Assembly (NCBI GenBank): GCA_937127445.1
Contig: CAKZLY010000021.1
Span: 15,886-79,885, forward strand
Reading direction: 5' to 3'
Source of the DNA: an uncultured Ignavibacteria bacterium
Lineage (GTDB): Bacteria > Bacteroidota > Ignavibacteria > Kapaibacteriales > UBA2268
Length of the DNA: 64,000 bases
Notes under the pieces: generated by a model
What the model was told of the DNA's origin: nothing
The model's input: the letters and a program-made list of their open reading frames with translations, nothing else
The model's database searches: none
In this document: in pieces, positions 1 to 64,000 of the stretch
How the letters are laid out: every line of letters starts with the position of its first letter
How positions within the stretch are numbered: the first letter of the stretch is position 1
Program-made: the position numbers and the translations under genes

Positions 1-1
1 C

Positions 2-475
2 TTCATTCCTGAACGGCACATTCATTTCATTGAGCAAAACGGCTTCAGTTTAGCACATTTTTTCGAGTCCGCAAACAAATTCGAAAGTTTTTTAAGTAAT
101 TTAATATTAAATGATACATCGGACGAAATTTTTGAACAGGTGAAAAACGAAATTCAACAAAGTTTTTCGCATCTGACTTCTATTCTAAGCGAAACCGACA
201 TTTCTCTCATTAGAACTTTGGAGAGCTACTCCCACAAATCATCTGAGTTCGTTGACAACTTACATAAGAAGTATATTTCCGCTCTCAAAAAGAAAAATTC
301 CGATTACATAGGAAAGTTTAGAAAAATTCGAAGTATTATTCTGCCAAACGAACGTTTGCAAGAAAGGCAAATTTCACCAATAAATTTCATAAATATTTAT
401 GGATTTGAAAATTTTTCTAAAATTTTAAATGAAATAGCCGATAATTACGTTAAAGGATTTATAATTTATTCATAA
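2..475 (+). CDS. Hypothetical protein, 5'-truncated at window edge. The frame is open from nt 2; ORF track starts at GTG 140.
   Basis: No stop codon in frame from position 2 to 475, so it continues upstream of the window. No recognisable motifs. Confidence 0.35.
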   Translation, partial: FIPERHIHFIEQNGFSLAHFFESANKFESFLSNLILNDTSDEIFEQVKNEIQQSFSHLTSILSETDISLIRTLESYSHKSSEFVDNLHKKYISALKKKNSDYIGKFRKIRSIILPNERLQERQISPINFINIYGFENFSKILNEIADNYVKGFIIYS

Positions 476-478
476 TTC

Positions 479-1126
479 ATGGATGAACTCATGCAAATTC
501 TTAGCGTACAATCGCTTGAAATAGACGAGATACAAATTATTCGTTTCGAAAAGTTTATCGACGAACGAGGCTATTTTACAGAAACCTACCGCGAAGACGA
601 TTTCTACGGAATTGACGAGCTTGCATTTATCAGGCGGTATGATTTTTTGCAGTTCAACGAATCATTTTCATATAAAAATACATTTCGTGGCTTTCACTTC
701 CAATGGAATCCTCATATGGGCAAATTAGTACGCTGCATAAGCGGGAATTTGCTTGATATGGCAATAGATATTCGCAAAGATTCAGAAACTTTTGGCAAAA
801 TTATTGCGTACGAACTTTCGGGTGCTCCAGATCTTGATTATTCAGAATGGATGTGGATACCGCCCGGATTTGCTCACGGAATGCTACTTACGAAGGATAG
901 CTACGTGCAGTATCTTTGCAGTGGGACTTATAATCCACGTTGCGAAGGAGTTATTTCGCCGTTGGCAGAAGACATTGATTGGTCGTTGTGCGACAAACGA
1001 ATTGCAAAGAAAATCAAGCAAGCGTTTAACAAAGATGTCTTAGTAAAAGAACGCGATTTGCAAGGTATGACACTTGCTCAGTGGAAGAGCAACAAGGCGT
1101 CTGATAAGTTTTTGAATATAGATTAG
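479..1126 (+). CDS. rfbC: dTDP-4-dehydrorhamnose 3,5-epimerase (RmlC)
   Basis: RmlC cupin motifs: ERGxFxExYR, FRGFHFQ, GKLVRC, DxAxDIR, WIPPGFAHG. Confidence 0.85.
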   Translation: MDELMQILSVQSLEIDEIQIIRFEKFIDERGYFTETYREDDFYGIDELAFIRRYDFLQFNESFSYKNTFRGFHFQWNPHMGKLVRCISGNLLDMAIDIRKDSETFGKIIAYELSGAPDLDYSEWMWIPPGFAHGMLLTKDSYVQYLCSGTYNPRCEGVISPLAEDIDWSLCDKRIAKKIKQAFNKDVLVKERDLQGMTLAQWKSNKASDKFLNID

Positions 1127-1127
1127 T

Positions 1128-2009
1128 ATGGACACAAAAGGCATAATTTTAGCAGGAGGCAAAGGAACGCGCCTTTATCCGATGACGTCTGTAATCAGCA
1201 AGCAACTACTGCCGATTTACGACAAGCCTATGATTTATTATCCGCTTTCCACTTTGATGCTTGCTGATATTCGTAACATTCTTATTATTTCTACACCGCG
1301 AGACCTTCCTTCGTTCCGCACCCTGCTTGGCGATGGTTCGCAATGGGGAATTAATCTGCAATACGCCGAACAACCTCACCCCGGAGGATTGCCCGAAGCA
1401 TTCATAATTGGTGCTGACTTCATCGGAGATAGCCAGAGCGTTTTGATTTTGGGCGATAATTTGTTCTATGGCGACCTTACATTTTTCCGTAAATCGCTTG
1501 AAAAAAACAATGGCGGAACAATTTTCGCTTACAATGTAGAAAAGCCACAAATGTACGGCGTAGTTGAGTTCGACAAAAGTGGTAATGTCCTTTCAATCGA
1601 GGAAAAACCGGAGAACCCGAAATCTAACTTTGCAATTCCGGGACTTTATATTTTTGACGAAAATGTTGTCGAAATTGCTCGCTCGCTTTCGCCAAGCAAC
1701 CGTGGCGAACTTGAAATAGTGGACATACACAAGCACTACTTGCGTCAGAACAGGTTGAAAGTGGCACCCATTGGGCGAGGAGTTGCCTGGCTCGATACGG
1801 GCACGCCCGAGAATTTCACCGAAGCATCGCTATTTATTATGTCCATAGAGAAGCGTCAGGGCACAAAAATTGCTTGTTTGGAAGAAATCGCATTAAATCG
1901 TAGCTTTATCTCGCTCGAACAGTTTGAAAACACAATGAATGAAATGGCGGATTGCAATTACAAAAAGTATTTGCAAAAAGTATTTGAAATGATAAAATTA
2001 TCATTGTGA
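1128..2009 (+). CDS. rfbA: Glucose-1-phosphate thymidylyltransferase (RmlA)
   Basis: N-terminal GIILAGGKGTRLYPMT nucleotidyltransferase motif plus YDKPMIYYPLSTLMLAxIR. Length is typical for RmlA. Confidence 0.9.
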   Translation: MDTKGIILAGGKGTRLYPMTSVISKQLLPIYDKPMIYYPLSTLMLADIRNILIISTPRDLPSFRTLLGDGSQWGINLQYAEQPHPGGLPEAFIIGADFIGDSQSVLILGDNLFYGDLTFFRKSLEKNNGGTIFAYNVEKPQMYGVVEFDKSGNVLSIEEKPENPKSNFAIPGLYIFDENVVEIARSLSPSNRGELEIVDIHKHYLRQNRLKVAPIGRGVAWLDTGTPENFTEASLFIMSIEKRQGTKIACLEEIALNRSFISLEQFENTMNEMADCNYKKYLQKVFEMIKLSL

Positions 2010-2062
2010 AAATAATTATATTTTATTAATTTGTTAATTATATTGTTATTTATAGAATTGCT

Positions 2063-2491
2063 ATGGCTAAAAAAAGAGTAATAAAGACAAACTACTTCGG
2101 CGAGTTGGAAATAGACGAGGAGTATATTTTTAAATTCAAAGATGGAATGCTCGGATTTGAAGATTTGCATGATTATATATTAATCAGCGAGGAATCAACC
2201 GCGCCTTTTAAATGGCTAATATCTGTTGACGAGCCAGAAATAGGGTTTCCTCTGCTTAGTCCATGGCATATAGACGTATATTACGATCCCGGGATTAATT
2301 ATGACCTCGAAAAGCAAGTGCTTTTTGTGGTAATCACTTTGGAGGACGAAAACGGCGAGATGAGCGCTAATATGAAAGCGCCGGTTATATTCAACATCGA
2401 GAAGCAAACAGGAGAACAAATTATCTTGCCATCAGACAAATACACAACAAACTGTGTCATTGCAAAAAAGCAAAAAACTATAAAGGAATAG
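2063..2491 (+). CDS. fliW: Flagellar assembly factor FliW
   Basis: FliW (DUF180)-like sequence: GELEIDEEYIFKFKDGMLGFEDL ... FKWLISVDEPEIGFPLLSPW. Lies immediately upstream of csrA. Confidence 0.85.
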   Translation: MAKKRVIKTNYFGELEIDEEYIFKFKDGMLGFEDLHDYILISEESTAPFKWLISVDEPEIGFPLLSPWHIDVYYDPGINYDLEKQVLFVVITLEDENGEMSANMKAPVIFNIEKQTGEQIILPSDKYTTNCVIAKKQKTIKE

Positions 2492-2495
2492 CAAA

Positions 2496-2789
2496 ATGTT
2501 AGTTCTATCAAGGAAGATAGGAGAAGTAATCACTATCGGCAATTCAATTCAGATTACTGTTTTGAGTTACGATCGTGGGGTAGTGCGTTTGGGCATAGAA
2601 GCGCCCAAATCGGTGCCTGTGCACCGCAAGGAAATATACGAGAAGATAATCCAGATTAATCGTCAGGCAGCAAAAACTCAGCTAATGGCACTAAAAGATG
2701 CAATTGCAAATTCCAATATTAAGTTTTCGCACCTAATTGACGAAGATATTAATAGCATAGCCATAAAAAAATTAAATAACAAGGAATAA
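2496..2789 (+). CDS. csrA: Carbon storage regulator CsrA, with a ~35-aa C-terminal extension
   Basis: MLVLSRKIGEVITIG...ITVL...VRLGIEAPK..VHRKEI matches the CsrA fold signature. At 97 aa it is longer than the 61-aa E. coli CsrA. Confidence 0.9.
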   Translation: MLVLSRKIGEVITIGNSIQITVLSYDRGVVRLGIEAPKSVPVHRKEIYEKIIQINRQAAKTQLMALKDAIANSNIKFSHLIDEDINSIAIKKLNNKE

Positions 2790-2793
2790 TAAC

Positions 2794-3429
2794 ATGGCTG
2801 AATATTCTGCATTAATAATTGACGATGACGTTTGGATGCAGAGGATTTTGTCCAAAACATTAGCAAGTTATGGTTTCAAGACCTCATATCTGGCGTCCGA
2901 TGGATATAATGGCATCGCACTTGCGGTGGAGCATCTGCCAACACTGATTATCATTGATATTCTTATGCCCGAACTGTCCGGACATCAAACACTGAAAATT
3001 TTGAAGTACATCAAAACTACTAAGAATATTCCGGTAATAATGGTTTCTGCTCTTTCCGACGTAGAAAATTTAGGTTTAGCGGTCAAAAATGGCATATCCG
3101 GGTTTATTTCCAAACCTTTCACCAAAGCAACTGTTTATGATAAACTTGTAGATATTTTTGGCACTGAAAAATTAGAATTGATAATAAAAGGTATCCCGAT
3201 AGACCCAGAAGAATTGTATGTAAATGAAAAGGTATTAGCACAAAAACAGGAAGAGATGCTCGAAGCGATTTCAGGCACAAAAGAACCACCCCCAGCCGAG
3301 CCGACGCCCACTTCGGAAGAAAAACCTACACCCGTTGTCAAATCAGACACTATTTTGAAGCATTATCAAGAAGACGAAAAGAAAAGTATAGAATCTATCA
3401 AAAAGCTTCTGCTGAAGAACCGTAAGTAA
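2794..3429 (+). CDS. Single-domain CheY-like response regulator with a Pro/Glu/Thr-rich C-terminal tail
   Basis: Receiver motifs: acidic pocket IIDDD, phospho-acceptor in IIIDILMPELSG, conserved SKPF lysine. Its start is 4 nt after the csrA stop and it has an AAGGAA ribosome-binding site. Confidence 0.7.
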   Translation: MAEYSALIIDDDVWMQRILSKTLASYGFKTSYLASDGYNGIALAVEHLPTLIIIDILMPELSGHQTLKILKYIKTTKNIPVIMVSALSDVENLGLAVKNGISGFISKPFTKATVYDKLVDIFGTEKLELIIKGIPIDPEELYVNEKVLAQKQEEMLEAISGTKEPPPAEPTPTSEEKPTPVVKSDTILKHYQEDEKKSIESIKKLLLKNRK

Positions 3430-3430
3430 A

Positions 3431-3688
3431 CTATTCTTGTTTATCCAACTCATTCAAAATACGTTGAGCGGTTTCCCTCAGAACTTCCGGAGAATTATAG
3501 TAACCCGAAGAAATACGTGAAAAAATACGAGAGAGCTTTTGAGCTTCACTTGAAATAGATAATGTATCGCCTCCCAATGTAGCGGACGTTTTTCCCGATG
3601 AAGTTTTTGATTTGTCCTTCTTATCAGAAACCCGCTCGTTATCTTTAGGTCCCGACACTCCCTGCGGTTTTATTGAACTGATATCCAT
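3431..3688 (-). CDS. flgM: Anti-sigma-28 factor FlgM
   Basis: Small (85 aa), disordered Ser/Lys-rich N-terminus, and the conserved C-terminal helix region ...YNSPEVLRETAQRIL. Sits among flagellar late genes. Confidence 0.55.
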   Translation of the reverse strand: MDISSIKPQGVSGPKDNERVSDKKDKSKTSSGKTSATLGGDTLSISSEAQKLSRIFSRISSGYYNSPEVLRETAQRILNELDKQE

Positions 3689-3700
3689 ATCACACCTTGA

Positions 3701-4048
3701 TTATTTTGAATAAATTAATACCGCTTTTTGTTTATTCAGTTGCTTTAATTTTTCTCCTGTATCCTTAGTCTTCTTTCGCAACAATTCTAAATTAACAGAA
3801 TCCATTTTAACAATCAAATTGATTTTTTCATTCCATTCATCTTGTTGTTTAGCAACAAATTCCTTGCCAATATCTGTTTCGAGCAAAGATTTCAGATAAA
3901 GGATGTTTTTCTCTCTTTCTTCGTAAAGATAAGAAATTTTCTCGAGATCTTCGAGTTCGAAATTGCCATTATCCAGTGATTCGAAAATACTTCTAGTATT
4001 TTCGAGAACAAGTTCGATGTTTTTCAGTATTTCATTATACTTTTGCAT
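3701..4048 (-). CDS. Flagellar export chaperone-like protein (FliT/FlgN-like?), hypothetical
   Basis: 115 aa, helical, acidic. Positioned between flaG and flgM on the same strand. No diagnostic motif. Confidence 0.25.
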   Translation of the reverse strand: MQKYNEILKNIELVLENTRSIFESLDNGNFELEDLEKISYLYEEREKNILYLKSLLETDIGKEFVAKQQDEWNEKINLIVKMDSVNLELLRKKTKDTGEKLKQLNKQKAVLIYSK

Positions 4049-4481
4049 TAGCTATTTGTCCTTCACCTTCGAGATGGCTAACAATTCTTGCAATCTTTAG
4101 AGCAATTTCAGACGGTAATTGCTGAATTACTTCTTTTGTTTTGTTATCAATAACACGTAAAATCATTTTGTTTGTATCTTTGTCTATGGAAAATTCGAGA
4201 AAAACATCGGATTCTTTAATGATATTCTTGAGTTTTTCCCCCAGTTCTTTTAAATCAGAATTCACTTTATTTTTAAATTCCTTTTCTTTCGTCTTAACTT
4301 CTTCGGTCTGGGTTTCCTTATCAAGTTTTGCACCGACAGAAGACCCTTCTTCCTTATCAGAGCTAAATTCTGCCTTAAACTGCTCGGCGAGCAGGGCAAA
4401 TCGCTCTTTTTTGGTCTCCAGCTGCAAATCTTCGAGAGAGGTCTCTCTTATTGCAGCAGTGGGCTGAATTCCATTTATCAT
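4035..4481 (-). CDS. flaG: Flagellar protein FlaG
   Basis: C-terminal FlaG-like segment: FSIDKDTNKMILRVIDNKTKEVIQQLPSEIALKIA. Directly downstream of fliD, as in Bacillus. Confidence 0.55.
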   Translation of the reverse strand: MINGIQPTAAIRETSLEDLQLETKKERFALLAEQFKAEFSSDKEEGSSVGAKLDKETQTEEVKTKEKEFKNKVNSDLKELGEKLKNIIKESDVFLEFSIDKDTNKMILRVIDNKTKEVIQQLPSEIALKIARIVSHLEGEGQIANAKV

Positions 4482-4497
4482 TTTGGACCTCTTTTAA

Positions 4498-6018
4498 TTA
4501 TTGTCCTAATGTTGCTTGTTGAGCAATCAAGCTATTATAGCCCGAGCTTAATGAAGAAGTTGACATTGTAGAAAGCAAAGAGTATTGTCCTTGCGCCTGT
4601 AAGAACACTTTCAGATAACTTTCATATTCTTTTCTGAGGCTTTGAGCTTGTTGCTCTATGCTTGCTTCAATAGAAGCAATTCTTTTATCTATATTAGTAA
4701 TTTCTCTTGTAATAGACTCATTTCTTACCTTCAAAAGCCCGCTATTACCACCTTGTGGTTTGAGATTGTAAATAACTTCATTGATTTTTGCAACAAACCC
4801 CGTTTCGGAAGTGAAAAGTTTGGCAATATTTTCAGCCCCGTTATCTTTTGCGAGAAATTCTTTTAATTTATCTTTGTCGCTTAGAACTAAAGTACCATCA
4901 TTATTTACTTTAAATCCAATATCAGTTAATCGCTTTGGAACATCTAAGTCGTTCGAGGGATTTAGAACGGATGTTCCAATAGATCTTAATCTTTGTTGCA
5001 GCGAAGAGATTGAAGTGTCTTGCCTTTGTATATCTTTATTTTGATTTAAATTGAACAAAACGCCGTTATATTCTTTAATCAAAGCATCGACGAAGCTTTC
5101 AAATCCATCTACATCTATATCGGTGGTAATTCCGATTGGTTGGGCATCGGCTGCTTGTGGTTTCAATAAGTTAATAGTAAGCCCCGGCAGCACATCTTTT
5201 ACTTCGTTTGAATTTCTAGTAATAGCGATACCATTTGCATCGAAGCTTGCATTAAGGAGCGATGCATCGGATACTTTATAGCCAGCCGAAGCACCGTTGA
5301 TAGTGGTTCGGGCGTTCGGATCTGTGAAAAGCGAAGTAGTCCAGCCAAGTAATTCAGTAGTTGATGTTTGAGTAAAAGTAATTTTATTATTTTCGCCGGT
5401 TTCTTTGGACATAAGAGAAATTCTTCCGGTTGTTTCGGTATCTTTCACAAGTGAAGCGCTAATTTTAACATCTTTAATTCCGTTAATAGCATTGACAATT
5501 TTTCTCATTGCTTCTTCGTTGGTTTCGCTTCCAGTGAAATTGACCGTAACGGTATAAGTTTTGTCGTTAACGGAGAGGTCGAAAGACTTTTCGCCAGCAG
5601 TTTCTCCGAACGAATTAGAAAGATTAAGTCTGTTGGAAACCAGCACATCATTTGTAGCGATGCGATTCACTTTAATGGAATTAGACCCAACTATGGCATT
5701 TCCGTCTGCTTTTACTGTAAAATAATCATTATCAGAGACTGTCGCTTTACGAGTTTTAAACTTGTCATTAATTCCGCTTGTAGGCGTAAATGTAAAATTA
5801 TCGCCAACCTTCTTATATTCGCCAAATTTATCGAGTTGAGCAATAAGCGAGTTAAGCTTACTATTCAAATTATTATAAAACTTCTGGCGAGTTTGAAGCG
5901 TTTGTTTGCGCGATTGCAAACCTTCCGTGCGAGTTGCTTGCGATTTTTTATAGGATTCAACAAGCAATTCGCTATAAGATTTGTCGCTACCTGATATTCC
6001 AAATGAGTCTATTGCCAT
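4498..6018 (-). CDS. fliD: Flagellar filament cap protein FliD (HAP2)
   Basis: FliD N-terminus (GISGSDKSYSELLVESYKKSQ..RTEGLQSRKQTLQTRQKFYNNLNSKL) and C-terminal coiled-coil FliD_C region. 506 aa. Confidence 0.85.
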   Translation of the reverse strand: MAIDSFGISGSDKSYSELLVESYKKSQATRTEGLQSRKQTLQTRQKFYNNLNSKLNSLIAQLDKFGEYKKVGDNFTFTPTSGINDKFKTRKATVSDNDYFTVKADGNAIVGSNSIKVNRIATNDVLVSNRLNLSNSFGETAGEKSFDLSVNDKTYTVTVNFTGSETNEEAMRKIVNAINGIKDVKISASLVKDTETTGRISLMSKETGENNKITFTQTSTTELLGWTTSLFTDPNARTTINGASAGYKVSDASLLNASFDANGIAITRNSNEVKDVLPGLTINLLKPQAADAQPIGITTDIDVDGFESFVDALIKEYNGVLFNLNQNKDIQRQDTSISSLQQRLRSIGTSVLNPSNDLDVPKRLTDIGFKVNNDGTLVLSDKDKLKEFLAKDNGAENIAKLFTSETGFVAKINEVIYNLKPQGGNSGLLKVRNESITREITNIDKRIASIEASIEQQAQSLRKEYESYLKVFLQAQGQYSLLSTMSTSSLSSGYNSLIAQQATLGQ

Positions 6019-6035
6019 AGTCAGAGCCTCCTTCG

Positions 6036-6389
6036 CTATTCAAGATTAAAGGCTTTAGCCCAAGCGTTGCGAAGTTCGGAAATGATGTAAAGCGCTTCGT
6101 CGTATTTTTTCTGGAAAATACATCTTTGACAATATTCATAAAGCCGATAGAGACGGGTTGCAGTTTCTTCGTATTCGAAATTAAGAGCACCCATAAGTTC
6201 AACAAGCACTCTGCTCATTTTATTAACATCCTGTCTTTTGCAGCTTACAATGAATAAATCATACATTTTAAGGATAATTTTTTCTTTGCTCCACGAAAGG
6301 ACTTCCTGTTCGAGATAAGCAGGAATTTTTTTGTCTTTTCCGCCACCATACATTTTCGAGGCGGCAAGTTGTTGTGCTTGTGTCAACAT
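6036..6389 (-). CDS. fliS: Flagellar export chaperone FliS
   Basis: FliS family: YLEQEVLSWSKEKIILKMYD ... ELMGALNFEYEETATRLYRLYEY. About 117 aa. Confidence 0.85.
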   Translation of the reverse strand: MLTQAQQLAASKMYGGGKDKKIPAYLEQEVLSWSKEKIILKMYDLFIVSCKRQDVNKMSRVLVELMGALNFEYEETATRLYRLYEYCQRCIFQKKYDEALYIISELRNAWAKAFNLE

Positions 6390-6420
6390 AAATTCATCCT
6401 CACATTTTGTTTTTTAAATG

Positions 6421-6450
6421 GAGCGGTATCTTCCTGATACCGCTCTTTAG
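6421..6450 (-). terminator. Hairpin downstream of flagellin copy 1 (weak intrinsic terminator)
   Basis: GAGCGGTAT-loop-ATACCGCTC stem between the flagellin stop and fliS. The T-tract is poor. Confidence 0.3.
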
Positions 6451-6472
6451 TTAAAGCAAAAACTATGCCCAA

Positions 6473-7450
6473 TTACCTAAACAATTGCAAGAATTGTTGT
6501 GGGTTTTGGTTCGCTTGGGCAAGCGAAACAAGCGATGCTTGCTGCAAGAACTGAGACTTAATTAGCTCCATTTGTTCTGTTGCAACATCTGCATCTTCAA
6601 TACGTGATATTGCAGCTTTGTAATTTGTAATTTGCGATTTAAGCACATTTTCCTGTGAATTGATACGAACCTCAATTCCGCCGAGGTACGATGCGACTTT
6701 GTTAATATTATCAATAGCCATAGCAAGCGATGAAATTGTTCGAGTAATAGCAGAAGTAGCCCCTACGTTATTAAATATACCAAGGTTAGATGCTGAAACA
6801 GAGTTTAGGTCTTCAAGATTCAGTCCTGCAACTCCAGCAAAGTTTGTTGCAGCACCAGTTGTAGTGCCACGGACAGCAGTTGCTTCGCTTGTGGCATTCA
6901 AATCGAAGATACCATTAACATTAAAATCAGGATTGCTTGTAGTTAAGTCAATTCTAATTTTCATTAAGTTGTTGTTTGCGTAGTAACCAGTAACCCACTC
7001 ACCTGTAAAGTTACCTTGAAGTAGTTGCTTGCCGCCGAACACAGTTGAGTCTGTTATAAACTGAATTTGCTGAGCAAGGCGGTATGCACCTTTTGCGAGA
7101 GCAACTTTTTCGTCAGTTCCCAAAGCTCCTGATGATGCTGTTGCAGCGGCATCTTTGATTTGGGTAACAAGGGTACTAATCTGGTCAAGAGCATCTTGAG
7201 CTATTGATGTAACGTTTTTCGCATCGCCTGCTGAATTGAGTGCAGCTTTCAATGCACCATTGCGAGCTTGCAATGCACGTGATGTAATGTAACCAGAAAC
7301 GTCGTCAGCGGCAGAGTTAATTCTCTTGCCTGTCGATAAACGTAGTTGGCGCAAAGCAATATTATTGCTGGACGCCGTTAAAGAGTTGTAAGCATTTTCC
7401 GCGGGAATATTCGTCCGTATTCTTGAATCACCGCTAATTGCTGTTGGCAT
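6473..7450 (-). CDS. fliC: Flagellin (copy 1)
   Basis: Flagellin N- and C-terminal helical domains: LRLSTGKRINSAADDVSGY near the N-terminus and ...QASLVSLAQANQNPQQFLQLFR at the C-terminus. Has its own sigma-28 promoter. Confidence 0.85.
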   Translation of the reverse strand: MPTAISGDSRIRTNIPAENAYNSLTASSNNIALRQLRLSTGKRINSAADDVSGYITSRALQARNGALKAALNSAGDAKNVTSIAQDALDQISTLVTQIKDAAATASSGALGTDEKVALAKGAYRLAQQIQFITDSTVFGGKQLLQGNFTGEWVTGYYANNNLMKIRIDLTTSNPDFNVNGIFDLNATSEATAVRGTTTGAATNFAGVAGLNLEDLNSVSASNLGIFNNVGATSAITRTISSLAMAIDNINKVASYLGGIEVRINSQENVLKSQITNYKAAISRIEDADVATEQMELIKSQFLQQASLVSLAQANQNPQQFLQLFR

Positions 7451-7522
7451 AAGCCCCTCCCAAAGTAAAGTATTATTTTGGTGCCTCCTCCACCAAAAAT
7501 TTACATCCTAATCTTATTTATA

Positions 7523-7549
7523 TTATCGGCAATTATAACAAAAACTTTA
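7523..7549 (-). promoter_or_regulatory. Sigma-28 (FliA) promoter for flagellin copy 1
   Basis: Minus strand reads TAAA-N15-GCCGATAA, a perfect match to the sigma-28 consensus, about 75 nt upstream of the start codon. Confidence 0.7.
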
Positions 7550-7585
7550 ATAAAAAAGGACGGAAATTTTTCCGTCCCGAAAAAT
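7550..7585 (-). terminator. Rho-independent terminator of flagellin copy 2
   Basis: Minus strand: GGGACGG-loop-CCGTCC followed by TTTTTTATT. Confidence 0.65.
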
Positions 7586-7625
7586 TATTTTTCTTAATTT
7601 TCTATCCAGCTAATTCAAAATAATT

Positions 7626-8612
7626 TTATCTGAATAGCTGCAAGAACTGTTGTGGATTTTGGTTGGCCTGGCTTAATGATACCAAAGAAGCTTGCTGCAA
7701 GAATTGTGACTTAATGAGTTCCATTTGTTCTGTTGCAACATCTGCATCTTCGATACGCGAAATAGCTGCTTTGTAGTTTGTGATTTGAGATTTCAACATT
7801 GCTTCCTGCGAGTTGATACGCACCTCAATACCACCAAGATATGATGCAACTTTGTTAATGTTGTCAATTGCCATTGCAAGTGATTGCAAGGTTCTAACAA
7901 CATTGGACTTACCAGTCGAATCATTTAAGTAACCGAAATAGCCCAAATCTGAGGAACTGATATTGTTGAACTCTTCCAAATTTAAGCCTGTAACACCTGC
8001 AAAGTTATTCGATGCGCCAGATACTGAACCACGAACGGCAGTTGCTTCGCTTGTAGCATTCAAGTCGAACAATCCATTGACGTTAAAGTCCCTGTTGTTC
8101 ACAGTGAGGTCAATGGAAATTTTCATCAAATCGTTGTTTGCATAGTAACCAGTAACCCACTCACCTGTAAAGTTACCTTGAAGTAGTTGCTTGCCGCCGA
8201 ACACAGTTGAGTCTGTTATAAACTGAATTTGCTGAGCAAGGCGGTATGCGCCTTTTGCGAGAGCAACTTTTTCGTCGGTGCCCAAAGCTCCTGATGATGC
8301 AGTTGCAGTAGCGTCCTTAATTTGAGCCATTAATGAGTAAATCTGGTCAAGAGCATCCTGCGCAATAGATGTTACGTTCTTTGCATCTCCGGCAGAGTTG
8401 AGAGCAGCTTTCAAGGCACCATTGCGAGCTTGCAATGCACGTGAAGTGATATAGCCCGATACATCATCAGCTGCTGAGTTAATGCGTTTGCCTGTGGAAA
8501 GGCGCAGCTGGCGTAGAGCTATGTTACTGCTTGATGCTGATAATGCATTATAGGCATTTTCTGCCGGGATGTTGGTACGAATGCGGCTATCTCCGCTAAT
8601 TGCTGATGGCAT
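7626..8612 (-). CDS. fliC: Flagellin (copy 2, tandem paralog)
   Basis: Same conserved termini as copy 1 with a divergent central domain. Has its own sigma-28 promoter. Confidence 0.85.
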   Translation of the reverse strand: MPSAISGDSRIRTNIPAENAYNALSASSSNIALRQLRLSTGKRINSAADDVSGYITSRALQARNGALKAALNSAGDAKNVTSIAQDALDQIYSLMAQIKDATATASSGALGTDEKVALAKGAYRLAQQIQFITDSTVFGGKQLLQGNFTGEWVTGYYANNDLMKISIDLTVNNRDFNVNGLFDLNATSEATAVRGSVSGASNNFAGVTGLNLEEFNNISSSDLGYFGYLNDSTGKSNVVRTLQSLAMAIDNINKVASYLGGIEVRINSQEAMLKSQITNYKAAISRIEDADVATEQMELIKSQFLQQASLVSLSQANQNPQQFLQLFR

Positions 8613-8693
8613 AATAAACCTCCATGTAAATTAATTGTTTTTTCGGGCATCCTGCCATCAATATTTATTTTTAGTCCTATCTTCTTATTTTAT

Positions 8694-8720
8694 TTTTCGG
8701 CATTTTTCTGAAAAACTTTA
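8694..8720 (-). promoter_or_regulatory. Sigma-28 (FliA) promoter for flagellin copy 2
   Basis: Minus strand reads TAAA-N15-GCCGAAAA (one mismatch to GCCGATAA), about 80 nt upstream of the start. Confidence 0.6.
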
Positions 8721-8799
8721 ATCCTTCAATGTTTTTCAGATTTGCATTTTCCTTTCATTCATATTATCGTCAACTTTTTTCTTTACTTTAGCATTTTTT

Positions 8800-9867
8800 T
8801 TAAAAATTCATTATTTTTTTTACTGCATCGAATATCTTTTCAGGTAGAAGGTGTTCTAAACAGAAGTACTCATCGTTTACACATTTCGGGCTAAAAAAGC
8901 ATTTGCACTCTTTATCTGGCTCAACTATTATGCCTCGACCATAAAGTTCAAATTCGTTTTTATTGAATATATTATTTATTAGCACAACTTTTTTTCGCAG
9001 TCCAATTGCGATATGCAGCCCCATTGTTACAGCAGTTACCACCAAATCGCATTGATTAACAAGCGAAATGAACGTGTTTAAGTCAAAGAAACCAAAATAC
9101 TGTGCTCCGCTCTTTTGCGATATTATCGTGTTCTGCTCGTGCTCTTGCTCCCCACCTAATAGAATTACCTTGTAACCCTCATCTTGCAGATGTTTAGCAA
9201 GTTCTATCCAATATTCTTGTTTCCATAGTCGTGAAACCCAGCGAGCGCCACATCCGGTATTCAATCCGATTACACCTTTCCCTCGATCTGAGATATCCCA
9301 CTGCTTATCAGTTCTAACTTCCAACTCGTATTCTTCGCCGGAAAATTCATAGCCGCATATTTCGAAAATTTCTTGAAGATAATTTTTTGTGTTTGCTTTG
9401 TTGACATCGTCGAAAAGCCCTGTTAAATATTTGTGCATAGCACGTTGGTTTGCGGGCATTGGCTTGCCTTCGACAAGTGTGAAGCCATCGATATAATCTG
9501 CATTCAGTTGCGACGCCAACGCACAAGCGTGATAGTCTTTGTCAAGATTGATTACTTTGAAAAAATGCACGCTGCGCAAACTTATTACAGATTCAAGATT
9601 AAATAGCAACACTTTATCGACTGAGGACGGAATAATTTCAGGCGAGTTTGTTACCCACCAAAGCATACATTTTGGGAACTCCTGTTTTATGCGTTTGATA
9701 AGAGGTGTTGTTCGTATTACATCTCCAATAGCACCAAGCTTTATTATTAATATATTTTCTTTCGATGGTGAATATTCGGGACAATTTTGGCAATGGTAGC
9801 CATTTTTTTTATGCGGACGGCAGGGAATATCGCCGCGAAAATACCTGCAATCTTCTTTGAACAGCAT
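8800..9867 (-). CDS. GT9-family glycosyltransferase (heptosyltransferase-like) with Cys-rich N- and C-terminal extensions
   Basis: GT9 motif LIIKLGAIGDVIRTTPLIKRIK. N-terminus has CxxxxxxxxC...CxxC; C-terminus has CKC...PKC...FC. Confidence 0.7.
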   Translation of the reverse strand: MLFKEDCRYFRGDIPCRPHKKNGYHCQNCPEYSPSKENILIIKLGAIGDVIRTTPLIKRIKQEFPKCMLWWVTNSPEIIPSSVDKVLLFNLESVISLRSVHFFKVINLDKDYHACALASQLNADYIDGFTLVEGKPMPANQRAMHKYLTGLFDDVNKANTKNYLQEIFEICGYEFSGEEYELEVRTDKQWDISDRGKGVIGLNTGCGARWVSRLWKQEYWIELAKHLQDEGYKVILLGGEQEHEQNTIISQKSGAQYFGFFDLNTFISLVNQCDLVVTAVTMGLHIAIGLRKKVVLINNIFNKNEFELYGRGIIVEPDKECKCFFSPKCVNDEYFCLEHLLPEKIFDAVKKIMNF

Positions 9868-9875
9868 TTTCTCAC

Positions 9876-10610
9876 CTATAATGAGTATTTCAACAAAAGC
9901 ATAAAATTAAAAACAGGAACTATCTGTTCTTTCTTTTCAAAATATCGAAGCGGGGTTAGCAATTCTCCGCGATTATTGTCTCTTGGAAAGAGGTTCAATA
10001 CCCCAACGCCAATAGAGGCATCAATTTTTAATTTAGATTTAAGTTGCCCTTCTATTCCCAATCGGGCAAAGCTTCCAATACGAAACGCCCCGTATTTTCT
10101 ATTTACTACATAGGAGGTATCACGATTTACGTCGTTCCGCCAGTGGTCGCGGTAGGTCAGTTCTGCTCGAGTTATTATATTACCACGCAAATCTGCACCG
10201 ACATAAATATCGGTTTTTGCCCAATCTAAATGAGTAAGTACATAATAAAACCCTGAGCCAATCGAAAGATTGTGCACCTCGTGCCAATAATAAATCGTAA
10301 GCAAGCCACTCACAGGATAGCGTTCGCCTGATGAATATATAGTAAAATCAATATCAACAGGAACACGTATTTTTTCGCCCTTGTACATAGTCAGTCGCGC
10401 AGCAAATCCTGATTGGACAGCATCAAAACTACCACCATAAACAAATCTCTTTGCCGTATCATTTTGTATTATCGGCAACTGGGCTGGATTGTCACCTAAT
10501 ATTGAAAATGTTGATATTCCTGCTCCAATAGAATATGCATCGAATATCTCGGCTTTTACTGCTGTAGCAAAGAGAAATATCCAGAGTGCAATTGAAAGTA
10601 ATTTTTTCAT
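9876..10610 (-). CDS. Secreted outer-membrane beta-barrel-like protein, hypothetical
   Basis: Signal peptide MKKLLSIALWIFLFATAVKA, alternating amphipathic beta-strands, aromatic C-terminal residues. Confidence 0.45.
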   Translation of the reverse strand: MKKLLSIALWIFLFATAVKAEIFDAYSIGAGISTFSILGDNPAQLPIIQNDTAKRFVYGGSFDAVQSGFAARLTMYKGEKIRVPVDIDFTIYSSGERYPVSGLLTIYYWHEVHNLSIGSGFYYVLTHLDWAKTDIYVGADLRGNIITRAELTYRDHWRNDVNRDTSYVVNRKYGAFRIGSFARLGIEGQLKSKLKIDASIGVGVLNLFPRDNNRGELLTPLRYFEKKEQIVPVFNFMLLLKYSL

Positions 10611-10668
10611 ATTATTGTTTGTTTGTGTAAAAATATCATTCATAATAACAAAAAAGAGTGCTCTTTTG

Positions 10669-11727
10669 CTACAATTTTTCTTTTATTGAATAATTTTTTG
10701 TCTTTTCGAAGTTCTGCTTTACTATCATCTCCCCTACCAGCCCGATTGAAAAGAACTGTACACCAACAATAATCAAAGCGATGCCAAAATTCGCAAGCGG
10801 GCGATTGCTTAAATACGTACTACCAAGAAACCATTCGACAGTCAGGTATGCATTAATTGCAAATCCTATCAACGTGAAAATCGTCCCGAATAGTCCAAAG
10901 AAGTGCATTGGTCGCTTCATAAACCGTGTGATGAACACAAAGGTAAGCAAATCCAGAAATCCATTAATAAATCGGGACAATCCAAATTTGGATTTGCCAT
11001 ACCGCCGAGCGTGATGAACTACAGGAATTTCTGCCACACGGAAACCTTCCCAGTAGGCAAGTGCAGGCAAATAGCGATGCATCTCTCCATATACTTGCAG
11101 TGTATCGGTTACAGACTTCCGATATAGCTTAAGCCCGCAGTTAAAATCGTGCAATTTTATACCGCTTACCATTGATGTTACAAAATTGAATAGTTTTGAG
11201 GGGATTGTCTTCGATATTGGGTCCTTGCGGTTTTGCTTCCAGCCAGTAACAAGGTCGTAGCCTTCTTTCATTTTCTTTGCTAAATTTTTAATTTCGGCGG
11301 GGTCGTCCTGCAAGTCTGCATCCATTGTTGCAACAAATTTTCCGCGAGCAGCTTCGAAACCAACAGCAAGAGCGGCACTTTTTCCATAGTTGCGTCGGAA
11401 ACTAATATAGCGAAATCGTTTATTTCGACGATGTATCTGCTTGATGTAGTCAAGTGAACCATCTGTAGAGCCATCATCTACAAAAATAACTTCATAGCGT
11501 CCGTGTGTGAGTTCTTGGAGTTCTTTTTCTAATTGCAATGCAAGCTCGGGAATTGATTCTTCTTCATTATATAGTGGAATTACAACAGAAATCAACAGTT
11601 CGCTTTTACTGTTTTTTTGTTGGCTCTGTTGGTTTTGATTAGAACGCTTTACGTTTTGCCCTTCTTTTTGGTTGATTTTTTCTTTTTTTTGGCTTTCTTT
11701 TCTATTGTTGCTATTTTTTTTGTCCAT
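10669..11727 (-). CDS. GT2 polyprenol-phosphate glycosyltransferase (GtrB/ArnC/DPM1-like) with a K/N/Q-rich N-terminal tail
   Basis: VVIPLYNEEESI ... FVDDGSTDGS ... DADLQDDP GT2 motifs, plus two C-terminal TM helices. Confidence 0.8.
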   Translation of the reverse strand: MDKKNSNNRKESQKKEKINQKEGQNVKRSNQNQQSQQKNSKSELLISVVIPLYNEEESIPELALQLEKELQELTHGRYEVIFVDDGSTDGSLDYIKQIHRRNKRFRYISFRRNYGKSAALAVGFEAARGKFVATMDADLQDDPAEIKNLAKKMKEGYDLVTGWKQNRKDPISKTIPSKLFNFVTSMVSGIKLHDFNCGLKLYRKSVTDTLQVYGEMHRYLPALAYWEGFRVAEIPVVHHARRYGKSKFGLSRFINGFLDLLTFVFITRFMKRPMHFFGLFGTIFTLIGFAINAYLTVEWFLGSTYLSNRPLANFGIALIIVGVQFFSIGLVGEMIVKQNFEKTKNYSIKEKL

Positions 11728-11730
11728 AAT

Positions 11731-12507
11731 CTATCTGTTAATTATTAATTTTTTAAAATAAATATTGTTGTTGATGTCTAAAATTTTAATAAAATAAATA
11801 CCATTCTTTAAATTTACAAGATTAATTTTTTCGCTTGTAGGTAAATTGGTATTAAACATTAGTTCAGATAATTCATTATAAATTTCAATCTTACTGACTT
11901 TTGTGCTATTACTTACGGAAATCCAGCTATTAGATGGATTTGGAAAAACTTCAAAAATTTCTTTGTTTTCTGGAATAGAAGTAGGCACTTTTGTATATAC
12001 TACATCAATATAAATTGGCACTTTCGGTAGGTTTTCATTGTTAATTACAACAGAAGTAGTCTTTGTCATATCTGCCGAAAAGAGAAGTCCCAGTTCATCA
12101 TAAATTCTTGCAGATTTAATGTAATTTGGCAACTTATTCCACGAAATAGTTGCAACAGAAGGGACTCGTTTGTTTAAATCAATTTTGTAACGGTGGTGGA
12201 ATTCATTTTCGTCGGCGGGGACACTTCTAAAATCCTTGTAGCTGTATAGGCCTTCTATATTTATGGTATCTAAATTGAAAACAGCAAATACATCAAATGC
12301 TGGTGGTGGAAATGGCGGTATTTCTATTTCGCCAAGATGAGTATCTAATCCGTCAGTAGCCGACGAAACCGCCCCAAACACAAGAAGCGTATCGATAGCG
12401 AATGTATTATTAATTGTAAGCCGAACTTTCACATCAAATTCGTCGGCTGTTGCTTCTGAATACATAAGTATCGTAATTATTGCAATAGCAAACAGTTTTA
12501 TTTTCAT
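11731..12507 (-). CDS. Secreted protein with T9SS C-terminal sorting domain
   Basis: Signal peptide. C-terminus ...KNGIYFIKILDINNNIYFKKLIINR matches the Por/T9SS CTD pattern. Confidence 0.6.
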   Translation of the reverse strand: MKIKLFAIAIITILMYSEATADEFDVKVRLTINNTFAIDTLLVFGAVSSATDGLDTHLGEIEIPPFPPPAFDVFAVFNLDTINIEGLYSYKDFRSVPADENEFHHRYKIDLNKRVPSVATISWNKLPNYIKSARIYDELGLLFSADMTKTTSVVINNENLPKVPIYIDVVYTKVPTSIPENKEIFEVFPNPSNSWISVSNSTKVSKIEIYNELSELMFNTNLPTSEKINLVNLKNGIYFIKILDINNNIYFKKLIINR

Positions 12508-12530
12508 ATCTACCTTCCTTATTATAAACT

Positions 12531-12570
12531 AAAAACAAATGGGCATCATTTGTTGTAGATGCCCATTTGT
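12531..12570 (-). terminator. Rho-independent terminator downstream of the 1064-aa T9SS cargo gene
   Basis: ACAAATGGGCATC-loop-GATGCCCATTTGT followed by a T-tract on the minus strand. Confidence 0.65.
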
Positions 12571-12592
12571 CTTGGAAAAGATAATTAGAAAA

Positions 12593-15500
12593 TTATCTTA
12601 CAATATTGATTTTAGCTACTTCTGTGCGGTCGCCAGCAACGATTTTAACGATATAATTACCAGTTGCAAAGCGAGAAGCATCAAAAGTATATGAATGATT
12701 GCCAGCATTCAAGCTGCTGCTGAGCAATGTAGCTACTTCATTTCCAAGTGCATCGAACAACGAAATTGTAACATTTGCATTCATCGGAATTGCAAAGTTA
12801 ACGGTTGCAGTCGATGAAACTGGGTTTGGATTAACGCTCAATGTAGCGTTCAAAGTAGCATCAGTTTTTACAAGCTTGAATACATTGTAAGTAGCACGGT
12901 TGATAGTTATTGAGTTGTTGAAGCGATTGATTTCGCCAAATACTTCGCCAGTAACTACATCAACCACTTTGTATGCGCCTTTTACGTTGTCAATTGATAC
13001 AGTAAGAGGATATTTAACGCCTTGAACGCGAACAACGCCCTCGTTCTCAGTTGTCAGGTAGCTATTATCAGCAAAGCGAACATCGAACATTTCAGCAAGT
13101 GGTGCAGGTGGAAGTTCGAATGTATTGCCGCTGATAGCTAAATCATTGGATAAGTATAATGTTCCATTGTTGTTGTCGCTGTCTTTGATGCTCAATACTG
13201 ATGAGTTTGCAAGGACAGACTTCTTAACAACAGAACCATCGATTGAGTTAAGCTTGAAGCCAAAGCGTAAGTTCTGTGGAACATTTACTTTCAGATAACC
13301 AGTTGTATTAACTTTAATCCAGTATCCAAGACCAGGAAGAATTTCGGATACTTCTTTATATCCTCTGTTAGTTTCGTAAGCCCAAACACCATATTGGCGA
13401 GTGAAGGTTACATCAGGTGCATCTTGACCAGCACTTAAAGCGTCAAATTTAATGTGGTCAATACCCAGTGGAACGGAAACCGAACCAATTGTATTCCAGC
13501 CAGTGTATAGGCGGATACCATTGAATGGAGCAACATTTTTATCAAGGTCGTAGATAAATGTACCTGGGAATTTAGTATCAACGATTGAATCGTATTTTAC
13601 AAAGTAGCCAATACCAGGTTGCAAAATACCATCTGGTGGAGTTTGATATTGGTTCTGAGTAAACAATATTGGGATATTGATTGCATTCTTATAGAAGTTC
13701 GAATAATATGGATTAACAGGACGAACTGGCATTGAGAGCAAGTTCCAACCTTTCTTAATAATAGGTTCGCCAGCTTTGTTCACGTAATCAACAACAGTAG
13801 GCAATGTATACTCAATCACAAATTCTCTAACTCTTGGATCAAGAATTGTAAATGAGAATTTACCATCGCCCAATGGAGTTGCTTCGCGCATATTAACTGC
13901 TGGGAAGTATAGTCCATTTTGTCTGTCGTGAATATAAAGTTGTGAGCCAGGATAGAAATCAGTTGTATCCCAAGTTAAAATTACTGGAGTTCCATTGTTA
14001 GCTTCAAACTTGCAATAGAAGATATGTGATTTTGCAGTATAATTAAAATCACGAATATCGCGTGAGTTGGAACGACGTTGAGCTTCATTTGCTGCAAAGT
14101 CCCAGAAACCATTTGGATATTTAGCTGCCAATACTGGGTTTACAGGGAACCAACGAGCATCAAATATTGAATTGCCTTGTGGGTCTTGACCTAATGGCCA
14201 TTCGTATGGGCATTCGCCATAAAGCGTATCAATATCGTCCGATGCGCGTGTGCCAGTACCGAAGACCAACAATTTGCTTTCACCCTTGCTGTTTGATACT
14301 GTAAGTTTGATACCTGGAACGATATTCGTTTTAACAATTGGTTCAACAGGAGTTTTGAAGAGAATGAAGTTTACTTCAAGTTTAGTTGGGTTCTCATCAA
14401 TGTATGGAGTAGTGAATGTAATATGACCAGTGTAGATACCTTCTTTTTCATTATCAACTGGCGAAATAGTAAGTTTAGAAGGGTCACAATCAACTAACAG
14501 ATAAACTTCAGGATCAGGGCCAATTGGCTGACCTTTTGGATCTTTAAAGTCTTGCGAACCAAGGATTCCTACGTCGATATAGTTAATAAAGCCTTTTCTT
14601 GTAAGTTGTGGTATAGGATTTTTGGAAATTGATCCGACAGTAACAGTTTGGAAGTTCAACCAAGGTTTGTCTGATTCGACAACGATATCCTGAATACGTG
14701 TCTTTGAAAGAGCATCAGGAATTCTAACGCGTACAATGCGTTGAGCGCGACGTGGTTGAATATCTGCATTGTCAACCGTAAGTGGAGTATATATTTTCCA
14801 ATAGCCTTCGCTAATCTTCATAATTGAGTCGCTGGAAGTTGGGCTTGTGCTTTGAACAACACCAGGACCTGGCATAAAGCGGAATTCAGGAATTTTTTCG
14901 AAAATAGTAACCCAAATTGAGCCAGGGATATATCTTTCAGGATATGTTTGCCAATCAATAACTGCAGCAGGCAAGTTATCATTGCGCATACCTGTAAGAC
15001 CTGTAATAGGCAATTGATTGGTGGTTGTTCCTTCAGCGTTTGTGAATGCAAGTGATTGAGGAGTACAAGGGAAGTTATTTACAGTAAATACGTATTCACG
15101 AATATTGATGCCGTTATATTTAATAATGTCTGCATTGATGTAGATTGGAGTATTAACTGGCAAGTTTGGATTTTCTTTGTCTACCAATACTTCAAATACT
15201 ACATAGAGCAATACATTGTATTTACGGTTAGCAACAGTAGTTGCTGGGAGTGGTGTTGTCGAAGCTCCAACGATTTTGAATTTTCTACCAGCAGAAGGAA
15301 TTGCGTCTGTTCCTTTTCTTGTTGGGAAAAGATTTTTAGTATAGTTAGTATCACGCAAATCGAATGTTTGGAAATTGAAGTTTTTAGCAAGAGGTTCTAC
15401 GTAAGGAAGGAACCTATTGTCGTTTCTTGCCTGAGCTTCTTGAGCAGTAACAGGATGATGAGTTTGAATACCAACTGCTTTGAAAACATTACCATTATAC

Positions 15501-15787
15501 GAAAGAGAAAACTCAAAACTTTTGATAGGAGCAAAAGTTTGGTCTGTTACTTCTATAAATACTGGCAAAAGGAATTCACGCTTCGATTTCGATGAAGGCG
15601 GAATCCAAATTCTGCCATCGGGATACCAAGCTGTATTGTAACCGCTTAAATCGCCGGTTAAATTCAGCTGTGGTATAATTACATCGCATTGAGCCTGTGC
15701 TTCAACATATGTTGTAAGTCCAAAGACTACAACTAATATGCCGAGTAGCATTCGACTTACCCTGCGAGTTAATAAGAGTTTATTCAT
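12593..15787 (-). CDS. Large secreted T9SS cargo protein (1064 aa), function unknown
   Basis: Signal peptide with GGGGGT ribosome-binding site. C-terminal CTD ...GNYIVKIVAGDRTEVAKINIVR. Confidence 0.6.
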   Translation of the reverse strand: MNKLLLTRRVSRMLLGILVVVFGLTTYVEAQAQCDVIIPQLNLTGDLSGYNTAWYPDGRIWIPPSSKSKREFLLPVFIEVTDQTFAPIKSFEFSLSYNGNVFKAVGIQTHHPVTAQEAQARNDNRFLPYVEPLAKNFNFQTFDLRDTNYTKNLFPTRKGTDAIPSAGRKFKIVGASTTPLPATTVANRKYNVLLYVVFEVLVDKENPNLPVNTPIYINADIIKYNGINIREYVFTVNNFPCTPQSLAFTNAEGTTTNQLPITGLTGMRNDNLPAAVIDWQTYPERYIPGSIWVTIFEKIPEFRFMPGPGVVQSTSPTSSDSIMKISEGYWKIYTPLTVDNADIQPRRAQRIVRVRIPDALSKTRIQDIVVESDKPWLNFQTVTVGSISKNPIPQLTRKGFINYIDVGILGSQDFKDPKGQPIGPDPEVYLLVDCDPSKLTISPVDNEKEGIYTGHITFTTPYIDENPTKLEVNFILFKTPVEPIVKTNIVPGIKLTVSNSKGESKLLVFGTGTRASDDIDTLYGECPYEWPLGQDPQGNSIFDARWFPVNPVLAAKYPNGFWDFAANEAQRRSNSRDIRDFNYTAKSHIFYCKFEANNGTPVILTWDTTDFYPGSQLYIHDRQNGLYFPAVNMREATPLGDGKFSFTILDPRVREFVIEYTLPTVVDYVNKAGEPIIKKGWNLLSMPVRPVNPYYSNFYKNAINIPILFTQNQYQTPPDGILQPGIGYFVKYDSIVDTKFPGTFIYDLDKNVAPFNGIRLYTGWNTIGSVSVPLGIDHIKFDALSAGQDAPDVTFTRQYGVWAYETNRGYKEVSEILPGLGYWIKVNTTGYLKVNVPQNLRFGFKLNSIDGSVVKKSVLANSSVLSIKDSDNNNGTLYLSNDLAISGNTFELPPAPLAEMFDVRFADNSYLTTENEGVVRVQGVKYPLTVSIDNVKGAYKVVDVVTGEVFGEINRFNNSITINRATYNVFKLVKTDATLNATLSVNPNPVSSTATVNFAIPMNANVTISLFDALGNEVATLLSSSLNAGNHSYTFDASRFATGNYIVKIVAGDRTEVAKINIVR

Positions 15788-15807
15788 GATACCCCCAAAT
15801 TAATAAA

Positions 15808-16980
15808 TTAATATTTTATTAGATTTTTTATAATTTTCTCTGCTTTACTATCTATTTCTACAATATAGATACCACGTGCAAATTTTTCTGCATTAATTCG
15901 TATGTGATTTTCGTATGTATTTTCTAAAAATATCATTTTACCATTAATATCGTATATTCTAACAATTTTTTCATTGTCGTTGTCTGTTTTTATTGTTATG
16001 CAATCACAAGTTCGGTTGTAATAAGCAATTGCTTCTGCACTTTCTTCAACTACTGTTGTTGTATCTGGGATATCTGATACAAGTTCCAGGTTGTTGTTTT
16101 CATATTGAGTAACACAGTCGCAATCGCCAACTATGGCATTATCAACTGAAATCCAGCCACTTGTCCTGCCAATATCGCTATTATTCATTATGTCAATAAT
16201 CAATGTGTCTTTTAGAACTTGATTATTAACTGATATAGCCATCTTTACCAAGCCATTTTCTTGTGAAATACTATTTATCACAATATTATCGTTGCTTGGC
16301 TCAATACGAGAGATTTCAAATGAACTGCCCATTTGCATTAAATCCAGCTTAACATTGCTAACCTTTTTCCCGTTGCTATTCAATACGAGCTTCGTTTGCT
16401 TTGTACCTTTATCATTGAAACTCAGCTGGTTATCACTAAATAGCACTGTGAATTTTCTATCAGGTTTATCTGCGATAACAGCTTCGACCATTGCGTTCTG
16501 TGGTTCAGCGATATCTTTTTTGAATTCCTCGGTAAATGCAATGTACGAAAGACTTACTTCCGAGGTATCGAAGCAATCGCCGAGCCAAATGCCTTGAATA
16601 GCAAGCAGTGGCAAGTCGCCTTCCACAGGTGCAAGGAACGGATTTAGATGCCCTGCAGTCCCATAAATAGCGCTATCGGCTGCCGAAATTGTAAATTGCT
16701 TTATTTCAAAGAACTCTGACAATGTACCAAAGGTACTGACAAAATTGAATTTAATTTTCGAAGGGTCATACTTTATTTCGAAATTATAACCGAATAAAGA
16801 ATCTGCCTTCGTAATCTTACCAATTGTCAAAAGAACTAAAACTTCGTGTTCGTCAATATTTTCGCATACATCTATTTTTTTAACGCTTTTAAGCGTTGGC
16901 ACTATCGTGTTATTTTGGGCTACAAGGCTGCTGAACAAAGTAACTATCAGCAGCCCGATGCCGCAAATTCTTTTCAGCAT
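15808..16980 (-). CDS. Secreted T9SS cargo protein (390 aa)
   Basis: Signal peptide. CTD ...RGIYIVEIDSKAEKIIKNLIKY. Confidence 0.55.
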   Translation of the reverse strand: MLKRICGIGLLIVTLFSSLVAQNNTIVPTLKSVKKIDVCENIDEHEVLVLLTIGKITKADSLFGYNFEIKYDPSKIKFNFVSTFGTLSEFFEIKQFTISAADSAIYGTAGHLNPFLAPVEGDLPLLAIQGIWLGDCFDTSEVSLSYIAFTEEFKKDIAEPQNAMVEAVIADKPDRKFTVLFSDNQLSFNDKGTKQTKLVLNSNGKKVSNVKLDLMQMGSSFEISRIEPSNDNIVINSISQENGLVKMAISVNNQVLKDTLIIDIMNNSDIGRTSGWISVDNAIVGDCDCVTQYENNNLELVSDIPDTTTVVEESAEAIAYYNRTCDCITIKTDNDNEKIVRIYDINGKMIFLENTYENHIRINAEKFARGIYIVEIDSKAEKIIKNLIKY

Positions 16981-18917
16981 TATCTCGAAACAACAACTTT
17001 GTTCGAAACAGTGTTTCCATTACCAGTCAAACGGTAAATATATACTCCGTTCCCAACTTTCTTGCCAGCTTCGTCTGTCAAATTCCAGTTGAATGAATAT
17101 TGTCCAGCTTTGAGCGTACCTTTGTGCAATACTTTAACCAAGTTACCTTGTGCATCAAAGATTGCCAATTCGTAGTTGCTGGAATTATCAATGCTAACAG
17201 CAATATTAGTAGTTGAATTTGCAGGATTTGGATATGCAGCCATTATCAATTCATCGCCTGCAATACCTTCTGCAAGTTTAATTTTTACGCTTTCAATATC
17301 ACGTTCGTTAAATCTAATATTGCTTGCATTAATTTCATTATTATTTGTTGCAACAGTAACATAAGCGAATGGTTTATTAGCAGCAAATTCTCCAACACCG
17401 CTAATTACAACATTATTTTTACCATTCATTGCAATAACATTTTCATCATTTGTGTTAACTGCTACAACTTCACCGTCTAATTGAAATTTAGCACCAATTG
17501 GACCAGCAAAATTAGCATCCACATAAACTGGGATATTGTAAGTGTTTTCATTTACTCTTGTCCATTCGCCGAAACGAATTGATGCAATTTCATTATTAAC
17601 TTTGCCGTATTGAGGAACTGTGTCCCAAATCCAAGGCAAATATGGGATTCTGCCTGAGATGTAAGCAATAATCAATGCTGCATCATATTCATCTGCTTGG
17701 AACATAATTTGTTTGAGTGAGCTGATGTCTGTAATTCTATGCATACTATCAGCATAGTTCATTGTTCTCCAAGGAATAGATTTTCTATTACCTAATGTAT
17801 CATAGTAGAAGCGACCATTATGATTGACATCAGCGTGATATGCTGCACGGCGGCGAATTGAATCGAGAGGAACGTTTGTAGCAATTGCTCTCATCACAAG
17901 ACGAGCATCGTTGATTGTTACAAAACGATTTTGTGGTTTATTGTAGTGTGGTTCACCGGCTGCTTTCGAAAAATCAACATCACCGTCTCCCCACCATTCA
18001 GCTATGTTGAAGCGTTTTTTAGCACGGAGGAAAATTGATAGCGCATTGTTTCTTGTTGGAGTCCATTCAGTTGTTTTAACTGTATCAGTAACAACTTTTA
18101 CTGGATCGTATGGTAGATATCCGCCATTAAACAATGCGTTCATAAAGTCAGCTTTCTGCAAAAAGCCTTTCCCTTCGCCTTTAATACCAACAGCACAGTT
18201 GTTAGTAAACAATCTTTCGTCGAACCCTGGCAGACCTGTTTGCCAGTAAGGGATTTGTTCAGTACGTTTACCAACTGTACCATAGCGGAATTCTATATCG
18301 CCTTGTGCAGAATATGGGTCAGTTGACTTATAAAGAATCAATTGGAAGTCAGCAACACTTGCTTTGAAATCTGGGAAATAGTTAATATTTAAATTTTTCC
18401 ATTCGATTGTAAATTTATCTGGTTCGCTCTTGTAAGAAATTGTAGTAGGAGCATAACCTTTGAACTTCACGCTGTCTGGACGGAAATAGTGGTCTCCCCA
18501 GAAAGGAGCAATAACGTTAACTGGATATGATGGATCATCATAGAACATAGCATTAGGATTCTTTGTCCCAGCGATTAATGTTGGAGGACCTTCCAATGTC
18601 CCGTTGATAGTAACTTTACCGAAAGTAACAAAACCATTAACGTTAATCCAAACTTTTGTGAAAACTTCGCCATTAAACTCGAATGGGAATGGAAGTTGTA
18701 CTTCTGCATATCCATCATCGAGATCTAATGTATTATTAGGTGGGACCACGAAATTTTGATAAGGAATTGCAGTGCCACCTTGGAGGAATTCAAAAGGACG
18801 ATTCACCAATTGAACGCCTTCGAACTCACCAAAAACTTGCGCTTTCAATTGCTTACCCGGGAATACAGTCATCATCAGAACCAAAATCCCGGTAGCAAGG
18901 AAAAATAATCTTCTCAT
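16980..18917 (-). CDS. Secreted T9SS cargo protein (about 645 aa)
   Basis: Start at MRRLFF with a GGAG ribosome-binding site, signal peptide. CTD ...GVYIYRLTGNGNTVSNKVVVSR. Confidence 0.55.
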   Translation of the reverse strand: MRRLFFLATGILVLMMTVFPGKQLKAQVFGEFEGVQLVNRPFEFLQGGTAIPYQNFVVPPNNTLDLDDGYAEVQLPFPFEFNGEVFTKVWINVNGFVTFGKVTINGTLEGPPTLIAGTKNPNAMFYDDPSYPVNVIAPFWGDHYFRPDSVKFKGYAPTTISYKSEPDKFTIEWKNLNINYFPDFKASVADFQLILYKSTDPYSAQGDIEFRYGTVGKRTEQIPYWQTGLPGFDERLFTNNCAVGIKGEGKGFLQKADFMNALFNGGYLPYDPVKVVTDTVKTTEWTPTRNNALSIFLRAKKRFNIAEWWGDGDVDFSKAAGEPHYNKPQNRFVTINDARLVMRAIATNVPLDSIRRRAAYHADVNHNGRFYYDTLGNRKSIPWRTMNYADSMHRITDISSLKQIMFQADEYDAALIIAYISGRIPYLPWIWDTVPQYGKVNNEIASIRFGEWTRVNENTYNIPVYVDANFAGPIGAKFQLDGEVVAVNTNDENVIAMNGKNNVVISGVGEFAANKPFAYVTVATNNNEINASNIRFNERDIESVKIKLAEGIAGDELIMAAYPNPANSTTNIAVSIDNSSNYELAIFDAQGNLVKVLHKGTLKAGQYSFNWNLTDEAGKKVGNGVYIYRLTGNGNTVSNKVVVSR

Positions 18918-18964
18918 TTTAACTCCATTATTTATTATGTATATCTTTTTCATAAGTTAATTTC

Positions 18965-18998
18965 ATATGGCTTCCCCGATTTCTCGGGGAAAGCCATA
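18965..18998 (-). terminator. Hairpin downstream of the giant gene (putative terminator)
   Basis: ATGGCTTCCCCGA / TCGGGGAAAGCCAT inverted repeat immediately after the stop codon. Weak T-tract. Confidence 0.35.
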
Positions 18999-19008
18999 CG
19001 ACAACATA

Positions 19009-22000
19009 TTATCTTACTACAACAACCGGGAAGACTGATACTGATTCACCGGCTACCAATCTTACGTTGTAAGTACCGCTTGGCAAGAGCGAACCTTTCA
19101 CATCAACTGCATTCCATTCAACGTTGTAGCTGCCAGCATTGTATGGAGCATTGATAATTGTAGCGACTTTGTTACCAAGATTATCAAATACTTCCATTGT
19201 AACATTTGTAGCGTTAGCAATGTTGAAGTTAATGTTTGTAGCTGCTCTTACTGGGTTTGGTGAAACGCTATTTATACGTGATTCAGTAATATCGTTTTGA
19301 CCATCTACGCTTGTTGCCATATCATAGATAATGATGAAGGCATCGATAGCGTCCGAAAGAATTGTGATGCGTGCCAAATCTGGATTACCGCTAACTGAGC
19401 TTTCAACAATCACGTTCTGGCTATTTCTTACAGCACCTGTCTTCATATCAACTGAGAACAAGTTACCGTTTGAATAAGCATCACGGATGTACCAGCTTGC
19501 GCCTGTTGGGTTAACAGGATCGTTCTTAGCAGGAACAGCGCTTTTTGGCCAAGTAATAGTTACTGGGTAGAGGAGCGAGCCACTGCCAGTTGTTCTTTCG
19601 CCACCAGCTTGGAAGCGACCACGATATACTCTTTCACCACTTTGACCAGTCAGTGCTCTTGGATAGATGTTGCGGTGCAAACCATTGCGCGATGGGATTG
19701 ACCAGCGAGCATCAAATACGTCGTTTGGTGGATATGGTGGGATTTCGAATTCGCAGAGGTCATAGTCAATTGTTCCTACGTTATCGCCATCTGTTCCATC
19801 ACCAGTAGTTGCACCATTTGGAGCAGTACCAAACACAAGAGTTTGATTAGCACCCATTGCGTTTGCAACTGTAACAGGTACTAAGAAGTCTGTTGGCAAT
19901 GAAAGCTGCAATCTGAATTCAAGAACAGCAACTTTACCAGCTCTGTCGCGAGCTTCAATGCGAATAGTAACCTTACCGTCTGGATCGCGATTAAGGTTAA
20001 AGTTGTTTGTCCAGATACGGATTGTTGTATCAGCTTTGCTCAATGGTCCACGAATTGACGAAGGAGTAATATTGAGCTTAGTTGGATCGCTTGGTTTAAC
20101 CAAAGTTAATGTAATAACTTCGTCTGAATTTGTGCGAGCCAAATCTAAGTCTTTCAATGTGATGAATGCCTCCCATGGTTCGCCTTGGTCTATGCACTCT
20201 ACTGCTGGTACGCCAGAAAGTTCTGGTGTATGGTTCATTGGGAGAACCTTCAAGTTAAGTGTTTTAACAGCAGACAATCCATTTTCATCAGTAACGATAA
20301 CAGTTACTTTTTCATCTTTTGGAGCGTCCTGCATACCAGGAGTACCATAGAGCAAGCCACTTTCTGCGTTAATCTTCAACCATTTTGGCGTCTTTCTTTC
20401 TACATAGACTTTGCCTGCTTCTGGGAAGCATGGATCTATTGCTATAGAATCTGTTGGATAAGTATCGTAAGCAAGTGCAAATATTAAGCGTTCACCAGTA
20501 TTAGCATCGAACACTTTTACTATTCTTGTGCTATCCATCATTGATAAGTTGTAGTCAACACCTTCTTGTGCATTTGGTAATGCATCAGTTAGGATTTCAG
20601 GTGCGTAGTTAATATATACATCTAATAATTTTTCAGTTACTCCACCATGACCATCATTTGCAACGATTGCAAATACTGTATCGTTAATTAATGATGTTGG
20701 ATTTTGGTCGTTACGTCTCAAAAGACCCAAAGCAGTAGTTCTATCAATGCTGTAATGCAATTGACCTTTCGAGAGGAAGTCAAATCCATAAGGATCAGCA
20801 ACTGTTGGATTATCGTATTTAACCATATACTGGTTGGACATCCAAATTGGACGCAATTGTTTCATACCGAACACAACTGTATCAGGAGCATCGCCGCCAC
20901 GCATTGCAACATTCATAAATCCGTATGAAGTTCTGCCGTAGCGATAATCCCAATCCAATGCCCAGCTATCTTCTAATTCGTCGTCAGTGTTGAAGTCAAC
21001 TTTGAAGCGTAATCTATCAGTTAGATTTGCTTTTAGTTTACCAGTTGCTGTCTTACCGCAAGTGTATACAGTAGGTAAGTAGTCTTTCATTACGAAATCG
21101 CTTGAGTTCTTATTAACTTTAACCATAGCTGCACCAAGTGTAGTTCCAGGCTCTAAGAAACGTGGAGCGCTGTCAACTACAAACACTTTTACGGCTTGGC
21201 GAGTTAAGTAGTTCGAAGCAAAATCGATCGTATCTTGTTGCAAGTAACGAGCATTTGTTACATCATAGATTGGATTGCTAATATATTTCGGGAATATGTT
21301 AACAAATTGGTCTATAATGTCTTGTGGAGTATTGAGAGCTTTCAACACATCAACACTACGGTAGTGTGGTGGGAAGCTACGTACTTCGAGATAGAGATCT
21401 TCACCGCCTGGCACTACGTATGGGTTAAGCGGTTGACCTTTGAACATAAAGTAGCCACTTGCATTATCTTTTTGATATGTAGCTGCTAGTGTATCAACCA
21501 ACAACCATCTCTTAAGACCTGAGTTGTCATCAACTAACCAATTATAGAGCAAGTTGGAGTATTGATTTGGGTGCAGCAGTGAGCGTGGATCGTAGAACAT
21601 ATTGCTATCAATTGCTGTAACAGTCAAGATAGAATCGCGACCGCGATCATATCCACGACCAGTGTATGTACCGTTTGCAGCTGGGTATGTTCTATCTTCT
21701 GTAACGAATATCTTATTGATAAAGTCAGTTATAATTAATGTGTCCTTCTGACCAGGATTGAATTCAGAGTCGACAATCTTAATCACTGTATCTTGTGCTA
21801 AGCGAGCAAGATCGCCAGTAAATACTGGTGGCATTGTCGAACGAGTTACCTTAAACACAATACCATCATTGTATGCAGCCAATACGCCTTCGCGCCATAG
21901 AACTGTACGTGAAATGATGCGTACTACGTCGCCTGTATCAACTGGAAGTGCACGGTAACGTTCGCCAGCAAAGTAAGTTGTATTGGAAACAGGAGTTGTT

Positions 22001-25000
22001 CCAACAAATGTTCTATTGTTGTTTGGCATCGAAGGACGGTTGCTGAACAGATTGAATACTTTTGCTAAAGCGTTCGAATCTGCGTGGTATTTACGTCCTT
22101 GCAATGCTGCTGCATCTTCGTTATAAGCATCACGATATAATTTTTCAAGAAGAACTGGATTTGAATATGGAGCAAATGGGAACAAACCATTTGAACCAAG
22201 GTTCAAAAGACCTTCAGCACTTCTTCTAATTGACGAGTTTGGATTTCTATTTGATGAGTCAGGTACTAATTCAACTCTTGCGCGGAAGATTTCGCGATAG
22301 TTTGCATCTTCGCCAACTTGCTTGAAGTTTACGCGGATATAGTCGCCAGTTGTTTCGTTGATTACAAAGAATACTGATTCATTGAGCATTCTTGTGTCGT
22401 GGTTGTTCTTTTCAACTTCACCAGTGTTGTAATCAATCATTGTTTCGAGGAACAATGGATAGCCAATTGGGTGATAGTAGCGACCTGTTTCATCTGGTTT
22501 CCATTCGCCTTGAACTTGTGATAAGAATGGATACTTCAAGTTACCTTGGTCGTCGCGAGCTTCTACTGCGAATGGATCACGCAAGTAACGTTTTATGTAT
22601 TTACCATTAGATGGAGCGTTAGCAACGCTGTATCTCTTAACTTTTGGAGCGATACCAACTGCAAAGTCTTCAATCGGGCTCATACGGCGTTTTGTATAGT
22701 CAGCTGTCTTAATATCAGTTCCTTTATCGTAAATATCATAAATATGACCGCTCATTAAGTATTTTTCAGCAATGCTGTTGTCGCCAACTGTATTTTCATC
22801 TTGTCCGTTCTTGAGAACAATTGGAGTATAGTTGTATTTATCAATTGATTCGAATGGACCTTGTGTTCTTGGGTCTGAACTTGTTTGGAACAAGAATGGC
22901 AGATAGTTAGCATCAGCATTAACTACATTATATTGATCTGCTGGAGCAATATTTACAAAGAATGTTTCCATTCTTGCAAGTTCTGGTGAATTATGATTGT
23001 TTTCAATGTTCAAAAGAACATTAGCTTCGGTATGACCCCAGTAGTTGCCACGTAATGTATCAGTACCGCCTGCACCGATACCTGTTGTTCCAGCAAGAAC
23101 GCCCTTAGTGTTTGGTGCGTCTGGCAGACGGATCATAAAGCGAGCTGTGTTGCCATAGAATGAGTTTGCAGCCTCGCTGAAAATATATGATGGCAATGGA
23201 CCTTGTACTTCGCCATAGATTGTAGCAGGAGCCAAATCTGAAGAAGCAAAGTTGCCAATTGTTGTGTTCGATGCATCTTTAATCACTGGACCGCTAATGT
23301 AGTTCTGGCTCATACCAATTGTATTGCGTTCATCAGTCTTGTTGCCAGTTACAAGTGAGCGGTTAAAGATAAGTTTAAGGTCGTAGTTATCTGAATATAT
23401 TGCAGAACCAGTAAATGCAACGTTGTTTTGAATTCTAACGCGGTTGAACAATACTGCATCAATACGGTTAGTTCTATCGAGTGTAGCTTTATCTAATAAA
23501 TAGATTGCACCACCAAGACCAACGCCATTCTCTGGTAAGTTAGTTTCTTTATGCCAACGTTTTACATCGATAAGTGCCATATCAGCAGGTGTTACTTGCG
23601 ACCAAGTTGCACCAGCGTCTTTTGTTGCGAGCAACAATCCAACATTACCTGATACGAAACCTTCGTTGTTATTTACAAAATATACGCTATTGAGTGTATT
23701 TGTAGTTCCTGAGGTAAGAGCTGTCCAGTTGTTACCACCGTCAGTTGTCTTTACGATAGTACCACTTGCACCAACTGCATAACCAATATTTTGACCATAG
23801 AAGAAGATTGATTTAAGTTCTTGGTCTGTTCCGCTATTTACGAAATCCCAAGTATTCCCGCCATCGACAGTTTTAATCATCACACCAGCTTTGCCAGTAG
23901 CAAAACCAACTGTTGCGCTCTTGAACATAATGTAGTTGAGGTCCGAAGTAAGACCAGGCATTATCTGGACGTCCCAATTATCACCGCCATTAGTTGTGTA
24001 GAGAATTAAGCCTCTATCGCCAACTGCATAGCCTTTGTTTACACCAACCCAAGCAACTGATTGTAAATTGCGAGTTGCAGGACGTTTTACTGTCCAGTTT
24101 CCACCAGCGTCTGTGGTCTTCAAAATATAACCTTCGTCAGCAACAGCATAACCTACTTGCGTACCAACGAACAATATATCATTAATCTTAGGATCATTAG
24201 TAATTGATGGAACTGTTAATTTAGTCCAGGTTTGACCTTTGTTAGTTGTCTTCAAAATTGTTGTGTACGCACCAACTGCGTAGCCAATATCATCACTTGT
24301 AAAGTATATGTCAGTTAAATCAACGTTGGTGTTGGATGGCATAAAGTCCCATTTAGCACCGCCGTTGCTGAATTTAACGATCATACCATTGTTGCCAACA
24401 GCATAACCTTCTTTGTTATCAAGCCAGTAGATAGCATTGATATGATCGCTTGGAAGAGGTGTACCTTTACCAATTTGAGTTGTTCCGCTTCCCATTTGTG
24501 AATCAATAATTCCATTGTCAAGAATGATTGTATTATCAAGGAAGCGAGTAAGCATACGAACATCAGCAACGATTGGAGCATTTGAATATGTAAATGGTTC
24601 ATTTACTGATGTATATCCAATAGCAAAGCCATCTTTAGCATCATACATATCGTAATGAACTACATCAAGGTCGGTTACGAAAATTTTATGAATAGTAGTA
24701 ATTGGATTTGCAAGAGCAATTGCACCACCATTACCATTATATACCTTATTATTGATAAAGAGCGAACCTTTTACTAAGTTCAAGTCGCCATTGAGCGAGT
24801 ATATTGCACCACCACCACGGATATCTGGCTTATTAACATCAGCAACGTTTTCGCCAACAATATTTCCGTCGAAGTTAGCGCGAACCACTTGGATTAAGCG
24901 TTTGAATGGATCCATTCCAACATTATTAGGAATGTTGAATGCAAGAGCGCCACCATAATATCCAGCTTTGTTGTTCTGGAATATTACAGGATATTTGCCG

Positions 25001-27030
25001 CCATAGAATTGCAAGGAGCCATTGACGCCACCTGCACCAGTGATGATTGTATTTCTCTTTGAATATACAGCTCCACCGAATGAAGAAGCTATGTTATTTA
25101 CAAATTTAATATCAAACCCATAATCACGTGTATTCCAAGTGTTGTCGTGACCACCGATAACAGGGGATACTAAATTATAAACATTACCATCAACATAAAT
25201 TGCACCACCAGCACCAGCTTGGTTGTTTACAAAGTATGTTTGATTAGCAATTGTCAATGCAGCATCAACATCTGATCTTACTTTGAGTGCATCGCGTTGA
25301 CCGCCACGAATTTGAATGCGGTTCAGCGTGTTTTCAGCGAATATAGCACCACCCATCGAGAAGAAGCCGTTTCCAGATTCTGCATTGTTTGCACTTACAA
25401 GGAATGGAGCTTTAGTTTGGTTGTTTTCAAACTTACCGCTGAAAATAACGCTTGTATTAGCACCAACATAAATTGCACCACCACGAGCACCGAATGAGCT
25501 CATATGTCCTTGATAGTTTGAAGCTTCGTTGTTGGTTACTTCTAATGCGTCGTTATAACCAGGGTCTAATTCAACAACGTTTCCGTTGATAAGTAATCTG
25601 TCGTTCAAACCCAATGCAATTTCCATGCGGCGGTTTTCATTAGCTTCGTTACCTGCAATGTAGAGTGCACCGCCGAAAGCTTTATTGCCATAAGCAAATG
25701 GATAATCTGCGGCAACGTCGGTAAGTTCAGTTACAACTGTAACAGGAGGAACAGTATTTAATACTTTTTGTCCAACTTTTGCAAGGATAACTTTATTTCT
25801 GTCGAATTTCACATTACGGACACGACCTAAATAAACTGCTATACGAGCGTCGTCCCAAGCCATACGTTCAAGATCGAGAAGAGGTTCTGCAGTCGGATCG
25901 TCAATATTGTCAATTAATGGAATTTTGTAGCTTTTATTGATTTCAGAAATGTTTCCATTGCGATCAGTTAACTGTGGGTTTTTAGCATCTGGATAGTATG
26001 CAGTAGGTGTATTATAAACTGGGTAACCCTCTGGGGCTTGCAAAATTTGCAATGCACCGCCCCGAACACGAGCAATATTATCTTTGAAAGTTACATTAAT
26101 AAGCCAAGTTCTTGACGAGAATGTAGTCAAAGCACCGCCAGCACCATTAGCCAAACTCTTAATTCTATTCATCAAAGCGTTATATTCAAATGTATTCAAG
26201 CCTGGAAGGTCGCTTTGAGCATAGTAAGGATGACGGTCAACAGTTGTATCTTTCTTGAAGTTTTCAAATACTACATTACGGAAGAATGCAGCGCGAGCGC
26301 CTGGAAGCACAACGATATGTCCCCATTCACGTGAGAAATTATTCACTGGCTGGCCAATGAAGCGGATTCTTGATTGTGTGAAAGGAACTGCTGCGCCACC
26401 AAATCTCTTCCAAGGTGATGTTTTCAGGTTTGGATCATTTCCTGGATTTAAGTATAAACGAGCTGCCTGGAATGCGATTGCATATTCGAAAGGAATAATC
26501 ACATAACGTGGGTCAGTAGGCAAATTGTTAGGATCCAAGTTTACAATCTTGCGAGCAACTGTGTCCAATACAACATTGAAAATATGGTTGTATTTACTTG
26601 GATGAACGGTTGGGTCGCGACGTGTGTTATACGATAATGTTCTTGTCATACCATCATCGTATAAGAAATAGCGCATATCAGCATAACCAAAACCACCTTG
26701 GTCTGCTGGATATGTTGTTACAGGATCTGGAACTGCAGTTTGGTCGTAAGTAATACGAGCAAAACCGTCAGCAATGATACGACCGCCTGTTGAGTCGATT
26801 AAGCAGCTGTTGTCAAGGAATTTTACTGTTGTCCCTGGTTCAATAATAAGAGTACCGCCGACAACAAGCTTTTTGTTGATTACGTAAATTGAGTCTCTTT
26901 GGAACACTCTTACTTCTCCGGGAGCGATGCTGCCGGAAACGTAAGCAGTTGGCAACTGTGCATATCCTTCAACGCCAAGGAATATGCATAGTAACGCTGC
27001 CAAGAAACTCATACGAAAAAATCGTTGCAT
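19009..27030 (-). CDS. Giant secreted T9SS cargo protein (~2673 aa): Pmp-like beta-helix, 7-bladed BNR/Ycf48-like beta-propeller, Ig-like domains
   Basis: GGAGGT ribosome-binding site before MQRFFRM, signal peptide. Repeated GGA[ILV]Y / FxxN motifs. Seven TT(D/N)GGxxW(T/D) Asp-box repeats. CTD ...SGTYNVRLVAGESVSVFPVVVVR. Confidence 0.7.
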   Translation of the reverse strand: MQRFFRMSFLAALLCIFLGVEGYAQLPTAYVSGSIAPGEVRVFQRDSIYVINKKLVVGGTLIIEPGTTVKFLDNSCLIDSTGGRIIADGFARITYDQTAVPDPVTTYPADQGGFGYADMRYFLYDDGMTRTLSYNTRRDPTVHPSKYNHIFNVVLDTVARKIVNLDPNNLPTDPRYVIIPFEYAIAFQAARLYLNPGNDPNLKTSPWKRFGGAAVPFTQSRIRFIGQPVNNFSREWGHIVVLPGARAAFFRNVVFENFKKDTTVDRHPYYAQSDLPGLNTFEYNALMNRIKSLANGAGGALTTFSSRTWLINVTFKDNIARVRGGALQILQAPEGYPVYNTPTAYYPDAKNPQLTDRNGNISEINKSYKIPLIDNIDDPTAEPLLDLERMAWDDARIAVYLGRVRNVKFDRNKVILAKVGQKVLNTVPPVTVVTELTDVAADYPFAYGNKAFGGALYIAGNEANENRRMEIALGLNDRLLINGNVVELDPGYNDALEVTNNEASNYQGHMSSFGARGGAIYVGANTSVIFSGKFENNQTKAPFLVSANNAESGNGFFSMGGAIFAENTLNRIQIRGGQRDALKVRSDVDAALTIANQTYFVNNQAGAGGAIYVDGNVYNLVSPVIGGHDNTWNTRDYGFDIKFVNNIASSFGGAVYSKRNTIITGAGGVNGSLQFYGGKYPVIFQNNKAGYYGGALAFNIPNNVGMDPFKRLIQVVRANFDGNIVGENVADVNKPDIRGGGAIYSLNGDLNLVKGSLFINNKVYNGNGGAIALANPITTIHKIFVTDLDVVHYDMYDAKDGFAIGYTSVNEPFTYSNAPIVADVRMLTRFLDNTIILDNGIIDSQMGSGTTQIGKGTPLPSDHINAIYWLDNKEGYAVGNNGMIVKFSNGGAKWDFMPSNTNVDLTDIYFTSDDIGYAVGAYTTILKTTNKGQTWTKLTVPSITNDPKINDILFVGTQVGYAVADEGYILKTTDAGGNWTVKRPATRNLQSVAWVGVNKGYAVGDRGLILYTTNGGDNWDVQIMPGLTSDLNYIMFKSATVGFATGKAGVMIKTVDGGNTWDFVNSGTDQELKSIFFYGQNIGYAVGASGTIVKTTDGGNNWTALTSGTTNTLNSVYFVNNNEGFVSGNVGLLLATKDAGATWSQVTPADMALIDVKRWHKETNLPENGVGLGGAIYLLDKATLDRTNRIDAVLFNRVRIQNNVAFTGSAIYSDNYDLKLIFNRSLVTGNKTDERNTIGMSQNYISGPVIKDASNTTIGNFASSDLAPATIYGEVQGPLPSYIFSEAANSFYGNTARFMIRLPDAPNTKGVLAGTTGIGAGGTDTLRGNYWGHTEANVLLNIENNHNSPELARMETFFVNIAPADQYNVVNADANYLPFLFQTSSDPRTQGPFESIDKYNYTPIVLKNGQDENTVGDNSIAEKYLMSGHIYDIYDKGTDIKTADYTKRRMSPIEDFAVGIAPKVKRYSVANAPSNGKYIKRYLRDPFAVEARDDQGNLKYPFLSQVQGEWKPDETGRYYHPIGYPLFLETMIDYNTGEVEKNNHDTRMLNESVFFVINETTGDYIRVNFKQVGEDANYREIFRARVELVPDSSNRNPNSSIRRSAEGLLNLGSNGLFPFAPYSNPVLLEKLYRDAYNEDAAALQGRKYHADSNALAKVFNLFSNRPSMPNNNRTFVGTTPVSNTTYFAGERYRALPVDTGDVVRIISRTVLWREGVLAAYNDGIVFKVTRSTMPPVFTGDLARLAQDTVIKIVDSEFNPGQKDTLIITDFINKIFVTEDRTYPAANGTYTGRGYDRGRDSILTVTAIDSNMFYDPRSLLHPNQYSNLLYNWLVDDNSGLKRWLLVDTLAATYQKDNASGYFMFKGQPLNPYVVPGGEDLYLEVRSFPPHYRSVDVLKALNTPQDIIDQFVNIFPKYISNPIYDVTNARYLQQDTIDFASNYLTRQAVKVFVVDSAPRFLEPGTTLGAAMVKVNKNSSDFVMKDYLPTVYTCGKTATGKLKANLTDRLRFKVDFNTDDELEDSWALDWDYRYGRTSYGFMNVAMRGGDAPDTVVFGMKQLRPIWMSNQYMVKYDNPTVADPYGFDFLSKGQLHYSIDRTTALGLLRRNDQNPTSLINDTVFAIVANDGHGGVTEKLLDVYINYAPEILTDALPNAQEGVDYNLSMMDSTRIVKVFDANTGERLIFALAYDTYPTDSIAIDPCFPEAGKVYVERKTPKWLKINAESGLLYGTPGMQDAPKDEKVTVIVTDENGLSAVKTLNLKVLPMNHTPELSGVPAVECIDQGEPWEAFITLKDLDLARTNSDEVITLTLVKPSDPTKLNITPSSIRGPLSKADTTIRIWTNNFNLNRDPDGKVTIRIEARDRAGKVAVLEFRLQLSLPTDFLVPVTVANAMGANQTLVFGTAPNGATTGDGTDGDNVGTIDYDLCEFEIPPYPPNDVFDARWSIPSRNGLHRNIYPRALTGQSGERVYRGRFQAGGERTTGSGSLLYPVTITWPKSAVPAKNDPVNPTGASWYIRDAYSNGNLFSVDMKTGAVRNSQNVIVESSVSGNPDLARITILSDAIDAFIIIYDMATSVDGQNDITESRINSVSPNPVRAATNINFNIANATNVTMEVFDNLGNKVATIINAPYNAGSYNVEWNAVDVKGSLLPSGTYNVRLVAGESVSVFPVVVVR

Positions 27031-27130
27031 GTTACCTCCAAAATGTGAAAATTTTGTTATAAAATCTATGTTGCTTAAAAAATCTATGTTCATTTTGCAT
27101 CATATAATATTAAATATACATAAATACGTT

Positions 27131-27856
27131 TTATTCAATAATCGTGCCAAGTCGAGCAAGTTCAATTTTAGCTGTATTTGCAAATTCTGCGAAATCACGA
27201 TTTTTTGCAATCATTGTTAGATGCTCTATTGCGCGATCTTTTTCTCCCATACGTGCATAGCAAATACCAGCAAACAGCATATAACGTCCTTTCGATGTTG
27301 GGTCGATAGCTAATCCTGCTGCTTTTTCGTAATTTTCCGCTGCATCGCTTAAATTATTGTTCTTCTCACTGCAAACAGCCAGCCCAGCGTAACCACCTTT
27401 TGAGACTTCATCGGATTTTGCTTTTGCAGCAATTTCAAAGTATTTACGCGCTTCTGATATTTTGTCCAATGCAAAATAAGCATCTCCTGCGAGCAATGCA
27501 GCAATTTCCCCTGACGGAGTTGATGAATATTCTTCAACAATTTTCACAAGACCTAATACTTTCTCTCCTCTAACGGTTGGAACAGAGTCGCCTCCAAACA
27601 ATGCGCGAGCATATTCTTCTTTGTCGAAATACGGTCTAATTCTCGAAAGCGCCAAAGCTGCTTCTTCTTTATTTTTATTGCTCGTATATGTAAAATAATA
27701 TGCAATAGCTACTATTGCTACCACTGCAACCGCTGCTATTGCTATCAATTTACCATACTTTTGAATAAAATTAACCTCGCCGCCTTCTTCCTGAACCTGA
27801 TTTTCAAGTTCGTCATCTAAATTCTGTTCATTTTTGTTATTAATCTTGTCGCTCAT
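27131..27856 (-). CDS. TM-anchored tetratricopeptide-repeat protein (YfgM-like)
   Basis: Acidic N-terminus, one TM helix (LIAIAAVAVVAIVAIAYYF), then TPR-like helical repeats. Confidence 0.5.
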   Translation of the reverse strand: MSDKINNKNEQNLDDELENQVQEEGGEVNFIQKYGKLIAIAAVAVVAIVAIAYYFTYTSNKNKEEAALALSRIRPYFDKEEYARALFGGDSVPTVRGEKVLGLVKIVEEYSSTPSGEIAALLAGDAYFALDKISEARKYFEIAAKAKSDEVSKGGYAGLAVCSEKNNNLSDAAENYEKAAGLAIDPTSKGRYMLFAGICYARMGEKDRAIEHLTMIAKNRDFAEFANTAKIELARLGTIIE

Positions 27857-27893
27857 AAATCCTTTATTTTATTAATGATACTAATTTTCTTTG

Positions 27894-27967
27894 CACGCCC
27901 GAAGGGACTCGAACCCTTAGCCTTTGGAACCGGAATCCAACACTCTATCCAATTGAGCTACGGGCGC
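27894..27967 (-). tRNA. tRNA-Arg (anticodon CCG)
   Basis: Manual cloverleaf folds cleanly: acceptor GCGCCCG/CGGGCGU (G1-U72), D-arm GCUC...GAGU, anticodon stem UUGGA/UCCAA with loop UUCCGGU, T-arm AAGGG-UUCGAGU-CCCUU. Confidence 0.8.
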
Positions 27968-28149
27968 TCGTAACAATGAGAAACTATTCGACCCTTTGGC
28001 ATACAAATATATTATTATTGAATTTTTCTACCAAGTTTTAATAGTTTTTTTTAATCCTAATTTTAAATTTTTTCTTAAATTTTCCACAATCATTTGACTA
28101 TTTTTAAAACACTGTCAGATTTTTTTCACACTTTTTTGACACATTATAT

Positions 28150-28191
28150 AAGAAAAGAAAAGGGAGCTATAATCTCTTACAACTCCCTTTT
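28150..28191 (-). terminator. Rho-independent terminator of the 1828-aa giant gene
   Basis: Minus strand: AAAAGGGAG-loop-CTCCCTTTT followed by TTTTCTTTTCTT. Confidence 0.6.
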
Positions 28192-28208
28192 CAATTTATT
28201 AATCTACG

Positions 28209-31200
28209 CTATTTCACAACTTTTAGGGTTGTTGTTGTAGAATAGTTACCAGCATTAACAACAACAGTGTAGGTGCCTGCTGTCAGGTTTCTGAGGTCCA
28301 ATCTCAATTGATTTTCACCTGCGGCAATCGAGCCAAACGATTCAGCAAAAACTTTGCTTCCAGCAATATTATAAATTCCTACTAATGCTGAACCTTCAAC
28401 AGGTGAGTAGAACGAAACGTATGCATAGTCTTTCGCAGGATTTGGCGAAATTCCAGAAATTTCGAATGCACCATCACCCTCAATTGTTACTACTCTTGTG
28501 TTGCTATATGAAAATTCACCATTTTGGTCAATCATCTTCAATCTATAAGCATATGACTTACCAGCAGAAACGCTTCTATCGATAACTGGACCATATTCAG
28601 TAGCAACTGCTGAATTACCTTTTGCCTTAACTTCATCAATTTTAGCAAATGCACCAATACCGAATTCATTAACTTTTGCTTTTTCAATATCAAATCTTGA
28701 TGAATTTACTTCTGATGCACTTACCCAGTTAAGTTCGACACGTTTTCCAACAGCATTAGCATCAAACGAGAACAGTTCGATTGGAATAATTGTTCCGCCA
28801 TTGTTCTGAACATAGTCCATCGAAGCGCGAATGAGAGCATCTGCCATTGGGAAATGTCTCCAATCAAGCCCGAAGTAAATCACATTTGTAAACAGCGATG
28901 ATGATGCAATACACATAATTTTTTGATCGAACATTATTGTGTCAGGATTGATATAGAACATACCAACACGTGCAACACCTACACCGCTTTCAGTCATATT
29001 CACTACGTCGCCAACAGGTTTCGGATCGCCAAGGAAGCCAGTTGGAACTGCTGCAAAATCGATATTGCGAGCAACTGCGAAACCACGAACCACTGATAAT
29101 GAATCGAACGGACGTGTTACCTTTGGAGTTGCTCTTAATATCTTTTCTGTGAAGTATGTTCCATCAAGGTATTGAGGAATACCATTTTGACGAACAACAT
29201 CTTGGCTTGCAATGATAAAGTTGCTCTTATCGTTCAATTTCCCTTTGTTTAAGAATTTCAAAACATCGCCGATTACGTAGGTTGTGTACATTTTATCGTT
29301 AGCATCACCAAAGAAGAGCGAACGATACATTGTATAGTTTACCGAACGTTCTTCCCAGCCGCGGCGATCGAAAATATCGAAGTCGTGGTCTGCTTCACCC
29401 TTCATCTGGAACCATCCGATTCTACGGAATGCAGTAATCAAAGTATCAGCATTCAAACGTCCAGCAATTTGGTCCATCTGCTGTGGTGTCGGGTTCGAAA
29501 CGGTATCGATATTCACAAAGCTATTTTCTACAGATAAGAGCAAATCGAGCTTAGCACGTTTCAAATAGAAGCGAACAATTTTATCTTCGAGCACATTGTT
29601 CGAAGTCATTTCATCTGGTTGAGCAAGGCTTACTCTTATTCTATAACGAGGAGTAACATTAGGCAGCATTGTAGAGAAGTGTTGAGGAACATTGTATCCA
29701 ACAACTTGCGAGTAAGTGAGTGGAATAAAGTCGTCGTTGTCTTTACCATCACCCAATCCGAATACTACAACAGCATCATCAGTTGGGCTAATCTGAGCAG
29801 TAACGATTTTAGGAGCAACTGCTGGAATAACGAAGTTGCCTAATGTATCTTCGCGGAATATTTCTACTTTTATTTGAGCAGCTGATTGGAGCATATTACC
29901 ATTGTTGCGAACAATTGCTTTGACTTCAACCGGCGACTGCGTCATAATGTATTCAGCATCATTGAAAAGCGATGTTAGACGTAGGTCTTGATAAGCACCA
30001 GGAGCTACGATCGAGTGAATTTCTATATCGTTATTGAGCAATCTACCATTGAATTCGCAAGCGCCAATATCATAACGTTGATTTGCAAAACCACGTAAAT
30101 TACCATCAATATCAGAGCTTAATACATCATATCTTGTACCACGGTTGTTAATCTTAGAGTTAATTGGAGTTGGGTTCGATTTTACTCTCAAATTGCCAGG
30201 ATTGGAACCAATCATTTCGTGATCTTGCAAGAAGTTGTAGTCAACAGAATAAATATCGCAACCAGTCCAATATCTCCATTGGTTCAATGTTTTGAATTCT
30301 CCAGTAAAGCCAAGAGTGAGCAAGTTGCGTTCAACATCTACTTCAATATAGCGATAATAGTCAATTCCGCTTGCAAGCCAGAACGCATTACGTTCAATTT
30401 TAGTACCATCTTCTTTTGGTTTTTCGTTGTAATAGAATACAGCGGTTTTTGTTTCAACAGAACTTGCAATGTTATCGTCCAGAATTGCAATAGCGTTGTT
30501 GCCCATAGTCAAATCTTTGTTCTGCATTACAGCAATGCCAGCAATATTACCAGTGTTGGCAAACTGATCGTTTGGAATAATTATAGTATTGTTAATAATT
30601 TTATCTTCACGAGTAAAGAAACCAGCTTTTGCTGGTGAAAGTATTCTATCGTTAAAGTTTGGCACATTAATGTTACGAGCAGTAGCAAGATAAATACCTG
30701 CAATGTGAGCAGCAGCGTTATTAACCTTCAAATCGTAGATCATATTATTTACAACTACGAATTTTTCTTTGTCTTTCGGGAAGAATTGAGTGCGTGTTGC
30801 ACCTTCCTGCAGTGTATAAGAAGCCTGTTCAATTTTCACGCCGAAAGTAATAAACGATGATTTAATATTGCTGATTTCGTTACCATCAATTCTAATATTG
30901 TTATTGTGATATCCCAAAAATCCTGCTTTGTCTTCGCCACCGACAATAATACCTGCTGCATCGCTTGTTGTAGCATTAATATTATATATACGGTTCTGAG
31001 CAATCAATGTATTTTCTTCGTAGCCAACAAAAATACCAGCACGTCCAACATCATAAATTTTATTCTTGATAAATTTGTTATTGTTGTTCAAATACTTGGT
31101 AATTGTTACTTCTGGACCTCTAATTTTATCCAAAACGCCCAAGCCAAGAGAAACAATACCATAACCGAATTTTGTAATTTCGTTGTTCTCAATTACTATA

Positions 31201-33695
31201 TTATTAATGTTAAGAGTATCCAGCTTGTAATAGTTATTTTGAGTGCTGGTGAAGAATGGTGGAGTGTTCCTTAATACAAAGCCAGCAGAATAAGTCCCAG
31301 ACGTACGAACATTTTCTTCGAATGTATAAAGGCTACGGTCTGCAATAAATTCGAATTTTACATTTGGGAGACTCGAAGCATACGAAGTTGTGCTGCTTTC
31401 GCCATCAACAATACAGTTCTTAACAGTAATGTTGCGAGAACCATTGCTGAAATAGAACGGAACGCGGAACATTACAGATGGCGGAGTATGCATTTTGAAG
31501 ACAAGTGATTTTTGAGGACCACCGTCAAATACAATATATCCATCGCTTGCTGCATAATCGTTCTTATGTTCGTTCAATACCGAATTAATCGGAGCAAACG
31601 CAGATGTTTGATTATGATTCTGACCAAACAAAATCCCAATACCTGATGCGCTATAAAGATTGACGACCACACTTGCACGATTTGCCATTTTCTGTTGCGA
31701 AGGACGAATAATTATTTTAGCGTTTTCTGAAGCACCAATAATCTTGGTTCTCAAATCAAGTGCAGGGTATGATAAATTTATATCCCCTAAATTGTATGTA
31801 TCATCTTCTAATTCCAATACAACTTCGCCAGAAATACCCTTTTTGTAAATTTCGTCAAATGCTTGAGAAAGGCTTGTAAAATTATTGCTTCCTGTGCAAC
31901 TCGAACAAACTTTGTACGTTCCAACCAATCCAGATTTAACAACAAACGTTGTTGTATAAGTATTGTCAACAGGATTACCTTCTGATGGATGGTCTATCAT
32001 TATTGTTGCTGTATATGTCCCAGTAGCAGTTGGAACAAACTCATTCGGGAAACGAACTATTTTATATGGTGGAAAGGTCGAAGGAATGATATCGATATCT
32101 GTTTGATCCTGGAAAACAACCTGCCCCTGTGAGTTGGTAATAGTAATAGTTGCTAATGCACCAAAAATATCTTCGAAACCATTGTTCTGCACTCTAATAA
32201 CCACAGGTTGTGGACGCAATTTGTAGTTATCGCTTGCAGTAGGTGAAAACAATGTATCAGGCTGAGCATCAACACCGTAAGTAACCTTAAATATATGTGG
32301 CGTTCCACCCATCGGAGGGAAGAAATCGTTTGATGGATTTAGATCCTGCGAGTTAAGCAAGTATACTCTTACGCGAACTTCATACTCGCCAACTTCTGTT
32401 GGAGCAAAATTCTGGAAGAAAATTGTTGTGTTTGTCCCAGGTTGTAGCGGTGCAGTTTTATTTACCCATATCACATTTGGTGGCTGATGAACTAAAACGT
32501 TATTTTTGTAAATTCTGCATTCAACGCGGAACGAATCAACAGGATTAATTCCAGAGTTTTGAACTGTAATTCCAAGAGGAATTGTTGTACCAGAAAGTGG
32601 ATATTTTGTGAACTCTTTTTTAAGCGGATATGGTATGCCCAATGCAACCAAATCCCACGGTAACGCAATATAAAACTTTTGTTGGAAATCTTGTGTCAGA
32701 TCAGGTCTTCCTTCTACTTCAAATCGAGAATAAATAGTATATTCACCACTCGCAATACCAGGATTTGATAGGTCAAGCTGACCGGTTGGACCCTCCAGCG
32801 GATCAACATTTGCTGCAATACCTTTTGCATGAGTAAATCTATAACGAACAGGGTTAGGATCTCCAACAATTGTCAATGGAATTCTTGTTACACTCAAATT
32901 ACCTTCTGCTGTTGCAACATAAATAGTATCTGGATTTGGACTTGTCGATGGGCCTACAATAGCATAACTTACGTAAACAGTTGGTTGAATAGAAGCACGT
33001 TTAATATTTACAGATGGATGATTGTTGTGTTCAAATGGGATTACTGAACCCGCTGTCAAAACTGTTGAAGCAGGCGGATAAACAGCTGTCATTTGAGGAT
33101 TTGAAAGAATTTCTATTCTTGCATTGGGACGTGGTACTGTTCCAGCGCTTGTCCCAGAAAAAGTCAAAGCACATCCGTCGCCATCTCCGTAGCGAACATG
33201 GGCTCGCCCAGAAATATTAGTGCCATATACGTTTGTTATCGCTCCATAATTTGAGTTATTATAGCAAATTTTCACTAACAAGTTTCCGCCAGTATAATTA
33301 AAGTAATTTGCTGGCTGAAAACTAAATTTATTCCACCCAGAAGAAGTTACTGTGTATGAAGGAGTGGAATATACAAGTTGCCATCCAGAAGCAACAGGAG
33401 CTGATATCGAGGTCAACGTTGTATTCTGCATATATATGGAAAATCCAGCATAAGAAGCATATGTAGGACTTATCACATTAATCGAGAATCCTCTAATCAA
33501 TCCAGGATTGCCACCGGCACCAATGATTTCAGCAGCCGTATACAAATAAAAGCAAGCTGCATCTGGATTATCATTAAACGGATAAAAACTTGTAACTGTT
33601 CCCGTTCCAATCTGGATTTCTTGAGAACGAACAGTCCCAGCAAGCACTGAAAGCACTATTGCTACAATGCTAAACCATCTTAAAAATTTTCTCAT
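28209..33695 (-). CDS. Giant secreted T9SS cargo protein (~1828 aa) with parallel beta-helix repeats
   Basis: GAGAGG ribosome-binding site before MRKFLRW, signal peptide. Periodic N/I-rich beta-helix repeats. CTD ...GTYTVVVNAGNYSTTTTLKVVK. Confidence 0.65.
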   Translation of the reverse strand: MRKFLRWFSIVAIVLSVLAGTVRSQEIQIGTGTVTSFYPFNDNPDAACFYLYTAAEIIGAGGNPGLIRGFSINVISPTYASYAGFSIYMQNTTLTSISAPVASGWQLVYSTPSYTVTSSGWNKFSFQPANYFNYTGGNLLVKICYNNSNYGAITNVYGTNISGRAHVRYGDGDGCALTFSGTSAGTVPRPNARIEILSNPQMTAVYPPASTVLTAGSVIPFEHNNHPSVNIKRASIQPTVYVSYAIVGPSTSPNPDTIYVATAEGNLSVTRIPLTIVGDPNPVRYRFTHAKGIAANVDPLEGPTGQLDLSNPGIASGEYTIYSRFEVEGRPDLTQDFQQKFYIALPWDLVALGIPYPLKKEFTKYPLSGTTIPLGITVQNSGINPVDSFRVECRIYKNNVLVHQPPNVIWVNKTAPLQPGTNTTIFFQNFAPTEVGEYEVRVRVYLLNSQDLNPSNDFFPPMGGTPHIFKVTYGVDAQPDTLFSPTASDNYKLRPQPVVIRVQNNGFEDIFGALATITITNSQGQVVFQDQTDIDIIPSTFPPYKIVRFPNEFVPTATGTYTATIMIDHPSEGNPVDNTYTTTFVVKSGLVGTYKVCSSCTGSNNFTSLSQAFDEIYKKGISGEVVLELEDDTYNLGDINLSYPALDLRTKIIGASENAKIIIRPSQQKMANRASVVVNLYSASGIGILFGQNHNQTSAFAPINSVLNEHKNDYAASDGYIVFDGGPQKSLVFKMHTPPSVMFRVPFYFSNGSRNITVKNCIVDGESSTTSYASSLPNVKFEFIADRSLYTFEENVRTSGTYSAGFVLRNTPPFFTSTQNNYYKLDTLNINNIVIENNEITKFGYGIVSLGLGVLDKIRGPEVTITKYLNNNNKFIKNKIYDVGRAGIFVGYEENTLIAQNRIYNINATTSDAAGIIVGGEDKAGFLGYHNNNIRIDGNEISNIKSSFITFGVKIEQASYTLQEGATRTQFFPKDKEKFVVVNNMIYDLKVNNAAAHIAGIYLATARNINVPNFNDRILSPAKAGFFTREDKIINNTIIIPNDQFANTGNIAGIAVMQNKDLTMGNNAIAILDDNIASSVETKTAVFYYNEKPKEDGTKIERNAFWLASGIDYYRYIEVDVERNLLTLGFTGEFKTLNQWRYWTGCDIYSVDYNFLQDHEMIGSNPGNLRVKSNPTPINSKINNRGTRYDVLSSDIDGNLRGFANQRYDIGACEFNGRLLNNDIEIHSIVAPGAYQDLRLTSLFNDAEYIMTQSPVEVKAIVRNNGNMLQSAAQIKVEIFREDTLGNFVIPAVAPKIVTAQISPTDDAVVVFGLGDGKDNDDFIPLTYSQVVGYNVPQHFSTMLPNVTPRYRIRVSLAQPDEMTSNNVLEDKIVRFYLKRAKLDLLLSVENSFVNIDTVSNPTPQQMDQIAGRLNADTLITAFRRIGWFQMKGEADHDFDIFDRRGWEERSVNYTMYRSLFFGDANDKMYTTYVIGDVLKFLNKGKLNDKSNFIIASQDVVRQNGIPQYLDGTYFTEKILRATPKVTRPFDSLSVVRGFAVARNIDFAAVPTGFLGDPKPVGDVVNMTESGVGVARVGMFYINPDTIMFDQKIMCIASSSLFTNVIYFGLDWRHFPMADALIRASMDYVQNNGGTIIPIELFSFDANAVGKRVELNWVSASEVNSSRFDIEKAKVNEFGIGAFAKIDEVKAKGNSAVATEYGPVIDRSVSAGKSYAYRLKMIDQNGEFSYSNTRVVTIEGDGAFEISGISPNPAKDYAYVSFYSPVEGSALVGIYNIAGSKVFAESFGSIAAGENQLRLDLRNLTAGTYTVVVNAGNYSTTTTLKVVK

Positions 33696-33854
33696 TAATA
33701 ACCTCTCAAATAGTAACAAAATATATTTTTATGCTCACTAAATAATTGCAAATAGCAAGTTACATTAAAATTAACAATTTTTATAGAAATAAATATAATG
33801 ATAATATAACAAATTTATAATAAAATTGTTACAAAAGAAAAATAAAAATAAAAA

Positions 33855-33965
33855 AACCGTTGCTCTGTAAAAATTTTTTAACAAGGGGATGACATTTTCG
33901 CTGATTTTTAATCGGCGGGATACAGAGCAACGGTTGCCGATTTCATCGCTTTTGCGATGTTTTTA
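33855..33965 (+). promoter_or_regulatory. Structured leader or sRNA-like element upstream of mgtE: 15-bp perfect stem, a competing 7-bp hairpin, and an intrinsic terminator
   Basis: AACCGTTGCTCTGTA (33855-69) pairs perfectly with TACAGAGCAACGGTT (33921-35). AATCGGC/GCCGATT (33910-16/33936-42) is mutually exclusive with that stem. CATCGC-TTTT-GCGATG followed by TTTTT at 33944-64. Confidence 0.4.
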
Positions 33966-34260
33966 AATACACATTTTTTCTTGATACAAAATAATCGATT
34001 TTTTTTCTAAAAAATTATAGTCTAAAATGTGATTTTATTGTAGTAAAGTACCACTTCAATTTGTAGTGCTTACCACTACAAAATTTCCCTTCTATTTTAT
34101 CATTATTTTTGATAATTTTGTATGATTTATGTTTAACAAACATTTGAACGAAATGTCCAAATCTGATGATCCTGGCAGTTGGGTTATCTCTTTAATTAAC
34201 GAAATTATGTAGTTGCGGGGATGGTTTTGCAGCTATCTCCGCCTAAAGTGTGGAGGTAAT

Positions 34261-35640
34261 ATGCAAAACATCATCATTCTTCCTGAGCTAAAAGAACTTA
34301 TCGAAGCTAAGGAGTTCGATGTAATCAAAGAAATTTTTTATGATTCTCACTCCGCCGAAATTGCAGAACAAATCTCAGTCCTCGAGCCAGAAGAAGCCTG
34401 GCAAATAATTGAACTATTCGACAAACACCGCCGTGCTGAAATTTTCAGTTTTTTAGACCTTCAGATACAGGTCGATATTGCCGAAATTATTGAACGCAGC
34501 AAACTTGTCGACCTGCTCACCGAAATGTCCTCCGACGACAGAGTTGACCTTTTCAAACGCTTCCCCGAAGAAAAGCAGGAACTCATTCTCCCGTTGCTCG
34601 CACAAGCCGAACGCGAGGATATTCGCCGCCTTGCGGAATACCCCGAAGGTAGCGCCGGTTCCGTTATGACCTCGGAATACGTCGCTATCCCAGATAACAT
34701 CACTGTTGATGAAGCTATCCGTAGAATTCGATTAGAAGCATCTCAAAAAGAAACTATCTTTTATATTTATGTTATAAATGAAAAGCGACAACTTATTGGG
34801 TTTGTCTCTCTTACCGATTTGATTATGGCTCATCCCAACACCCGCATTAAAGACATAATGAAAAGAGATGTAATCTACGTTACAATCGACGAGGACCAGG
34901 AAAAAGTTGCTCGCAAAATCCAAAAATACGACTTAATCGCCATACCCGTTGTCAATGGCAATAATGTGTTAGTCGGTATCGTTACCCACGACGACGCTAT
35001 CGACATCATCACACAAGAACAAACAGAAGACCTTGAAAAGTTCATGGCTATCGCCGGTGCTCACGCTGCCGCCGCCTACAACAAAACACCCGTTATCACG
35101 CATTTTAAAAATCGTGCCGTGTGGGTTGTTTCGCTTGCGGCAATTGGGTTAGTTTCAGGTATGATTATTCATTCATTCGAAAATACCCTGATGAACCTAA
35201 TGATATTGGCTCTTTATATGCCTATGGTTGCTGATACTGGCGGCAACGTAGGTAGTCAGTCTGCAACGGTTGTTGTGCGTGCATTAGCTCTGGGCGAAGT
35301 TACCTCCCGTGATTTTTTCAAGGTTATCTGGAAAGAATTTAGAATTTCTCTTCTGCTTGCATTGGCATTAGGTATGCTTTCGTGGATCAAAGTCGTTTTT
35401 CTTTCATCCAATTCAGAAATACCTGTAAACTTTTCTTTACAACAAATTAGTATAGTTATTGCGATTGCTCTCTCACTTCAAGTTGTTACTGCAACTTTAA
35501 TTGGCGCTATGCTTCCGCTGATTGCAACTAAATTTAAGCTCGACCCCGCTGTTGTTGCTAGTCCAGCGCTTACTACTATCGTTGATATTACTGGGCTTTT
35601 GATATATTTCTCAACTGCAAAATTTTTGCTTGGTCTCTAA
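34261..35640 (+). CDS. mgtE: Magnesium transporter MgtE
   Basis: GGAGG ribosome-binding site. MgtE N-domain, tandem CBS domains, 5-TM C-terminal domain with a PMVADTGGN-like motif. Confidence 0.9.
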   Translation: MQNIIILPELKELIEAKEFDVIKEIFYDSHSAEIAEQISVLEPEEAWQIIELFDKHRRAEIFSFLDLQIQVDIAEIIERSKLVDLLTEMSSDDRVDLFKRFPEEKQELILPLLAQAEREDIRRLAEYPEGSAGSVMTSEYVAIPDNITVDEAIRRIRLEASQKETIFYIYVINEKRQLIGFVSLTDLIMAHPNTRIKDIMKRDVIYVTIDEDQEKVARKIQKYDLIAIPVVNGNNVLVGIVTHDDAIDIITQEQTEDLEKFMAIAGAHAAAAYNKTPVITHFKNRAVWVVSLAAIGLVSGMIIHSFENTLMNLMILALYMPMVADTGGNVGSQSATVVVRALALGEVTSRDFFKVIWKEFRISLLLALALGMLSWIKVVFLSSNSEIPVNFSLQQISIVIAIALSLQVVTATLIGAMLPLIATKFKLDPAVVASPALTTIVDITGLLIYFSTAKFLLGL

Positions 35641-35664
35641 TTTTTCAGATTACTATTTACAAAA

Positions 35665-35700
35665 CAAGGCTGTCTTCTGCAGACAGCCTTGTGCATTTAT
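35665..35700. terminator. Bidirectional rho-independent terminator between mgtE and the lipoprotein gene
   Basis: 11-bp stem CAAGGCTGTCT/AGACAGCCTTG with T-rich flanks. Confidence 0.6.
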
Positions 35701-35709
35701 TCTTAAATT

Positions 35710-36384
35710 TTATCTTGCGGCTAATACTTCTTTCTTGCTGCCATCTGTGAATTCAATACTCATTGGCGACCAAATTGCTCTTAAATTCTTTGAATTACGG
35801 AAAACTTCATCTCTCTGGTTTGTCTTATCGTGTATAAACGGCATCGCGAAACGTTGAGTTTCACCGGACTTAATTGGACGGTCGCTTGCTATATTAAATG
35901 CTTTTAGCAGTGTGTTCTCTGGTGTGTAGAAATCAAGCTCACCTTTGACAAAGCGTATTTCTTTATCTGAAAGATTTGTAACTTCGAAAATTATCACATT
36001 AAGTTGCTGGCCGTCCTTTTCAAGCGGTTGAAATCCAACATATAAAAACTTATGATTTATTGCTAAATCTACTCGCTTAGCCGTTGTTTCGCAGAATGCT
36101 TTGGATTGCTGCATCACATACTCTTTTTGCGACTTGATAATATCAAGCACTGTTTTCCCAACTACAGAATCTTTGAAAGTCCCTAAGCGAACCAGTCCAT
36201 TTGTGAATAATTCTACTTCTTCTTTGGTCAAAGCCGATTCTGCTTTCACTTTTGCGGCAATTTCAGGTAGATTGTGCAATGTGATTTTTTCGCTCATCAC
36301 ATTTGTGTTAGAATATTCTTGTTTTGTGCAAGCACTCAATACAATACCAAAAATTGCAAATAATAATAACACTTTTCTAAACAT
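35710..36384 (-). CDS. Hypothetical lipoprotein
   Basis: Lipobox LLFAIFGIVLSAC. No recognisable domain. Confidence 0.45.
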   Translation of the reverse strand: MFRKVLLLFAIFGIVLSACTKQEYSNTNVMSEKITLHNLPEIAAKVKAESALTKEEVELFTNGLVRLGTFKDSVVGKTVLDIIKSQKEYVMQQSKAFCETTAKRVDLAINHKFLYVGFQPLEKDGQQLNVIIFEVTNLSDKEIRFVKGELDFYTPENTLLKAFNIASDRPIKSGETQRFAMPFIHDKTNQRDEVFRNSKNLRAIWSPMSIEFTDGSKKEVLAAR

Positions 36385-36477
36385 AGTAACTCCAATTATT
36401 ATTGAAATAATCTAATTCATAAGTTTTATATTCACAAAAATAATAAAAATTTTTAGTTTTATATATCATTTTGAATT

Positions 36478-37218
36478 TTATGCTCTCATCAACGCAGCTA
36501 CATCTACCCGTCGCGCACCTGCTTCAAGAAATACACCCGCAAGCGCATTCACAGTCGAACCCGTTGTAAGAACATCATCTATTATTAAAATAATTTTGTT
36601 TTTAATTTTTTCTGCTTCAATAATCTCAAAAATATTTTTTACATTGAAAATACGCTCACGAACACTTAATTTTGTTTGAGAGCAAGTATATTCTTTCCGC
36701 CGGGCTAATTCTAATTCAAGTTTGCTTTCAAGCACTTCGGCTACTGCTTTTGCAATAAAGACAGATTGATTATATCCTCGCTCACGCTTCTTTGCCGAAT
36801 GTATTGCCACAGGCACAACATAATCGTATCCAACATCGGAATTTCGCTTTACCGCCTCCCCAAGCATCGAACCAAACTTCTGCCCAATGTCTTTTACTCC
36901 GCGATATTTCAAAGCATAGATTAATCTCTCAAATGGGAACTCATCTGTCGATGAAAACAAACAATAGGCATTGATAAAATTTAAATTATCAAACCCGTGT
37001 ATCTCTGCAAGCTTGTTTATCGTTTGTTCGCTACTTTCCGGCAAGGGCAAAGAAGATAAGCACCGCAAGCAAGCAAACTGCTCCGCATCACCCACAATTT
37101 TTCCCCCACACACATAACAATGCTCTGGGAAAAATAAATTCTCGCCTAATGAAACAATTTTCGAAACTGTTCTAAAAATTATTTTAATGATTGCCATAAT
37201 TAAAGAAAAGAACATCAA
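36478..37218 (-). CDS. comFC: ComF-family phosphoribosyltransferase (ComFC-like)
   Basis: N-terminal double CxxC zinc-ribbon (CYVCGG...CLRC) plus PRTase motif ILIIDDVLTTGSTVNA. Confidence 0.75.
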   Translation of the reverse strand: MMFFSLIMAIIKIIFRTVSKIVSLGENLFFPEHCYVCGGKIVGDAEQFACLRCLSSLPLPESSEQTINKLAEIHGFDNLNFINAYCLFSSTDEFPFERLIYALKYRGVKDIGQKFGSMLGEAVKRNSDVGYDYVVPVAIHSAKKRERGYNQSVFIAKAVAEVLESKLELELARRKEYTCSQTKLSVRERIFNVKNIFEIIEAEKIKNKIILIIDDVLTTGSTVNALAGVFLEAGARRVDVAALMRA

Positions 37219-37295
37219 GAACGCAGAATACTTTTGGTAGAGAGGTTCGGTTTGCCGCTAAATTTAGTGGGGAACCTCTCTACAAAAGAACAAAA

Positions 37296-37673
37296 TTAAA
37301 ATACAGCAATAGCCTCAATTTCAATCAATACATCCTTCGGCAAACGAGCTACTTGAAAAGCAGCGCGAGCAGGCTTGCTTTCGCCAAAATATTCGTTGTA
37401 AATTTCGTTCATCACAGCAAAATCATTCATATCTTTGAGCAAAACTGTTGTTTTCACAACATTTTCAACTGTGAGCCCAGCCTCTTTTAAAATAGAAATT
37501 ATGTTCTTAATAGCTTGGTGAGTTTGAGTTTTAATATCCTCTCCTGCTAAATTCCCTTCAGCAGTGAATGGAATTTGCCCCGAGATGAACAAAAATTTAC
37601 CTTCTGCTTTAATCGCTTGTGAATACGGACCAATTGGTGCCGGCGCTTCTTTCGAAAATACAACTTCTTTCAT
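37296..37673 (-). CDS. ridA: RidA/YjgF-family reactive-intermediate deaminase
   Basis: [11 protein letters not shown]...GQIP... motifs. About 125 aa. Confidence 0.85.
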
Positions 37674-37713
37674 ACTAAAACCTCACATATTAAATTAATA
37701 ATGAACATAGGCA

Positions 37714-38652
37714 TCAAAATTTTACTTCAATTAATGATTTCCCAAGTAATGCAGCCCCTCTTACACCGGTATCACTCAAATACCGAGCCGATCGCAATTC
37801 AAATTTTTCTGCAAGTGGCGGAAGCAGATGCATTCGCATCACTTTTTTTGCACTCTCAAACATCAGTTCTCCAGCATTTGCAACACCACCACCAACAATA
37901 ACCGTGCTAATATCAAGTAAATTCATCGCACTCGATAAGCCATAACCTAATATTTCACCTGCTTTTTGAAGAACCTTCCTGCCTGCTGTATCGCCTTCTA
38001 CTGCGAAATTATAAATATCAACAACATCTAAATTACTTTTTATATTCAATTTCGAGGACTTATCCTTTGCTGCTTCATCACTTGCAATTGAAAGTATAGA
38101 ATTTTTACCTAAAAACGATTCAAAAGTACCTTGCTTGTATTTAATTTGAGTTTTGGAGCGACAATTATAATCAATTATTGTGTATCCAATTTCCCCGGCT
38201 CCGCTGCTTTCCCCTCGAATCAACTCTTTGTGGTAGATAATCGCCCCACCAACTCCTGTGCCAAGGGTAACGTAGATAAAAGAATCTTTGTCTTTGCCAG
38301 TTCCTTCATACATTTCAGCAAGTGCAGCCGCATTTGCATCATTTTCCACAGCCAATGGCACATCTGAATAATTTCGCAAAAATTTGAGCAGCGGAATATT
38401 TTCCCAATCCGGCAAATTAGGTGAAACAAGCACATTCCCCATCGCATCAACTACACCGGGTACACCAACCCCAACTGCTCTAATTTTCGGATATTCTCCA
38501 AAATACTCCCTTATGAGCGTTCTTAACTTTATCAAAACGCTTGCAGCACCAAGATTTGCTTCTGTCGGAATAGTTCTTTGGGCGACAAGATTTTCGCCAT
38601 CTAAAATTGCCGATTTTATGCTTGTCCCACCAACATCAATCCCAAGATACAT
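37714..38652 (-). CDS. ROK-family glucokinase
   Basis: MYLGIDVGGTSIK, ROK signature GxGxGxGGAII, and ExGH-like motifs. Confidence 0.75.
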   Translation of the reverse strand: MYLGIDVGGTSIKSAILDGENLVAQRTIPTEANLGAASVLIKLRTLIREYFGEYPKIRAVGVGVPGVVDAMGNVLVSPNLPDWENIPLLKFLRNYSDVPLAVENDANAAALAEMYEGTGKDKDSFIYVTLGTGVGGAIIYHKELIRGESSGAGEIGYTIIDYNCRSKTQIKYKQGTFESFLGKNSILSIASDEAAKDKSSKLNIKSNLDVVDIYNFAVEGDTAGRKVLQKAGEILGYGLSSAMNLLDISTVIVGGGVANAGELMFESAKKVMRMHLLPPLAEKFELRSARYLSDTGVRGAALLGKSLIEVKF

Positions 38653-38964
38653 TTATTTTTTCTCTCTTTCAATAATAATCACTTCTTCATTTGGTTTGGT
38701 CATACCATATTTTTCGCGTGCGATCCGTTCTATTTCAGTAGTATCGTAGAGCAACTTCTTAATTCTTGTGTTGAGCGAATCTTTTCGCTTCATTTCTTCT
38801 TCAATCTTTTCTTTTATCTCGCGTTTATCCATTTCGAGTTGAAAACGCTTATATAACCCTGAATCCGAGAAAACAACAAGCAGCAACACCAAAAGCAAAA
38901 CAAGCCAGAAAGTGTATTTTCGCTTTCTGGCGTTGCTTCGAGTTTGTTTTTCTTGTTCAGACAT
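38653..38964 (-). CDS. ftsB: Septum formation initiator (FtsB/DivIC-like)
   Basis: Single N-terminal TM helix followed by a coiled coil. About 100 aa. Confidence 0.55.
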   Translation of the reverse strand: MSEQEKQTRSNARKRKYTFWLVLLLVLLLVVFSDSGLYKRFQLEMDKREIKEKIEEEMKRKDSLNTRIKKLLYDTTEIERIAREKYGMTKPNEEVIIIEREKK

Positions 38965-38966
38965 TA

Positions 38967-40307
38967 TTATTTTGCAAATTTCTGCAAAAACCCAACAAAT
39001 TTATTCATTTCGTCTATTGTGCGTTTTTCAGTAACAGCCACAAGCAGCCCTTGATGGCATTCAGGGAAACGGCTTGTATCAATTCCAGGCATAATTGCAA
39101 CTTTCGAAGCTTCTTCAATGATTTGTGACGCTGGAACTGGGGGAATAACCAAAAATTCATTGAAAAATGGCTTATCGCCCAACAATTTAAAGCCACTGAT
39201 TTTTTTGATTTGTCCTGCTAAATAATGTGCTTTCTGCATAGACTGTTCGGCAACTTCCTTTATTCCCTGCTTGCCCATAGCTGCCATGTAAACAGTTGCA
39301 GCTAACATAAACAAACCTTGATTTGAGCAAATGTTCGAAGTTGCTTTTTCGCGTTTGATTTGCTGTTCGCGAGTTTGCAGTGTCAACACAAATCCGCGTT
39401 TGCCTTCCAAATCTTCTGTTATGCCAGCAATTCTGCCGGGCATTTTGCGAATAAATTCATTTTTGCAGGCAAATATCCCAAGATAAGGTCCGCCAAAACT
39501 TAATGGAATGCCAAGCGGTTGACCTTCGCCAACAACAATATCAGCATTGTATTCACCAGGTGCAGCAAGCACACCTAACGATATTGGGTTTATTACTGTA
39601 ATAAACAGCGCTTTTTTTTCGTGTGCAATTCTTTCTATTTCAAAGACATCTTCTAAATTTCCATAGGCATTTGGCTGCTGAACAATTACAGCCGACGTTT
39701 TGTCGGTAACAAGCGAACGAAGACTTTCGAGGTCGCAAGTGCCATCTTCTAATTTAGCCTGGTGGAAAGTATAATTCTTGCCAGCAGTAATTGTATCTAC
39801 CACACGTCTATAATTTGGATTGACTGTGCCGGCATAAACAAATTCTGTTTTGCGGTTATGTGCGTTTGCCATCATACAAGCCTCGGCAAGAGCAGTAGAA
39901 CCATCATACATCGACGCATTAGCCACATCCATTCCTGTAAGAGCGCATATCATAGACTGATATTCATACATTGCTTGAAGTGTTCCTTGCGAGACTTCCG
40001 CCTGATATGGCGTGTAGGCTGTTTTGAATTCAGGACGCTCTATAACTGCACCAACGATGGACGGAATGAAATGGTCGTAACTGCCGCCACCCATAAAACA
40101 AGTATGAGATGAAGTTGTAATATTTTGATTTGCCAGTTCGCCCATCATTTTTACAACTTCGTATTCGGACATTGCCGTAGGGAGATTAAGTTCTTTATTT
40201 AATCTGATTTCTTCTGGAATTGCTGCAATAAGTTCTTCAAAATTTTTTACACCAATACGTTCGAGCATTTCTTGACGCTCTCTATCTGTATTAGGAATGA
40301 AAGGCAT
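38967..40307 (-). CDS. gcvPA: Glycine dehydrogenase (decarboxylating) subunit 1, GcvPA
   Basis: Start MPFIPNTDRERQEMLERIGV with a GGAG ribosome-binding site. The N-terminal motif is conserved in GcvPA. Confidence 0.85.
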   Translation of the reverse strand: MPFIPNTDRERQEMLERIGVKNFEELIAAIPEEIRLNKELNLPTAMSEYEVVKMMGELANQNITTSSHTCFMGGGSYDHFIPSIVGAVIERPEFKTAYTPYQAEVSQGTLQAMYEYQSMICALTGMDVANASMYDGSTALAEACMMANAHNRKTEFVYAGTVNPNYRRVVDTITAGKNYTFHQAKLEDGTCDLESLRSLVTDKTSAVIVQQPNAYGNLEDVFEIERIAHEKKALFITVINPISLGVLAAPGEYNADIVVGEGQPLGIPLSFGGPYLGIFACKNEFIRKMPGRIAGITEDLEGKRGFVLTLQTREQQIKREKATSNICSNQGLFMLAATVYMAAMGKQGIKEVAEQSMQKAHYLAGQIKKISGFKLLGDKPFFNEFLVIPPVPASQIIEEASKVAIMPGIDTSRFPECHQGLLVAVTEKRTIDEMNKFVGFLQKFAK

Positions 40308-40519
40308 AATATAACTCCAAATAATAATTATGTTTATACAAAACACAAAATTAGTTTAATTATATGAGTTTTCAAAAAAATATTGCATTGTATTCGCAAA
40401 TAGAAATATACAACAAAATAAAATCAAAATCTATCTTGTATTGATATGATCGGAGTAGCTCCCAACTAATAAAGAAAAGTCTATCGATTAATAACAAATT
40501 GTTCTATAATTAAGTGTAA

Positions 40520-41266
40520 TTAATAATTTATTACTTTAAATAATAGGTCGTTCCCTTCTAATTCGTATTCAACATATTTTATTGGAACACATCTATTATT
40601 CATATCATTGAAATGCTTTAAACTTTCTATTATTTTTTTATAATTTTCTGAAGTTTTGTTAAGTATTTTTTTAGAAATCAATACTGGTTGAATATCGCTA
40701 ATTCTATTAGGGACATAATATTGCTCTAACCAATCAACATATCTTTGGATTTGAAGAGTATTATCTATTCTCGCTTCAGTCGCTTTAAGTTCGATAAGCA
40801 AAACAAGTCTTCTGTTGTCACCAATGAGAGAAAGCATTATACCCATTTTTTGCATACCAACACCACAAGCAACCTCATTTCCTAACCATTCTTAAACCTC
40901 AAAAGTTTCAAGCAAAGTTCTAAATGTTAATGACTTGATAAGTTCACTTTTTAAAAATTGATTGGAATCGTTATTATCCAAAAAAGATAAATCTTCTTTG
41001 GTTTTAAAAATACCATAGAATTTACCTTCTCATACTTTTTCAGAGTAATTTTGTTGTAAATAGAAAACGACAAAATCACCCTTTCTGATTCTTTGAGAGT
41101 CAGCAATCATTCCAACCAGATTATTTTCTGTTGAGTAATTCAACTGTGATCTCGGGTTATCATTAAAATCAATATAGTTTTCTTTTGCTCCTGTCCCAGC
41201 AAATTGGTATTCTAAATGATACTTAAATGTGTTAGTGTCAACAATGAAAACATGCGTTGTGCTCAT
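40520..41266 (-). pseudogene. PD-(D/E)xK restriction endonuclease-like gene disrupted by two in-frame stop codons (TGA at 41027-29, TAA near 40880)
   Basis: ORFs 41030..41266 and 40520..40855 are in the same frame, separated only by two nonsense codons. (D/E)xK motif LVLLIELKAT. Start overlaps the upstream methyltransferase by 4 nt. Confidence 0.55.
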
Positions 41267-42410
41267 CTTTTTACCTTTTTAAACAAAAAAATATATTCGT
41301 GTTTGAAAATATAAAATCCACCGACTAAAGCTCTATATCGCCATAATTCCTTTTGGTTCTTTTTTCCTTTTGTTTCTTCAAAATTTTTAACAATTGTGGA
41401 TTTTAAAATATATCCTCTTTTCAGGACTTCATTCATAGTATAAAATGCCAACGGTATCCACTCACCTTGCGAATACTTGTCTCCAATTACAATTGCTAAA
41501 TATCTTCCATAATCTAAAATATTATAAGTATTATCCAAAACCTTGCTAAATAAACTCAAGAATTCTTCTATACTTGAAGCATTTGATAAATCTTTCTTGT
41601 TATTGCTAAATTTTATTATATCCCAATAGGATGGATGCATAATTAAGAACTGAACAGATTTGATATTTCTTTTTTCTAATTCCTGTCTAAAATTTAATTC
41701 TGCACTGTCTGCATTTATTACTTCTGTTCTAACATTTAATATATTTTCCTCTGCAAAAATATTTTTCTTGGCAACTTCCACCACTTTTTGTTGAAGTTCT
41801 ACTCCAATTCCATTTCTCCCTAATCTTCTACACTCAATTAGCGTCGTTCCACTACCCAAAAATGGATCTAACACCCATTCTCACCTTGTTTAGTATATCT
41901 TCGTAAAAATTGATTAGGGATTTGTGGTATAAAATTGCCCCAATACCCAGCATTGTGCGCACCAGAATTATCCCTATTTTCTAATATCCATAAGCTATCT
42001 GTAATTATATCATCATATTCTTTCCATCGATTTAAGTTTATATCATTAATTTTACTTGTTTTAATCTCTATTAGACTTTTTTTAAGGCGAGATATATAAT
42101 ACTTCGCTCTTTCAACGGTTTGAGCTTCGACAATTTGGCTTAAATCTTCAAGCAGCGTATTTCTTTTTATTTTCAGAATATCCCCGTCAATTGAAATCTT
42201 CAGTAGTTCTAATTCATCCTTTCTTATATTTTTTACAATTTCTAATACTTTTTGAACTTCTAACTTAATTTTACTTGTCTCGTGTAATGTTTCAATATTC
42301 GACAAAACTTCAAGAAAGATCTTCTTATTGATAATTAAATCTATTTTATTATCAAACTTTTTATAAGAATCATCACTAAATTCAAATAAAGTAAAATTTT
42401 CGTTTTTCAT
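41263..42410 (-). pseudogene. N6/N4 amino-DNA methyltransferase, frameshifted within a CCC (GGG on the coding strand) run between motif X and motif I
   Basis: Frame A ends ...IPQIPNQFLRRYTKQGENGC*. Frame B continues (E)WVLDPFLGSGTT...VELQ...MHPSYW. Inserting one G restores ...ENG-VLDPFLGSGTT. Confidence 0.6.
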
Positions 42411-42562
42411 TGCAACCGCAATAATTAGAAAAATGCAAAATATATTAACATAAAAAATAATTTTGTCTATTGCAAAAATTTTGATTTTTTTTACAATAGC
42501 ACTTTTTTACCAAAATTACCTTCTGCTCAGAAAATTCATATACAGCATTTATTAGTTTGCTC

Positions 42563-45496
42563 TTACAATATTCTTTCTAAATCTGCTTCGCTTTCTAATA
42601 GAACTGTTCGGGCTTTGCTGCCTTCGTTCGGACCGACTATTCCCGCATCTTCTAATTCATCGATAATACGACCCGCACGAGCATAACCGACTTTCAAACG
42701 CCTCTGGATTAACGACACAGAAGCCTGTTGCAGTTGCACAACAAGACGCGCCGCTTCCTCGAAAAGCGGATCGCGGTCCTCCGCTGCAATGCTTCCCGAC
42801 GACGATTTTTCTTCCAGAAAGCTCGGAAGCATATACGGCTTGCTGTATCCAGACTGCTTCCCTATAAAATTGCATACATTTTCAACTTCATCTGTCGAAA
42901 TGAAGGCGTTCTGTATTCTTATTGGTTTTGGCGAACCGCTCGGCAAAAACAACATATCACCGTTGCCAAGCAATTGCTCTGCACCTGAAATATCAAGTAT
43001 TGTTCGGCTATCAATCTTCGATGCAACAAGATAAGCAATACGCGCAGGGAAATTCGCTTTGATTATACCTGTAATTACATCTACTGACGGTCTTTGTGTT
43101 GCAATAATTAGATGAATACCAACAGCACGAGCCATCTGTGCCAAACGAATTATAGGTTCTTCGACTTCACGCGATGCTGTTAGCATCAAGTCTGCTAATT
43201 CATCAACTACCACAACAATATACGGCATTGGCCTGTGGTCAAATTCTTTGATATGCTTGTAAGCACCCGCCCTAACTTTAGCATTATAGTCAGCAATGTT
43301 TCGTTGCCCAACCATCGCCAAAATATTATATCTATTTTCCATTTCTAAAACTGTTGATTTGAGTATAGCAACTGCATCTTGCGGATTTGTTACAATTGCA
43401 TCTTGTATATCAGGCGACATCGCAAGAAAATGATAACGTAATCGGCTATATTGCTGTAATTCCACTTTCTTTGGGTCTATAATCACAAATTTCAAGTCTC
43501 GCGGATGCATCCTGAAAAGCAAAGAATTAATTATTGTGTTTATCCCAACAGATTTTCCCGACCCAGTTGAACCAGCAATTAGCAAGTGCGGAGCTTTTGT
43601 AAGGTCGGCAACAACAACTTCGCCCGAAATCGTCTTGCCCAAAGCGATTGGTAAGTGTGCCTTCGATTCGTAAAATTTTGCAGTATTCACAACATTGCTG
43701 AACCGAACAATTGATGGATGTTGGTTCGGTATCTCCACTCCGATTGTCCCGCGTCCGGGAATTGGAGCGATAATTCTGATGCCACGAGCCTTTAATGCCA
43801 TTGCAAGATCATCGGCAAGGCTCTCTATGCGACTAATTTTTATACCAGCAGCGGGCACAAATTCATATTGAGTTACGACAGGTCCGGGTGTTACAGTAAG
43901 ATTTTCTATATAAATTTTGAATGTTTCAAGTTTTTCTTGCAAAATTCTGGCGTTCATCCTCAATTCTTCGTCGCTTACTCTAATTTCCTCGGCGCTGGTA
44001 TCGAGCAGATTAACACTTGGCGGAGTGTAGAGAATATCCTCGTCGTGAATTGCCACACCGAGCGGAGTGTTGAGGACGGGTTCGTCTTCTGGTGCAGGCT
44101 CTTCGACTTCTATGATTAAAGGTTTTGGTCTATCCGTCTCAGACGGTTTAATTTCAATTGGTTTTGGGCGAATAACTGCTTCATCTATTCCCTCTTTAAT
44201 TGGCTGTGTTGGCTTCGGCTTCACAATTAGGGCTTCGTCGATTTCTGGGATTTCAGAGTTATCCTCAACTGGGAAATATTCATTAGTCGGGCTTTCTTGC
44301 TGCTTTATTTCAAGTTTTGTCTCCGTTCTTTCAGTTGCAATTTTCTGCGAAATAGTATAATCTTTCTGCTCTTGCTTTTCAGCTTTGGTAAATTCTTCAT
44401 TCTGTTGAATTATCTCATTTCCCAGATTATGTTCATTTTGTTCAGATTGTATATTAAGCTCGCTTTCCTCACTTTGCTTGATTTTCGAAATTGATTTATC
44501 AACAAACTGACTTTCAACGTCAATTTTACGCAATCCAAGCGGTGCAATTGGTGGTGCTTGCTCTTTGAACGGGTTTTTTATGTTGATTTTCAGCTCAGGC
44601 TGTCTGGGTTGCTCTTGCTTGCTTTCGGTTGCAACAAGATTCTCCTGAACTGTTGCTTGTTCGATATTTTTGTTTTCTCGGATACTTTCGTTAGATAATT
44701 CGTCGCTTTGTTGCTGAATGTCTTGTGGTAATTCCTCCGAAAGCAGTTCTTTGTTGATTTTTTCAAAATCTTTTACTTTCACAAATAGAAATTTGAAAAG
44801 GGCAATGCTTTTTTTGTAAATTAAAAGCAAAATCTCCCAAATTTTAGCAAAAATTGGCTTCCAATTTATATTTGTCCCGAAATACACAAGCAAAAACAAA
44901 GCAATCAGGAAAAACAAAGTCGCACCGAACGGACTAAGCAATTTCGACATCACCGAACCAGCAAACAAACCAATTGCCCCGAGCCATTCTTTATCTATTT
45001 TGCTAAACGCTTCAAAATTTCTCAATGAGCCAAGCAAGGATGAAAACGAAATCCCAAACAGTAAGTAAATAATTGTGTTGCGTATAAGTCGGTCAGGGAT
45101 TTCGAATGATTTGTAAACATTCAATCCCCAGACAAATAGAAACACAGGCAAGAAAACAATTATGTAACCGATGGTGCCATTTATCATCAGGTCCGAAAGC
45201 ACCGCCCCCGTAAGCCCAAGCCAATTTTGCGTTGTTTCTGCTTTTATTCGTATCATTGAATCCGACGAAAATATCGTCAGCAGCTCTGAAAGCGTAATTT
45301 TAGCATTTAATTCATCTTTTTGCGTGTATGAAACAATCGAAAGGAACAACAAAATAGAAAAAATCATCAGCAGCACAGCAAAAATTCTGGAATAAAGCGA
45401 AAAATTCATCTCTTTGGGCGATTTGTCGGGTTTGCTTTTGGGTTGCTCTTTTTTGCTGCTGCGTTTAATCACTATTTCGTCGTTGCTTTCAGCCAT
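42563..45496 (-). CDS. ftsK: DNA translocase FtsK
   Basis: N-terminal TM helices, a Q/E/P-rich linker, the FtsK/SpoIIIE ATPase (GSTGSGKSVGIN), and a C-terminal gamma winged-helix domain. Confidence 0.9.
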   Translation of the reverse strand: MAESNDEIVIKRSSKKEQPKSKPDKSPKEMNFSLYSRIFAVLLMIFSILLFLSIVSYTQKDELNAKITLSELLTIFSSDSMIRIKAETTQNWLGLTGAVLSDLMINGTIGYIIVFLPVFLFVWGLNVYKSFEIPDRLIRNTIIYLLFGISFSSLLGSLRNFEAFSKIDKEWLGAIGLFAGSVMSKLLSPFGATLFFLIALFLLVYFGTNINWKPIFAKIWEILLLIYKKSIALFKFLFVKVKDFEKINKELLSEELPQDIQQQSDELSNESIRENKNIEQATVQENLVATESKQEQPRQPELKINIKNPFKEQAPPIAPLGLRKIDVESQFVDKSISKIKQSEESELNIQSEQNEHNLGNEIIQQNEEFTKAEKQEQKDYTISQKIATERTETKLEIKQQESPTNEYFPVEDNSEIPEIDEALIVKPKPTQPIKEGIDEAVIRPKPIEIKPSETDRPKPLIIEVEEPAPEDEPVLNTPLGVAIHDEDILYTPPSVNLLDTSAEEIRVSDEELRMNARILQEKLETFKIYIENLTVTPGPVVTQYEFVPAAGIKISRIESLADDLAMALKARGIRIIAPIPGRGTIGVEIPNQHPSIVRFSNVVNTAKFYESKAHLPIALGKTISGEVVVADLTKAPHLLIAGSTGSGKSVGINTIINSLLFRMHPRDLKFVIIDPKKVELQQYSRLRYHFLAMSPDIQDAIVTNPQDAVAILKSTVLEMENRYNILAMVGQRNIADYNAKVRAGAYKHIKEFDHRPMPYIVVVVDELADLMLTASREVEEPIIRLAQMARAVGIHLIIATQRPSVDVITGIIKANFPARIAYLVASKIDSRTILDISGAEQLLGNGDMLFLPSGSPKPIRIQNAFISTDEVENVCNFIGKQSGYSKPYMLPSFLEEKSSSGSIAAEDRDPLFEEAARLVVQLQQASVSLIQRRLKVGYARAGRIIDELEDAGIVGPNEGSKARTVLLESEADLERIL

Positions 45497-46256
45497 TTTT
45501 TACCTCGGTTGCTTTGAGCATTTTGATACTATTGCCCTCAATATACGGAATAATTGGATAAAGGTCAATTGTCGAGGCAATTTGAATATCACTATCAAAT
45601 CCCAAGCTTTCAAGCAATTTAGCATGTTCGGTGGTTCTTATGAAGTCTGTGATATTGCCTTTGTACATCTCGTAGATAGATTTAGCTAAATGAGCAGCAT
45701 CGGTGAGTTTGCAGTTTAGTTCATTGTGGAAATGTCTCACAAACGCCCCCGCTGCAAGAGTATCCTCGTAGGATATTCTTCCTTTGTTGCCCGCAGCGAA
45801 CAAAATTATTGAATGCACCGCCGGGTCGTTCTTAACACGGTTTAGCACATACTCGCAAACAGCGGACAAATTCACAAACGAAGCAACTATACGACAGGGC
45901 GATTCTTTCGCACGGGTAAATATTTGCGTGCCGTTCGTTGTTGTGAGAATAACGATTTTACTCTCGACTTTTTCTTTTGTAAATTCGGTGGGTGAGTTGC
46001 CTGCACCGAACCCATCGGGTTTCATTCCATTGCGTTCGCCGGCAAGAATAGCATTTTGTTTATCTATTGTGTTGTAGAGCTTTACTGCTTTTTCGGTTGT
46101 ATCGGTGATAATGATTTCGCGGGCATTGTTGCTAAGTGCGGTAACTATCGTTGTGCTTGCCCTCAGAACATCAATCATAATCACAACAGAATTCGAAAAA
46201 TAGGTGTTCTCGTCTATTGCAGTTGGCACCAAAAATGCATCAATAATCATAAACAA
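45489..46256 (-). CDS. 2-phosphosulfolactate phosphatase family protein (ComB-like)
   Basis: VVIMIDVLRASTTIVTAL motif, characteristic of PF04029. Overlaps the ftsK start by 8 nt. Confidence 0.6.
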   Translation of the reverse strand: MFMIIDAFLVPTAIDENTYFSNSVVIMIDVLRASTTIVTALSNNAREIIITDTTEKAVKLYNTIDKQNAILAGERNGMKPDGFGAGNSPTEFTKEKVESKIVILTTTNGTQIFTRAKESPCRIVASFVNLSAVCEYVLNRVKNDPAVHSIILFAAGNKGRISYEDTLAAGAFVRHFHNELNCKLTDAAHLAKSIYEMYKGNITDFIRTTEHAKLLESLGFDSDIQIASTIDLYPIIPYIEGNSIKMLKATEVKNG

Positions 46257-46599
46257 TTCGAACCATTATATTTTACACATTATTTAAATTTAAGTAATTT
46301 TTTTGAATTATGTAAATTTTGATAATTATATTTTTAATAAATGCGTTTGGGTATGGAATTTTTGTAAGGGCACAGAATGACTTGCCCCCACCCTATATTT
46401 CTAAGCATTTCGAAGGTTAAAGTTATCATTATCCCATTTATGTAAATACATCTAAGTTGTGGCATATTCTAATATGCGACTATCCCTTCTTCACCTTTAC
46501 ACATTTGTAATTTCATTAATTTTTTTTAATTATTTTGTATTTTTAAATTCACGGTAAAACTGATATTTTTACAATGTAAAATTTTCAAAAAGGGGAAAA

Positions 46600-47007
46600 A
46601 TGGCATTTATTAACTGGAACGATGGCCTAAAAGTGAACGTAAATACCATCGACGTTCAGCACCAGAAGCTCATTGATATTGTTAATTCTTTGTTCGATGC
46701 GATGAGCGAAGGCAAAGGTAACGATGTACTGAACGATGTTTTCAACGGTTTGCTAAATTATACTGTAGAGCATTTTTCAACAGAAGAAAAATTAATGGAG
46801 CAACACAATTATCCCAAAACTGAATTTCACAAAGTTGAGCATTCCGATCTTACTCGCCAAGCAAAAGATCTTTACGACAAATTTAAATCTGGACAGGCAA
46901 CTATTAGTGTTCCAACTCTTAATTTTCTACGTTCATGGCTGAATAACCATATTTTGTCGTCCGATAAGCAATTTGGTGACTACTTAAATAATATTGGAGT
47001 TAAATAA
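46600..47007 (+). CDS. Bacteriohemerythrin
   Basis: Hemerythrin His/Glu ligand pattern (H..EH, H....E, H..H....D). 135 aa. Confidence 0.8.
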   Translation: MAFINWNDGLKVNVNTIDVQHQKLIDIVNSLFDAMSEGKGNDVLNDVFNGLLNYTVEHFSTEEKLMEQHNYPKTEFHKVEHSDLTRQAKDLYDKFKSGQATISVPTLNFLRSWLNNHILSSDKQFGDYLNNIGVK

Positions 47008-47025
47008 TCCAACTTTCAAAAATCA

Positions 47026-47065
47026 AAAGGCTGCCACATTGATATGAGGCAGCCTTTATTTTCGT
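47026..47065. terminator. Bidirectional rho-independent terminator between the hemerythrin and aldehyde dehydrogenase genes
   Basis: AAAGGCTGCC-loop-GGCAGCCTTT followed by ATTTTCG. Confidence 0.65.
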
Positions 47066-47086
47066 ATTCAAAATAATCAATTCAAA

Positions 47087-48463
47087 CTATTCTACAACAA
47101 CAGTTTTGATATTTACAAACTCTTTGATACCCTCCTCGGAAAGTTCTCTGCCGTAGCCCGATTCTTTGATACCACCAAATGGCAACCGTGGATCGCTTTT
47201 CACTTGTCCGTTAACATGAACAGTTCCTGCATTGAGCACATTTTTAGCTAAATATTCTGCTTTTTCCATATCTTCGGTAAATACAGCAGCGCCGAGCCCA
47301 TAATTAGTGAAGTTGCAAAGCGAAATAGCAAGATCTTCACGTTCAGCACGAGTAACCGCCGCAACAGGTCCGAAAGTTTCTTGGTCGAAAATTGGCATTC
47401 CCGGCATTACCCCCGTAACTATTGTAGCAGGATAATAGAATCCCGCACCGTCGGGAATTTCTCCGCCAAGGTGCAGTTTTGCACCAAAATCAAGCGCTCT
47501 CTCCACCAGTGAATGCAATTCATCGCGCAAGTCAGCTCTTGCTTGCGGGCCAATGTCAGTATCTTTTTCAAGTGGATTGCCCATTTTGTATGATTGCATT
47601 TCGTGGGTAAATTTTTCGAGGAATTCGTCGTAAACTTCTGCTTCGACGATAAATCTTTTTGCAGCGATGCAGCTTTGACCGCTATTTACAAGGCGAGCAG
47701 CCGCGCAAACCTTTGCAGCTTTATCGATGTTTGCGTCTTTTAGCACTAAATATGGATCGCTGCCGCCAAGTTCCATAACACATTTTTTCATATATTTCCC
47801 AGCAACAGTAGTAACACGTCGTCCAACTTCCGTGCTCCCTGTTAGCGAGACAGCAGCAACATTGATATTACCAATCAATTCTTCTACTTCGTTGCCCGAA
47901 ATAACAAGCGAAGTAAAGACGTTTTCCGGCAGTCCTGCATCGAGCAAAAGATATTCGATTGCCAGCGAACAACCCATAACATTGCTTGAATGTTTGAGCA
48001 GAACAGCATTGCCTGCCATCAATGTAGGGACGGCAAATCTAAACACTTGCCAGAATGGAAAGTTCCACGGCATAATTCCCAATATTATTCCGAGTGGATT
48101 GTATGTTACGTATGATTTCTTTGCTTCTGTTTCGATCGTCTTATCCGAAAGGAAACGCTCCGAATTTTCTACGTAGTATTTGCAAACTTTTGCACATTTT
48201 TCGATTTCAGCAAGTCCCTGTGAAATTGGCTTACCCATTTCTTCTGCCATCAATTTTGCATATTGTTCCCTACGTTTCATTAATAAATCTGCAACAGTAA
48301 GAAACATTTCTGCACGAGCCGAAAACGGGCGCCGCGCCCATTCAATTTGTCGTTTTGTGGTAGTTGAAATAATTCGCTCAATTTCGTTGTGAGTGTGCTT
48401 GTTATACTCCTTGATAACTTCCCCATTATGAGGATTAACAGTTGTTATTTTGTCGCTGCTCAT
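47087..48463 (-). CDS. NAD(P)-dependent aldehyde dehydrogenase (succinate-semialdehyde dehydrogenase-like)
   Basis: ALDH motifs: catalytic Cys in GQSCIAAKR, Glu in ELGGSDP, GSTEVG. Confidence 0.85.
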   Translation of the reverse strand: MSSDKITTVNPHNGEVIKEYNKHTHNEIERIISTTTKRQIEWARRPFSARAEMFLTVADLLMKRREQYAKLMAEEMGKPISQGLAEIEKCAKVCKYYVENSERFLSDKTIETEAKKSYVTYNPLGIILGIMPWNFPFWQVFRFAVPTLMAGNAVLLKHSSNVMGCSLAIEYLLLDAGLPENVFTSLVISGNEVEELIGNINVAAVSLTGSTEVGRRVTTVAGKYMKKCVMELGGSDPYLVLKDANIDKAAKVCAAARLVNSGQSCIAAKRFIVEAEVYDEFLEKFTHEMQSYKMGNPLEKDTDIGPQARADLRDELHSLVERALDFGAKLHLGGEIPDGAGFYYPATIVTGVMPGMPIFDQETFGPVAAVTRAEREDLAISLCNFTNYGLGAAVFTEDMEKAEYLAKNVLNAGTVHVNGQVKSDPRLPFGGIKESGYGRELSEEGIKEFVNIKTVVVE

Positions 48464-48538
48464 AAAATTTCCTTTAATTATTTTATATATTTGTTTTATT
48501 TACGTTTTGCATTTGTAATAATTTTAAAGTGTAAAATT

Positions 48539-48973
48539 ATGAAAATATTCATTACAAAAATACTCGACTCCAAAATATTTTCTATAATCGCAGCACTTCT
48601 GATTATCTCTTTCGGTCTATACAAATGGAGTAATTTTTCTCATAAAGTTGATGAAATTGGTGCAAGTGCTCTTCGAAAAAGTACCGTTAAAACAATTTCT
48701 ATTTCATCAGGCATATCAAGCAACGATTTTCAAAAATTTCTCACAAATTATTACAACGAAAATGTGTATGAATTCAAGAAATATTCGGGCTATTATCAGT
48801 CGCGGGAATTTTCCGAAAGCGATAGCCTTTCCTACTTTTTCTCTGTTGCGGACGAACCAAACAAGCCACTTACCCTGCAAGTGAACTACACAAAATTGCC
48901 CAACAACTTCGACATCAAATCACACTCAGCAAATTGCCTTACAGCAGTTGAAAGAATAATTTACAATAAATAA
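48539..48973 (+). CDS. Hypothetical membrane-anchored protein
   Basis: ATG at 48539, N-terminal TM helix. No recognisable domains. Confidence 0.35.
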   Translation: MKIFITKILDSKIFSIIAALLIISFGLYKWSNFSHKVDEIGASALRKSTVKTISISSGISSNDFQKFLTNYYNENVYEFKKYSGYYQSREFSESDSLSYFFSVADEPNKPLTLQVNYTKLPNNFDIKSHSANCLTAVERIIYNK

Positions 48974-49029
48974 AAACTGCTTGCATTTTTGCAAGCAGTT
49001 GCTAAATATCTAATCAAGATAAAATTATC

Positions 49030-49923
49030 TTACTTCACCATCTTATGTTTTTTCAGTGCTTTTTGCAGCAATTTCTTGTTTTCGGGACGCATCGGAATAA
49101 GCGGCAATCTGTAATACTCCTCAATCATTCCCATAAGAACAAGGGCGGCTTTGACGGGAATCGGATTTGTCTCGATAAAGTTCAATGCAAACAAATCGAG
49201 CAAATCATAATGAATATTCATTGCACTTTCATAGTCGCCATCAAGAGCTAAATTTACCATTTGTGAGAAAATTTTCGGAGCATAGTTTGAAATCACCGAA
49301 ACCACGCCTTTCCCACCAAACAAAATTGTTGGCACAGCAAGAGAGTCGTCGCCCGCAAGCACAATAAATTTGCTCGGCGAATACTTGATAATCTCAGATA
49401 TTTGGTCTAAATCGCCCGATGCTTCTTTGGTGGCAACTATATTTTTGTAGCTTTTTGCAAGTTTAATTTGTGTTTCGGCAGAAATATTGACACCTGCACG
49501 TGATGGTACATTATAGATAATCAGTGGCAAATCAACATTTTCAGCAATTGTAGCGTAATGCTGGTAGAGCCCTTCCTGGCTTGGCTTGTTATAATATGGA
49601 GCAACAAGCAAGGCTGCATCGGCTCCTGCTTCTTTCGCCAAAATTGTCAAATCAATTGTCGCACGAGTATCGTTACTGCCTGTCCCAGCAATAATAGTTG
49701 CGTCTTTTCCAACGTGTTCGACCGCTGCTACAATCAAAGACACTTTTTCTTTTGCCGTCATTGTTGCCGATTCGCCTGTCGAACCACAAACGCAAATGTT
49801 TTTCACTCCATTTTTCAACTGAAAATCAAGCAACCGCTTAAATGCGTCGTAATCAATCGTTAAGTCGCTTTTGAATGGAGTTACTATTGCCGTTGTTGTG
49901 CCACTTAGGAAATTTTTTTCCAT
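49030..49923 (-). CDS. dapA: 4-hydroxy-tetrahydrodipicolinate synthase
   Basis: TAIVTPF, GSTGE, and a Schiff-base Lys context consistent with DapA/NAL family. Confidence 0.85.
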   Translation of the reverse strand: MEKNFLSGTTTAIVTPFKSDLTIDYDAFKRLLDFQLKNGVKNICVCGSTGESATMTAKEKVSLIVAAVEHVGKDATIIAGTGSNDTRATIDLTILAKEAGADAALLVAPYYNKPSQEGLYQHYATIAENVDLPLIIYNVPSRAGVNISAETQIKLAKSYKNIVATKEASGDLDQISEIIKYSPSKFIVLAGDDSLAVPTILFGGKGVVSVISNYAPKIFSQMVNLALDGDYESAMNIHYDLLDLFALNFIETNPIPVKAALVLMGMIEEYYRLPLIPMRPENKKLLQKALKKHKMVK

Positions 49924-50038
49924 ATACTTCCCTTTATTTATTTGCAGGTTGTTTATTTATTTGCTAACTTGTAATTATTAATAATACTTTGACTATTACA
50001 AAATAAAACATAAATTTTGAAAATAAAAAGTTTTTTTT

Positions 50039-51061
50039 ATGAGAAACAAGCAAAATTTTGACGAACCCAAAAAAGAATACATCAGAAAAAGCAAAACTTT
50101 TAGAAAAACTTTAATCAAAGATGTCCCCAAAAACATTAATAATTTCCTGCAAGGTCGTGTAATTGAGGTTAAACCCAAATATTACGTCGTCGAGCAACTG
50201 CAAACGAAATCACTTTATTCGTGTTTTGTTGCGGGACGAATTTCTTCGCCGCATAAATATTCCAATCTCATTGCCTGCGGTGATTACGTTAATTTCACAA
50301 TTGATGACAATTCTTCGAACGAACAAAGCGGGTTGATTTTTCAAGTTGAGGAACGCAAAACTAAACTTTCCCGCCGCGACCCTGCCAATCCAAATCGTGA
50401 ACAAGTTATTTCATCAAACAATTCTCATTTGCTTATCTTTATGTCTATTGATGAGCCAATAATTAATCTGCGCCTCATTGATAGAATTCTTGTTGCCGCC
50501 GAACTCGGCAAATTAGATCCTATTATTTGCATAAACAAGATTGATTTAGTTGATTTCGACGAAATTTTCGACATGTTCGACACATACAAAGCGTTGAAAA
50601 TTCCGTTTTTCCCTGTATCAGTAGCCGAGGAGTTAGGTCTGGACTTTCTTTATTCTTTTATAAAAGGCAAGGACATTGTAATCGTTGGAATGAGCGGAGT
50701 CGGTAAATCATCTCTAATCAATAAAATTTTCGGCTATGAAGTACAGCGAATTGCTGATGTGAGCGAATGGAGCGGCAAAGGTCGCCACACAACAAGCATT
50801 GTCCGGCGATTCGAACTTCCTTTCGGTGGCTACTTGACAGACACGCCTGGACTGCGTGAATTTGCACTGTGGGACGTTTCAAAAGATGAGCTTTGCTTGC
50901 TTTTCCCGGATTTCCGCCAGTATATAAATGATTGCAAATTTGCTGCCTGCACTCACACTCACGAACCCGGTTGCAGCGTAAAATGGGCTGTCGAAAAAAA
51001 TAAAATTAGCTTTGAAAGATATCAAAGCTACTTGAATATTTACTATACTTTGAATGATTAG
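50039..51061 (+). CDS. rsgA: Ribosome small-subunit-dependent GTPase A (RsgA/YjeQ)
   Basis: OB-fold N-terminus, circularly permuted GTPase motifs (GMSGVGKSSLIN, DTPG), C-terminal CxxCxHxxEPGC zinc finger. Confidence 0.85.
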   Translation: MRNKQNFDEPKKEYIRKSKTFRKTLIKDVPKNINNFLQGRVIEVKPKYYVVEQLQTKSLYSCFVAGRISSPHKYSNLIACGDYVNFTIDDNSSNEQSGLIFQVEERKTKLSRRDPANPNREQVISSNNSHLLIFMSIDEPIINLRLIDRILVAAELGKLDPIICINKIDLVDFDEIFDMFDTYKALKIPFFPVSVAEELGLDFLYSFIKGKDIVIVGMSGVGKSSLINKIFGYEVQRIADVSEWSGKGRHTTSIVRRFELPFGGYLTDTPGLREFALWDVSKDELCLLFPDFRQYINDCKFAACTHTHEPGCSVKWAVEKNKISFERYQSYLNIYYTLND

Positions 51062-51134
51062 CTGCCCCGCCAGGGCTCGAACCTGGACTTTTCTGATCCA
51101 GAGTCAGACGTGTTGCCAATTACACCACAGGGCA
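51062..51134 (-). tRNA. tRNA-Gln (anticodon CUG)
   Basis: Manual cloverleaf folds cleanly: U1-A72 acceptor (typical of bacterial tRNA-Gln), anticodon loop CUCUGGA, T-loop UUCGAGC. Begins 1 nt after the rsgA stop. Confidence 0.8.
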
Positions 51135-51181
51135 ATCTCGCTACAAAACTAATAATTAATTCTCGAACTTGCAAGGAAAAT

Positions 51182-51823
51182 TTAAACTGAACGCATAATT
51201 CTTTTGACAACCCCGAAAATCTCGAACGAGTAATCTTCGCTTACTTTAATTGGCTCGAATGCAGGATTGTCCGAATGCAACCACACAGTCCCATTTTCCT
51301 GCACAAAACGTTTAACAAGCAGATTCCCATCGATATTGACAACCACAATTTTGTTGTTTGTAGGTTTTTCGGCTGTATCAACAAAAATCATATCCCCAGA
51401 CTCGATTACACCCGTCATCGAAGCACCATCAACAGAGCAAATAATCAAGTTCTCGCTGGAAATTCCAACAATATCCAGCAGTGTTCGTTTCTCGATAAGT
51501 TCGTCCGAAACCACAGGTTGCTTGCGAGCAGCCCCAATTTTCTGAATTAACTCATTAATTTCATCGGCAGACATCAAATCGATGCGTTTGATGTCTGCTA
51601 CAAACAGTTCTCTCATACCATATCTCATTGAATTAATTGTCCACAAAGCATCTTTCAGTGCAAACGAAACAATACGCTTGTCTCGCAATGAAGCCGTGTC
51701 AAAAATCAGGTCGCGATTTTTGTAAGGCTTTTTCTTGAAATATTCGTAAACAGTGCATTTGCGAACAAGCAAATAAAGTTCGTAGTTGCTAAGAGCCTCT
51801 ATTTTTGATTTTTCCTGCCGCAA
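51182..51823 (-). CDS. S24-family peptidase (LexA/UmuD/CI C-terminal-like). Start uncertain: TTG at 51823 or internal ATG.
   Basis: S24 catalytic Ser/Lys context (VDGASMTG...KRF). Region RIDLMSADEI resembles UmuD. Confidence 0.6.
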   Translation of the reverse strand: MRQEKSKIEALSNYELYLLVRKCTVYEYFKKKPYKNRDLIFDTASLRDKRIVSFALKDALWTINSMRYGMRELFVADIKRIDLMSADEINELIQKIGAARKQPVVSDELIEKRTLLDIVGISSENLIICSVDGASMTGVIESGDMIFVDTAEKPTNNKIVVVNIDGNLLVKRFVQENGTVWLHSDNPAFEPIKVSEDYSFEIFGVVKRIMRSV

Positions 51824-52208
51824 CTTTAAGCACCTTCACTTCTTTATGTTCTTCGAATTCCACCAATGCCATTTGTTTGATTCCGTTCAGGTCGATGTTG
51901 TGTTCTTTCAGCAGTTTTCGTCTTTGTTTGCCCTGGGAATTATTTGCAAAAATATCGCCGTCGCCGGTAAGCACCCAGGTTGGATTAATCCCACGCCTGT
52001 AAAGTTCGATTAGCACTCTTGCAGGAACAGAGGCACGAGCAAGCTCGTAGTTTGCAATATTATCTCGACTTTCGCCAAGCAGGTGTGCAAACTGTTCTGT
52101 GCTAAGCTTCTTCCCTTCATTAAAAATGCTTCTTACCAGCCGAAGCCGTCGCCCGATATTTTTCAAATAATCGTTTCCCATCAAATAAAAATAATAAATT
52201 ATACACAT
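51789..52208 (-). CDS. XRE-family helix-turn-helix transcriptional regulator (Cro/CI-type)
   Basis: LSTEQFAHLLGESRDNIANYELARASVPARVLIELYRRGINPTWVLTGDG is a classic HTH_3 with a phage-repressor-like ending. 3' end overlaps the S24 ORF in another frame. Confidence 0.6.
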   Translation of the reverse strand: MCIIYYFYLMGNDYLKNIGRRLRLVRSIFNEGKKLSTEQFAHLLGESRDNIANYELARASVPARVLIELYRRGINPTWVLTGDGDIFANNSQGKQRRKLLKEHNIDLNGIKQMALVEFEEHKEVKVLKVAAGKIKNRGS

Positions 52209-52534
52209 TTTGACAATTTCTTTTCGGCACGCCGCTCTTCGATAATTTTTTTTCGCATTCGTCGCACGTGAACCAGCGACACATTCAAATCTTTTGCCAA
52301 TTCGCTTGTGGGTTTCTCCCAATTTTCCTTTATATATCGCTCAACAAACTTATCAAGATGAGAAATGCGAGGTACATAGAACATTCCACCGTTGAGGTTT
52401 AGCAGCATATTTTGCACAGCATCGAGCCCACAGTATTCTGCAAGCATACTCAAATTATCGGGAAGCTCATCTAATCGAATTTGTCGAACAACTTCCTCTT
52501 TCATACTTACCTCCAAAAAAATCAATGTTCGCAA
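52199..52534 (-). CDS. Mor-like small transcriptional regulator
   Basis: 111 aa with a ...GGMFYVPR... motif and a C-terminal HTH (TSELAKDLNVSLVHVRRMRKK), reminiscent of phage Mu Mor/C activators. Confidence 0.4.
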   Translation of the reverse strand: MRTLIFLEVSMKEEVVRQIRLDELPDNLSMLAEYCGLDAVQNMLLNLNGGMFYVPRISHLDKFVERYIKENWEKPTSELAKDLNVSLVHVRRMRKKIIEERRAEKKLSKCV

Positions 52535-52919
52535 TCAAATTTACGTAACATTTACATAATTAACAAGTAAATTTTACTTGAATTTTAATTATCTCAAAAA
52601 TACAATATAAGTATATTTTAATCATCGGTAGGTTAAGAAATTAACATCGCCAGCGTGGACAAAGCTTTTCTGCCCTTCACTATCGAAGAATTAAAGGATG
52701 TGGATTTTTTCATTCATTTCTTTGTAATAATCACAAAATTAATTTTCATCTCTATTGTTTGTTTTTTACCTCCATTTACTTCTCAGATGCCTCCGTCATC
52801 GTATGGTAATTTAGCACCTTCGGCAAATGCGTGACCCCACCGAATAATTTTCTCTTACAACTTCATAACTATTAATAATTTCTTCACTTATTCGTTATAA
52901 AAAATAAAATGGAAACAAT

Positions 52920-54026
52920 ATGTTTGAATATCCTGAAAATAGATTTCAAATTAAGCCCTCAACAAAAAAGCAAATAAAAAGCATCTCTTACGATGAGCTT
53001 ATTGATTATTTGCGTGCGGCGGGCGAGGAAAAATATCGTGCCGACCAAATTCTATATGAGATATTTGTCAATCGGGCAAGCGATTTCAACCAAATGACGC
53101 AGATACCGAAGCATTTGCGTAAAATGCTTGCCGATGTTTTCGATATTACTTCAATTTCATTGGAAGAAAAACGTGTTTCTGCTGATGGTTCAATTAAATT
53201 TTTGTTTTCACTTGCCGACCGCCAATTCATCGAAGCAGTTTATATGCCCTGGGCAAACGATGAGGGTGAAGTGGAACGCTCAACCTTGTGCATTTCCACA
53301 ATGTCTGGCTGCCCTGTTGGGTGTGCATTTTGTGCTACTGGAACTCTCGGATTTAAGAAAAACTTAACACCTTCGGAAATAATAGACCAAATCTTCATTG
53401 TCGAACAGGAGTTAGGCAAAAAAACAAATAACATTGTTCTAATGGGAATGGGCGAGCCGTTACTTAATTTCGAAAACGTTGCACGTGCTATATCCTTGCT
53501 TGTCGATGAAAAAACTAAAGTTATCAGCCGTAGGAAAATCACTTTATCAACTTCGGGAATAGTTCCTCGCATTCGTCAGCTTGCCCACACTGAATATCCG
53601 CCAAAGCTTGCAATCTCGCTTCATGCTACAACAAACGGCACACGTAACAAAATCATGCCAATTTCTCAATCTTTTGATTTATCGTCACTTATGGATGCTG
53701 TAGAATATTATTACCGACAAACCAAAATGAAAATCACATATGAATATATCCCATTCGACGGAATAAACGACACGATGGAAGATGCCGAGCGGCTACGCAA
53801 AATTGCTCAAAGAGTGCCCTCGCGCGTTAATTTCATTCCCTTCAACGATATTTCATTCACTAAGCCGCAAGGGATATCGCTCGAATTAAAGCCTTCGCCT
53901 CCCGAAAGAGTTGCCCAAATTGTCGAATACCTGCGTTCGCATAAAATCGCAGTGATTGTGCGGAACTCATTTGGATGGGACATCGAAGCGGCTTGCGGTC
54001 AGCTTGCACTATCGCGAGAACACTGA
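52920..54026 (+). CDS. rlmN: 23S rRNA m2A2503 / tRNA methyltransferase RlmN (radical SAM)
   Basis: CxxxCxxC radical-SAM motif (CPVGCAFCATG) plus RlmN-specific flanking residues. Confidence 0.9.
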   Translation: MFEYPENRFQIKPSTKKQIKSISYDELIDYLRAAGEEKYRADQILYEIFVNRASDFNQMTQIPKHLRKMLADVFDITSISLEEKRVSADGSIKFLFSLADRQFIEAVYMPWANDEGEVERSTLCISTMSGCPVGCAFCATGTLGFKKNLTPSEIIDQIFIVEQELGKKTNNIVLMGMGEPLLNFENVARAISLLVDEKTKVISRRKITLSTSGIVPRIRQLAHTEYPPKLAISLHATTNGTRNKIMPISQSFDLSSLMDAVEYYYRQTKMKITYEYIPFDGINDTMEDAERLRKIAQRVPSRVNFIPFNDISFTKPQGISLELKPSPPERVAQIVEYLRSHKIAVIVRNSFGWDIEAACGQLALSREH

Positions 54027-54027
54027 G

Positions 54028-54588
54028 ATGGGAAAGTTTTTTCTTCTCTCGTTTCTCCTGCTTCTACCGCAAATTTCTTTGGCTGATTTTGGTCGTCTTG
54101 CTTATGTCAAAACTAAAAGCGACACCCTTTGTTACGGTGAAATTATCACTGCTCGTGATAGCTTTATTGTGCTGTCAAAAATCCCGTTTGCAGACGATAG
54201 ACAAATTTTCAGGCAATTCGACAGCCTGCTTCTGGTTCGATGCAACGAAATTGACTACGTAAAAATCCTTGAAAGACCTGCAAATTTTTCTCAACGCATT
54301 AAGTTTTCGACCATTGGTGCTCTTATTGGCGGTGGACTTGTGGCTGCTCAATACAAGCAAAATAGCAAAATCAACTCTTCCGATTGGTTGCTTGTGCCAC
54401 TTTCCATTGCTCTGGGCTATTTATTAGGCGCTTATTTCGATATTTCCAACTACAAAGATAAAATTATTGTTTTCCCCGAATGTTCAAATAAATTTTATTC
54501 TGTTTTTTCTGAGCATTCCCGCTATAAAAATGCCGAACCAAAAAGTTTCACCCGAAAATTAACCCAACTGATTGAAAACAAAAATTAA
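54028..54588 (+). CDS. Hypothetical secreted/membrane protein
   Basis: ATG 2 nt after the rlmN stop, signal peptide MGKFFLLSFLLLLPQISLA, internal hydrophobic segment. Confidence 0.4.
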   Translation: MGKFFLLSFLLLLPQISLADFGRLAYVKTKSDTLCYGEIITARDSFIVLSKIPFADDRQIFRQFDSLLLVRCNEIDYVKILERPANFSQRIKFSTIGALIGGGLVAAQYKQNSKINSSDWLLVPLSIALGYLLGAYFDISNYKDKIIVFPECSNKFYSVFSEHSRYKNAEPKSFTRKLTQLIENKN

Positions 54589-54824
54589 TAAGTATTGAGG
54601 AAGCGAACCCTTTTCCAAATGCAGATACAATATGTACAAATCCAAAATATTTGCCTGTGATTTTTCCAACGTACGCATTACGTTTTTCGTCTTTACTGTA
54701 ACAATATAATTTCTTTTTATTCATTCAGATAAATAATTTTATAAATCTAAAAAAATTCTTATATTTGTAGTTCATTTTTTCGTAAAACTATAATTTATAA
54801 TAAATTATCGGATCAAGGTGATTT

Positions 54825-54971
54825 ATGAAAAGAACGTATCAGCCAAGTCGTCGTAAAAGAGTTAACAAGCACGGTTTCCGTGCACGTATGGCAACAAAAA
54901 ATGGCCGCAAAGTGCTTTCTAACCGCCGAGCAAAAGGCCGCTATCGCTTAACCGTTAGCGACGAAAGATAG
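54825..54971 (+). CDS. rpmH: 50S ribosomal protein L34
   Basis: Translation is [55 protein letters not shown] ribosome-binding site. Below the ORF-track length cutoff. Confidence 0.95.
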
Positions 54972-55042
54972 TACATTGATAATATGCATAGACTTTGAGC
55001 AACGAGGCTCACTGTTATGCAAATAAATTCAAGAGGTCGAAA

Positions 55043-55456
55043 ATGCCGTGCAGTCGGCTTGCCACAATCAAAAAACAAAAGCGTTTCCAAGAAGTTTTCG
55101 CAAATGGCAAAAAATTTTCGACTTCTAATTTATTTGTAGTAATCGAATGCAACGAAACAAATTCTAATGCTATTGAATATGCAGTTGTTACAAGTAAAAA
55201 AGTTTCGAAACGGGCCGTTGTCCGAAACCGTATTAAACGTTTGCTGAGAGAAGTTCTTCGTCAATATGTTCATTTGTTGCTGGTGGGCTGCCCACACATA
55301 TCAGCAATAATACTTTTCTGGCGGACACCCGTTGCAAAGCCGTCGCTTATAAGGCTGACCGATGTTTTCGCTGAGTTTATGATAATTGTCGAAAAATTTC
55401 GTAACTCTTGTATCAAAAGGCAAGTTGATGAAGAAAATCCTGATAATATTGATTAA
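55043..55456 (+). CDS. rnpA: RNase P protein component
   Basis: Conserved rpmH-rnpA-yidD-yidC cluster. RnpA RNR motif ([12 protein letters not shown]). AGAGGT ribosome-binding site. Confidence 0.85.
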
Positions 55457-55664
55457 ATTCTACAAATTTGCTATATCGCCGATTTTCCCGTCGTCCTGCC
55501 GTTTCTACCCAACTTGCTCTCAATACGCAATTGAAGCAATCGAAAAGCACGGCTCACTACTTGGAACTTTTTTAGCAATAAAACGTATTATCCGTTGCAA
55601 CCCATTTTCAAAAGGTGGGTTCGACCCAGTCCCCGATTTTTTGTTAAAAAAAAAAGATTATTAA
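55428..55664 (+). CDS. yidD: Membrane protein insertion efficiency factor YidD
   Basis: [31 protein letters not shown] is the canonical YidD motif. Confidence 0.9.
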
Positions 55665-55668
55665 TTAA

Positions 55669-57540
55669 TTGAAGTTGAATATGGATCGAAATTCATTTAT
55701 CGGAATGACCTTAATTATGTTGCTCATCTTTGGCTGGCTCTTCTATATGTCAGTTACGGAAGCGCCACCTCCGCCAAAAGACAAAGCAGCGGACACAACA
55801 GCTCATCAATTGCCCGAGAAAGTTCAGGATAGCCTTGCATCCGTAAAAACAATTGCTGATACTCTACAAACTCAGCAACGCTATGGTATTTTTTCACAAT
55901 TCGCTTCGCGAAACGAAACAATTTACACAATTGAAAATGATCTTTTCGTTGCTGAAATTTCCTCCCGAGGCGCTGCTCTTAAATCCTGGAAACTTAAAAA
56001 CTACAAGAAATGGGATAAAACACCTGTCCAGCTCGTTCGACACGGCAATGGCGAACTTTATATGAATTTTGTTTCTCTGGAAGCTAAAAAAATAGACACC
56101 CGCGATCTGAATTTTTCGCTTGCCAATCAATCCCCAACTAACATAAAAATTCAAGGTAATCAATCTGCCAACCTTGTTTTTGAGCTTGATTTAGGGAACA
56201 ATCGCAAAATTAAGAAAGTCATTAAGTTCTTCGGCGATAAGTACCATATAGAACAGAACATCACTGTTTCTAATTTAGAGGACATTCTTCCATCGCGTGG
56301 TTATAATTTAGTATGGGAAAAGGGATTGCCACCTCAAGAATATAATAGCGTTGACGAAGCAAACGATGCTATGGCAGTTGTCCAGATGAATGGTGAAGTT
56401 GAAGAAGTAAATGCAACCGAAACCAAACCAACCGAAAAGAGCTTTACAGGTATAATAGATTATGCTGCAATCAAAACAAAGTATTTCGCTACTTCGATTA
56501 TGCCGCAGCCGTGGCAGAGCTACGATGGTACAGTTGATATTTCGGGGTTCGTTCGCCACCACGCCAACAATGGAATTACCGAAACTTATTCTATAAACTA
56601 TCGTATACCGTACAAAGGCGGCGAGCAGGTGAACAGCTTCAAAGTGTTCATCGGTCCGCTCGAATACAATATAGTTCGTTCATATGGAATGAATGCTTTG
56701 ATTAATTTCGGCTGGCGTTTCTTAATTCGCCCGATTGGTGAATACTTTATGCTACCAATATTCCAGTTTGTACATAAATTTGTACCAAACTACGGTATAG
56801 CAATTTTAATTTTCTCTCTGATAATCAAGCTTTTGCTGCATCCGCTATCGATTACTCAAATGCGTTCAGCTCAAAAGATGCAACTTCTTTCGCCTGAAAT
56901 GGAAAAAATCCGCACCAAATATAAAGACGACCAACAAACTCAACAAAAGGAAATAATGAAACTTTATTCCGAATATGGAATAAATCCAGCAAGCGGATGC
57001 TTGCCGTTGCTGCTACAAATGCCAATTTTATTTGCATTGTGGGCTGTACTGCGTTCGGCAATAGAGCTTCGTCAAGAACCATTTATTTGGTGGATTACCG
57101 ATTTATCGATGCCCGACAAAATTTTGAGTTTCGGTTTTTCGTTCCTTGGAATTAGCCATCTATCAGGCTTAGCGCTGCTAATGGGTGCAACTATGTTCAT
57201 TCAGCAGAAGATGACCATTACGGACCCACGTCAGAAAGCAATGGTTTATATGATGCCGGTAATGTTTATTTTCTTGTTCTCGAATTTCCCATCAGGTCTG
57301 AATTTATATTATTTCTTCTTTAATTTGCTGTCGATTGGACAACAAATCTATATAAACAAGTTTTCTAAAAAACGCTTAACACTCGAAGACTTAAAGAAAA
57401 TGCCCAAAAAAGAAGGCTGGCTGCAACGCAAAATGCGGGAAGCTCAGGAATTAGCTGAAGCCCAAGGGCGCACTCTACCCGGAGTAAAAACACATCATAA
57501 CAACAAGCCAAACCAAAACCGCCCAAAACGTAAAAAGTAG
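55669..57540 (+). CDS. yidC: Membrane protein insertase YidC
   Basis: N-terminal TM helix, large periplasmic domain, C-terminal 5-TM 60-kDa IMP domain, basic C-terminal tail. Confidence 0.9.
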   Translation: MKLNMDRNSFIGMTLIMLLIFGWLFYMSVTEAPPPPKDKAADTTAHQLPEKVQDSLASVKTIADTLQTQQRYGIFSQFASRNETIYTIENDLFVAEISSRGAALKSWKLKNYKKWDKTPVQLVRHGNGELYMNFVSLEAKKIDTRDLNFSLANQSPTNIKIQGNQSANLVFELDLGNNRKIKKVIKFFGDKYHIEQNITVSNLEDILPSRGYNLVWEKGLPPQEYNSVDEANDAMAVVQMNGEVEEVNATETKPTEKSFTGIIDYAAIKTKYFATSIMPQPWQSYDGTVDISGFVRHHANNGITETYSINYRIPYKGGEQVNSFKVFIGPLEYNIVRSYGMNALINFGWRFLIRPIGEYFMLPIFQFVHKFVPNYGIAILIFSLIIKLLLHPLSITQMRSAQKMQLLSPEMEKIRTKYKDDQQTQQKEIMKLYSEYGINPASGCLPLLLQMPILFALWAVLRSAIELRQEPFIWWITDLSMPDKILSFGFSFLGISHLSGLALLMGATMFIQQKMTITDPRQKAMVYMMPVMFIFLFSNFPSGLNLYYFFFNLLSIGQQIYINKFSKKRLTLEDLKKMPKKEGWLQRKMREAQELAEAQGRTLPGVKTHHNNKPNQNRPKRKK

Positions 57541-57556
57541 AATATTTTATAATATA

Positions 57557-57595
57557 AAACAAAGGTTGCTTCGATGAGTAACCTTTGTTTTATAT
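57557..57595 (+). terminator. Rho-independent terminator after yidC
   Basis: AAAACAAAGGTT-loop-AACCTTTGTTTT followed by ATATAAT. Confidence 0.6.
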
Positions 57596-57717
57596 AATCA
57601 AACTTGTTTGCAATTAAACTTTATTTTACGACTTGCGAAATAATTGAAACACTTTTTGAAATAATGCGTATTTACAATTAAGAATGCCTCCTATAACAAA
57701 CTTAGCGTAAAATTTCT

Positions 57718-57747
57718 GACTATCCACAAGCAAGGATAGTCTTTTTT
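57718..57747. terminator. Hairpin with T-tract abutting the STAS gene stop (putative bidirectional terminator)
   Basis: GACTATCC-ACAAGCAA-GGATAGTC followed by TTTTTTATT on the plus strand. Confidence 0.4.
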
Positions 57748-58084
57748 ATTTCACCTGCTCCATTGCCTCTTCCATCGTTATTGTAATCCGCAAAATGGAC
57801 GAGACCTTTGTGATTTTGAATACATCTTGAAGTGTCTTATTCACATTCGTTAGTATCAAACGTGAATCCTTCAAGTTGTATTCGTAATTGAGCTTTATCA
57901 ACTTACCGATGCTTATCGAACTAAAATACAGCACATCTTTGAAATCCATTACAAGATTTTTGCAGCCGTCCGCAAGGGCACCCATAGCAAGATTGAAAAA
58001 TTCATCTGTTTCGTCCCCACCCACAAATTGTCCATCCAGCTTCATCAGACAATAGTTCTCGAATTTTTCAAGTTTTGTTTTCAT
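57746..58084 (-). CDS. STAS-domain anti-sigma-factor antagonist (SpoIIAA-like)
   Basis: 112 aa, STAS fold pattern, conserved Ser/Thr region. No partner kinase or anti-sigma factor adjacent. Confidence 0.6.
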   Translation of the reverse strand: MKTKLEKFENYCLMKLDGQFVGGDETDEFFNLAMGALADGCKNLVMDFKDVLYFSSISIGKLIKLNYEYNLKDSRLILTNVNKTLQDVFKITKVSSILRITITMEEAMEQVK

Positions 58085-58212
58085 AAATGAATTTTTAATA
58101 ATTTTACAAATATTACTTATTGAAGTTTTATTTATAATTTTATTGAGAAAAAATCTTTACTTTTTATGTTAACATTTAATTAATTTTACATTTTAATTTT
58201 TGTCGTCATTGT

Positions 58213-59685
58213 ATGCGTGATAAAATTAAGTCGCTGGCAAGCGACACAATTATATATGGTGTATTTCAAGTACTCGGTCGGTTCCTCTCTTTTTTGCTTA
58301 CACCGCTCTACACTAACTACCTTACAAAAACTGAACTTGCTGAAATTACTTTTATTTACTCCATTCTTGCTTTTTTGAATATAATTTTCTCTTTCGGTCT
58401 GGAAACGTCTTACTTCCGTTTCTATCAAAAGGATAATCCTGAGCAGTGCCGCAAAGTGTTTTCAAATGCAATGTTTGTAATTGCCAGCATTGCTGCTTCC
58501 TTCGCCTTGGTTGTAATCCTAACTGCCGATTATTTTGCTTACGATTTGATAGATTTACCACGAGCCGCCACAATAGTCCGAATTTCAATACTTATTCCAT
58601 TATTCGATAGCTTAATTCTAATTCCTTACGCCTATCTGCGTATGACACGTCAAGCAAGAAAATTTGCTCAAACAAGACTATTGTTGATAATCATCGCTGT
58701 TGCAAATAATTTGATTTTGGTTGTGTCGCTCGGCTGGGGTGCAATGGGTGTTATGATTTCGCAACTTATTGCGTCATCACTCGGAATTATGATAGTACAC
58801 AAAGAAGTAAGAACAAACTTTGTCAAGTATTTTGATTGGACGCTAATCAAAGATATGTTCAAATTTGGGCTGCCCACTCTTCCCGCAAATTTATCGGCAA
58901 TGATACTACAAGTGGCAGACCGCCCGTTTCTCAAAGCGCTTGCCTCGACAAACGATTTAGCAATTTATGCAGTTAATTTCCGCCTTGCTATTCCGATGAT
59001 GATAGTTGTTACAGTTTTCGATTATGCCTGGAAACCATTTTATTTGAGCCGCTACAACGAAGAAGGAGCAAAAGAACTTTTTGCTCGAATCTTTACTTAT
59101 TATGTGCTATTTTGCTCGGGAGTTTTCCTTGCAACTTCGCTATATATTGAATACGTAGTTCAATTACCATTCATCGGCGGGCGATTCATCGAACCTTCTT
59201 ACTGGACAGGGCTTGCGATCGTCCCAGTTATTTTGCTTGCATTTTTCATAAATGGCAGCCAATCGCATTTTGCTGCAGGTTTTCTTATTACAAAGAACAC
59301 ACGTTATGTTGGTATTTCCGTCGGACTTGGTGCGGCTGTCAGCCTAATTCTCAATTTAGTTCTAATTCCGCATATTTCCTATTGGGGATCGGCTATCGCA
59401 ATTGTAGCAGGCTATCTGGTAGGTGCAAGCAATTTATACATATATCAGCGAAAGATTTACCACATTACTTACGAATGGCGACGTGTTTGGATAATTATTT
59501 TCTCAACCGCTATTGTCTATTTCATAGCAAAAGAAGCTACTTTGTCCCTCGAAATGAAATGGGCATTATTAGTCAGGACGGTTGCTTTTGCCTCTTTTAT
59601 TTTTATTCTATATTTGCTTAAATTTTTTACTCCCTCGGAATTAAACCATATTCGCAATCTCTTGAAATTGAACAAAAAGGCTTAA
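58213..59685 (+). CDS. Polysaccharide biosynthesis protein / oligosaccharide flippase (Wzx/MOP superfamily)
   Basis: About 14 predicted TM helices. N-terminal motif typical of PF01943-like flippases. Confidence 0.7.
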   Translation: MRDKIKSLASDTIIYGVFQVLGRFLSFLLTPLYTNYLTKTELAEITFIYSILAFLNIIFSFGLETSYFRFYQKDNPEQCRKVFSNAMFVIASIAASFALVVILTADYFAYDLIDLPRAATIVRISILIPLFDSLILIPYAYLRMTRQARKFAQTRLLLIIIAVANNLILVVSLGWGAMGVMISQLIASSLGIMIVHKEVRTNFVKYFDWTLIKDMFKFGLPTLPANLSAMILQVADRPFLKALASTNDLAIYAVNFRLAIPMMIVVTVFDYAWKPFYLSRYNEEGAKELFARIFTYYVLFCSGVFLATSLYIEYVVQLPFIGGRFIEPSYWTGLAIVPVILLAFFINGSQSHFAAGFLITKNTRYVGISVGLGAAVSLILNLVLIPHISYWGSAIAIVAGYLVGASNLYIYQRKIYHITYEWRRVWIIIFSTAIVYFIAKEATLSLEMKWALLVRTVAFASFIFILYLLKFFTPSELNHIRNLLKLNKKA

Positions 59686-59688
59686 AAT

Positions 59689-60429
59689 ATGACTGTCCCG
59701 CAAAAAATTTCAGAAAAGCACTTCAATAAATACTCGCCGTGGTACTTCTCGGGTTTTTCCGTTCTCATTATTATTATCTGGAATATTCCCGACGGCTTCT
59801 ATTACCTTTACCCGCTAACAATTCTGGCAACATATTTTCACGAGATGGGACACGGGCTTGCTGCGTTGTTGCTTGGTGGCAATTTTCATTATCTGCTGGT
59901 GCATCCCGACGGCTCGGGCGTGGCGGTTCATTCAGGTGTGCAATTTCTTGGCTCAATTGGACAAGCGACTGTCGCCATTGGCGGTCCGCTCGGTCCTACT
60001 TTCGTTGGTACGCTCTTCATTTATGCTTCTGCATCAGTCAAAGCAACTAAAAGGTTGCTTGTAATTGTAGGTGCGTTGATTATTATCACTGTTCTAATTT
60101 GGGTGCGTTCTGTATTTGGCGTGTTGTTTTTGATAGCGGTTGGTGGATTACTAATGTATATTGGAACAAAATCGTCGGATCGAACCAAGCAACTGGTGCT
60201 TCAATTGCTTGGGGTTTCCTCTATGCTTAGTTTATACCAAAACATTGGATATTTCTTTATTGATAAAGTTGAAATGGATGGGCAAATAATGTATTCCGAT
60301 ACGGGTTATTTGCAGAAATATTTATTTCTTCCATACTGGATGTGGGCAGTTATTATTTTGGGAATTTCGTTGTTTGCATTTTATAAAAGTTTTGCATATT
60401 TATATAAAAAAAATAAGGGACTACAATGA
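59689..60429 (+). CDS. M50-like membrane metallopeptidase family protein
   Basis: HEMGH (HExxH) within a TM helix. Multi-pass membrane protein. Confidence 0.5.
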   Translation: MTVPQKISEKHFNKYSPWYFSGFSVLIIIIWNIPDGFYYLYPLTILATYFHEMGHGLAALLLGGNFHYLLVHPDGSGVAVHSGVQFLGSIGQATVAIGGPLGPTFVGTLFIYASASVKATKRLLVIVGALIIITVLIWVRSVFGVLFLIAVGGLLMYIGTKSSDRTKQLVLQLLGVSSMLSLYQNIGYFFIDKVEMDGQIMYSDTGYLQKYLFLPYWMWAVIILGISLFAFYKSFAYLYKKNKGLQ

Positions 60430-61532
60430 AAAGAGTTGCATTAATTATGGCAGGTGGTTCGGGCGAACGATTTTGGCCACTGAGCCGTCGTAAAAAACCG
60501 AAACAACTGCTAAAATTAGTTTCTAATGACAAAACTATGCTCGAAGAATCAGTTGAACGCATTGCCCCGCTTATCGATAAGCAAGATGTGTATATAATCA
60601 CAAGCGAACTGCTTGCGCCAATTATGCGTGATATGCTTACAGATTTCCCTCCTGAGAATATTATTCCCGAACCATATAAACGCAACACTGCGTCCTGCCT
60701 TGCACTTGGCGCCGCCGTGCTGCTTGCAAAATATCCTAATGAGCAGGATTTATCGGTGGCAGTGCTTACCGCCGACCAGCATATTTACCCATCGGACGCT
60801 TTCGTTGCAACAGTGGACGAAGCAATGAAATATGCCGAACGAAATGAGAAGATACTAACTATCGGTATTCCACCAACTCGTCCAGAAACTGGCTATGGAT
60901 ATATAGAACTTGGCAAAAAGGTTGACAACTGGAACTTGATTTTTGGTGTATTGAGTTTTCGCGAAAAGCCTTCTTCTGATGCTGCAATGCATTACCTTGC
61001 CTCGGGCAATTTCCTGTGGAATAGTGGAATGTTTTTCTACAAACTTTCAACTTTTATTTCTGAATTGAAGCAATACCTCCCTGAAATTGGGGATCAAATT
61101 CAACTTATGGCAAAAAATTTAAATCTTTCAATAAATGAACCAGCCAATTCATTATCAAATCACATTGGTAATATTTTTAAAGAATTCCCTAATATTTCTA
61201 TTGACTATGGACTAATGGAAAAGACGCCAAATGTTGCTGTTGCTCGTGCTCTCTTCAACTGGGACGATGTGGGAGCGATAGACGCGCTGCGGCGAACACG
61301 TTCGGCAGACGCAAGGGGGAATATTTCCATAGGTCGAGCGTCACTAATTGATACAAGCAATTCTATTGTTATCAATGAAAGCGAAAGGGCTGTTGTATCT
61401 GTTCTGGGAATGGAAAGCGTTGCCGTGGTTGTAACAGACGATGCAGTGCTTGTTTGTCCAGTGGAGATGGTGCAACAAGTGCGTCAAAGCGTAGAAGACG
61501 TAAAAAATAAGTTCGGTGAAGAATATATTTGA
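60426..61532 (+). CDS. manC: Mannose-1-phosphate guanylyltransferase
   Basis: ALIMAGGSGERFWPLSR nucleotidyltransferase motif. Length is consistent with a GDP-mannose pyrophosphorylase lacking the isomerase domain. Confidence 0.8.
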   Translation: MKRVALIMAGGSGERFWPLSRRKKPKQLLKLVSNDKTMLEESVERIAPLIDKQDVYIITSELLAPIMRDMLTDFPPENIIPEPYKRNTASCLALGAAVLLAKYPNEQDLSVAVLTADQHIYPSDAFVATVDEAMKYAERNEKILTIGIPPTRPETGYGYIELGKKVDNWNLIFGVLSFREKPSSDAAMHYLASGNFLWNSGMFFYKLSTFISELKQYLPEIGDQIQLMAKNLNLSINEPANSLSNHIGNIFKEFPNISIDYGLMEKTPNVAVARALFNWDDVGAIDALRRTRSADARGNISIGRASLIDTSNSIVINESERAVVSVLGMESVAVVVTDDAVLVCPVEMVQQVRQSVEDVKNKFGEEYI

Positions 61533-61633
61533 CGAGGAAATATTAAATTGCAAAGATGTGTTGCACCTGCGAAGGTGTGGCACATCTATTATATCCAATC
61601 ATATCGTTTGAAATTTCAGTTCGATGGTCTTTG

Positions 61634-61720
61634 CGGAAAGGGAGGGATTCGAACCCTCGGTACCGTTTCCGGTACACACGCTTTCCAGGCGTGCCAGTTA
61701 AGCCACTCCTGCACCTTTCC
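61634..61720 (-). tRNA. tRNA-Ser (anticodon GGA)
   Basis: Manual fold: acceptor GGAAAGG/CCUUUCC, anticodon loop CUGGAAA, long variable arm, T-arm GAGGG-UUCGAAU-CCCUC. 87 nt. Confidence 0.75.
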
Positions 61721-61805
61721 CCATAAATAAGATTACAAAAATAAGGAAAATAACTCAATATAAAAAAGATTTTTATATGTGATTTTTTTTTTATAGTTTT
61801 GCAAC

Positions 61806-61880
61806 GCTCCCTTAGCTCAGTTTGGCCAGAGCAACTGACTCTTAATCAGTGGGTCGCGGGTTCGAGTCCCGCAGGGAGCA
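61806..61880 (+). tRNA. tRNA-Lys (anticodon CUU)
   Basis: Manual fold: acceptor GCUCCCU/AGGGAGC, anticodon loop CUCUUAA, T-loop UUCGAGU. 75 nt. Confidence 0.8.
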
Positions 61881-61981
61881 CAAAGAAATAGCCTACATAA
61901 TTTCCTTCAAACAAAGATATTAGTAGTTATAAGTCATTTACTTTATTAATTTCTCATTCCTCTAACATATTAGGGTGTAAA

Positions 61982-62419
61982 ATGGATGAATTCTTCTACG
62001 AAGCTCTCAATCAAGCACGAAAAAGTTACAACGAAGGTGGAATCCCAATTGGTTCTGTGTTAGTATATGAGAACAAAATCATTGGGAAAGGGCATAATCA
62101 GCGTGTACAAAAAAGTAGTGCCATTTTGCACGGCGAAATGGACGCCATCGAGAACGCAGGTCGCCAACCCGTCTACGTTTACAAAAATTCCGTGCTTTAT
62201 ACAACGCTATCGCCTTGCCCAATGTGCACAGGCACAATTTTGCTTTATGGTATTCCCAAAGTGATTATCGGTGAAAATCAAACCTTCCTTGGTTCAGAGG
62301 ATTTGCTCCGCCAACACGGTGTCGAAGTTGTCGTTCTCAACTCTCAGGAATGTATTGATTTAATGAAAAAATTCATCGAGGAAAAACCTCACGTTTGGGA
62401 CGAAGATATTGGAGTGTAG
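61982..62419 (+). CDS. CMP/dCMP-deaminase-fold nucleoside/nucleotide deaminase (cytosine/guanine/tRNA-adenosine deaminase-like)
   Basis: Zinc ligands H(G)E and PCxxC (PCPMCTG). 145 aa. Confidence 0.7.
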   Translation: MDEFFYEALNQARKSYNEGGIPIGSVLVYENKIIGKGHNQRVQKSSAILHGEMDAIENAGRQPVYVYKNSVLYTTLSPCPMCTGTILLYGIPKVIIGENQTFLGSEDLLRQHGVEVVVLNSQECIDLMKKFIEEKPHVWDEDIGV

Positions 62420-62460
62420 TTATTCAGTAGTATTTTAAACTATTGAAATAAAATAAAAAC

Positions 62461-63858
62461 TTACTTTTTCAGACGACTGCGTAGAGCACTCGTTGTAAGC
62501 CCAAGATAACGAGCGGTTTGAGTTTTATTGCCGTTAAACTTAGCAAGCGCTTTTTGAACTATCTCATAATTAAGTTCTTCCAGATTAATTTCTTCGTCTG
62601 GAAGCACAAAACTGCCTGGACGCAAGACAAATTTATCTGCATCTCCCAATTGACTGTATTCTTCGAGAAATGAAATATGATTAGAACGAAGTTCATAGTC
62701 GTCGTAGAGCAACACAACCCGTTCGATAGCATTTTTCAGTTCTCTTACATTTCCATACCAGGGATGTTCCTGCAATATCTTTACAGCATATTTATCAATA
62801 AGCCTGAATTTTTTATCACGTTCAATTGCGAAATTCGTCACAAACATTTGAGCCATCGGAGCAATTGCCTCTTTCTGCTGTCGCAGCGAAGGCAGCACCA
62901 GATGAGCAGCACACAAGCGATAATACAAATCTATTCTAAAACGGTTGCTCTCAACCATATCTTTCAGATTTTTATTTGTCGAAGCAATTATTCTTACATT
63001 CAAAGGGATTTTCTCCACTCCACCGACACGGTAAAACGCCTTTTCTTCGAGAACACGCAGCAATTTAGCCTGCAGCTCGTTCGGTATTTCGCCAATTTCA
63101 TCAAGCAGAAGAGTACCACCCTGAGCAATATCGAGTTTCCCACGTTTACCACCGCTTTTGCCACCGGTAAATGACCCTTCGTCGTAACCAAAGAGTTCGC
63201 TTTCGAATAAACTGGGTGTAATAGCGGCACAATTTATTGTAACAAATGGTTTTTTATTCCCTTTTTCGCCGTGATGAATAAGCGATGCAATTATTTCCTT
63301 GCCGGTTCCGCTTTCGCCTTCGATTAGCACGGGCAGATTGTCCTGGCTAAGTTTTAGAGCTGTTTCGACAATTTTCTGCATTTGATCGGAAAAAACGCCT
63401 ATTTTCCCGATAACAGGATGTTCAAAACACGAATAATGCAGCATTTGTTTTTTTTCGTCTTTTTCATTTGCAGTATCATTTATTTGGTTCTTCTCGGATA
63501 AAATTCTACTAATCACATCGGCAACGTAGCTGATTTCAATAGGTTTCACTAAATAATCATATGCACCCTGTCGAATTGCTTCAATACAAGTATCTAAATT
63601 TGCAAATCCAGTAACAAGAATCACCTTAGTATTTTTGATATTTTTCGACGATTTAATTTCACGAAGCAACTGCATCCCGTTCATTCCTGGCATACGAATG
63701 TCAGTGATAACAATCGGAGTATTGTGTTGTCCCAAATATTCAAGAGCATCGTAAGCTGAAGAAAATTGCGAAACTTGTATAGACAAGAAATCTCTGATGT
63801 ATACCGCAAGCATCTCACGGCTACTATCGTCGTCATCTACTATTACAACGCTACTCAT
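62461..63858 (-). CDS. Sigma-54-dependent NtrC-family response regulator
   Basis: Receiver domain, AAA+ sigma-54 interaction domain (GESGTGKE, GAFTGA-like region), C-terminal Fis-type HTH. Its ATG overlaps the stop of the upstream kinase gene. Confidence 0.85.
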   Translation of the reverse strand: MSSVVIVDDDDSSREMLAVYIRDFLSIQVSQFSSAYDALEYLGQHNTPIVITDIRMPGMNGMQLLREIKSSKNIKNTKVILVTGFANLDTCIEAIRQGAYDYLVKPIEISYVADVISRILSEKNQINDTANEKDEKKQMLHYSCFEHPVIGKIGVFSDQMQKIVETALKLSQDNLPVLIEGESGTGKEIIASLIHHGEKGNKKPFVTINCAAITPSLFESELFGYDEGSFTGGKSGGKRGKLDIAQGGTLLLDEIGEIPNELQAKLLRVLEEKAFYRVGGVEKIPLNVRIIASTNKNLKDMVESNRFRIDLYYRLCAAHLVLPSLRQQKEAIAPMAQMFVTNFAIERDKKFRLIDKYAVKILQEHPWYGNVRELKNAIERVVLLYDDYELRSNHISFLEEYSQLGDADKFVLRPGSFVLPDEEINLEELNYEIVQKALAKFNGNKTQTARYLGLTTSALRSRLKK

Positions 63859-63859
63859 A

Positions 63860-64000
63860 CTACTCACCTCTATAAATAGGGAAGTTTATAATAAAAGTAG
63901 CACCGCCATCTTCGTTGTTCATTGGCTGAACAGTTCCTTTGTATTTATCGACAAACATTTTAACAATTGCGAGCCCCAACCCCGTCCCACCAACGCTTTG
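63860..64000 (-). CDS. Sensor histidine kinase, 3' end (partial; continues beyond the window)
   Basis: HATPase_c G2 box ...GGTGLGLAIVKMFVDKYKGTVQ.... Its stop codon overlaps the response-regulator start. Confidence 0.7.
   Translation of the reverse strand, partial: QSVGGTGLGLAIVKMFVDKYKGTVQPMNNEDGGATFIINFPIYRGE

Follow-up and report, generated by a model that had tools for sequence, protein, structure and literature searches.

Whether the FliW-CsrA switch that sets flagellin synthesis can receive a phosphorylation signal is the question raised by the locus described here. CsrA control of the FliW type is ancestral and more widespread than any other form; the FliW-CsrA-Hag partner switch was worked out in Bacillus subtilis, and FliW-CsrA systems also operate in Campylobacter, Borrelia, Clostridioides, and Geobacter. 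To our knowledge, the FliW-CsrA-flagellin switch has only been described as a closed three-protein homeostat with no two-component or other signalling input, and the only two-component input to CsrA that we know of acts through decoy small RNAs in Gammaproteobacteria. In a 64,000-nt stretch of DNA from an uncultured Ignavibacteria bacterium (the whole stretch is hereafter termed the window), csrA is followed directly by a gene for a receiver-domain protein, which we refer to as the regulator. A full-text literature search returned no description of a receiver gene within a fliW-csrA operon. The positions of the relevant features are collected in the table.

Table. Features of the fliW-csrA-regulator locus and of the flagellin genes, in window positions.
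Feature	Positions	Strand	Basis or remark
Sigma-28-type consensus TAAAATTTTAAATGAAATAGCCGATAA, exact	418-444	+	3' end of bshC, 35 nt 5' of rmlC
rmlC	479-1126	+	PF00908 at 3.9e-39; dTDP-rhamnose gene
rmlA	1128-2009	+	PF00483 at 5.8e-68; dTDP-rhamnose gene, directly 5' of fliW
fliW (flagellar assembly factor, CsrA antagonist)	2063-2491	+	142 aa; PF02623
csrA	2496-2789	+	97 aa; PF02599 and TIGR00202
Regulator (receiver protein) gene	2794-3429	+	211 aa; PF00072
Receiver (REC) domain, residues 1-132	2794-3189	+	PF00072, conserved columns, AlphaFold
Variable acidic linker, residues ~137-185	3202-3348	+	Low column conservation, low pLDDT
Conserved C-terminal motif, residues 186-211, TILKHYQEDEKKSIESIKKLLLKNRK, then stop codon	3349-3429	+	Column conservation, motif regex
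flgM-like gene	3431-3688	-	85 aa, convergent to regulator gene; TIGR03824 at E 3.5e-4
Flagellin gene 1	6473-7450	-	PF00669 and PF00700
Flagellin 1 sigma-28 promoter, exact consensus TAAA-N15-GCCGATAA	7549-7523	-	
Flagellin gene 2	7626-8612	-	
Flagellin 2 promoter, near-consensus sigma-28 GCCGAAAA	8720-8694	-	

The fliW, csrA, and regulator genes lie head to tail with the same 4-nt gap at both junctions, so the open reading frames and the spacing reported in the first-pass annotation of the window were confirmed, and its claim of a good ribosome-binding site is borne out by an AAGGAA sequence 8-9 nt upstream of the regulator ATG. That annotation had also stated that an independent promoter or terminator between csrA and the regulator would speak against its proposal; no promoter-like and no terminator-like site was matched in the 4-nt gap. 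A terminator-like hairpin within fliW (2364-2381) was set aside as being at chance level (1 found versus 1.0 expected), and an Rfam scan of the window returned four tRNAs and nothing else. The view that the three genes form a single, presumably co-transcribed unit is strongly supported, and judging from the spacing the module is probably translationally coupled as well. On its 3' side the unit meets the convergent flgM-like gene, which scores under the TIGR03824 family cut-off and whose stop codon is 1 nt from that of the regulator gene.

The exact sigma-28 consensus occurs twice in the window, where 0.31 occurrences would be expected, one being the promoter of flagellin 1 and the other lying upstream of rmlC. 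We tentatively regard the latter as a candidate promoter of an rmlC-rmlA-fliW-csrA-regulator transcript, in which case the operon may be sigma-28 driven and may begin upstream of fliW. Similar sigma-28-type matches were located 5' of motB or fliW in approximately 14 related loci. The module appears from its promoter sequences to be expressed with the late (sigma-28 class) flagellar genes. The first-pass annotation had placed the flagellins on the opposite strand with sigma-28 promoters of their own, and this holds, with an exact match for flagellin 1 and a near match for flagellin 2. The flagellin 1 leader carries a GGA in a hairpin loop (UUUUGGUG-GAGGAGG-CACCAAAA) and a GGGAGG at the ribosome-binding site, and is likely a CsrA target by these motifs; the z-score of its fold (-1.27) is not significant on its own. 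GGA motifs are also present in the flagellin 2 leader (AUAGGAC, GGCAGGAUGCC, and AUGGAGG at the ribosome-binding site), the minimum-energy fold of which does not contain the hairpin.

FliW matches PF02623 with an E-value of 1.3e-26 (residues 24-130 on profile positions 2-119 of 122) and also matches the NCBIfam FliW equivalogs, but under their strict cut-offs. CsrA was identified by PF02599 (E 8.5e-24, 83.7 bits; cut-off 27) and TIGR00202 (84.5 bits; cut-off 70.1), and its core motifs MLVLSRKIGE and VRLGIEAPK are conserved in an alignment of 71 CsrAs from the clade. The protein comprises an RNA-binding core (residues 1-51), a conserved helical extension to residue ~72, and a variable tail to residue 97; past residue ~72 the 71 sequences show no conservation. 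The description of this CsrA as unusually long in the first-pass annotation stands when the protein is compared with textbook CsrAs but not within the clade, where most CsrAs have 93-111 aa and 97 aa is normal. According to the alignment, the extra length is clade-wide variable sequence and is not tied to the regulator. With a CsrA that extends beyond its core at the C-terminus and an adjoining fliW 4 nt upstream, the locus has the hallmarks of a FliW-type CsrA system.

The linkage of the regulator to csrA was then examined in approximately 140 loci from uncultured Kapabacteria and Ignavibacteria, all of them from metagenome-assembled genomes (MAGs). These comprised 80 species-representative genomes found via the regulator and, from a reverse search seeded with FliW, 61 usable metagenome loci. 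In 79 of the 80 genomes csrA lies directly 5' of the regulator gene in the same orientation, and in the FliW-seeded set the regulator gene comes next after csrA at 59 of the 61 loci, whereas its absence or unlinking in close relatives is what the first-pass annotation had said would count against a functional triad. In the two FliW-seeded exceptions, whose FliWs are the most distant, the order is fliW-csrA-flagellin as in Bacillus. The gap between csrA and the regulator gene has a median of ~14 nt, with 13 pairs overlapping by 4 or 8 nt and just 4 gaps exceeding 100 nt. This adjacency spans ~40-95% protein identity, and the loci are therefore not assembly duplicates of a few genomes; four distant members of the family (~40% identity) still follow fliW-csrA. 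All named matches were MAGs of Ignavibacteria or Kapabacteria, with no cultured carrier of the module among them.

Upstream of csrA, fliW is conserved in 74 of the 80 loci, and fliW-csrA-regulator moves as a block while its flanks vary by lineage. A MotB-like gene heads the operon in 56 of the 80 relatives, rmlC-rmlA takes this position in the window and is, by neighbour comparison, specific to its lineage, and diverse genes are found downstream. Two loci keep csrA-regulator with fliW not adjoining, and two others keep motB-fliW and have neither csrA nor the regulator; in the lineage of the window, the module has parted from motB and not from csrA. Together, these neighbourhoods indicate that the regulator goes with csrA and not with fliW or the flanking genes. 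The only regulator-seeded genome locus without csrA encodes the regulator with the most substitutions at columns conserved in at least 95% of sequences (5, against a median of 0). In one distant lineage the regulator gene is unlinked and lies ahead of an ATP synthase operon. The neighbourhoods of the regulator loci share no conserved kinase gene, and no cognate kinase is encoded nearby.

The regulator is a stand-alone receiver protein, as the first-pass annotation had proposed. PF00072 matches residues 7-116 (E 7.5e-20, 71.6 bits; cut-off 30.2), and Pfam and NCBIfam matches are confined to residues ~4-126, with no DNA-binding, ATPase, or enzymatic output domain. Lacking such an output domain, it is not a transcription factor of the OmpR, NarL, NtrC, or LytTR type. 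Across 102 sequences, no substitution occurs at D11, D12, the phospho-acceptor D55, or K107, and D10, S85, and F104 are conserved in at least 90%, with D10, D11, and D12 forming the acidic pocket. Since the phospho-acceptor residues are intact, the regulator should be phosphorylation-competent and is presumably phosphorylated. The WMQRILSKT sequence of helix alpha-1 is near-invariant, alpha-5 runs on to residue 132, and the receiver domain is modelled by AlphaFold with pLDDT values of 94-98. Its closest solved structure is CheY (33-36% identity, TM 0.82, E 8e-16). The best NCBIfam match is likewise the CheY equivalog NF007901, at 63.7 bits versus a cut-off of 189; the regulator is CheY-like by fold only.

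The region past the receiver domain had been annotated as a ~90-aa low-complexity tail rich in Pro, Glu, and Thr. Such a stretch exists, but it sits within a variable linker and is not conserved, and the description overlooked a second part, the conserved motif at residues 186-211. The linker is 37-61 aa long in 78 homologues, its columns are 10-40% conserved, and its composition is acidic (E 14%, S 11%, D 10%); residues 163-192 are predicted to be disordered (pLDDT <50). The motif is a C-terminal helix of ~25 aa (LLxHYQDDEKRSIESIKKLLLK), predicted to be amphipathic with a basic end, in which Y191 and L206 are invariant and K196, I199, E200, I202, K204, and L207 are conserved in at least 90%. 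A regular expression for it matches 70 of 79 homologues, with the motif positioned 3-12 residues before the C-terminus, and the last 8 residues of the regulator have a mean net charge of +3.4. Helix 184-208 has a modelled pLDDT of ~60, and AlphaFold does not dock it on the receiver domain with confidence. An undocked conserved terminal helix in a protein with no output domain fits a predicted partner-binding motif that would act in trans. Receiver, acidic tether, and terminal helix together define a small uncharacterised protein family.

Several candidate functions for the C-terminal motif were considered and rejected. Had the motif resembled flagellin or the tail of CsrA, this would have hinted that the regulator competes for FliW. 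The end of the window CsrA (HLIDEDINSIAIKKL) resembles the end of the regulator (HYQEDEKKSIESIKKLL), but this was attributed to chance, as the CsrA tail past residue 72 is unconserved in the 71 CsrAs and the motif profile matches the CsrA ORF with an E-value of 6.3. The likeness of IESIKKLLL to the C-terminal flagellin helix MELIKSQFL was also dismissed, the motif profile being at noise on both flagellin ORFs. A Cle-type c-di-GMP peptide and FliM- or CheZ-type CheY-binding peptides had 0 matches in 79 homologues. At the nucleotide level, autoregulation by CsrA at the regulator ribosome-binding site (ACAAGGA before the ATG) is not supported, as a GGA at -22 to -4 was present in 36 of 78 homologues, which is no more than Shine-Dalgarno usage.

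When compared with the FliW-CsrA-Hag system of Bacillus subtilis, the window shares adjoining and closely spaced fliW and csrA genes, the C-terminal extension of CsrA, GGA motifs in the flagellin leaders (one at the ribosome-binding site), and sigma-28-type flagellin promoters. In contrast, csrA is followed here by the receiver gene and there by hag, and the window flagellins are on the other strand ~3 kb away; apart from the two distant loci described above, the order fliW-csrA-flagellin was found neither in the window nor in the ~140 relatives. FliW-CsrA systems operate near 1:1 stoichiometry, FliW binds CsrA at its extended C-terminus in Bacillus, and fliW is anti-correlated with BarA-UvrY (PMC7652899). 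As in the gammaproteobacterial BarA/UvrY (GacS/GacA)-CsrB/RsmY pathway, a phosphorylation signal would feed into CsrA activity. The response regulator of that pathway binds DNA and, as a transcription factor, switches on decoy small RNAs, whereas the regulator has no DNA-binding domain and its gene belongs to a csrA operon of the FliW type, which means that any input would have to pass from protein to protein. CesT of EPEC, a CsrA antagonist that is not FliW, shares the concept that CsrA is modulated by a protein in place of an sRNA, but it has no sequence or fold relation to the regulator, for which binding of the receiver to CsrA is hypothetical. The regulator has in common with E. coli CheY (33-36% identity, TM 0.82) its single receiver domain, all catalytic residues, and the aromatic switch residue F104, and differs in having 80-90 additional residues (extended alpha-5, linker, and conserved helix) and in being encoded with csrA and not with che genes. 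Cle proteins are CheY-like, act on the motor, and have a functional C-terminal extension with an arginine-rich tandem [Y/F]xGP[D/E][R/K]R motif (PMC5677366). They resemble the regulator in combining a CheY-like receiver with a short C-terminal peptide in a flagellar context; however, the tandem motif is found in 0 of 79 members of the regulator family, phospho-acceptor conservation in the regulator is strict, and Cle proteins are mostly alphaproteobacterial.

In the mechanism that we propose, the known partner switch would most likely operate as elsewhere, with CsrA blocking flagellin translation at the GGA sites of the flagellin leaders, FliW freeing CsrA, and flagellin titrating FliW. The regulator would act as a partner, stoichiometric and under phosphorylation control, for either CsrA or the CsrA-FliW complex. 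Once D55 was phosphorylated by some kinase, this would alter whether the receiver face and the tethered helix bind CsrA or FliW, and the set-point of flagellin translation would shift with a signal other than filament assembly. The functional link between regulator and CsrA is drawn from guilt by association and the intact phospho-acceptor residues. We put forward the role of phosphorylation-controlled partner tentatively, as the leading reading though at clearly less than even probability, with a putative binding partner and direction of effect. The more specific version, in which the regulator is a fourth node of the FliW-CsrA-flagellin switch and in one phosphorylation state binds CsrA or CsrA-FliW through its receiver face, its tethered helix, or both, is doubtful. 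The first-pass annotation had suggested that CsrA/FliW control has a further layer that depends on phosphorylation, or that the output is chemotaxis-like, and either would be compatible with all of the findings.

Conserved operon neighbours need not interact, a general point against a CsrA partnership, and it is common for late flagellar genes to share a transcript with chemotaxis genes. In the main rival reading, the regulator could instead be a CheY-like protein directed at the motor or stator (an auxiliary CheY, brake, or clutch) that is placed in a late flagellar operon only for co-production with the stator, the flagellin chaperones, and the filament, and whose phosphorylated form or C-terminal helix binds the flagellar switch or stator rather than CsrA or FliW. 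CheY being the best match in both sequence and fold is in keeping with this role, as is the CheY equivalog being the best NCBIfam match, although its score falls well below the equivalog cut-off. The MotB-like gene at the head of the operon in most relatives and the sigma-28-type promoters, which point to class III co-expression, also favour it, but the lineage of the window lost the linkage to motB and retained that to csrA, and the motB-fliW loci without csrA are without the regulator as well. While the Cle proteins provide a precedent for a CheY-like protein with a C-terminal extension on the motor, neither their c-di-GMP motif nor a FliM-type peptide is present in the family. The related and cultured Ignavibacterium album has a canonical cheY in its che cluster (PMC3362086), and by analogy a separate main CheY is expected here, which argues against a motor role for the regulator. 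On balance we consider a motor or stator target possible, and only slightly less likely than a CsrA partnership; if it were correct, the regulator would add to the flagellar regulation of Bacteroidota/Chlorobiota a novel CheY-like accessory of the motor whose docking helix sits on a tether.

By analogy with CpdR and RssB, the regulator might also be a phosphorylation-gated adaptor or localisation factor that hands over CsrA, FliW, FlgM, or flagellin to the export gate or to a protease, or it might drain phosphate from a kinase related to the flagellum. Such roles would suit a lone receiver domain that has neither an enzymatic nor a DNA-binding output, and the short, basic-ended terminal motif on a flexible tether is docking-peptide-like, but the similarity to CpdR and RssB does not go past the generic receiver fold and no protease or export gene is conserved adjoining the regulator; we judge these roles improbable. 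Orphan receiver proteins are very common, and an unrelated response regulator could by accident follow csrA. Against such an accident, the ~140 loci are independent and their flanks change, stop codons overlap start codons in some of the pairs, and the two genes are absent together; retention over a range of ~40-95% identity makes chance adjacency not credible and effectively refutes it. A regulator kept beside csrA across a large lineage is a concrete and testable candidate for a signalling input to FliW-type Csr systems, and suggests that phosphorylation feeds into the FliW-CsrA switch of flagellin by a route not described before. Were the regulator indeed a fourth node, FliW-type Csr would receive two-component input directly and at the level of protein, flagellin translation would be set by a signal from the environment or the cell and not by filament export alone, and CsrA would have, for the first time, a protein antagonist or co-factor that is regulated by phosphorylation. 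For mutation, the residues singled out are D55 and those of the terminal helix.

The first-pass annotation had placed a receiver gene directly behind fliW and csrA, and the open reading frames (ORFs) are as it claimed (listed in the table with their profile matches). The three genes of this module, the third encoding the CheY-like protein termed the regulator, lie on the plus strand with gaps of 4 nt between them, and the start codons of csrA and of the regulator each have an AAGGAA ahead. A promoter or terminator between csrA and the regulator had been named as evidence against co-transcription; a consensus scan of this gap detected neither a promoter-like nor a terminator-like site. The single terminator-like hairpin, located inside fliW, equals the count expected by chance. 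CsrA had been described as unusually long at 97 aa, of which the length holds but not its rarity, as the CsrAs of the clade are mostly 93–111 aa. Because their alignment conserves the RNA-binding core and the helix to about residue 72 and the remainder is variable, the extension fits a FliW-type CsrA; its variable extra length does not need the regulator as an explanation.

Features of the fliW-csrA-regulator module and of the late flagellar block in the window
Feature	Position	Strand	Product and evidence
fliW	2063-2491	+	142 aa; PF02623 (E 1.3e-26)
csrA	2496-2789	+	97 aa; PF02599 (E 8.5e-24); TIGR00202 (84.5 bits, cut-off 70.1)
Regulator	2794-3429	+	211 aa; PF00072 over residues 7-116 (E 7.5e-20)
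FlgM-like ORF	3431-3688	-	Weak match
Possible FliT/FlgN-like ORF		-	Late flagellar block
flaG, fliD, fliS		-	Late flagellar block
Flagellin 1	6473-7450	-	Exact sigma-28 consensus at 7549-7523
Flagellin 2	7626-8612	-	Near sigma-28 match at 8720-8694

Linkage was examined in a one-genome-per-species scan seeded with the regulator, from which the best 80 of 210 relatives were taken. In this set, the regulator is immediately preceded by a csrA in the same orientation in 79, with fliW upstream of csrA in 74; the csrA-regulator gap has a median of about 14 nt, with 13 cases being 4- or 8-nt overlaps, 16 measuring 1–4 nt, and only four exceeding 100 nt. In the reverse direction, a metagenome scan was seeded with a FliW alignment, and loci with csrA and more than 450 nt of downstream sequence were considered usable (n = 61). 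The regulator follows csrA immediately in 59 of these, whereas the two exceptions (L166 and L168), which have the most distant FliWs (38% and 34% identity), show the Bacillus order fliW-csrA-flagellin. Absence or unlinking of the regulator in relatives, the outcome that the annotation had named as refuting its proposal, is therefore clearly not the pattern observed. Distant family members were collected by a representative search of 1.8 billion proteins. Four that are much more distant (P0123, P0128, P0132, and P0204) are still encoded after fliW-csrA, P0127 is unlinked in front of an ATP synthase operon, and another follows a second receiver gene on a contig of 1.2 kb.

Genes outside the triad vary by lineage. 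In the window's lineage the triad is preceded by rmlC-rmlA and followed by flgM; in other lineages it is followed by hemC, an HD-domain protein, or transporters. An orphan MotB-like gene (plug and OmpA domains) is upstream in most lineages, and because it adjoins fliW in most relatives, the common ancestral order is motB-like, fliW, csrA, regulator. This gene, with no motA beside it, is immediately upstream of fliW in relatives' loci L005 (4198-5043), L081 (3486-4268), L133 (2134-2904), and 53 others. Among distant members, locus L086 has a full-length sigma-70-family sigma factor gene (3318-4178) ahead of fliW, and a conserved 265–268-aa protein without a Pfam match is encoded after the regulator on the same strand in L086 (5697-6494) and L088 (5669-6475).

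The few loci that depart from this order point to the regulator following csrA rather than fliW or motB. L039 and L053 keep csrA-regulator with a junction of the 8-nt class and have an unrelated 1226-aa protein in the upstream place of fliW. In L133 (3418-4033), as in L132, motB-fliW is followed by 616 nt without an ORF and then dnaA, and neither csrA nor the regulator is found at the site that they occupy in all other relatives. L038 is the only regulator-seeded genome locus with the regulator but without motB-fliW-csrA, and its regulator has the most substitutions (5 versus a median of 0) among alignment columns with at least 95% conservation.

Regulator homologues at 55–95% identity align over all 211 residues, and alignments of 25, 78, and 102 sequences divide the protein into three zones. 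Residues 1-135 are extremely conserved, with helix alpha-1 (WMQRILSKT) almost unchanged, D11, D12, D55, and K107 invariant, and D10, S85, and F104 at 90% or more; judged by its sequence, the receiver is phosphorylation-competent. Residues ~137-185 are not conserved, vary from 37 to 61 aa, and are acidic (E 14%, S 11%, D 10%). The Pro/Glu/Thr-rich tail of the annotation is present within this zone but is specific to the window's lineage, and the end of the protein, residues 186-211, is conserved (consensus LLxHYQDDEKRSIESIKKLLLKxKK; Y191 and L206 invariant). AlphaFold was run with 102 sequences and with a shallower alignment; the former gave the receiver a pLDDT of 94–98, with alpha-5 running on to residue 132, residues 163-192 disordered, and a C-terminal helix (184-208) at only ~60. 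We read this predicted helix as a tethered motif that would fold on a partner, unpacked from its own receiver domain. Among proteins of solved structure, CheY proteins match best (33–36% identity, TM 0.82), but the regulator scores 63.7 bits against the 189-bit cut-off of the CheY equivalog. The regulator carries no DNA-binding or enzymatic domain, PF00072 being its only domain match. The arginine-rich motif that defines Cle proteins (PMC5677366), CheY-like proteins that act on the flagellar motor, was found in 0 of 79 family members, as was a FliM-type peptide.

The module is conserved and tightly spaced, and the regulator has a tether-plus-helix architecture without an output domain. Our tentative reading is that the regulator may be a stoichiometric, phosphorylation-gated partner of CsrA or CsrA-FliW: phosphorylation would gate its partnering with either, and its action there would retune flagellin translation. 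The regulator's CheY likeness and its frequent MotB-like neighbor would also suit the main rival, a motor- or stator-directed accessory merely co-expressed with late flagellar genes, but the regulator stays with csrA when motB or fliW is lost or displaced and tests as neither CheY nor Cle, and we regard such an accessory as slightly less probable than the CsrA partner. A role as an adaptor or phosphate sink is improbable, and chance adjacency of the regulator and csrA can in practice be excluded.

Mimicry of the CsrA tail by the regulator's end motif was not supported by the CsrA alignment and motif-profile comparison, nor was mimicry of the flagellin C-terminal helix by motif-profile comparison. 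A candidate CsrA site at the regulator's ribosome-binding site was no more conserved than ordinary Shine-Dalgarno usage would predict. The high-affinity CsrA binding consensus is RUACARGGAUGU. In L010, L012, and L013, the fliW ribosome-binding region ~15 nt upstream of the start (near 5215-5230) reads CACAAGGAUGUGA, a near-perfect match that hints that CsrA may repress its own operon in these loci.

In a full-text literature search, no paper was found to describe a fliW-csrA operon containing a receiver gene, and source annotations call the homologues only 'response regulator' or 'CheY-like'. In the review literature, FliW systems are taken to have no two-component input, and an anti-correlation of fliW with BarA-UvrY is noted (PMC7652899); here a receiver gene is part of the module. 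By record names, the module is confined to Kapabacteria/Ignavibacteria MAGs (Bacteroidota/Chlorobiota group), with no cultured host among the named matches.

The late flagellar block is on the minus strand, convergent with the triad. Flagellins on this strand with sigma-28-type promoter sequences were found, as first proposed. The tandem genes (6473-8720) are near-identical in their N- and C-terminal regions and diverge in their central domains, each with its own sigma-28-type promoter and a leader containing three GGA motifs. The GGAs of the leaders include one that is placed in a hairpin loop and one that is at the ribosome-binding site. This arrangement is that of CsrA-controlled flagellin mRNAs, but the fold statistics alone are not significant. 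On the plus strand, an exact sigma-28 match (TAAA-N15-GCCGATAA) is within the last part of bshC (418-444), with 35 nt separating it from rmlC; it reads TAAAATTTTAAATGAAATAGCCGATAA, and the only other match in the window is the flagellin promoter (2 found, 0.31 expected). Relatives have comparable matches just ahead of motB in ~10 cases, immediately before fliW in two, and between fliW and csrA in two. From consensus matches only, we infer that the module is probably of the sigma-28 (late) class. The stop codons of the regulator (plus) and the flgM-like ORF (minus) are 1 nt apart (3427-3433) with no terminator-like structure found at this junction, and the two units therefore overlap or end within each other's coding sequence.

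The dTDP-rhamnose genes rmlC and rmlA come after the 3' end of bshC and immediately precede fliW (140-2009), and GT9 and GT2 glycosyltransferase genes directly follow the flagellin genes (8800-11727); together these resemble a glycosylation island for flagellin that encloses the late flagellar block. Farther along, 11731-33719 (minus) encodes a run of proteins with type IX secretion C-terminal sorting domains (Por_Secre_tail, FlgD_ig), among them giants of 2694 and 1836 aa that carry BNR/PSII_BNR and Chlamydia-PMP-like repeats. At 41263-42410 (minus), ORFs of 203 and 180 aa overlap; the match of the first to the N6/N4 DNA methylase profile is confined to the C-terminal end of the profile, and the pair may represent a methyltransferase that is frameshifted or split. 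Positions 62461-63867 (minus) encode a sigma-54-dependent response regulator of the NtrC type (REC, AAA+, HTH_8).

Follow-up and report, generated by a model that had tools for sequence, protein, structure and literature searches.

A probable case of recent, lineage-specific gene conversion between tandem flagellin paralogs of an uncultured Kapabacteria-like bacterium

The window, by which we mean the whole 64,000-nucleotide stretch analysed, carries two flagellin genes arranged in tandem on the minus strand of the genome of an uncultured Kapabacteria-like bacterium. Both proteins contain Pfam domains Flagellin_N (residues 11-149) and Flagellin_C (at the C-terminus), scoring 73-78 bits (cut-off 26.6) and 67-68 bits (cut-off 23), which places them among bacterial flagellins of the FliC/FlaA family; solved flagellins are matched down to E = 9e-23. 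The genes fliS, fliD and flaG lie directly downstream of the pair, an order that is kept in relatives and gives the locus a flagellar gene context. The closest of these relatives are metagenome-assembled genomes (MAGs) labelled Candidatus Kapaibacterium, Kapabacteria or Ignavibacteria. The genes and the candidate signals around them are as follows:

7626..8612 (-): flagellin gene 1, the upstream paralog, 328 aa (ORF and Pfam)
6473..7450 (-): flagellin gene 2, the downstream paralog, 325 aa (ORF and Pfam)
8694..8720 (-): putative sigma-28-type promoter upstream of gene 1 (consensus match)
7523..7549 (-): putative sigma-28 (FliA)-type promoter upstream of gene 2, TAAAGTTT-N11-GCCGATAA (consensus match)
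7557..7578 (-): intergenic terminator-like hairpin and T run (terminator scan)

The sigma-28-type consensus used, TAAAGTTT-N11-GCCGAWAA (also given as TAAA-N15-GCCGAWAA), is matched three times in the window against 0.21 matches expected by chance, and the sites upstream of the two genes would, judging from this match to consensus, act as promoters. The third match lies near the start of the window (418-444, +). With the terminator-like hairpin between them, the two genes look like separate transcription units. Directly upstream of the pair is a gene for a family-9 (heptosyltransferase-like) glycosyltransferase (8800-9867, -), whose position is kept in L131-L134 and which might have a role in flagellin glycosylation. 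After flaG there is a conserved ORF of 115 amino acids (3701-4048, -) without a Pfam match, found in the same position in relatives; judged by this position, it could encode a flagellar chaperone-like protein.

Along the codon alignment of the two genes, overall nucleotide identity is 77%, distributed very unevenly. In windows of 60 nt it amounts to 68-88% in the conserved termini and 45-60% in the variable middle, whereas gene nt 301-480 reach 92-100%. The high-identity segment can be described at two levels, an identical core and an extended block around it:

6981..7087 (-): identical core of the conversion tract, gene 2 copy (gene nt 364-470, codons 122-156); all 107 nt agree with 8143-8249
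8143..8249 (-): gene 1 copy of the same core, at gene nt 364-470 (direct comparison)
6971..7138 (-): extended block of high identity, gene 2 copy (gene nt 313-480, codons 105-160), 4 mismatches to 8133-8300
8133..8300 (-): gene 1 copy of this extended block, at gene nt 313-480 (alignment)

The four mismatches of the extended block fall at gene nt 333, 336, 363 and 471. The sequence-only reading that drew attention to this region had paired 6981-7140 with 8143-8302 and described a 107-nt perfect run, three mismatches and a background of 80-85% identity. The perfect run is there and the genes do diverge outside the block, but the 160 nt (offset 1162) hold four mismatches, at 7088, 7115, 7118 and 7139 (three only if the interval is ended at 7138), and the background is about 77%. 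The peptide that it gave for the block, ...VFGGKQLLQGNFTGEWVTGYYANN..., is indeed encoded there. In alignment with solved flagellins, the block takes in the second of the long D1 helices together with the FGG-x-LL-x-G turn (FGGKxLLxG hairpin), which is conserved. The 5′ edge of the block carries an imperfect hairpin, GATGCTGTTGCAGCGGCATC, in gene 2 (window 7134-7153, +); its counterpart in gene 1 is less palindromic, and its place at the block edge may be a coincidence.

The contrast between block and remainder was evaluated on codons that encode the same amino acid in both paralogs. Such codons differ at 4 of 55 positions within the block (codons 105-160) vs. 122 of 224 outside it (Fisher p = 2.5e-11), and up to 34 informative codons in a row are identical, compared with a maximum of 25 in 100,000 permutations. 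A GENECONV-like test, in which the polymorphic sites of a 12-gene alignment were permuted, returns codons 105-160 as the tract for the window pair (p <= 2e-4, Bonferroni 0.013). Synonymous divergence (Nei-Gojobori) follows the same pattern: pS between the paralogs is 0.78 in both conserved termini, a level of saturation at which dS is not computable, while dS in codons 105-160 is 0.106 and in codons 122-156 it is 0. The identity along the alignment is thus not uniform, and the excess of identical runs that had been predicted is significant by both permutation and the GENECONV-like test; in other words, the paralogs show a segmental excess of identity.

The same tandem pair in the same context was recovered from ten other genomes or contigs (L001-L005, L076-L078, L132 and L134). 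Their paralogs differ at 8-13 of the 107 core positions, compared with 0 of 107 in the window pair, and at the relatives' rates the probability of finding no difference is 1e-6 to 2e-4. Comparison of the related flagellin loci, as the sequence-only reading had proposed, thus shows homogenisation specific to the lineage of the window. Neighbor-joining trees of the five closest species differ in topology between flanks and block. In the flanks, the upstream genes (type 1) and the downstream genes (type 2) form separate ortholog clades with 97-100% bootstrap and the window pair is grouped in 0% of replicates; in the block, the window pair is grouped in 99% and the type clades in 0%. Inside the tract, therefore, the two paralogs of the window cluster with each other, and outside it each clusters with its orthologs. 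Furthermore, both window paralogs share a synonymous C at gene nt 354 and an A at nt 396 that occur in no relative, a pattern that would rarely arise by parallel mutation.

The only rival explanation to survive these comparisons, itself unlikely, is an artefact of assembly, binning or polishing, in which one paralog's consensus replaced the sequence of the other while the real copies are diverged in the block. All close relatives are MAGs or metagenome contigs, so the window is probably one too, and a copy-paste artefact, too, would yield shared "derived" states; exact look-ups with both window proteins, with the 100%-identical database entry P0001 and with P0021 found no second assembly of the same genome. 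Against such an artefact, the copies are about 77% identical in the flanks and about 90% identical in the block of relatives (about 10 differences in 107), levels at which short reads would map uniquely and de Bruijn graphs would keep the copies apart. Five assemblies of the species represented by L001 (L001, L076 and L131-L133, from four source datasets) give identical 10-in-107 differences between the paralogs, so that homogenisation by assemblers is not the rule at this locus. The window contig is unbroken through both copies, and tracts of a similar kind are found in two genomes from other projects, L005 and L003.

Import of a fragment from the DNA of another strain, by homologous recombination into one or both paralogs, is improbable. 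It draws some support from cross-type similarity of the block between genomes, since gene 2 of L002 resembles gene 1 of L003 (95% identity) and gene 2 of the window resembles gene 1 of L001. The sole sequence identical to each copy, however, is the one 1162 bp away, the nearest foreign sequence differing at 6 of 107 positions, and two independent imports, or an import that happened to equal the resident paralog, would be far less parsimonious.

Slightly less probable still is selection at the nucleotide level, by which both paralogs would have to keep an element that acts as RNA or DNA, for example a regulatory structure, a promoter within the gene or a binding site. The block does lie in a highly expressed gene and contains a weak sigma-70-like match (8171-8142, -), but its nucleotide sequence behaves as unconstrained. 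Between orthologs (window vs. L001), dS is 0.466 in the block and 0.42-0.60 in the flanks, and the paralogs of relatives differ at the 8-13 core positions given above. In 33 distant tandem pairs, the fraction of synonymous codons that differ is 0.51-0.54 in the block vs. 0.49-0.61 elsewhere, without any dip. A search of 6300-8900 against Rfam at E <= 1 matched no family, and a sigma-70 promoter scan gave fewer promoter-like hits than shuffled sequence (4 vs. 6.5). Because neither the orthologs nor the distant pairs show a dip, the block is without nucleotide-level constraint; and because it is free to vary in relatives, its identity in the window reflects a historical event in this lineage rather than constraint on this segment or slow substitution there. 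Chance or locally strong codon bias, for which only the high expression of flagellin can be adduced, is negligible, since the observed run was not reached in any of the 100,000 permutations and synonymous sites vary freely in orthologs and distant paralog pairs.

The reading we prefer, to which we assign a probability of roughly 0.86, is a recent gene conversion between the tandem flagellin paralogs that is specific to this lineage, and on this point the sequence-only reading, which saw in the block the footprint of recent inter-paralog recombination, agrees with the non-uniform identity, the excess of runs and the lineage specificity found here. The event would have been a short, non-reciprocal homologous recombination in the lineage of this genome, by which at least 107 nt, probably about 117 nt or more, were copied from one gene into the other. 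It would have come on top of an older conversion of codons ~91-170, common to the closest sister species, that had already lifted identity there to about 90%; this higher identity probably favoured RecA-type recombination in the segment over the saturated remainder of the genes. The extended block, accordingly, is partly the product of older conversion common to the clade.

The limits of the recent tract are defined with different precision at its two ends. The 3′ edge is sharply defined, with the tract ending at nt 470/471: at nt 471 gene 1 has T and gene 2 has C, and both agree with their respective ortholog types in the L001 group. The 5′ end lies somewhere between gene nt 337 and 364. The perfect run begins at nt 364, preceded at nt 363 by a C that is unique to gene 1, and the shared derived C at nt 354 suggests that the recent tract reaches at least window position 7097 in gene 2 and 8259 in gene 1. 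Since the mismatch at nt 363 falls between nt 354 and the core, either the tract is shorter than nt 354-470 or a later mutation or patchy mismatch repair has intervened. The 5′ third of the 160-nt block (gene nt 313-363) holds 3 differences in 51 positions vs. 2-10 in 51 in related genomes; save for the shared derived nt 354, it is no more similar than in relatives and was rejected as part of the recent event. What is specific to the window is therefore the 107-nt core, with a possible extension as far as about gene nt 354.

The direction of copying is suggested by a few sites. Gene 2 carries the type-1 state at nt 402, the sole fully diagnostic site of the core, and at the near-diagnostic sites 438, 444 and 465, and in the block tree the window pair is sister to gene 1 of L001. 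Total distances across the core barely discriminate (6 differences to gene 1 of L001 vs. 8 to its gene 2), and as a guide to the donor they were discarded as uninformative, with 6-10 differences to either type. With moderate confidence, on one diagnostic and three near-diagnostic sites, the upstream gene 1 was probably the donor and the downstream gene 2 the recipient. As to age, the core shows no difference over 24.3 synonymous sites, which by our own Poisson bound limits the dS of the pair to less than about 0.12 at 95%, at most about one quarter of the dS of about 0.47 to the closest species sampled.

The consequences for the protein differ from those first proposed. At codons 105-160, both paralogs of the window, like those of L001, L002 and L003, specify one and the same amino-acid sequence, and dN within the window pair is 0. 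Because both paralogs already had the same protein sequence there, the conversion would have been silent and would not have created a mosaic protein. The suggestion that it offers a route to antigenic or structural mosaicism of the filament consequently fails for this tract, which alters no amino acid. A route to mosaicism nevertheless exists in the group, since one tract in a related genome reaches into the variable domain. This tract, an independent one, belongs to L005 (JBBRJR010000033.1, L005:1696-3912), covers codons ~126-214 and leaves a single difference in 60 nt at gene nt 471-530.

L003 (CALGXJ010000128.1, L003:6001-8133) has a separate tract that covers codons ~97-132 (p about 0.001); its paralogs differ at 2 of 51 positions over gene nt 313-363. 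When 46 distinct tandem pairs from Kapabacteria and Ignavibacteria were compared, p <= 0.001 was reached only by those of the window, L005 and L003, and the best segments of the remaining pairs are scattered along the gene. This scatter, together with the 33 distant pairs that lack a dip in the block, led us to reject a hotspot or a constraint common to the phylum. Conversion is thus recurrent in the genus-level clade, and clustering is seen in the close clade only. The L005 paralogs cluster together in every region of the gene, which may be due either to concerted evolution of the whole gene or to an independent duplication.

In the four closest sister species (L001, L002, L134 and L003) and L004, synonymous divergence between paralogs is lower at codons 91-170 (0.29-0.38) and 276-300 (0.30) than elsewhere (0.46-0.57), which suggests older, shared conversion tracts at both places. 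A bolder and rather doubtful extension is that the segment comprising D1 helix b and the beta-hairpin (codons ~91-170) acts as a self-reinforcing conversion hotspot in the Kapaibacterium-like clade. An ancestral conversion would have been followed by those of the window (105-160), L003 (~97-132) and L005 (~126-214), the tract ends being trimmed by selection for paralog-specific residues. Residues of this kind are found beside the tract, with YSLMAQ vs. STLVTQ at codons 92-97 and D/N at codon 161. If this hotspot with trimmed ends were real, the two flagellins would be functionally distinct components of the filament.

Exchange between flagellin genes has precedents. In Campylobacter, sigma-28 serves flaA and sigma-54 serves flaB; in contrast, both genes of the window carry sigma-28-like promoter sequences. 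For flaA/flaB, the studies that PMC8535712 cites report concerted evolution and intragenomic recombination (Alm, Guerry & Trust 1993; Meinersmann & Hiett 2000). The likeness, as far as those citations describe the system, lies in two tandem flagellins on the same strand with separate promoters, between which segments are copied by homologous recombination and identity becomes mosaic. The Campylobacter genes, on the same account, are nearly identical over most of their length and their exchange affects protein sequence and motility repair, whereas the paralogs described here separated long ago and are saturated at synonymous sites, the recent tract spans only ~107-170 nt and is silent, and the bacterium is an uncultured, environmental, Kapabacteria-like one without host immune pressure.

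Tandem fla genes of Alteromonadales provide a second parallel, being closer within than between genomes, which was ascribed to long-lasting, recurrent gene conversion, with independent tandem duplication named by the authors as the alternative (Commun Biol 2018, PMC6053082). There, concerted evolution involves the whole gene, whereas the tract in the window is sharply local, and duplication is excluded in the window because in the flanks each copy groups clearly with its orthologs (97-100% bootstrap). As bacterial gene conversion has been reviewed (Santoyo & Romero 2005, FEMS Microbiol Rev, as cited in PMC8535712), it consists of non-reciprocal transfer between dispersed or tandem repeats that depends on identity and leaves short tracts; from what that citation conveys, the present case does not differ in principle.

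The process is therefore a known one of which this is an additional instance, and as an ordinary finding it leaves the understanding of flagella or of recombination unchanged. Its value is that of a clear and well-delimited case of conversion, in an uncultured phylum, between tandem paralogs of ancient divergence, which indicates that flagellin paralogs of Kapabacteria exchange sequence. In practice, paralogs will be mixed in trees or typing schemes built from this region of flagellin. The two identical 107-nt copies, 1162 bp apart, form a perfect direct repeat that would, by inference, permit a deletion leaving one chimeric flagellin gene; the repeat is also a likely breakpoint for short-read assemblies.

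Finally, L006 (3568-4554) and L007 (313-1299), from a neighboring lineage with 81-82% amino-acid identity, have a single flagellin gene before fliS-fliD-flaG. Either the duplication is younger than the split from that lineage, or one copy was lost there, for example by recombination between repeats.

What the first reader, a model, noticed from the sequence alone, without database searches (positions are those of the whole stretch)
8800..11727. Glycosylation-type module directly downstream of the flagellins: Cys-rich GT9, an outer-membrane beta-barrel protein, and a GT2 polyprenol-phosphate glycosyltransferase with a poly-K/N/Q tail
The GT9 heptosyltransferase-like enzyme has four Cys at each terminus (CRYFRGDIPC...CQNC and CKCFFSPKC...FC), suggesting a metal-binding clasp. 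I cannot tell from sequence alone whether this clasp is unusual for GT9 enzymes. Together with rmlCA at the other end of the locus, and the flippase/manC further on, this may be a flagellin or surface-glycan modification pathway. The GT2 enzyme's ~45-aa lysine/asparagine/glutamine-rich N-terminus is also unusual.
Basis: inference. Interest (0 to 1): 0.5.

Follow-up and report, generated by a model that had tools for sequence, protein, structure and literature searches.

The report
Envelope-sugar operon beside flagellin genes
The three genes are the tail end of a widely conserved cell-envelope sugar-attachment operon that only by recent chance sits next to the flagellin genes; its one unusual part is a sugar-transferring enzyme from a large, unstudied branch that carries two four-cysteine (probably metal-binding) motifs and an altered sugar pocket.

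Summary
Window 8800-11727 (minus strand) encodes a GT9-fold enzyme with four Cys at each end, an 8-stranded outer-membrane barrel, and an ArnC/GtrB-type polyprenyl-phosphate GT2 with a 45-aa basic low-complexity N-tail.

The flagellin link does not hold. In 80 related genome loci, GT2 lies just upstream of GT9 in 71 and the barrel lies between them in 34. T9SS cargo genes precede them in about 20. Flagellin is adjacent in one. Adjacency persists at 84-92% GT9 identity and is gone at 64%, where the cargo-GT2-barrel-GT9 block is intact. Each flagellin has its own sigma-28-type promoter.

The Cys motifs are invariant in 81/81 orthologs. They mark a large uncharacterised GT9 clade (488 clusters at E<=1e-30) found in several phyla inside polysaccharide clusters. 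Spacing variants and domain insertions suggest two separate Cys4 sites rather than one clasp. TibC's iron finger is the only precedent.

The window's subclade has replaced the heptose-binding Asp (WaaC D261) with an invariant Val, so its donor is probably not ADP-heptose.

The GT2 tail is a conserved trait of its orthogroup.

Verdict: an ordinary envelope-glycan module with one moderately interesting enzyme variant.

The parts
8800..9867 (-). GT9-fold (GT-B) cytoplasmic glycosyltransferase of a Cys4+Cys4 clade. The N-terminal 36-aa extension carries C7-x8-C16-x9-C26-x2-C29 (plus H19). The C-terminal motif is C321-x-C323-x5-C329-x6-C336. The catalytic Asp D49 is kept. The donor pocket is changed: R213, V280, T281, M282.
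9876..10643 (-). Small (8-stranded type) outer-membrane beta-barrel with signal peptide. The real start is probably M12 (about 10610). Conserved polar residues are K183, R188, N217, the R225-G-E-L-L-T loop and E239. Function unknown.
10669..11727 (-). ArnC/GtrB-type polyprenyl-phosphate glycosyltransferase (GT2). The GT-A domain spans residues 46-250, followed by two C-terminal membrane helices. A 45-aa basic low-complexity N-terminal tail is encoded at 11593-11727.
11731..18953 (-). Four tightly packed T9SS type-A cargo genes (258, 1064, 390 and 657 aa) immediately upstream of GT2, with gaps of -1 to 85 bp. They are conserved together with GT2-barrel-GT9 in about 20 related genomes and probably form one operon with them.
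8694..8720 (-). Sigma-28-type promoter motif (TAAA-N15-GCCGAAAA) in the 188-bp gap between GT9 and flaA. It marks flaA as its own transcription unit. This is a boundary of the module, not part of it.

Best explanation
The three genes are the 3' end of a conserved cell-envelope glycoconjugate operon. They are not a flagellin-modification island.

Shown:
- The GT2 is an ArnC/GtrB-type membrane enzyme.
- The GT9 is a soluble GT-B enzyme. It keeps the catalytic Asp and the nucleotide-binding Glu, His and a basic residue.
- The middle gene encodes a small outer-membrane barrel.
- GT2 and GT9 travel together across dozens of genomes.

Inferred mechanism:
- The GT2 loads a sugar onto undecaprenyl phosphate on the cytoplasmic face of the membrane.
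- The lipid-linked sugar is flipped. A GT-C enzyme then transfers it to a periplasmic or outer-surface acceptor. YfhO- or PMT_2-like GT-C enzymes are encoded in the same cluster in other lineages. In this genome the partner would lie outside the window.
- The GT9 works on the cytoplasmic face, adding a sugar to a lipid-linked glycan such as an LPS core, oligosaccharide or polysaccharide intermediate.
- Its sister clade keeps the canonical K...D-T motif and sits beside GmhA/HldE and Wzy/Wzx genes, so those enzymes are probably heptosyltransferases. The window's subclade has replaced the heptose-binding Asp with Val, so it probably uses a different donor or binds it differently.
- The two Cys4 motifs most likely hold structural metal ions (Zn or Fe). 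One stabilises the N-terminal extension. The other stabilises the loop before the C-terminal helix, as the iron finger does in TibC.
- In the Kapaibacterium-type lineage the product may decorate or anchor the co-encoded T9SS surface proteins.
For: Synteny:
- In 80 genome loci, GT2 is upstream of GT9 in 71, the barrel lies between them in 34, and T9SS cargo lies upstream in about 20. Flagellin is adjacent in 1.
- At 64% GT9 identity the five cargo genes, GT2, barrel and GT9 are kept, and the next gene is FBPase.
- In other lineages GT9 is followed by GT4 (32 loci), a YfhO-like GT-C (18 loci), PMT_2 GT-C enzymes and methyltransferases.
- Sister-clade members lie in polysaccharide clusters. L081 has GmhA-like SIS, HldE-like PfkB+CTP_transf, GT2, GT4 genes and Wzy_C. 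L082 has an orthologous tailed GT2 (54% identity), GT4, an epimerase and Wzx. L083 and L085 are similar.

Enzymes:
- The GT2 matches ArnC at E 4e-51 and GtrB at E 6e-36, including the membrane helices.
- The GT9 fold and active-site mapping are as follows: D49=WaaC D13, R213=K192, E242=E222, V280=D261, H285=H266. Residue roles come from bioRxiv 10.1101/2021.06.16.448588.

Transcription:
- Sigma-28-type promoters lie upstream of both flagellins, where 0.06 matches are expected by chance.
- Gaps from the 657-aa cargo gene through GT9 are -1 to 85 bp.
Against: - No acceptor, donor or product has been identified.
- No GT-C enzyme, flippase, ADP-heptose gene or lipid A/Kdo gene lies in the operon here.
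- The Wzx-like gene and manC are about 47 kb away.
- No terminator was found between GT9 and flaA, so read-through into flaA cannot be excluded.
- Gene order shows co-inheritance, not function.
- Metal binding is inferred from Cys invariance only. The AlphaFold model is least confident in exactly those segments (pLDDT 57-75).
Confidence: 0.62

Rival explanations
1. Flagellin glycosylation island. The GT9, perhaps with the GT2, modifies FlaA/FlaB using sugars supplied by rmlCA or manC.
For: - The module is physically next to flaA in this genome and in relatives at 84-92% identity.
- No other candidate flagellin glycosyltransferase lies in the flagellar block.
- A sigma-28-type motif sits just upstream of rmlC. 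This suggests rmlCA-fliW-csrA are co-expressed with late flagellar genes.
- The one GT9 relative with a Cys4 metal finger, TibC, is a cytoplasmic protein O-glycosyltransferase (PMC4358343).
Against: - Adjacency occurs in 1 of 80 loci and is lost at 64% identity, while the upstream operon is kept.
- The flagellins have their own promoters, and no such motif lies upstream of the GT genes.
- Flagellin is glycosylated in the cytoplasm before flagellar type III export (PMC4065374). A polyprenyl-phosphate GT2 and an outer-membrane barrel have no place in that route.
- The rmlCA flank is replaced by pnp/rpsO in the 84% relative.
- The GT9 clade occurs in polysaccharide clusters in other phyla.
Confidence: 0.07
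2. Dedicated glycosylation, or glycolipid anchoring, of the co-encoded T9SS cargo proteins. Either the GT9 glycosylates them in the cytoplasm before Sec export, as AAH/TibC do for autotransporters. Or GT2 and GT9 build the surface glycolipid to which the T9SS sortase attaches type-A cargo.
For: - Four to five type-A CTD cargo genes are tightly packed with GT2-barrel-GT9 and are conserved together in about 20 genomes, down to 57-64% identity.
- The giant cargo protein has PMP and beta-helix repeats, like autotransporter passengers.
- TibC and AAH are co-operonic with their substrates and carry a Cys4 finger.
Against: - Most GT2-GT9 pairs (about 50 of 71) have no T9SS cargo nearby. They sit instead with GT4, GT-C and methyltransferase genes.
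- The BAHT equivalog model scores 15 bits against a cut-off of 200, and the BAHT N-terminal beta-barrel domain is absent.
- No data exist on cargo glycosylation in this group.
Confidence: 0.2
3. Lipid A/LPS remodelling unit of the Arn/PagL type. The GT2 makes an undecaprenyl-phosphate sugar for lipid A decoration, and the barrel is a PagL/PagP-like outer-membrane lipid A enzyme.
For: - ArnC is the best structural and sequence match for the GT2.
- GT9 enzymes classically act on Kdo-lipid A.
Against: - The GT2 scores 197 bits against the 529-bit cut-off of the ArnC equivalog model.
- No ArnA, ArnB, ArnD or ArnT genes are present in the window.
- The barrel family has no conserved His or Ser. Its invariant residues are K183, R188, N217 and E239, so a PagL-type triad is absent.
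- The barrel is missing from more than half of the GT2-GT9 loci.
Confidence: 0.1

Closest known systems
LPS heptosyltransferases WaaC/WaaF (GT9; PDB 2H1F, 1PSW) and the Veillonella GT9 3TOV
   Same: - The G-D-x-x-x-T-x-P motif with the catalytic Asp is kept (D49 = WaaC D13).
- Also kept are the ribose-binding Glu (E242), His (H285), and a basic residue at the pyrophosphate (R213 in place of K192).
   Different: - About 16-18% identity.
- Scores are far below the equivalog cut-offs (54/185, 53/135, 34/170 bits).
- The heptose-binding Asp of the D-T/S-G motif is an invariant Val (V280-T-M).
- It carries a 36-aa N-terminal Cys4 extension and a C-terminal Cys4 motif that the solved enzymes lack.
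- No ADP-heptose or Kdo/lipid A genes lie nearby.
TibC/AAH bacterial autotransporter heptosyltransferases (BAHT; PDB 4RAP)
   Same: - A Cys4 metal site in the C-lobe near the C-terminus. In TibC it binds Fe through Cys339, 342, 358 and 370, and it is structural rather than catalytic.
- The enzyme is encoded beside secreted beta-helix-type proteins.
   Different: - There is no N-terminal beta-barrel domain and no beta-hairpin thumb.
- The Cys spacing differs, and here there is a second, N-terminal Cys4 motif.
- The BAHT model TIGR04414 scores 15 bits against a cut-off of 200.
- Nothing shows a protein acceptor or a dodecamer.
ArnC / GtrB / PgfS / CsbB polyprenyl-phosphate glycosyltransferases (GT2) with their GT-C partners (ArnT, GtrC, YfhO)
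   Same: - A GT-A domain with the D-A-D motif, plus two C-terminal membrane helices.
- Full-length match to the ArnC and GtrB structures.
- In related genomes a YfhO- or PMT_2-type GT-C lies in the same cluster, as in the CsbB/YfhO and GtrB/GtrC systems.
   Different: - It falls below every equivalog cut-off, so the sugar is unknown.
- It has a basic, disordered N-terminal tail of 8-255 aa that ArnC and GtrB lack.
- It is consistently paired with a GT9 enzyme, which is not part of the known three-component systems.
- No GT-C or GtrA-type flippase is present in this window.
Flagellin glycosylation islands (Maf/PseE, FlmG, FgtA/Fgt1, GmaR)
   Same: Glycosyltransferase genes lie immediately next to flagellin genes, with sugar-nucleotide genes (rmlCA) near flagellar genes.
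   Different: - The known systems use soluble cytoplasmic transferases of other families.
- Here the linkage to flagellin is not conserved.
- Two of the three proteins are membrane or outer-membrane proteins.

Membership tests
CAZy GT9 / Pfam PF01075 (fold-level membership) | Significant profile match and a GT-B two-Rossmann fold | tested here: met
   [not shown]
CAZy GT9 / Pfam PF01075 (fold-level membership) | N-domain catalytic Asp (WaaC Asp13) in the G-D-x-x-x-T-x-P motif | tested here: met
   D49 aligns to WaaC D13 and is Asp in 81/81 orthologs. Some more distant relatives have Glu.
ADP-heptose:LPS heptosyltransferase I/II/III (WaaC/WaaF/WaaQ equivalogs) | Score above the NCBIfam equivalog cut-offs | tested here: not met
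   TIGR02193 scores 54.4 against 185.3. TIGR02195 scores 52.7 against 134.6. TIGR02201 scores 34.5 against 170.2.
ADP-heptose:LPS heptosyltransferase I/II/III (WaaC/WaaF/WaaQ equivalogs) | Heptose-binding Asp of the D-(T/S)-G motif (WaaC Asp261) | tested here: not met
   It aligns to V280-T281-M282. Val is present in 81/81 orthologs. The sister clade keeps D-T-(L/M). The role of Asp261 is taken from bioRxiv 10.1101/2021.06.16.448588.
ADP-heptose:LPS heptosyltransferase I/II/III (WaaC/WaaF/WaaQ equivalogs) | Genomic link to ADP-heptose synthesis (gmhA, hldE) or Kdo/lipid A genes | tested here: not met
   tblastn with GmhA and HldE from L081 found no hit in the window or in the +/-8 kb flanks of the 80 loci. 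The rest of the genome was not searchable.
BAHT protein heptosyltransferases (TibC/AAH) | Equivalog score, and the N-terminal beta-barrel domain plus beta-hairpin thumb | tested here: not met
   TIGR04414 scores 15.2 bits against a cut-off of 200. The N-terminal extension is only 36 aa and is mostly coil. TibC architecture is taken from PMC4358343.
BAHT protein heptosyltransferases (TibC/AAH) | Cys4 metal finger in the C-lobe | tested here: inconclusive
   A four-Cys motif is present before the C-terminal helix and is invariant, in three spacing variants across the clade. Its homology to the TibC finger and its metal content could not be tested.
Flagellin glycosylation island | Conserved genomic linkage of the transferase genes to flagellin genes | tested here: not met
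   Flagellin is adjacent in 1 of 80 loci. It is kept at 92% and 84% identity and lost at 64%.
Flagellin glycosylation island | Soluble cytoplasmic transferase acting before flagellar type III export | tested here: not met
   The GT2 has two membrane helices and is of the polyprenyl-phosphate type. The middle protein is an outer-membrane barrel. Only the GT9 is soluble. The cytoplasmic route is taken from PMC4065374.
Flagellin glycosylation island | Flagellin actually glycosylated | not testable with these tools
   This needs intact-mass analysis or glycoproteomics.
ArnC/GtrB-type polyprenyl-phosphate glycosyltransferase (GT2) | GT-A domain with a DxD motif plus C-terminal membrane helices, matching the solved members over their full length | tested here: met
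   PF00535 scores 124 bits. ArnC (9BHC) matches at E 4e-51 over residues 46-336. GtrB (5EKP) matches at E 1.5e-35. The D-A-D motif lies in 'TMDADLQDD'.
ArnC/GtrB-type polyprenyl-phosphate glycosyltransferase (GT2) | Equivalog of a member with known sugar specificity (ArnC, PgfS, AglJ) | tested here: not met
   NF007986 scores 196.6 against 529. NF047588 scores 180.1 against 500. TIGR04182 scores 90.1 against 325.
ArnC/GtrB-type polyprenyl-phosphate glycosyltransferase (GT2) | GT-C partner enzyme | tested here: inconclusive
   None is present in the window. YfhO-like and PMT_2-like GT-C genes lie downstream of GT9 in 18 or more related loci. The rest of this genome was not searched.
Small outer-membrane beta-barrels (OmpA-TM/OmpW/NspA type) | Signal peptide, 8-stranded barrel fold, C-terminal beta-signal | tested here: met
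   [not shown]
PagL lipid A deacylase | Conserved His-Ser-Glu catalytic triad | tested here: not met
   No His or Ser is conserved at 80% or more among the 37 homologs.

The most novel reading that the evidence does not exclude
The Cys4+Cys4 GT9 clade may be a new class of metal-finger glycosyltransferases. The window's Val-for-Asp subclade would have switched both donor and acceptor, becoming a cytoplasmic protein O-glycosyltransferase on the TibC/AAH principle. It would modify the co-encoded T9SS surface proteins, or in this lineage flagellin, before export. That would extend autotransporter-style cytoplasmic glycosylation to the Bacteroidota-Ignavibacteria-Chlorobi (FCB) group and to type IX secretion.
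Probability: 0.1. Interest if true: 0.75.

Novelty: new variant of a known kind. Interest (0 to 1): 0.3.

Why it matters
- It removes a tempting but wrong annotation. These genes are not a flagellin glycosylation island. It shows how synteny across relatives separates chance neighbours from real operons.
- It defines a large, uncharacterised GT9 clade. At least 488 clusters at 50% identity, in several phyla, carry two conserved Cys4 motifs. Until now a metal finger in this fold was known only from TibC/AAH.
- Within that clade it identifies a subclade whose sugar-binding Asp has become Val. Its donor is unknown, so the automatic label 'ADP-heptose:LPS heptosyltransferase' is probably wrong for thousands of Ignavibacteria and Kapaibacteria proteins.
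- It shows that the ArnC-like GT2 partner carries a conserved, disordered, basic N-terminal tail.
- In one lineage the pair is welded to a set of T9SS surface proteins. This is a concrete starting point for studying envelope glycans in a poorly known group.

Tried and rejected
- PagL-type enzyme for the barrel. Rejected, because no His or Ser is conserved.
- A single N/C 'clasp' cluster. Judged less likely. The C-terminal motif keeps four Cys in three different spacings. Some relatives have a roughly 100-aa insert between the N motif and the catalytic domain. A few begin at beta-1 and carry only the C motif.
- The GT2 tail as a start-codon artefact. Rejected. The frame is open and similarly composed in 43 of 43 assessable orthologs. 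An independent gene call gives 352 aa. The ATG lies 3 nt after the upstream stop codon.
- Pfam scan of the isolated Cys segments and of the tail. Nothing was found.
- Sequence search of the 1064-aa and 657-aa T9SS proteins against solved structures. Only the CTD/FlgD-like Ig domain matched.
- Literature searches for Cys, zinc or iron-sulfur sites in GT9. Only the TibC paper turned up.
- Look-ups that returned nothing: P0121 and P0324 in the look-up of encoding contigs.
- The afdb50 fold library was unavailable.
- I could not read model coordinates, so Cys-Cys distances in the AlphaFold model were not measured.
Full report
**What is there.** Every gene between 3431 and 27093 lies on the minus strand. 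In the direction of transcription the order is as follows:
- a 2694-aa T9SS cargo protein;
- four further T9SS type-A cargo genes (657, 390, 1064 and 258 aa);
- GT2 (10669-11727);
- a 255-aa protein (9876-10643);
- GT9 (8800-9867);
- a 188-bp gap;
- flaA, flaB, fliS, fliD, flaG, and two small ORFs, one weakly FlgM-like.

Gaps from the 657-aa gene through GT9 run from -1 to 85 bp. The module is therefore upstream of the flagellins, not downstream. The window is contig DAISZF010000009.1 of assembly GCA_036824935.1. Independent gene calls there give the same three proteins.

**The three proteins.**
- GT2. It matches the ArnC and GtrB structures over their full length, including the two C-terminal membrane helices. 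It falls below all equivalog cut-offs, so its sugar is unknown.

**Is the module tied to flagellin?** No.
- I fetched 80 genome loci that encode close relatives of the GT9 and searched them with all window proteins. GT2 lies directly upstream of GT9 in 71. The barrel lies between them in 34. The T9SS cargo genes lie upstream in about 20. Flagellin is adjacent in only one, the 84%-identity relative.
- At 92% identity the whole arrangement is kept.
- At 84% the flagellar block is kept, but its far flank is pnp/rpsO rather than rmlCA-fliW-csrA.
- At 64% the five cargo genes, GT2, barrel and GT9 are intact, and the next gene is fructose-bisphosphatase.
- Both flagellins are preceded by exact TAAA-N15-GCCGAWAA motifs. 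Three matches occur in the window, against 0.06 expected by chance. The motifs are conserved in relatives. A terminator follows flaA.
- Flagellin glycosylation is cytoplasmic and precedes export (PMC4065374). A polyprenyl-phosphate GT2 and an outer-membrane barrel do not fit that route.

**What the GT2-GT9 pair travels with.**
- In lineages that lack the barrel, GT9 is followed by a GT4 (32 loci), a YfhO-like GT-C (18 loci), PMT_2-type GT-C proteins and methyltransferases. This is the usual make-up of a lipid-linked glycan pathway with a periplasmic transfer step.
- No GT-C gene is present in the window.
- The Wzx-like gene (58213-59685) and manC (60426-61532) are about 47 kb away, beyond ftsK, yidC, rlmN and other housekeeping genes.

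**The cysteines.**
- All eight Cys are invariant in 21 diverse homologs and in 81/81 orthologs.
- A profile search of 1.84 billion representatives found 488 clusters at E<=1e-30.
- Nearly all full-length members carry the N-terminal C-x8-C-x9-C-x2-C motif (295 sequences).
- They also carry a four-Cys C-terminal motif in one of three spacings: CxC-x5-C-x6-C as here, CxxC-x4-C-x5-C, or CxxC-x9-C-x4-C.
- Some members have a roughly 100-aa insert between the N motif and the catalytic domain. A few start at beta-1 and have only the C motif.
- This pattern fits two self-contained Cys4 sites better than one clasp shared between the termini.
- None of WaaC, WaaF or 3TOV has these cysteines.
- The only precedent I found is the Fe(Cys)4 'iron finger' of TibC. 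It is a structural insertion in the C-lobe that is needed for oligomer assembly (PMC4358343).
- The nature of the metal here is untested.

**The active site.** The profile alignment to WaaC, WaaF and 3TOV, read with published residue roles, gives this mapping:

| Window GT9 | WaaC | Role in WaaC | Status here |
|---|---|---|---|
| D49 | Asp13 | catalytic base | kept |
| E242 | Glu222 | binds ribose | kept |
| H285 | His266 | binds heptose | kept |
| R213 | Lys192 | binds pyrophosphate and heptose | Lys replaced by Arg |
| V280 | Asp261 | binds heptose | Asp replaced by Val, in 81/81 orthologs |

- The wider Cys-bearing clade keeps K...D-T-(L/M)-H. It occurs in Verrucomicrobiota, Nitrospirota, Thermodesulfobacteriota, Syntrophobacteraceae and Bacteroidota.
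- Its members lie in polysaccharide clusters. One cluster has GmhA- and HldE-like genes and Wzy. One has an orthologous tailed GT2, GT4, an epimerase and Wzx. Two others have Wzx, GT2, GT4 or radical-SAM genes.
- No GmhA or HldE homolog lies within the flanks of the 80 Val-type loci or in the window.
- The sister clade therefore looks like heptosyltransferases of surface glycans. The window's subclade has probably changed donor.

**The GT2 tail.**
- Orthologs almost always carry a hydrophilic N-terminal extension before the conserved (I/V)S(V/I)V(I/V)P motif.
- In 43 assessable orthologs the median length is 44 aa (range 8-255). The tails are rich in Q, R, P, E, S, K and N, and net positive in 36 of 43.
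- A Bacteroidota ortholog has a tail of about 175 aa.
- The tail is real and is a family trait. Composition shifts from K/N in the AT-rich window to R/P in some relatives. Its role is unknown.

**The barrel.** Across 37 homologs the invariant residues are K183, R188, G190, G196, N217, L228 and E239. No His or Ser is conserved, so a PagL-type hydrolase is excluded. Its function remains open.

**Conclusion.** The flagellin interpretation is not supported. The 'surface glycan' alternative is supported at the level of gene content and synteny. The most likely picture has two parts:
- a cytoplasmic-face GT9 step on a lipid-linked glycan;
- an undecaprenyl-phosphate sugar branch made by the GT2 and used by a GT-C enzyme encoded elsewhere.

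In this lineage the operon is fused to a conserved set of T9SS surface proteins. The moderately novel element is the two-Cys4, Val-for-Asp GT9 variant.

Noticed in passing
window 418-444 (+), just upstream of rmlC (479): A third exact sigma-28-type motif (TAAAATTTTAAATGAAATAGCCGATAA) lies inside the 3' end of the bshC-like gene, about 35 nt before the rmlC start. The rmlC-rmlA-fliW-csrA-response regulator string may therefore belong to the late flagellar regulon. The identical 27-mer is present in the 92% relative L087 (19413-19439). It lies in coding sequence, so its conservation alone is weak evidence.
   Followed up: partly
window 11731-27093 (-); also L002, L005, L007, L008, L012, L014, L025, L028, L034, L049, L054, L087-L089: A conserved set of T9SS type-A cargo genes (2694, 657, 390, 1064 and 258 aa) with no recognisable functional domain apart from BNR/PMP/Ig-like repeats in the giant protein. 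Order and size are kept at 25-44% identity in about 20 genomes, always followed by GT2-barrel-GT9. This may be an undescribed surface structure of the Kapaibacterium-type lineage.
   Followed up: partly
window 6473-8612 (-): Two tandem flagellin paralogs (325 and 328 aa) are almost identical in the N- and C-terminal helices and diverge only in the short central region (about residues 170-240). Each has its own sigma-28-type promoter (8694-8720 and 7523-7549). A hairpin terminator lies between them (7578-7557).
   Followed up: partly
P0174, P0218, P0246 (relatives found): In some members of the Cys-bearing GT9 clade the N-terminal Cys4 motif is followed by an extra domain of about 100 aa before the catalytic domain. 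P0141 instead has about 100 extra residues before the N-terminal Cys motif. P0279 has a C-terminal extension of about 190 aa. The N-terminal motif therefore behaves as a separate module.
   Followed up: no
window 9876-10643 (-): The first ATG gives a 255-aa product, but eight of nine homologs begin at or within a few residues of the position of M12 (MKK...). The true start is probably near 10610, which widens the GT2-barrel gap from 25 to about 58 bp.
   Followed up: partly
window 3431-4048 (-): Two small ORFs downstream of flaG have no Pfam hit. The 85-aa ORF matches FlgM weakly (NCBIfam E 3.5e-4, below cut-off). The 115-aa ORF has a faint FliT hit in a relative. They may be the anti-sigma-28 factor and a chaperone that complete the late flagellar block.
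   Followed up: partly
L002, L004, L025, L049 and others (record titles): Several loci with the same Kapaibacterium-type operon carry NCBI organism labels such as Chloroflexota, Hyphomicrobiales, Desulfobulbaceae or Chloroherpeton. Given the shared gene order and T9SS cargo, these look like mislabelled or mis-binned metagenome-assembled genomes.
   Followed up: no

Follow-up and report, generated by a model that had tools for sequence, protein, structure and literature searches.

The window, by which we mean the whole 64-kb stretch of DNA analyzed, carries six consecutive minus-strand genes between 11731 and 33719, each encoding a protein with a signal peptide and a type IX secretion system (T9SS) C-terminal domain (CTD) of type A (TIGR04183). 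These genes, A to F, are presented with their neighbors in Table 1. The first-pass annotation had described an array of T9SS cargo genes with two giants (2673 and 1828 aa), interrupted by a TM-TPR protein and a tRNA-Arg, and the ORF coordinates agree with this layout. It had also placed the organism close to Ignavibacteriota/Calditrichota. The assignment to the FCB group with flagellar genes stands, but the organism is labelled Candidatus Kapabacteria, a neighbor of Ignavibacteriota/Calditrichota proper. The pairing of swimming with T9SS cargo, which the first-pass annotation had inferred, was already documented in Melioribacter roseus (PMC3534657), and flagella have been predicted in Kapabacteria (PMC7509429).

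Table 1. Features of the cargo locus and its surroundings (positions in the window; aa, amino acids).
Feature	Position	Strand	Description
Flagellar genes	4035-8612		two flagellins, FliS, FliD, FlaG
GT9	8800..9867	-	heptosyltransferase-like glycosyltransferase; last gene of usual conserved block
X	9876..10643	-	255 aa, secreted; signal peptide and aromatic-rich C-terminus in family consensus
GT2	10669..11727	-	polyprenyl-phosphate sugar transferase, ArnC/PgfS/AglJ type; starts 3 nt after A
A	11731..12507	-	258 aa; shared pre-CTD module and CTD
B	12593..15787	-	1064 aa; N-terminal half of unknown family, pre-CTD module, CTD
C	15808..16980	-	390 aa; weakly cohesin-like N-terminal domain, conserved cysteines, CTD
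D	16980..18917	-	645 aa from NCBI start; ORF 16980-18953 = 657 aa
E	19009..27030	-	2673 aa from MQRFF at 27030; ORF 19009-27093 = 2694 aa
E pre-CTD module	19261..19878	-	aa 2385-2590; motif ...GE.E.PP.PP...FD.RW; also in A and B
E core	20671..23583	-	aa 1150-2120 (~970 aa); best-conserved region of E; without known family
E propeller	23581..24453	-	aa 860-1150; seven-bladed Ycf48/BNR-type, inserted in repeat region
TM-TPR protein	27131..27856	-	241 aa; N-terminal TM helix and TPR_21 (PF09976); first gene of conserved operon
tRNA-Arg (CCG)	27893..27967	-	36 nt upstream of TPR gene
Terminator-like hairpin	28157..28192	-	intrinsic type; 16-bp stem then T-run; 17 nt past F stop codon
F	28209..33695	-	1828 aa from MRKFL at 33695; ORF 28209-33719 = 1836 aa

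Using the curated TIGR04183 cutoff of 23 bits, the CTD (approximately 70-80 aa) proposed for every array protein was recovered in all six, with scores of 40.1 (A), 34.5 (B), 32.1 (C), 48.0 (D), 26.3 (E) and 33.5 (F). The PF18962 cutoff was passed by five of the six, the exception being E (23.3 versus 27). Inspection of the six N-termini confirmed the signal peptides: each is positively charged, runs into hydrophobic residues and has a cleavage site of AxA-like form. Most orthologues of the exported proteins carried an AxA|Q-like site, which was rare or missing among the TPR and GT2 controls. Structures predicted with multiple sequence alignments of homologues gave the cargo CTD an Ig-like beta-sandwich as in solved CTDs. 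Six CTD genes in a row are far above chance expectation. On these HMM matches the six proteins are classed as T9SS type A cargo, which would be secreted by that system. An O-glycosylation motif was only modestly enriched and is given no weight.

Related loci were detected in 106 cases, and the 80 species-level loci examined all came from MAGs labelled Kapabacteria or Ignavibacteria. E-D-C-B-A, with the TPR gene first, was present in the same order and with the same gene sizes in 80/80, and wherever a locus extended far enough, the TPR gene lay directly upstream of E. Conservation of this synteny shows that the clustering of CTD genes is under selection. The ArnC-like GT2, X and GT9 usually come after A; in a minority of loci they do not adjoin the cargo genes, and so they may be housekeeping LPS genes. 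Judged from these sequences, TPR-E-D-C-B-A (27856 down to 11731), usually continued by GT2-X-GT9 (to 8800), is an ancient Kapabacteria operon. F does not belong to it, and the notion of a single array of six was given up. In relatives an E1 dehydrogenase gene takes the place of F upstream of TPR, only three full-length relatives of F were found (92, 80 and 34% identity; 5.8 billion proteins searched), and the terminator-like hairpin sets F apart from the tRNA and operon that lie downstream. By these features F, which gave weak Beta_helix and CARDB matches, is a separate, lineage-specific, fast-evolving predicted T9SS cargo in its own transcription unit.

The 290-kDa protein E is made up, in order, of an N-terminal domain, Pmp-type repeats, an optional propeller, a novel core, Ig-like modules, the pre-CTD module and the CTD. 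The Pmp-type repeats, inserted Ycf48/BNR propeller and Ig-like modules that had been read from the sequence alone were supported by HMM matches. The repeats (11 GGA[ILV] and 20 FxxN motifs) matched PF02415 (28.2 bits versus 20.6) and TIGR01376 (21.2 versus 15), the propeller matched PF14870 (PSII_BNR/Ycf48; E-value 7e-32, 111 bits) and the Ig-like modules matched He_PIG (26.6 versus 24). Although E resembles the chlamydial Pmps in these repeats, Pmps are autotransporters with a C-terminal beta-barrel, whereas E carries a T9SS CTD and approximately 1500 residues of unrelated domains. Membership of the Pmp autotransporter family was rejected, as no autotransporter match was found and only the repeat type is shared.

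The propeller has the seven blades claimed for it (at approximately aa 889, 930, 974, 1014, 1056, 1097 and 1138, spaced 40-44 aa), but the strict TT(D/N)GGxxW motif occurs in three of them, the rest having the looser form (S/T)x(D/N)(G/A/K)GxxW. A GGAIYLL rung at aa 1173 indicates that the repeat region resumes past the propeller. By comparison of orthologues, the propeller is a dispensable insertion (missing from 11/33 sampled) and the least conserved part of E, its 37-45% identity being the lowest of any stretch within the N-terminal two-thirds of the protein. Orthology with the photosystem II assembly factor Ycf48 was rejected with the NF010237 equivalog (112 bits versus a cutoff of 326); its place inside a secreted protein, as an insertion that a third of orthologues lack, also speaks against this. 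The first-pass annotation had highlighted the propeller and read E as an adhesin or polysaccharide-binding architecture. Two corrections follow: the conserved part is the previously unannotated core, and since length and sequence are conserved across the clade (more than 100 full-length homologues, 44-50% identity), E is not a typical fast-evolving adhesin.

The core was confined to the E family in a search of 1.84 billion representatives, with no Pfam or PDB relative, and neither its profile nor that of the repeat region matched anything in the PDB. The high conservation of aa 1150-1750, where numerous Asp, Glu, Arg and His positions are invariant, is reminiscent of an active site. Lyases are frequent among beta-helix proteins, and the propeller gave a weak NCBIfam match to the F510_1955-family glycosylhydrolases. 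These features would suit an enzymatic giant, its beta-helix/core acting as a polysaccharide lyase, hydrolase or protease in feeding or cell-wall/matrix remodelling with D to A as accessories. An enzymatic domain could have been missed because the predicted model of the core is of moderate confidence (pLDDT 73.5), but we consider an enzymatic E improbable. The pre-CTD module was common to A, B and E by blastp, with hhalign probabilities of 98.4-99.3% between copies and no PDB match.

With respect to the smaller cargo proteins, D shows strong full-length conservation among orthologues and consists of a NIDO-like N-domain (signal below the family threshold), a helical region, a beta-sandwich and the CTD. 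The helical region contains two invariant Asp/Asn-rich loops, WGDGDxD and DVNHNGR, followed by helices; considered as candidates for the duplicated Ca-binding F-hand of a dockerin, they gave no dockerin HMM or PDB match, and the region has pLDDT values of 35-77 in the predicted model. Foldseek against the PDB matched only the C-terminal sandwiches of D, leaving its confident N-domain without a structural relative. In the predicted model, the CTD and preceding sandwich superpose on the C-termini of PorU and PorZ, these fold matches being to generic beta-sandwiches. The start of C overlaps the D stop by 1 nt, and the CTD profile of C matches the CTDs of NucA, RemZ and RemA. Cohesin PF00963 was detected in 4/44 C orthologues (best E-value 1.5e-3) and 1/39 B orthologues, all sub-threshold. 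B contains the shared pre-CTD module at aa 493-677 and a second partial copy at approximately aa 860-985, and a CTD was detected in 38/39 of its orthologues, while A was found in most loci. PDB profile searches with full-length D, C and B returned only CTD matches and a weak cohesin match for B (E-value 0.33). As no family threshold was reached, the proteins carry no enzymes and the structural matches are unspecific, similarity to cellulosomal cohesin-dockerin systems is a lead and not membership.

The TM-TPR protein matched PF09976 (32.3 bits versus 25.5), which we take to be the YfgM-like TPR_21 family, and has a hydrophobic TM helix at approximately aa 36-58. GT2 matched PF00535 (E-value 6e-36) as well as NF007986 (5e-58) and NF047588 (6e-53), the latter two below their equivalog cutoffs; it is 56-69% identical in relatives and is linked to the cargo genes in the majority of loci that extend far enough. 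GT9 matched PF01075 (E-value 1e-11) and, below cutoff, TIGR02193 and TIGR02195 (both 1e-14). X is probably a small outer-membrane beta-barrel, given OMP_b-brl matches in 6/31 orthologues (best E-value 1.6e-4), and its profile matched nothing in the PDB. Assignment of X to PorP/SprF, PorT, PorQ or PorG was rejected, with no NCBIfam T9SS-component match at E-value <= 0.1 among the 31 orthologues.

In Flavobacterium johnsoniae the giant gliding adhesin SprB is encoded in a multi-gene operon, sprCDBF, and E resembles it in being a giant, repetitive T9SS-type surface protein whose operon also encodes helper proteins. The cargo operon also adjoins flagellin, fliS, fliD and flaG in the window, and the C-terminal tandem of D recalls PorU and PorZ, T9SS components which keep their CTDs. 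On these grounds the proteins might be SprB-like moving adhesins, a flagellum-associated structure or accessories of the T9SS attachment complex, but this is very improbable on the remaining evidence. SprB has a type B CTD (PMC9143113) and a cognate PorP/SprF-like barrel, whereas the Kapabacteria proteins have type A CTDs, X is not PorP-like and flagellar genes are present. NCBIfam T9SS-component and SprA models matched nothing on E, D or X beyond the CTD, and a role for E as SprA/Sov or another machine part was rejected. Flagellins follow GT9 only in the closest relatives of the window (loci L001, L002 and L008), and FlgD_ig matches fell on the CTD fold only; a general functional link between the operon and flagella was rejected.

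A further alternative is that the proteins are independent adhesins or polysaccharide binders whose genes stay together through co-regulation or genomic inertia. Folds of the beta-helix, BNR-propeller, Ig and cadherin-like kinds typify adhesins and glycan binders, the sequences of C and A diverge quickly (20-33% identity) and the neighboring F is clearly a stand-alone variable cargo. We think this unlikely, as gene order and sizes are invariant over 80 species, E and D are strongly conserved over their full length, A, B and E have modules in common, the supposed glycan-binding propeller is dispensable, and no CBM, SusCD or glycoside-hydrolase context was found around the cargo genes in the window and the stretches read beyond it. 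The sequences show the CTDs and signal peptides, the conserved gene order, the pattern of conservation and the confinement to one clade. Secretion, attachment to LPS, association of the proteins with one another and any structural role are inferred, and we slightly favor the reading that E-D-C-B-A form a co-expressed, LPS-anchored multi-protein surface assembly. Counting against an assembly, conserved synteny can arise from co-regulation without complex formation, the cohesin, dockerin and NIDO signals are sub-threshold with generic beta-sandwiches as fold matches, and none of the T9SS machinery genes, among them those for SprA/Sov, PorV, PorU, PorZ and PorK-N, was found in the window or the flanks read (approximately 3.7 kb left and 10 kb right).

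For such an assembly, the five cargo proteins would be exported by Sec, their signal peptides mostly exposing Gln at +1, and would then pass through the T9SS by means of their type A CTDs. By analogy with characterized type A cargo, a PorU-type sortase probably cleaves them and links them covalently to a glycan of lipopolysaccharide. At the cell surface they would most likely constitute a structural or adhesive assembly of fixed composition, with E as the main element and D, C, B and A as module-sharing partner or connector subunits, possibly joined through contacts of cohesin/dockerin type. The TPR protein, anchored in the membrane, may act as a periplasmic chaperone for the giant E, and the Und-P-sugar transferase, the small barrel and GT9 may supply or modify glycan for anchoring or glycosylation. 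Whether this extends to a class-wide, LPS-anchored five-subunit apparatus of S-layer rank around E, with its own TPR chaperone and glycan-supply genes, is more doubtful, and we put it forward tentatively.

One of the closest known parallels is found in Tannerella forsythia, where TfsA and TfsB are T9SS type A cargo, co-transcribed and glycosylated S-layer proteins (PMC4175972, PMC8550257). Like the products of the Kapabacteria operon, they are surface proteins of large size that are encoded together and bear type A CTDs, and glycosylation genes are relevant to both; TfsA/TfsB are T9SS-dependent and build a structural layer. In contrast, the operon encodes five proteins and not two, one of them of 2673 aa, with no detectable sequence similarity, and its products are known from genes of uncultured organisms rather than as a lattice. 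Porphyromonas gingivalis carries a coat of A-LPS-anchored cargo attached by the PorU/PorZ/PorV pathway (PMC8545088, PMC5562754). The type A CTDs, the linked LPS-type glycosyltransferase genes and the superposition of D on PorU/PorZ C-termini are points of likeness, but in P. gingivalis the cargo consists mostly of enzymes and its genes are dispersed, whereas the Kapabacteria cargo is non-enzymatic by every search and encoded in one operon.

T9SS cargo has usually been studied singly, with individual enzymes or adhesins taken from a small number of cultured Bacteroidota. Here a fixed set of five cargo proteins and a TPR protein, usually with glycan genes, is kept across an uncultured class that is frequently found in hot-spring mats, bioreactors and subsurface aquifers; the core of the giant subunit is unique to its family. 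If the five form one structure, it would be a defining surface feature of Kapabacteria and, with Tannerella as the first, a second case in which the T9SS builds a layer of the cell envelope. The operon would then also serve as a clean phylogenetic marker and its proteins as targets for structural work; if not, the locus is only a group of genes for hypothetical surface proteins that is well conserved. In the literature searched, the E-A operon was not described and no paper on T9SS in Kapabacteria was found. A MAG from one Kapabacteria paper with metatranscriptome data has 21 COG4447 genes, none of which could be mapped to the E-A locus.

As regards the tRNA-Arg, the gene calls upstream of TPR in the examined relatives include no tRNA. 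In the window, a TATATTTG motif lies approximately 35 nt upstream of the tRNA-Arg.

Minus-strand open reading frames of 258, 1064, 390, 657, 2694 and 1836 aa were found across the 22-kb array, and all six products passed TIGR04183, the T9SS type A sorting domain model (40.1, 34.5, 32.1, 48.0, 26.3 and 33.5 bits; curated cutoff 23 bits), with five of the six also passing the Pfam PF18962 cutoff. A signal peptide was recognizable in every protein. The first-pass annotation had described six consecutive minus-strand cargo genes, interrupted only by a small TM-TPR gene and a tRNA-Arg; these profile searches of the C-terminal sorting domains (CTDs), together with the ORF and tRNA content, bear this out, the interruptions being a 241-aa gene (TPR) and tRNA-Arg(CCG). 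When internal ATG starts were used, the two giants were of the sizes claimed, at 2673 aa (E) and 1828 aa (F), the former also being the length in the NCBI annotation. As automated labels of "T9SS type A sorting domain-containing" or "YCF48-related" are already attached to these proteins, their cargo status is not new.

The window DNA matches contig DAISZF010000009.1 of MAG GCA_036824935.1, and cluster mates of at least 90% identity carry the label Candidatus Kapabacteria bacterium. The operon described below is also carried by the complete Kapabacteria chromosomes OY762428.1, OY761611.1 and JAVSMQ010000001.1. Three distant E homologues were looked up, and all three had the neighbourhood TPR-E-D-C-B-A-GT2-X-GT9, where A to E are cargo genes and the last three lie downstream of A (TPR 236-242, D 637-652, C 351-400, B 1043-1114, A 253-265 and X about 255 aa). 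A profile search with D retrieved 106 species-representative genomes, all MAGs, labelled mostly Kapabacteria, Kapaibacterium or Ignavibacteria. Over the 80 loci kept of these 106, the order TPR-E-D-C-B was constant wherever the contig was long enough, A came next in most, and GT2-X-GT9 followed in most loci with room. In the window, neighbouring genes of the operon are separated by -1 to 85 nt, and a search of the gaps from TPR to GT9 found no terminator-like site. Operons of the Kapabacteria type also occur in records labelled "uncultured Hyphomicrobiales", Chloroflexota, Desulfobulbaceae, Candidatus Didemnitutus and Chloroherpeton thalassium (loci L011, L013-L015, L017, L018, L020-L022, L028, L032, L076 and others); mislabelling, or contamination of the bins, is the probable cause.

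The F gene is missing from the loci of relatives, where an E1-dehydrogenase gene stands upstream of TPR. A set of 5.8 billion proteins yielded only three full-length F homologues (92, 80 and 34% identity), a terminator with a 16-bp stem lies 3' of F, and flagellins follow GT9 in the window's nearest relatives only. The six cargo genes, though adjacent as first described, therefore do not form a single array: five belong to an ancient operon, and beside it lies one unrelated, fast-evolving cargo gene. The class-wide operon and the family-exclusive core of E appear to be undescribed in the literature searched.

The architecture proposed for E was likewise recovered, with 11 GGA[ILV] motifs, 20 of the FxxN type, a PSII_BNR/Ycf48 match (E-value 7e-32) whose seven blade motifs lie within aa 889-1145, and a He_PIG Ig-like domain. 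The propeller sits inside the repeat region, since a further GGAIYLL rung occurs at aa 1173. A homologue search gave 298 matches, of which more than 100 were full length, at about 2650-2790 aa with 44-50% identity and 100% coverage; there was also a shorter form, about 2390 aa long. Size variants were seen for E (about 2206-2214 aa in L064, L067 and L079) and for D (917-945 aa in L084 and L086, with D at about 10 kb), and these indels, beyond the propeller, could be used to map dispensable domains.

A module of about 180 aa directly before the CTD is common to A, B and E (hhalign probability 98.4-99.3%), and a search for PDB relatives of it found none. Orthologues of C have conserved cysteines and, in 4 of 44, sub-threshold cohesin matches; the cohesin, dockerin and NIDO signals in operon proteins are leads only. 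The TPR product has an N-terminal TM helix and passes PF09976 (TPR_21), the family of YfgM, a Sec-associated periplasmic chaperone. GT2 is a polyprenyl-phosphate sugar transferase (ArnC/PgfS/AglJ-like) and GT9 is heptosyltransferase-like. X has a signal peptide, a C-terminus rich in aromatics and weak OMP beta-barrel matches. By a crude heuristic applied to orthologues in L003-L087, Gln occupied +1 of the signal-peptide cleavage site in 56/65 E, 68/76 D, 38/45 X and 53/69 B proteins, compared with 6/66 for TPR and 0/46 for GT2.

From these sequence features we somewhat favour a scheme in which Sec would export the five cargo proteins, whose orthologues mostly have the +1 Gln of the Bacteroidetes Q-rule (PMC5837995), and the T9SS would then carry them across the outer membrane. 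By analogy with characterized type A cargo (PMC8545088), the CTDs would be cleaved and the proteins joined to LPS glycan by PorU/PorZ, giving a joint surface assembly, structural or adhesive in role, of which E would be the main element. Gene order is fixed, sizes are constant, modules are shared, catalytic domains are lacking and E is unusually well conserved; together these features speak for joint action over independent adhesins or enzymes. That the five are independent adhesins is unlikely, and that E harbours an undetected enzyme is less likely still. A precedent for such a surface assembly is seen in Tannerella forsythia, whose S-layer depends on the T9SS (PMC4175972). Neither the window nor the stretches read past its ends contained T9SS machinery genes; that five proteins have kept their type A CTDs in over 80 species argues indirectly that the pathway is in use. 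Though its host is uncultured and its function putative, the operon offers those who study the T9SS and the cell envelope a solid lead that can be tested.

Melioribacter roseus is a documented case of flagella together with Por-CTD cargo (PMC3534657), and for Kapabacteria flagella have been predicted (PMC7509429). A role of the operon tied to motility or to the T9SS itself is very improbable; X gave no match to T9SS component models. Adjoining the flaG-fliD-fliS-flagellin cluster are genes for FliW, CsrA and a CheY-like response regulator, of which FliW-CsrA is a flagellin translation-control module.

Positions of features in the window and in contigs read past its ends
Feature	Window	Other contig	Strand
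rmlC, rmlA (left end)	479-2009		
FliW (PF02623), CsrA (PF02599), CheY-like regulator	2063-3429	L088 5266-6632	
Six cargo ORFs	11731-33719		minus
TATATTTG	28003-28010		minus
Low-GC patch	40001-42410		
Methyltransferase-like ORF	41263-41874		minus
Overlapping ORF	41868-42410		minus
Flippase, peptidase, guanylyltransferase (right end)	58213-61532		
Further cargo gene		L089 17653-20202	

The Bacteroidota -7 promoter consensus is TAnnTTTG. It is fitted by TATATTTG, about 35 nt upstream of tRNA-Arg. The tRNA might share this promoter with the operon, but the motif is common in AT-rich DNA. GC content falls to 0.30 at 40-42 kb, where the first of two overlapping ORFs resembles DNA methyltransferases such as CcrM in their C-terminal part only; the patch may be horizontally acquired, with a frameshifted methyltransferase inside. 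Surface-glycan genes are abundant in the window besides GT2 and GT9, with dTDP-rhamnose genes at one end and, at the other, a Wzx-like flippase (weak HfsF match in the window, PF01943 in its L089 counterpart), an M50B-type peptidase and a mannose-1-phosphate guanylyltransferase. CTD cargo is frequent in this genome; on L089, a near-identical JGI contig, a further cargo gene about 7 kb past the window's right end encodes 849 aa with N-glycanase_C and a faint Por_Secre_tail match.
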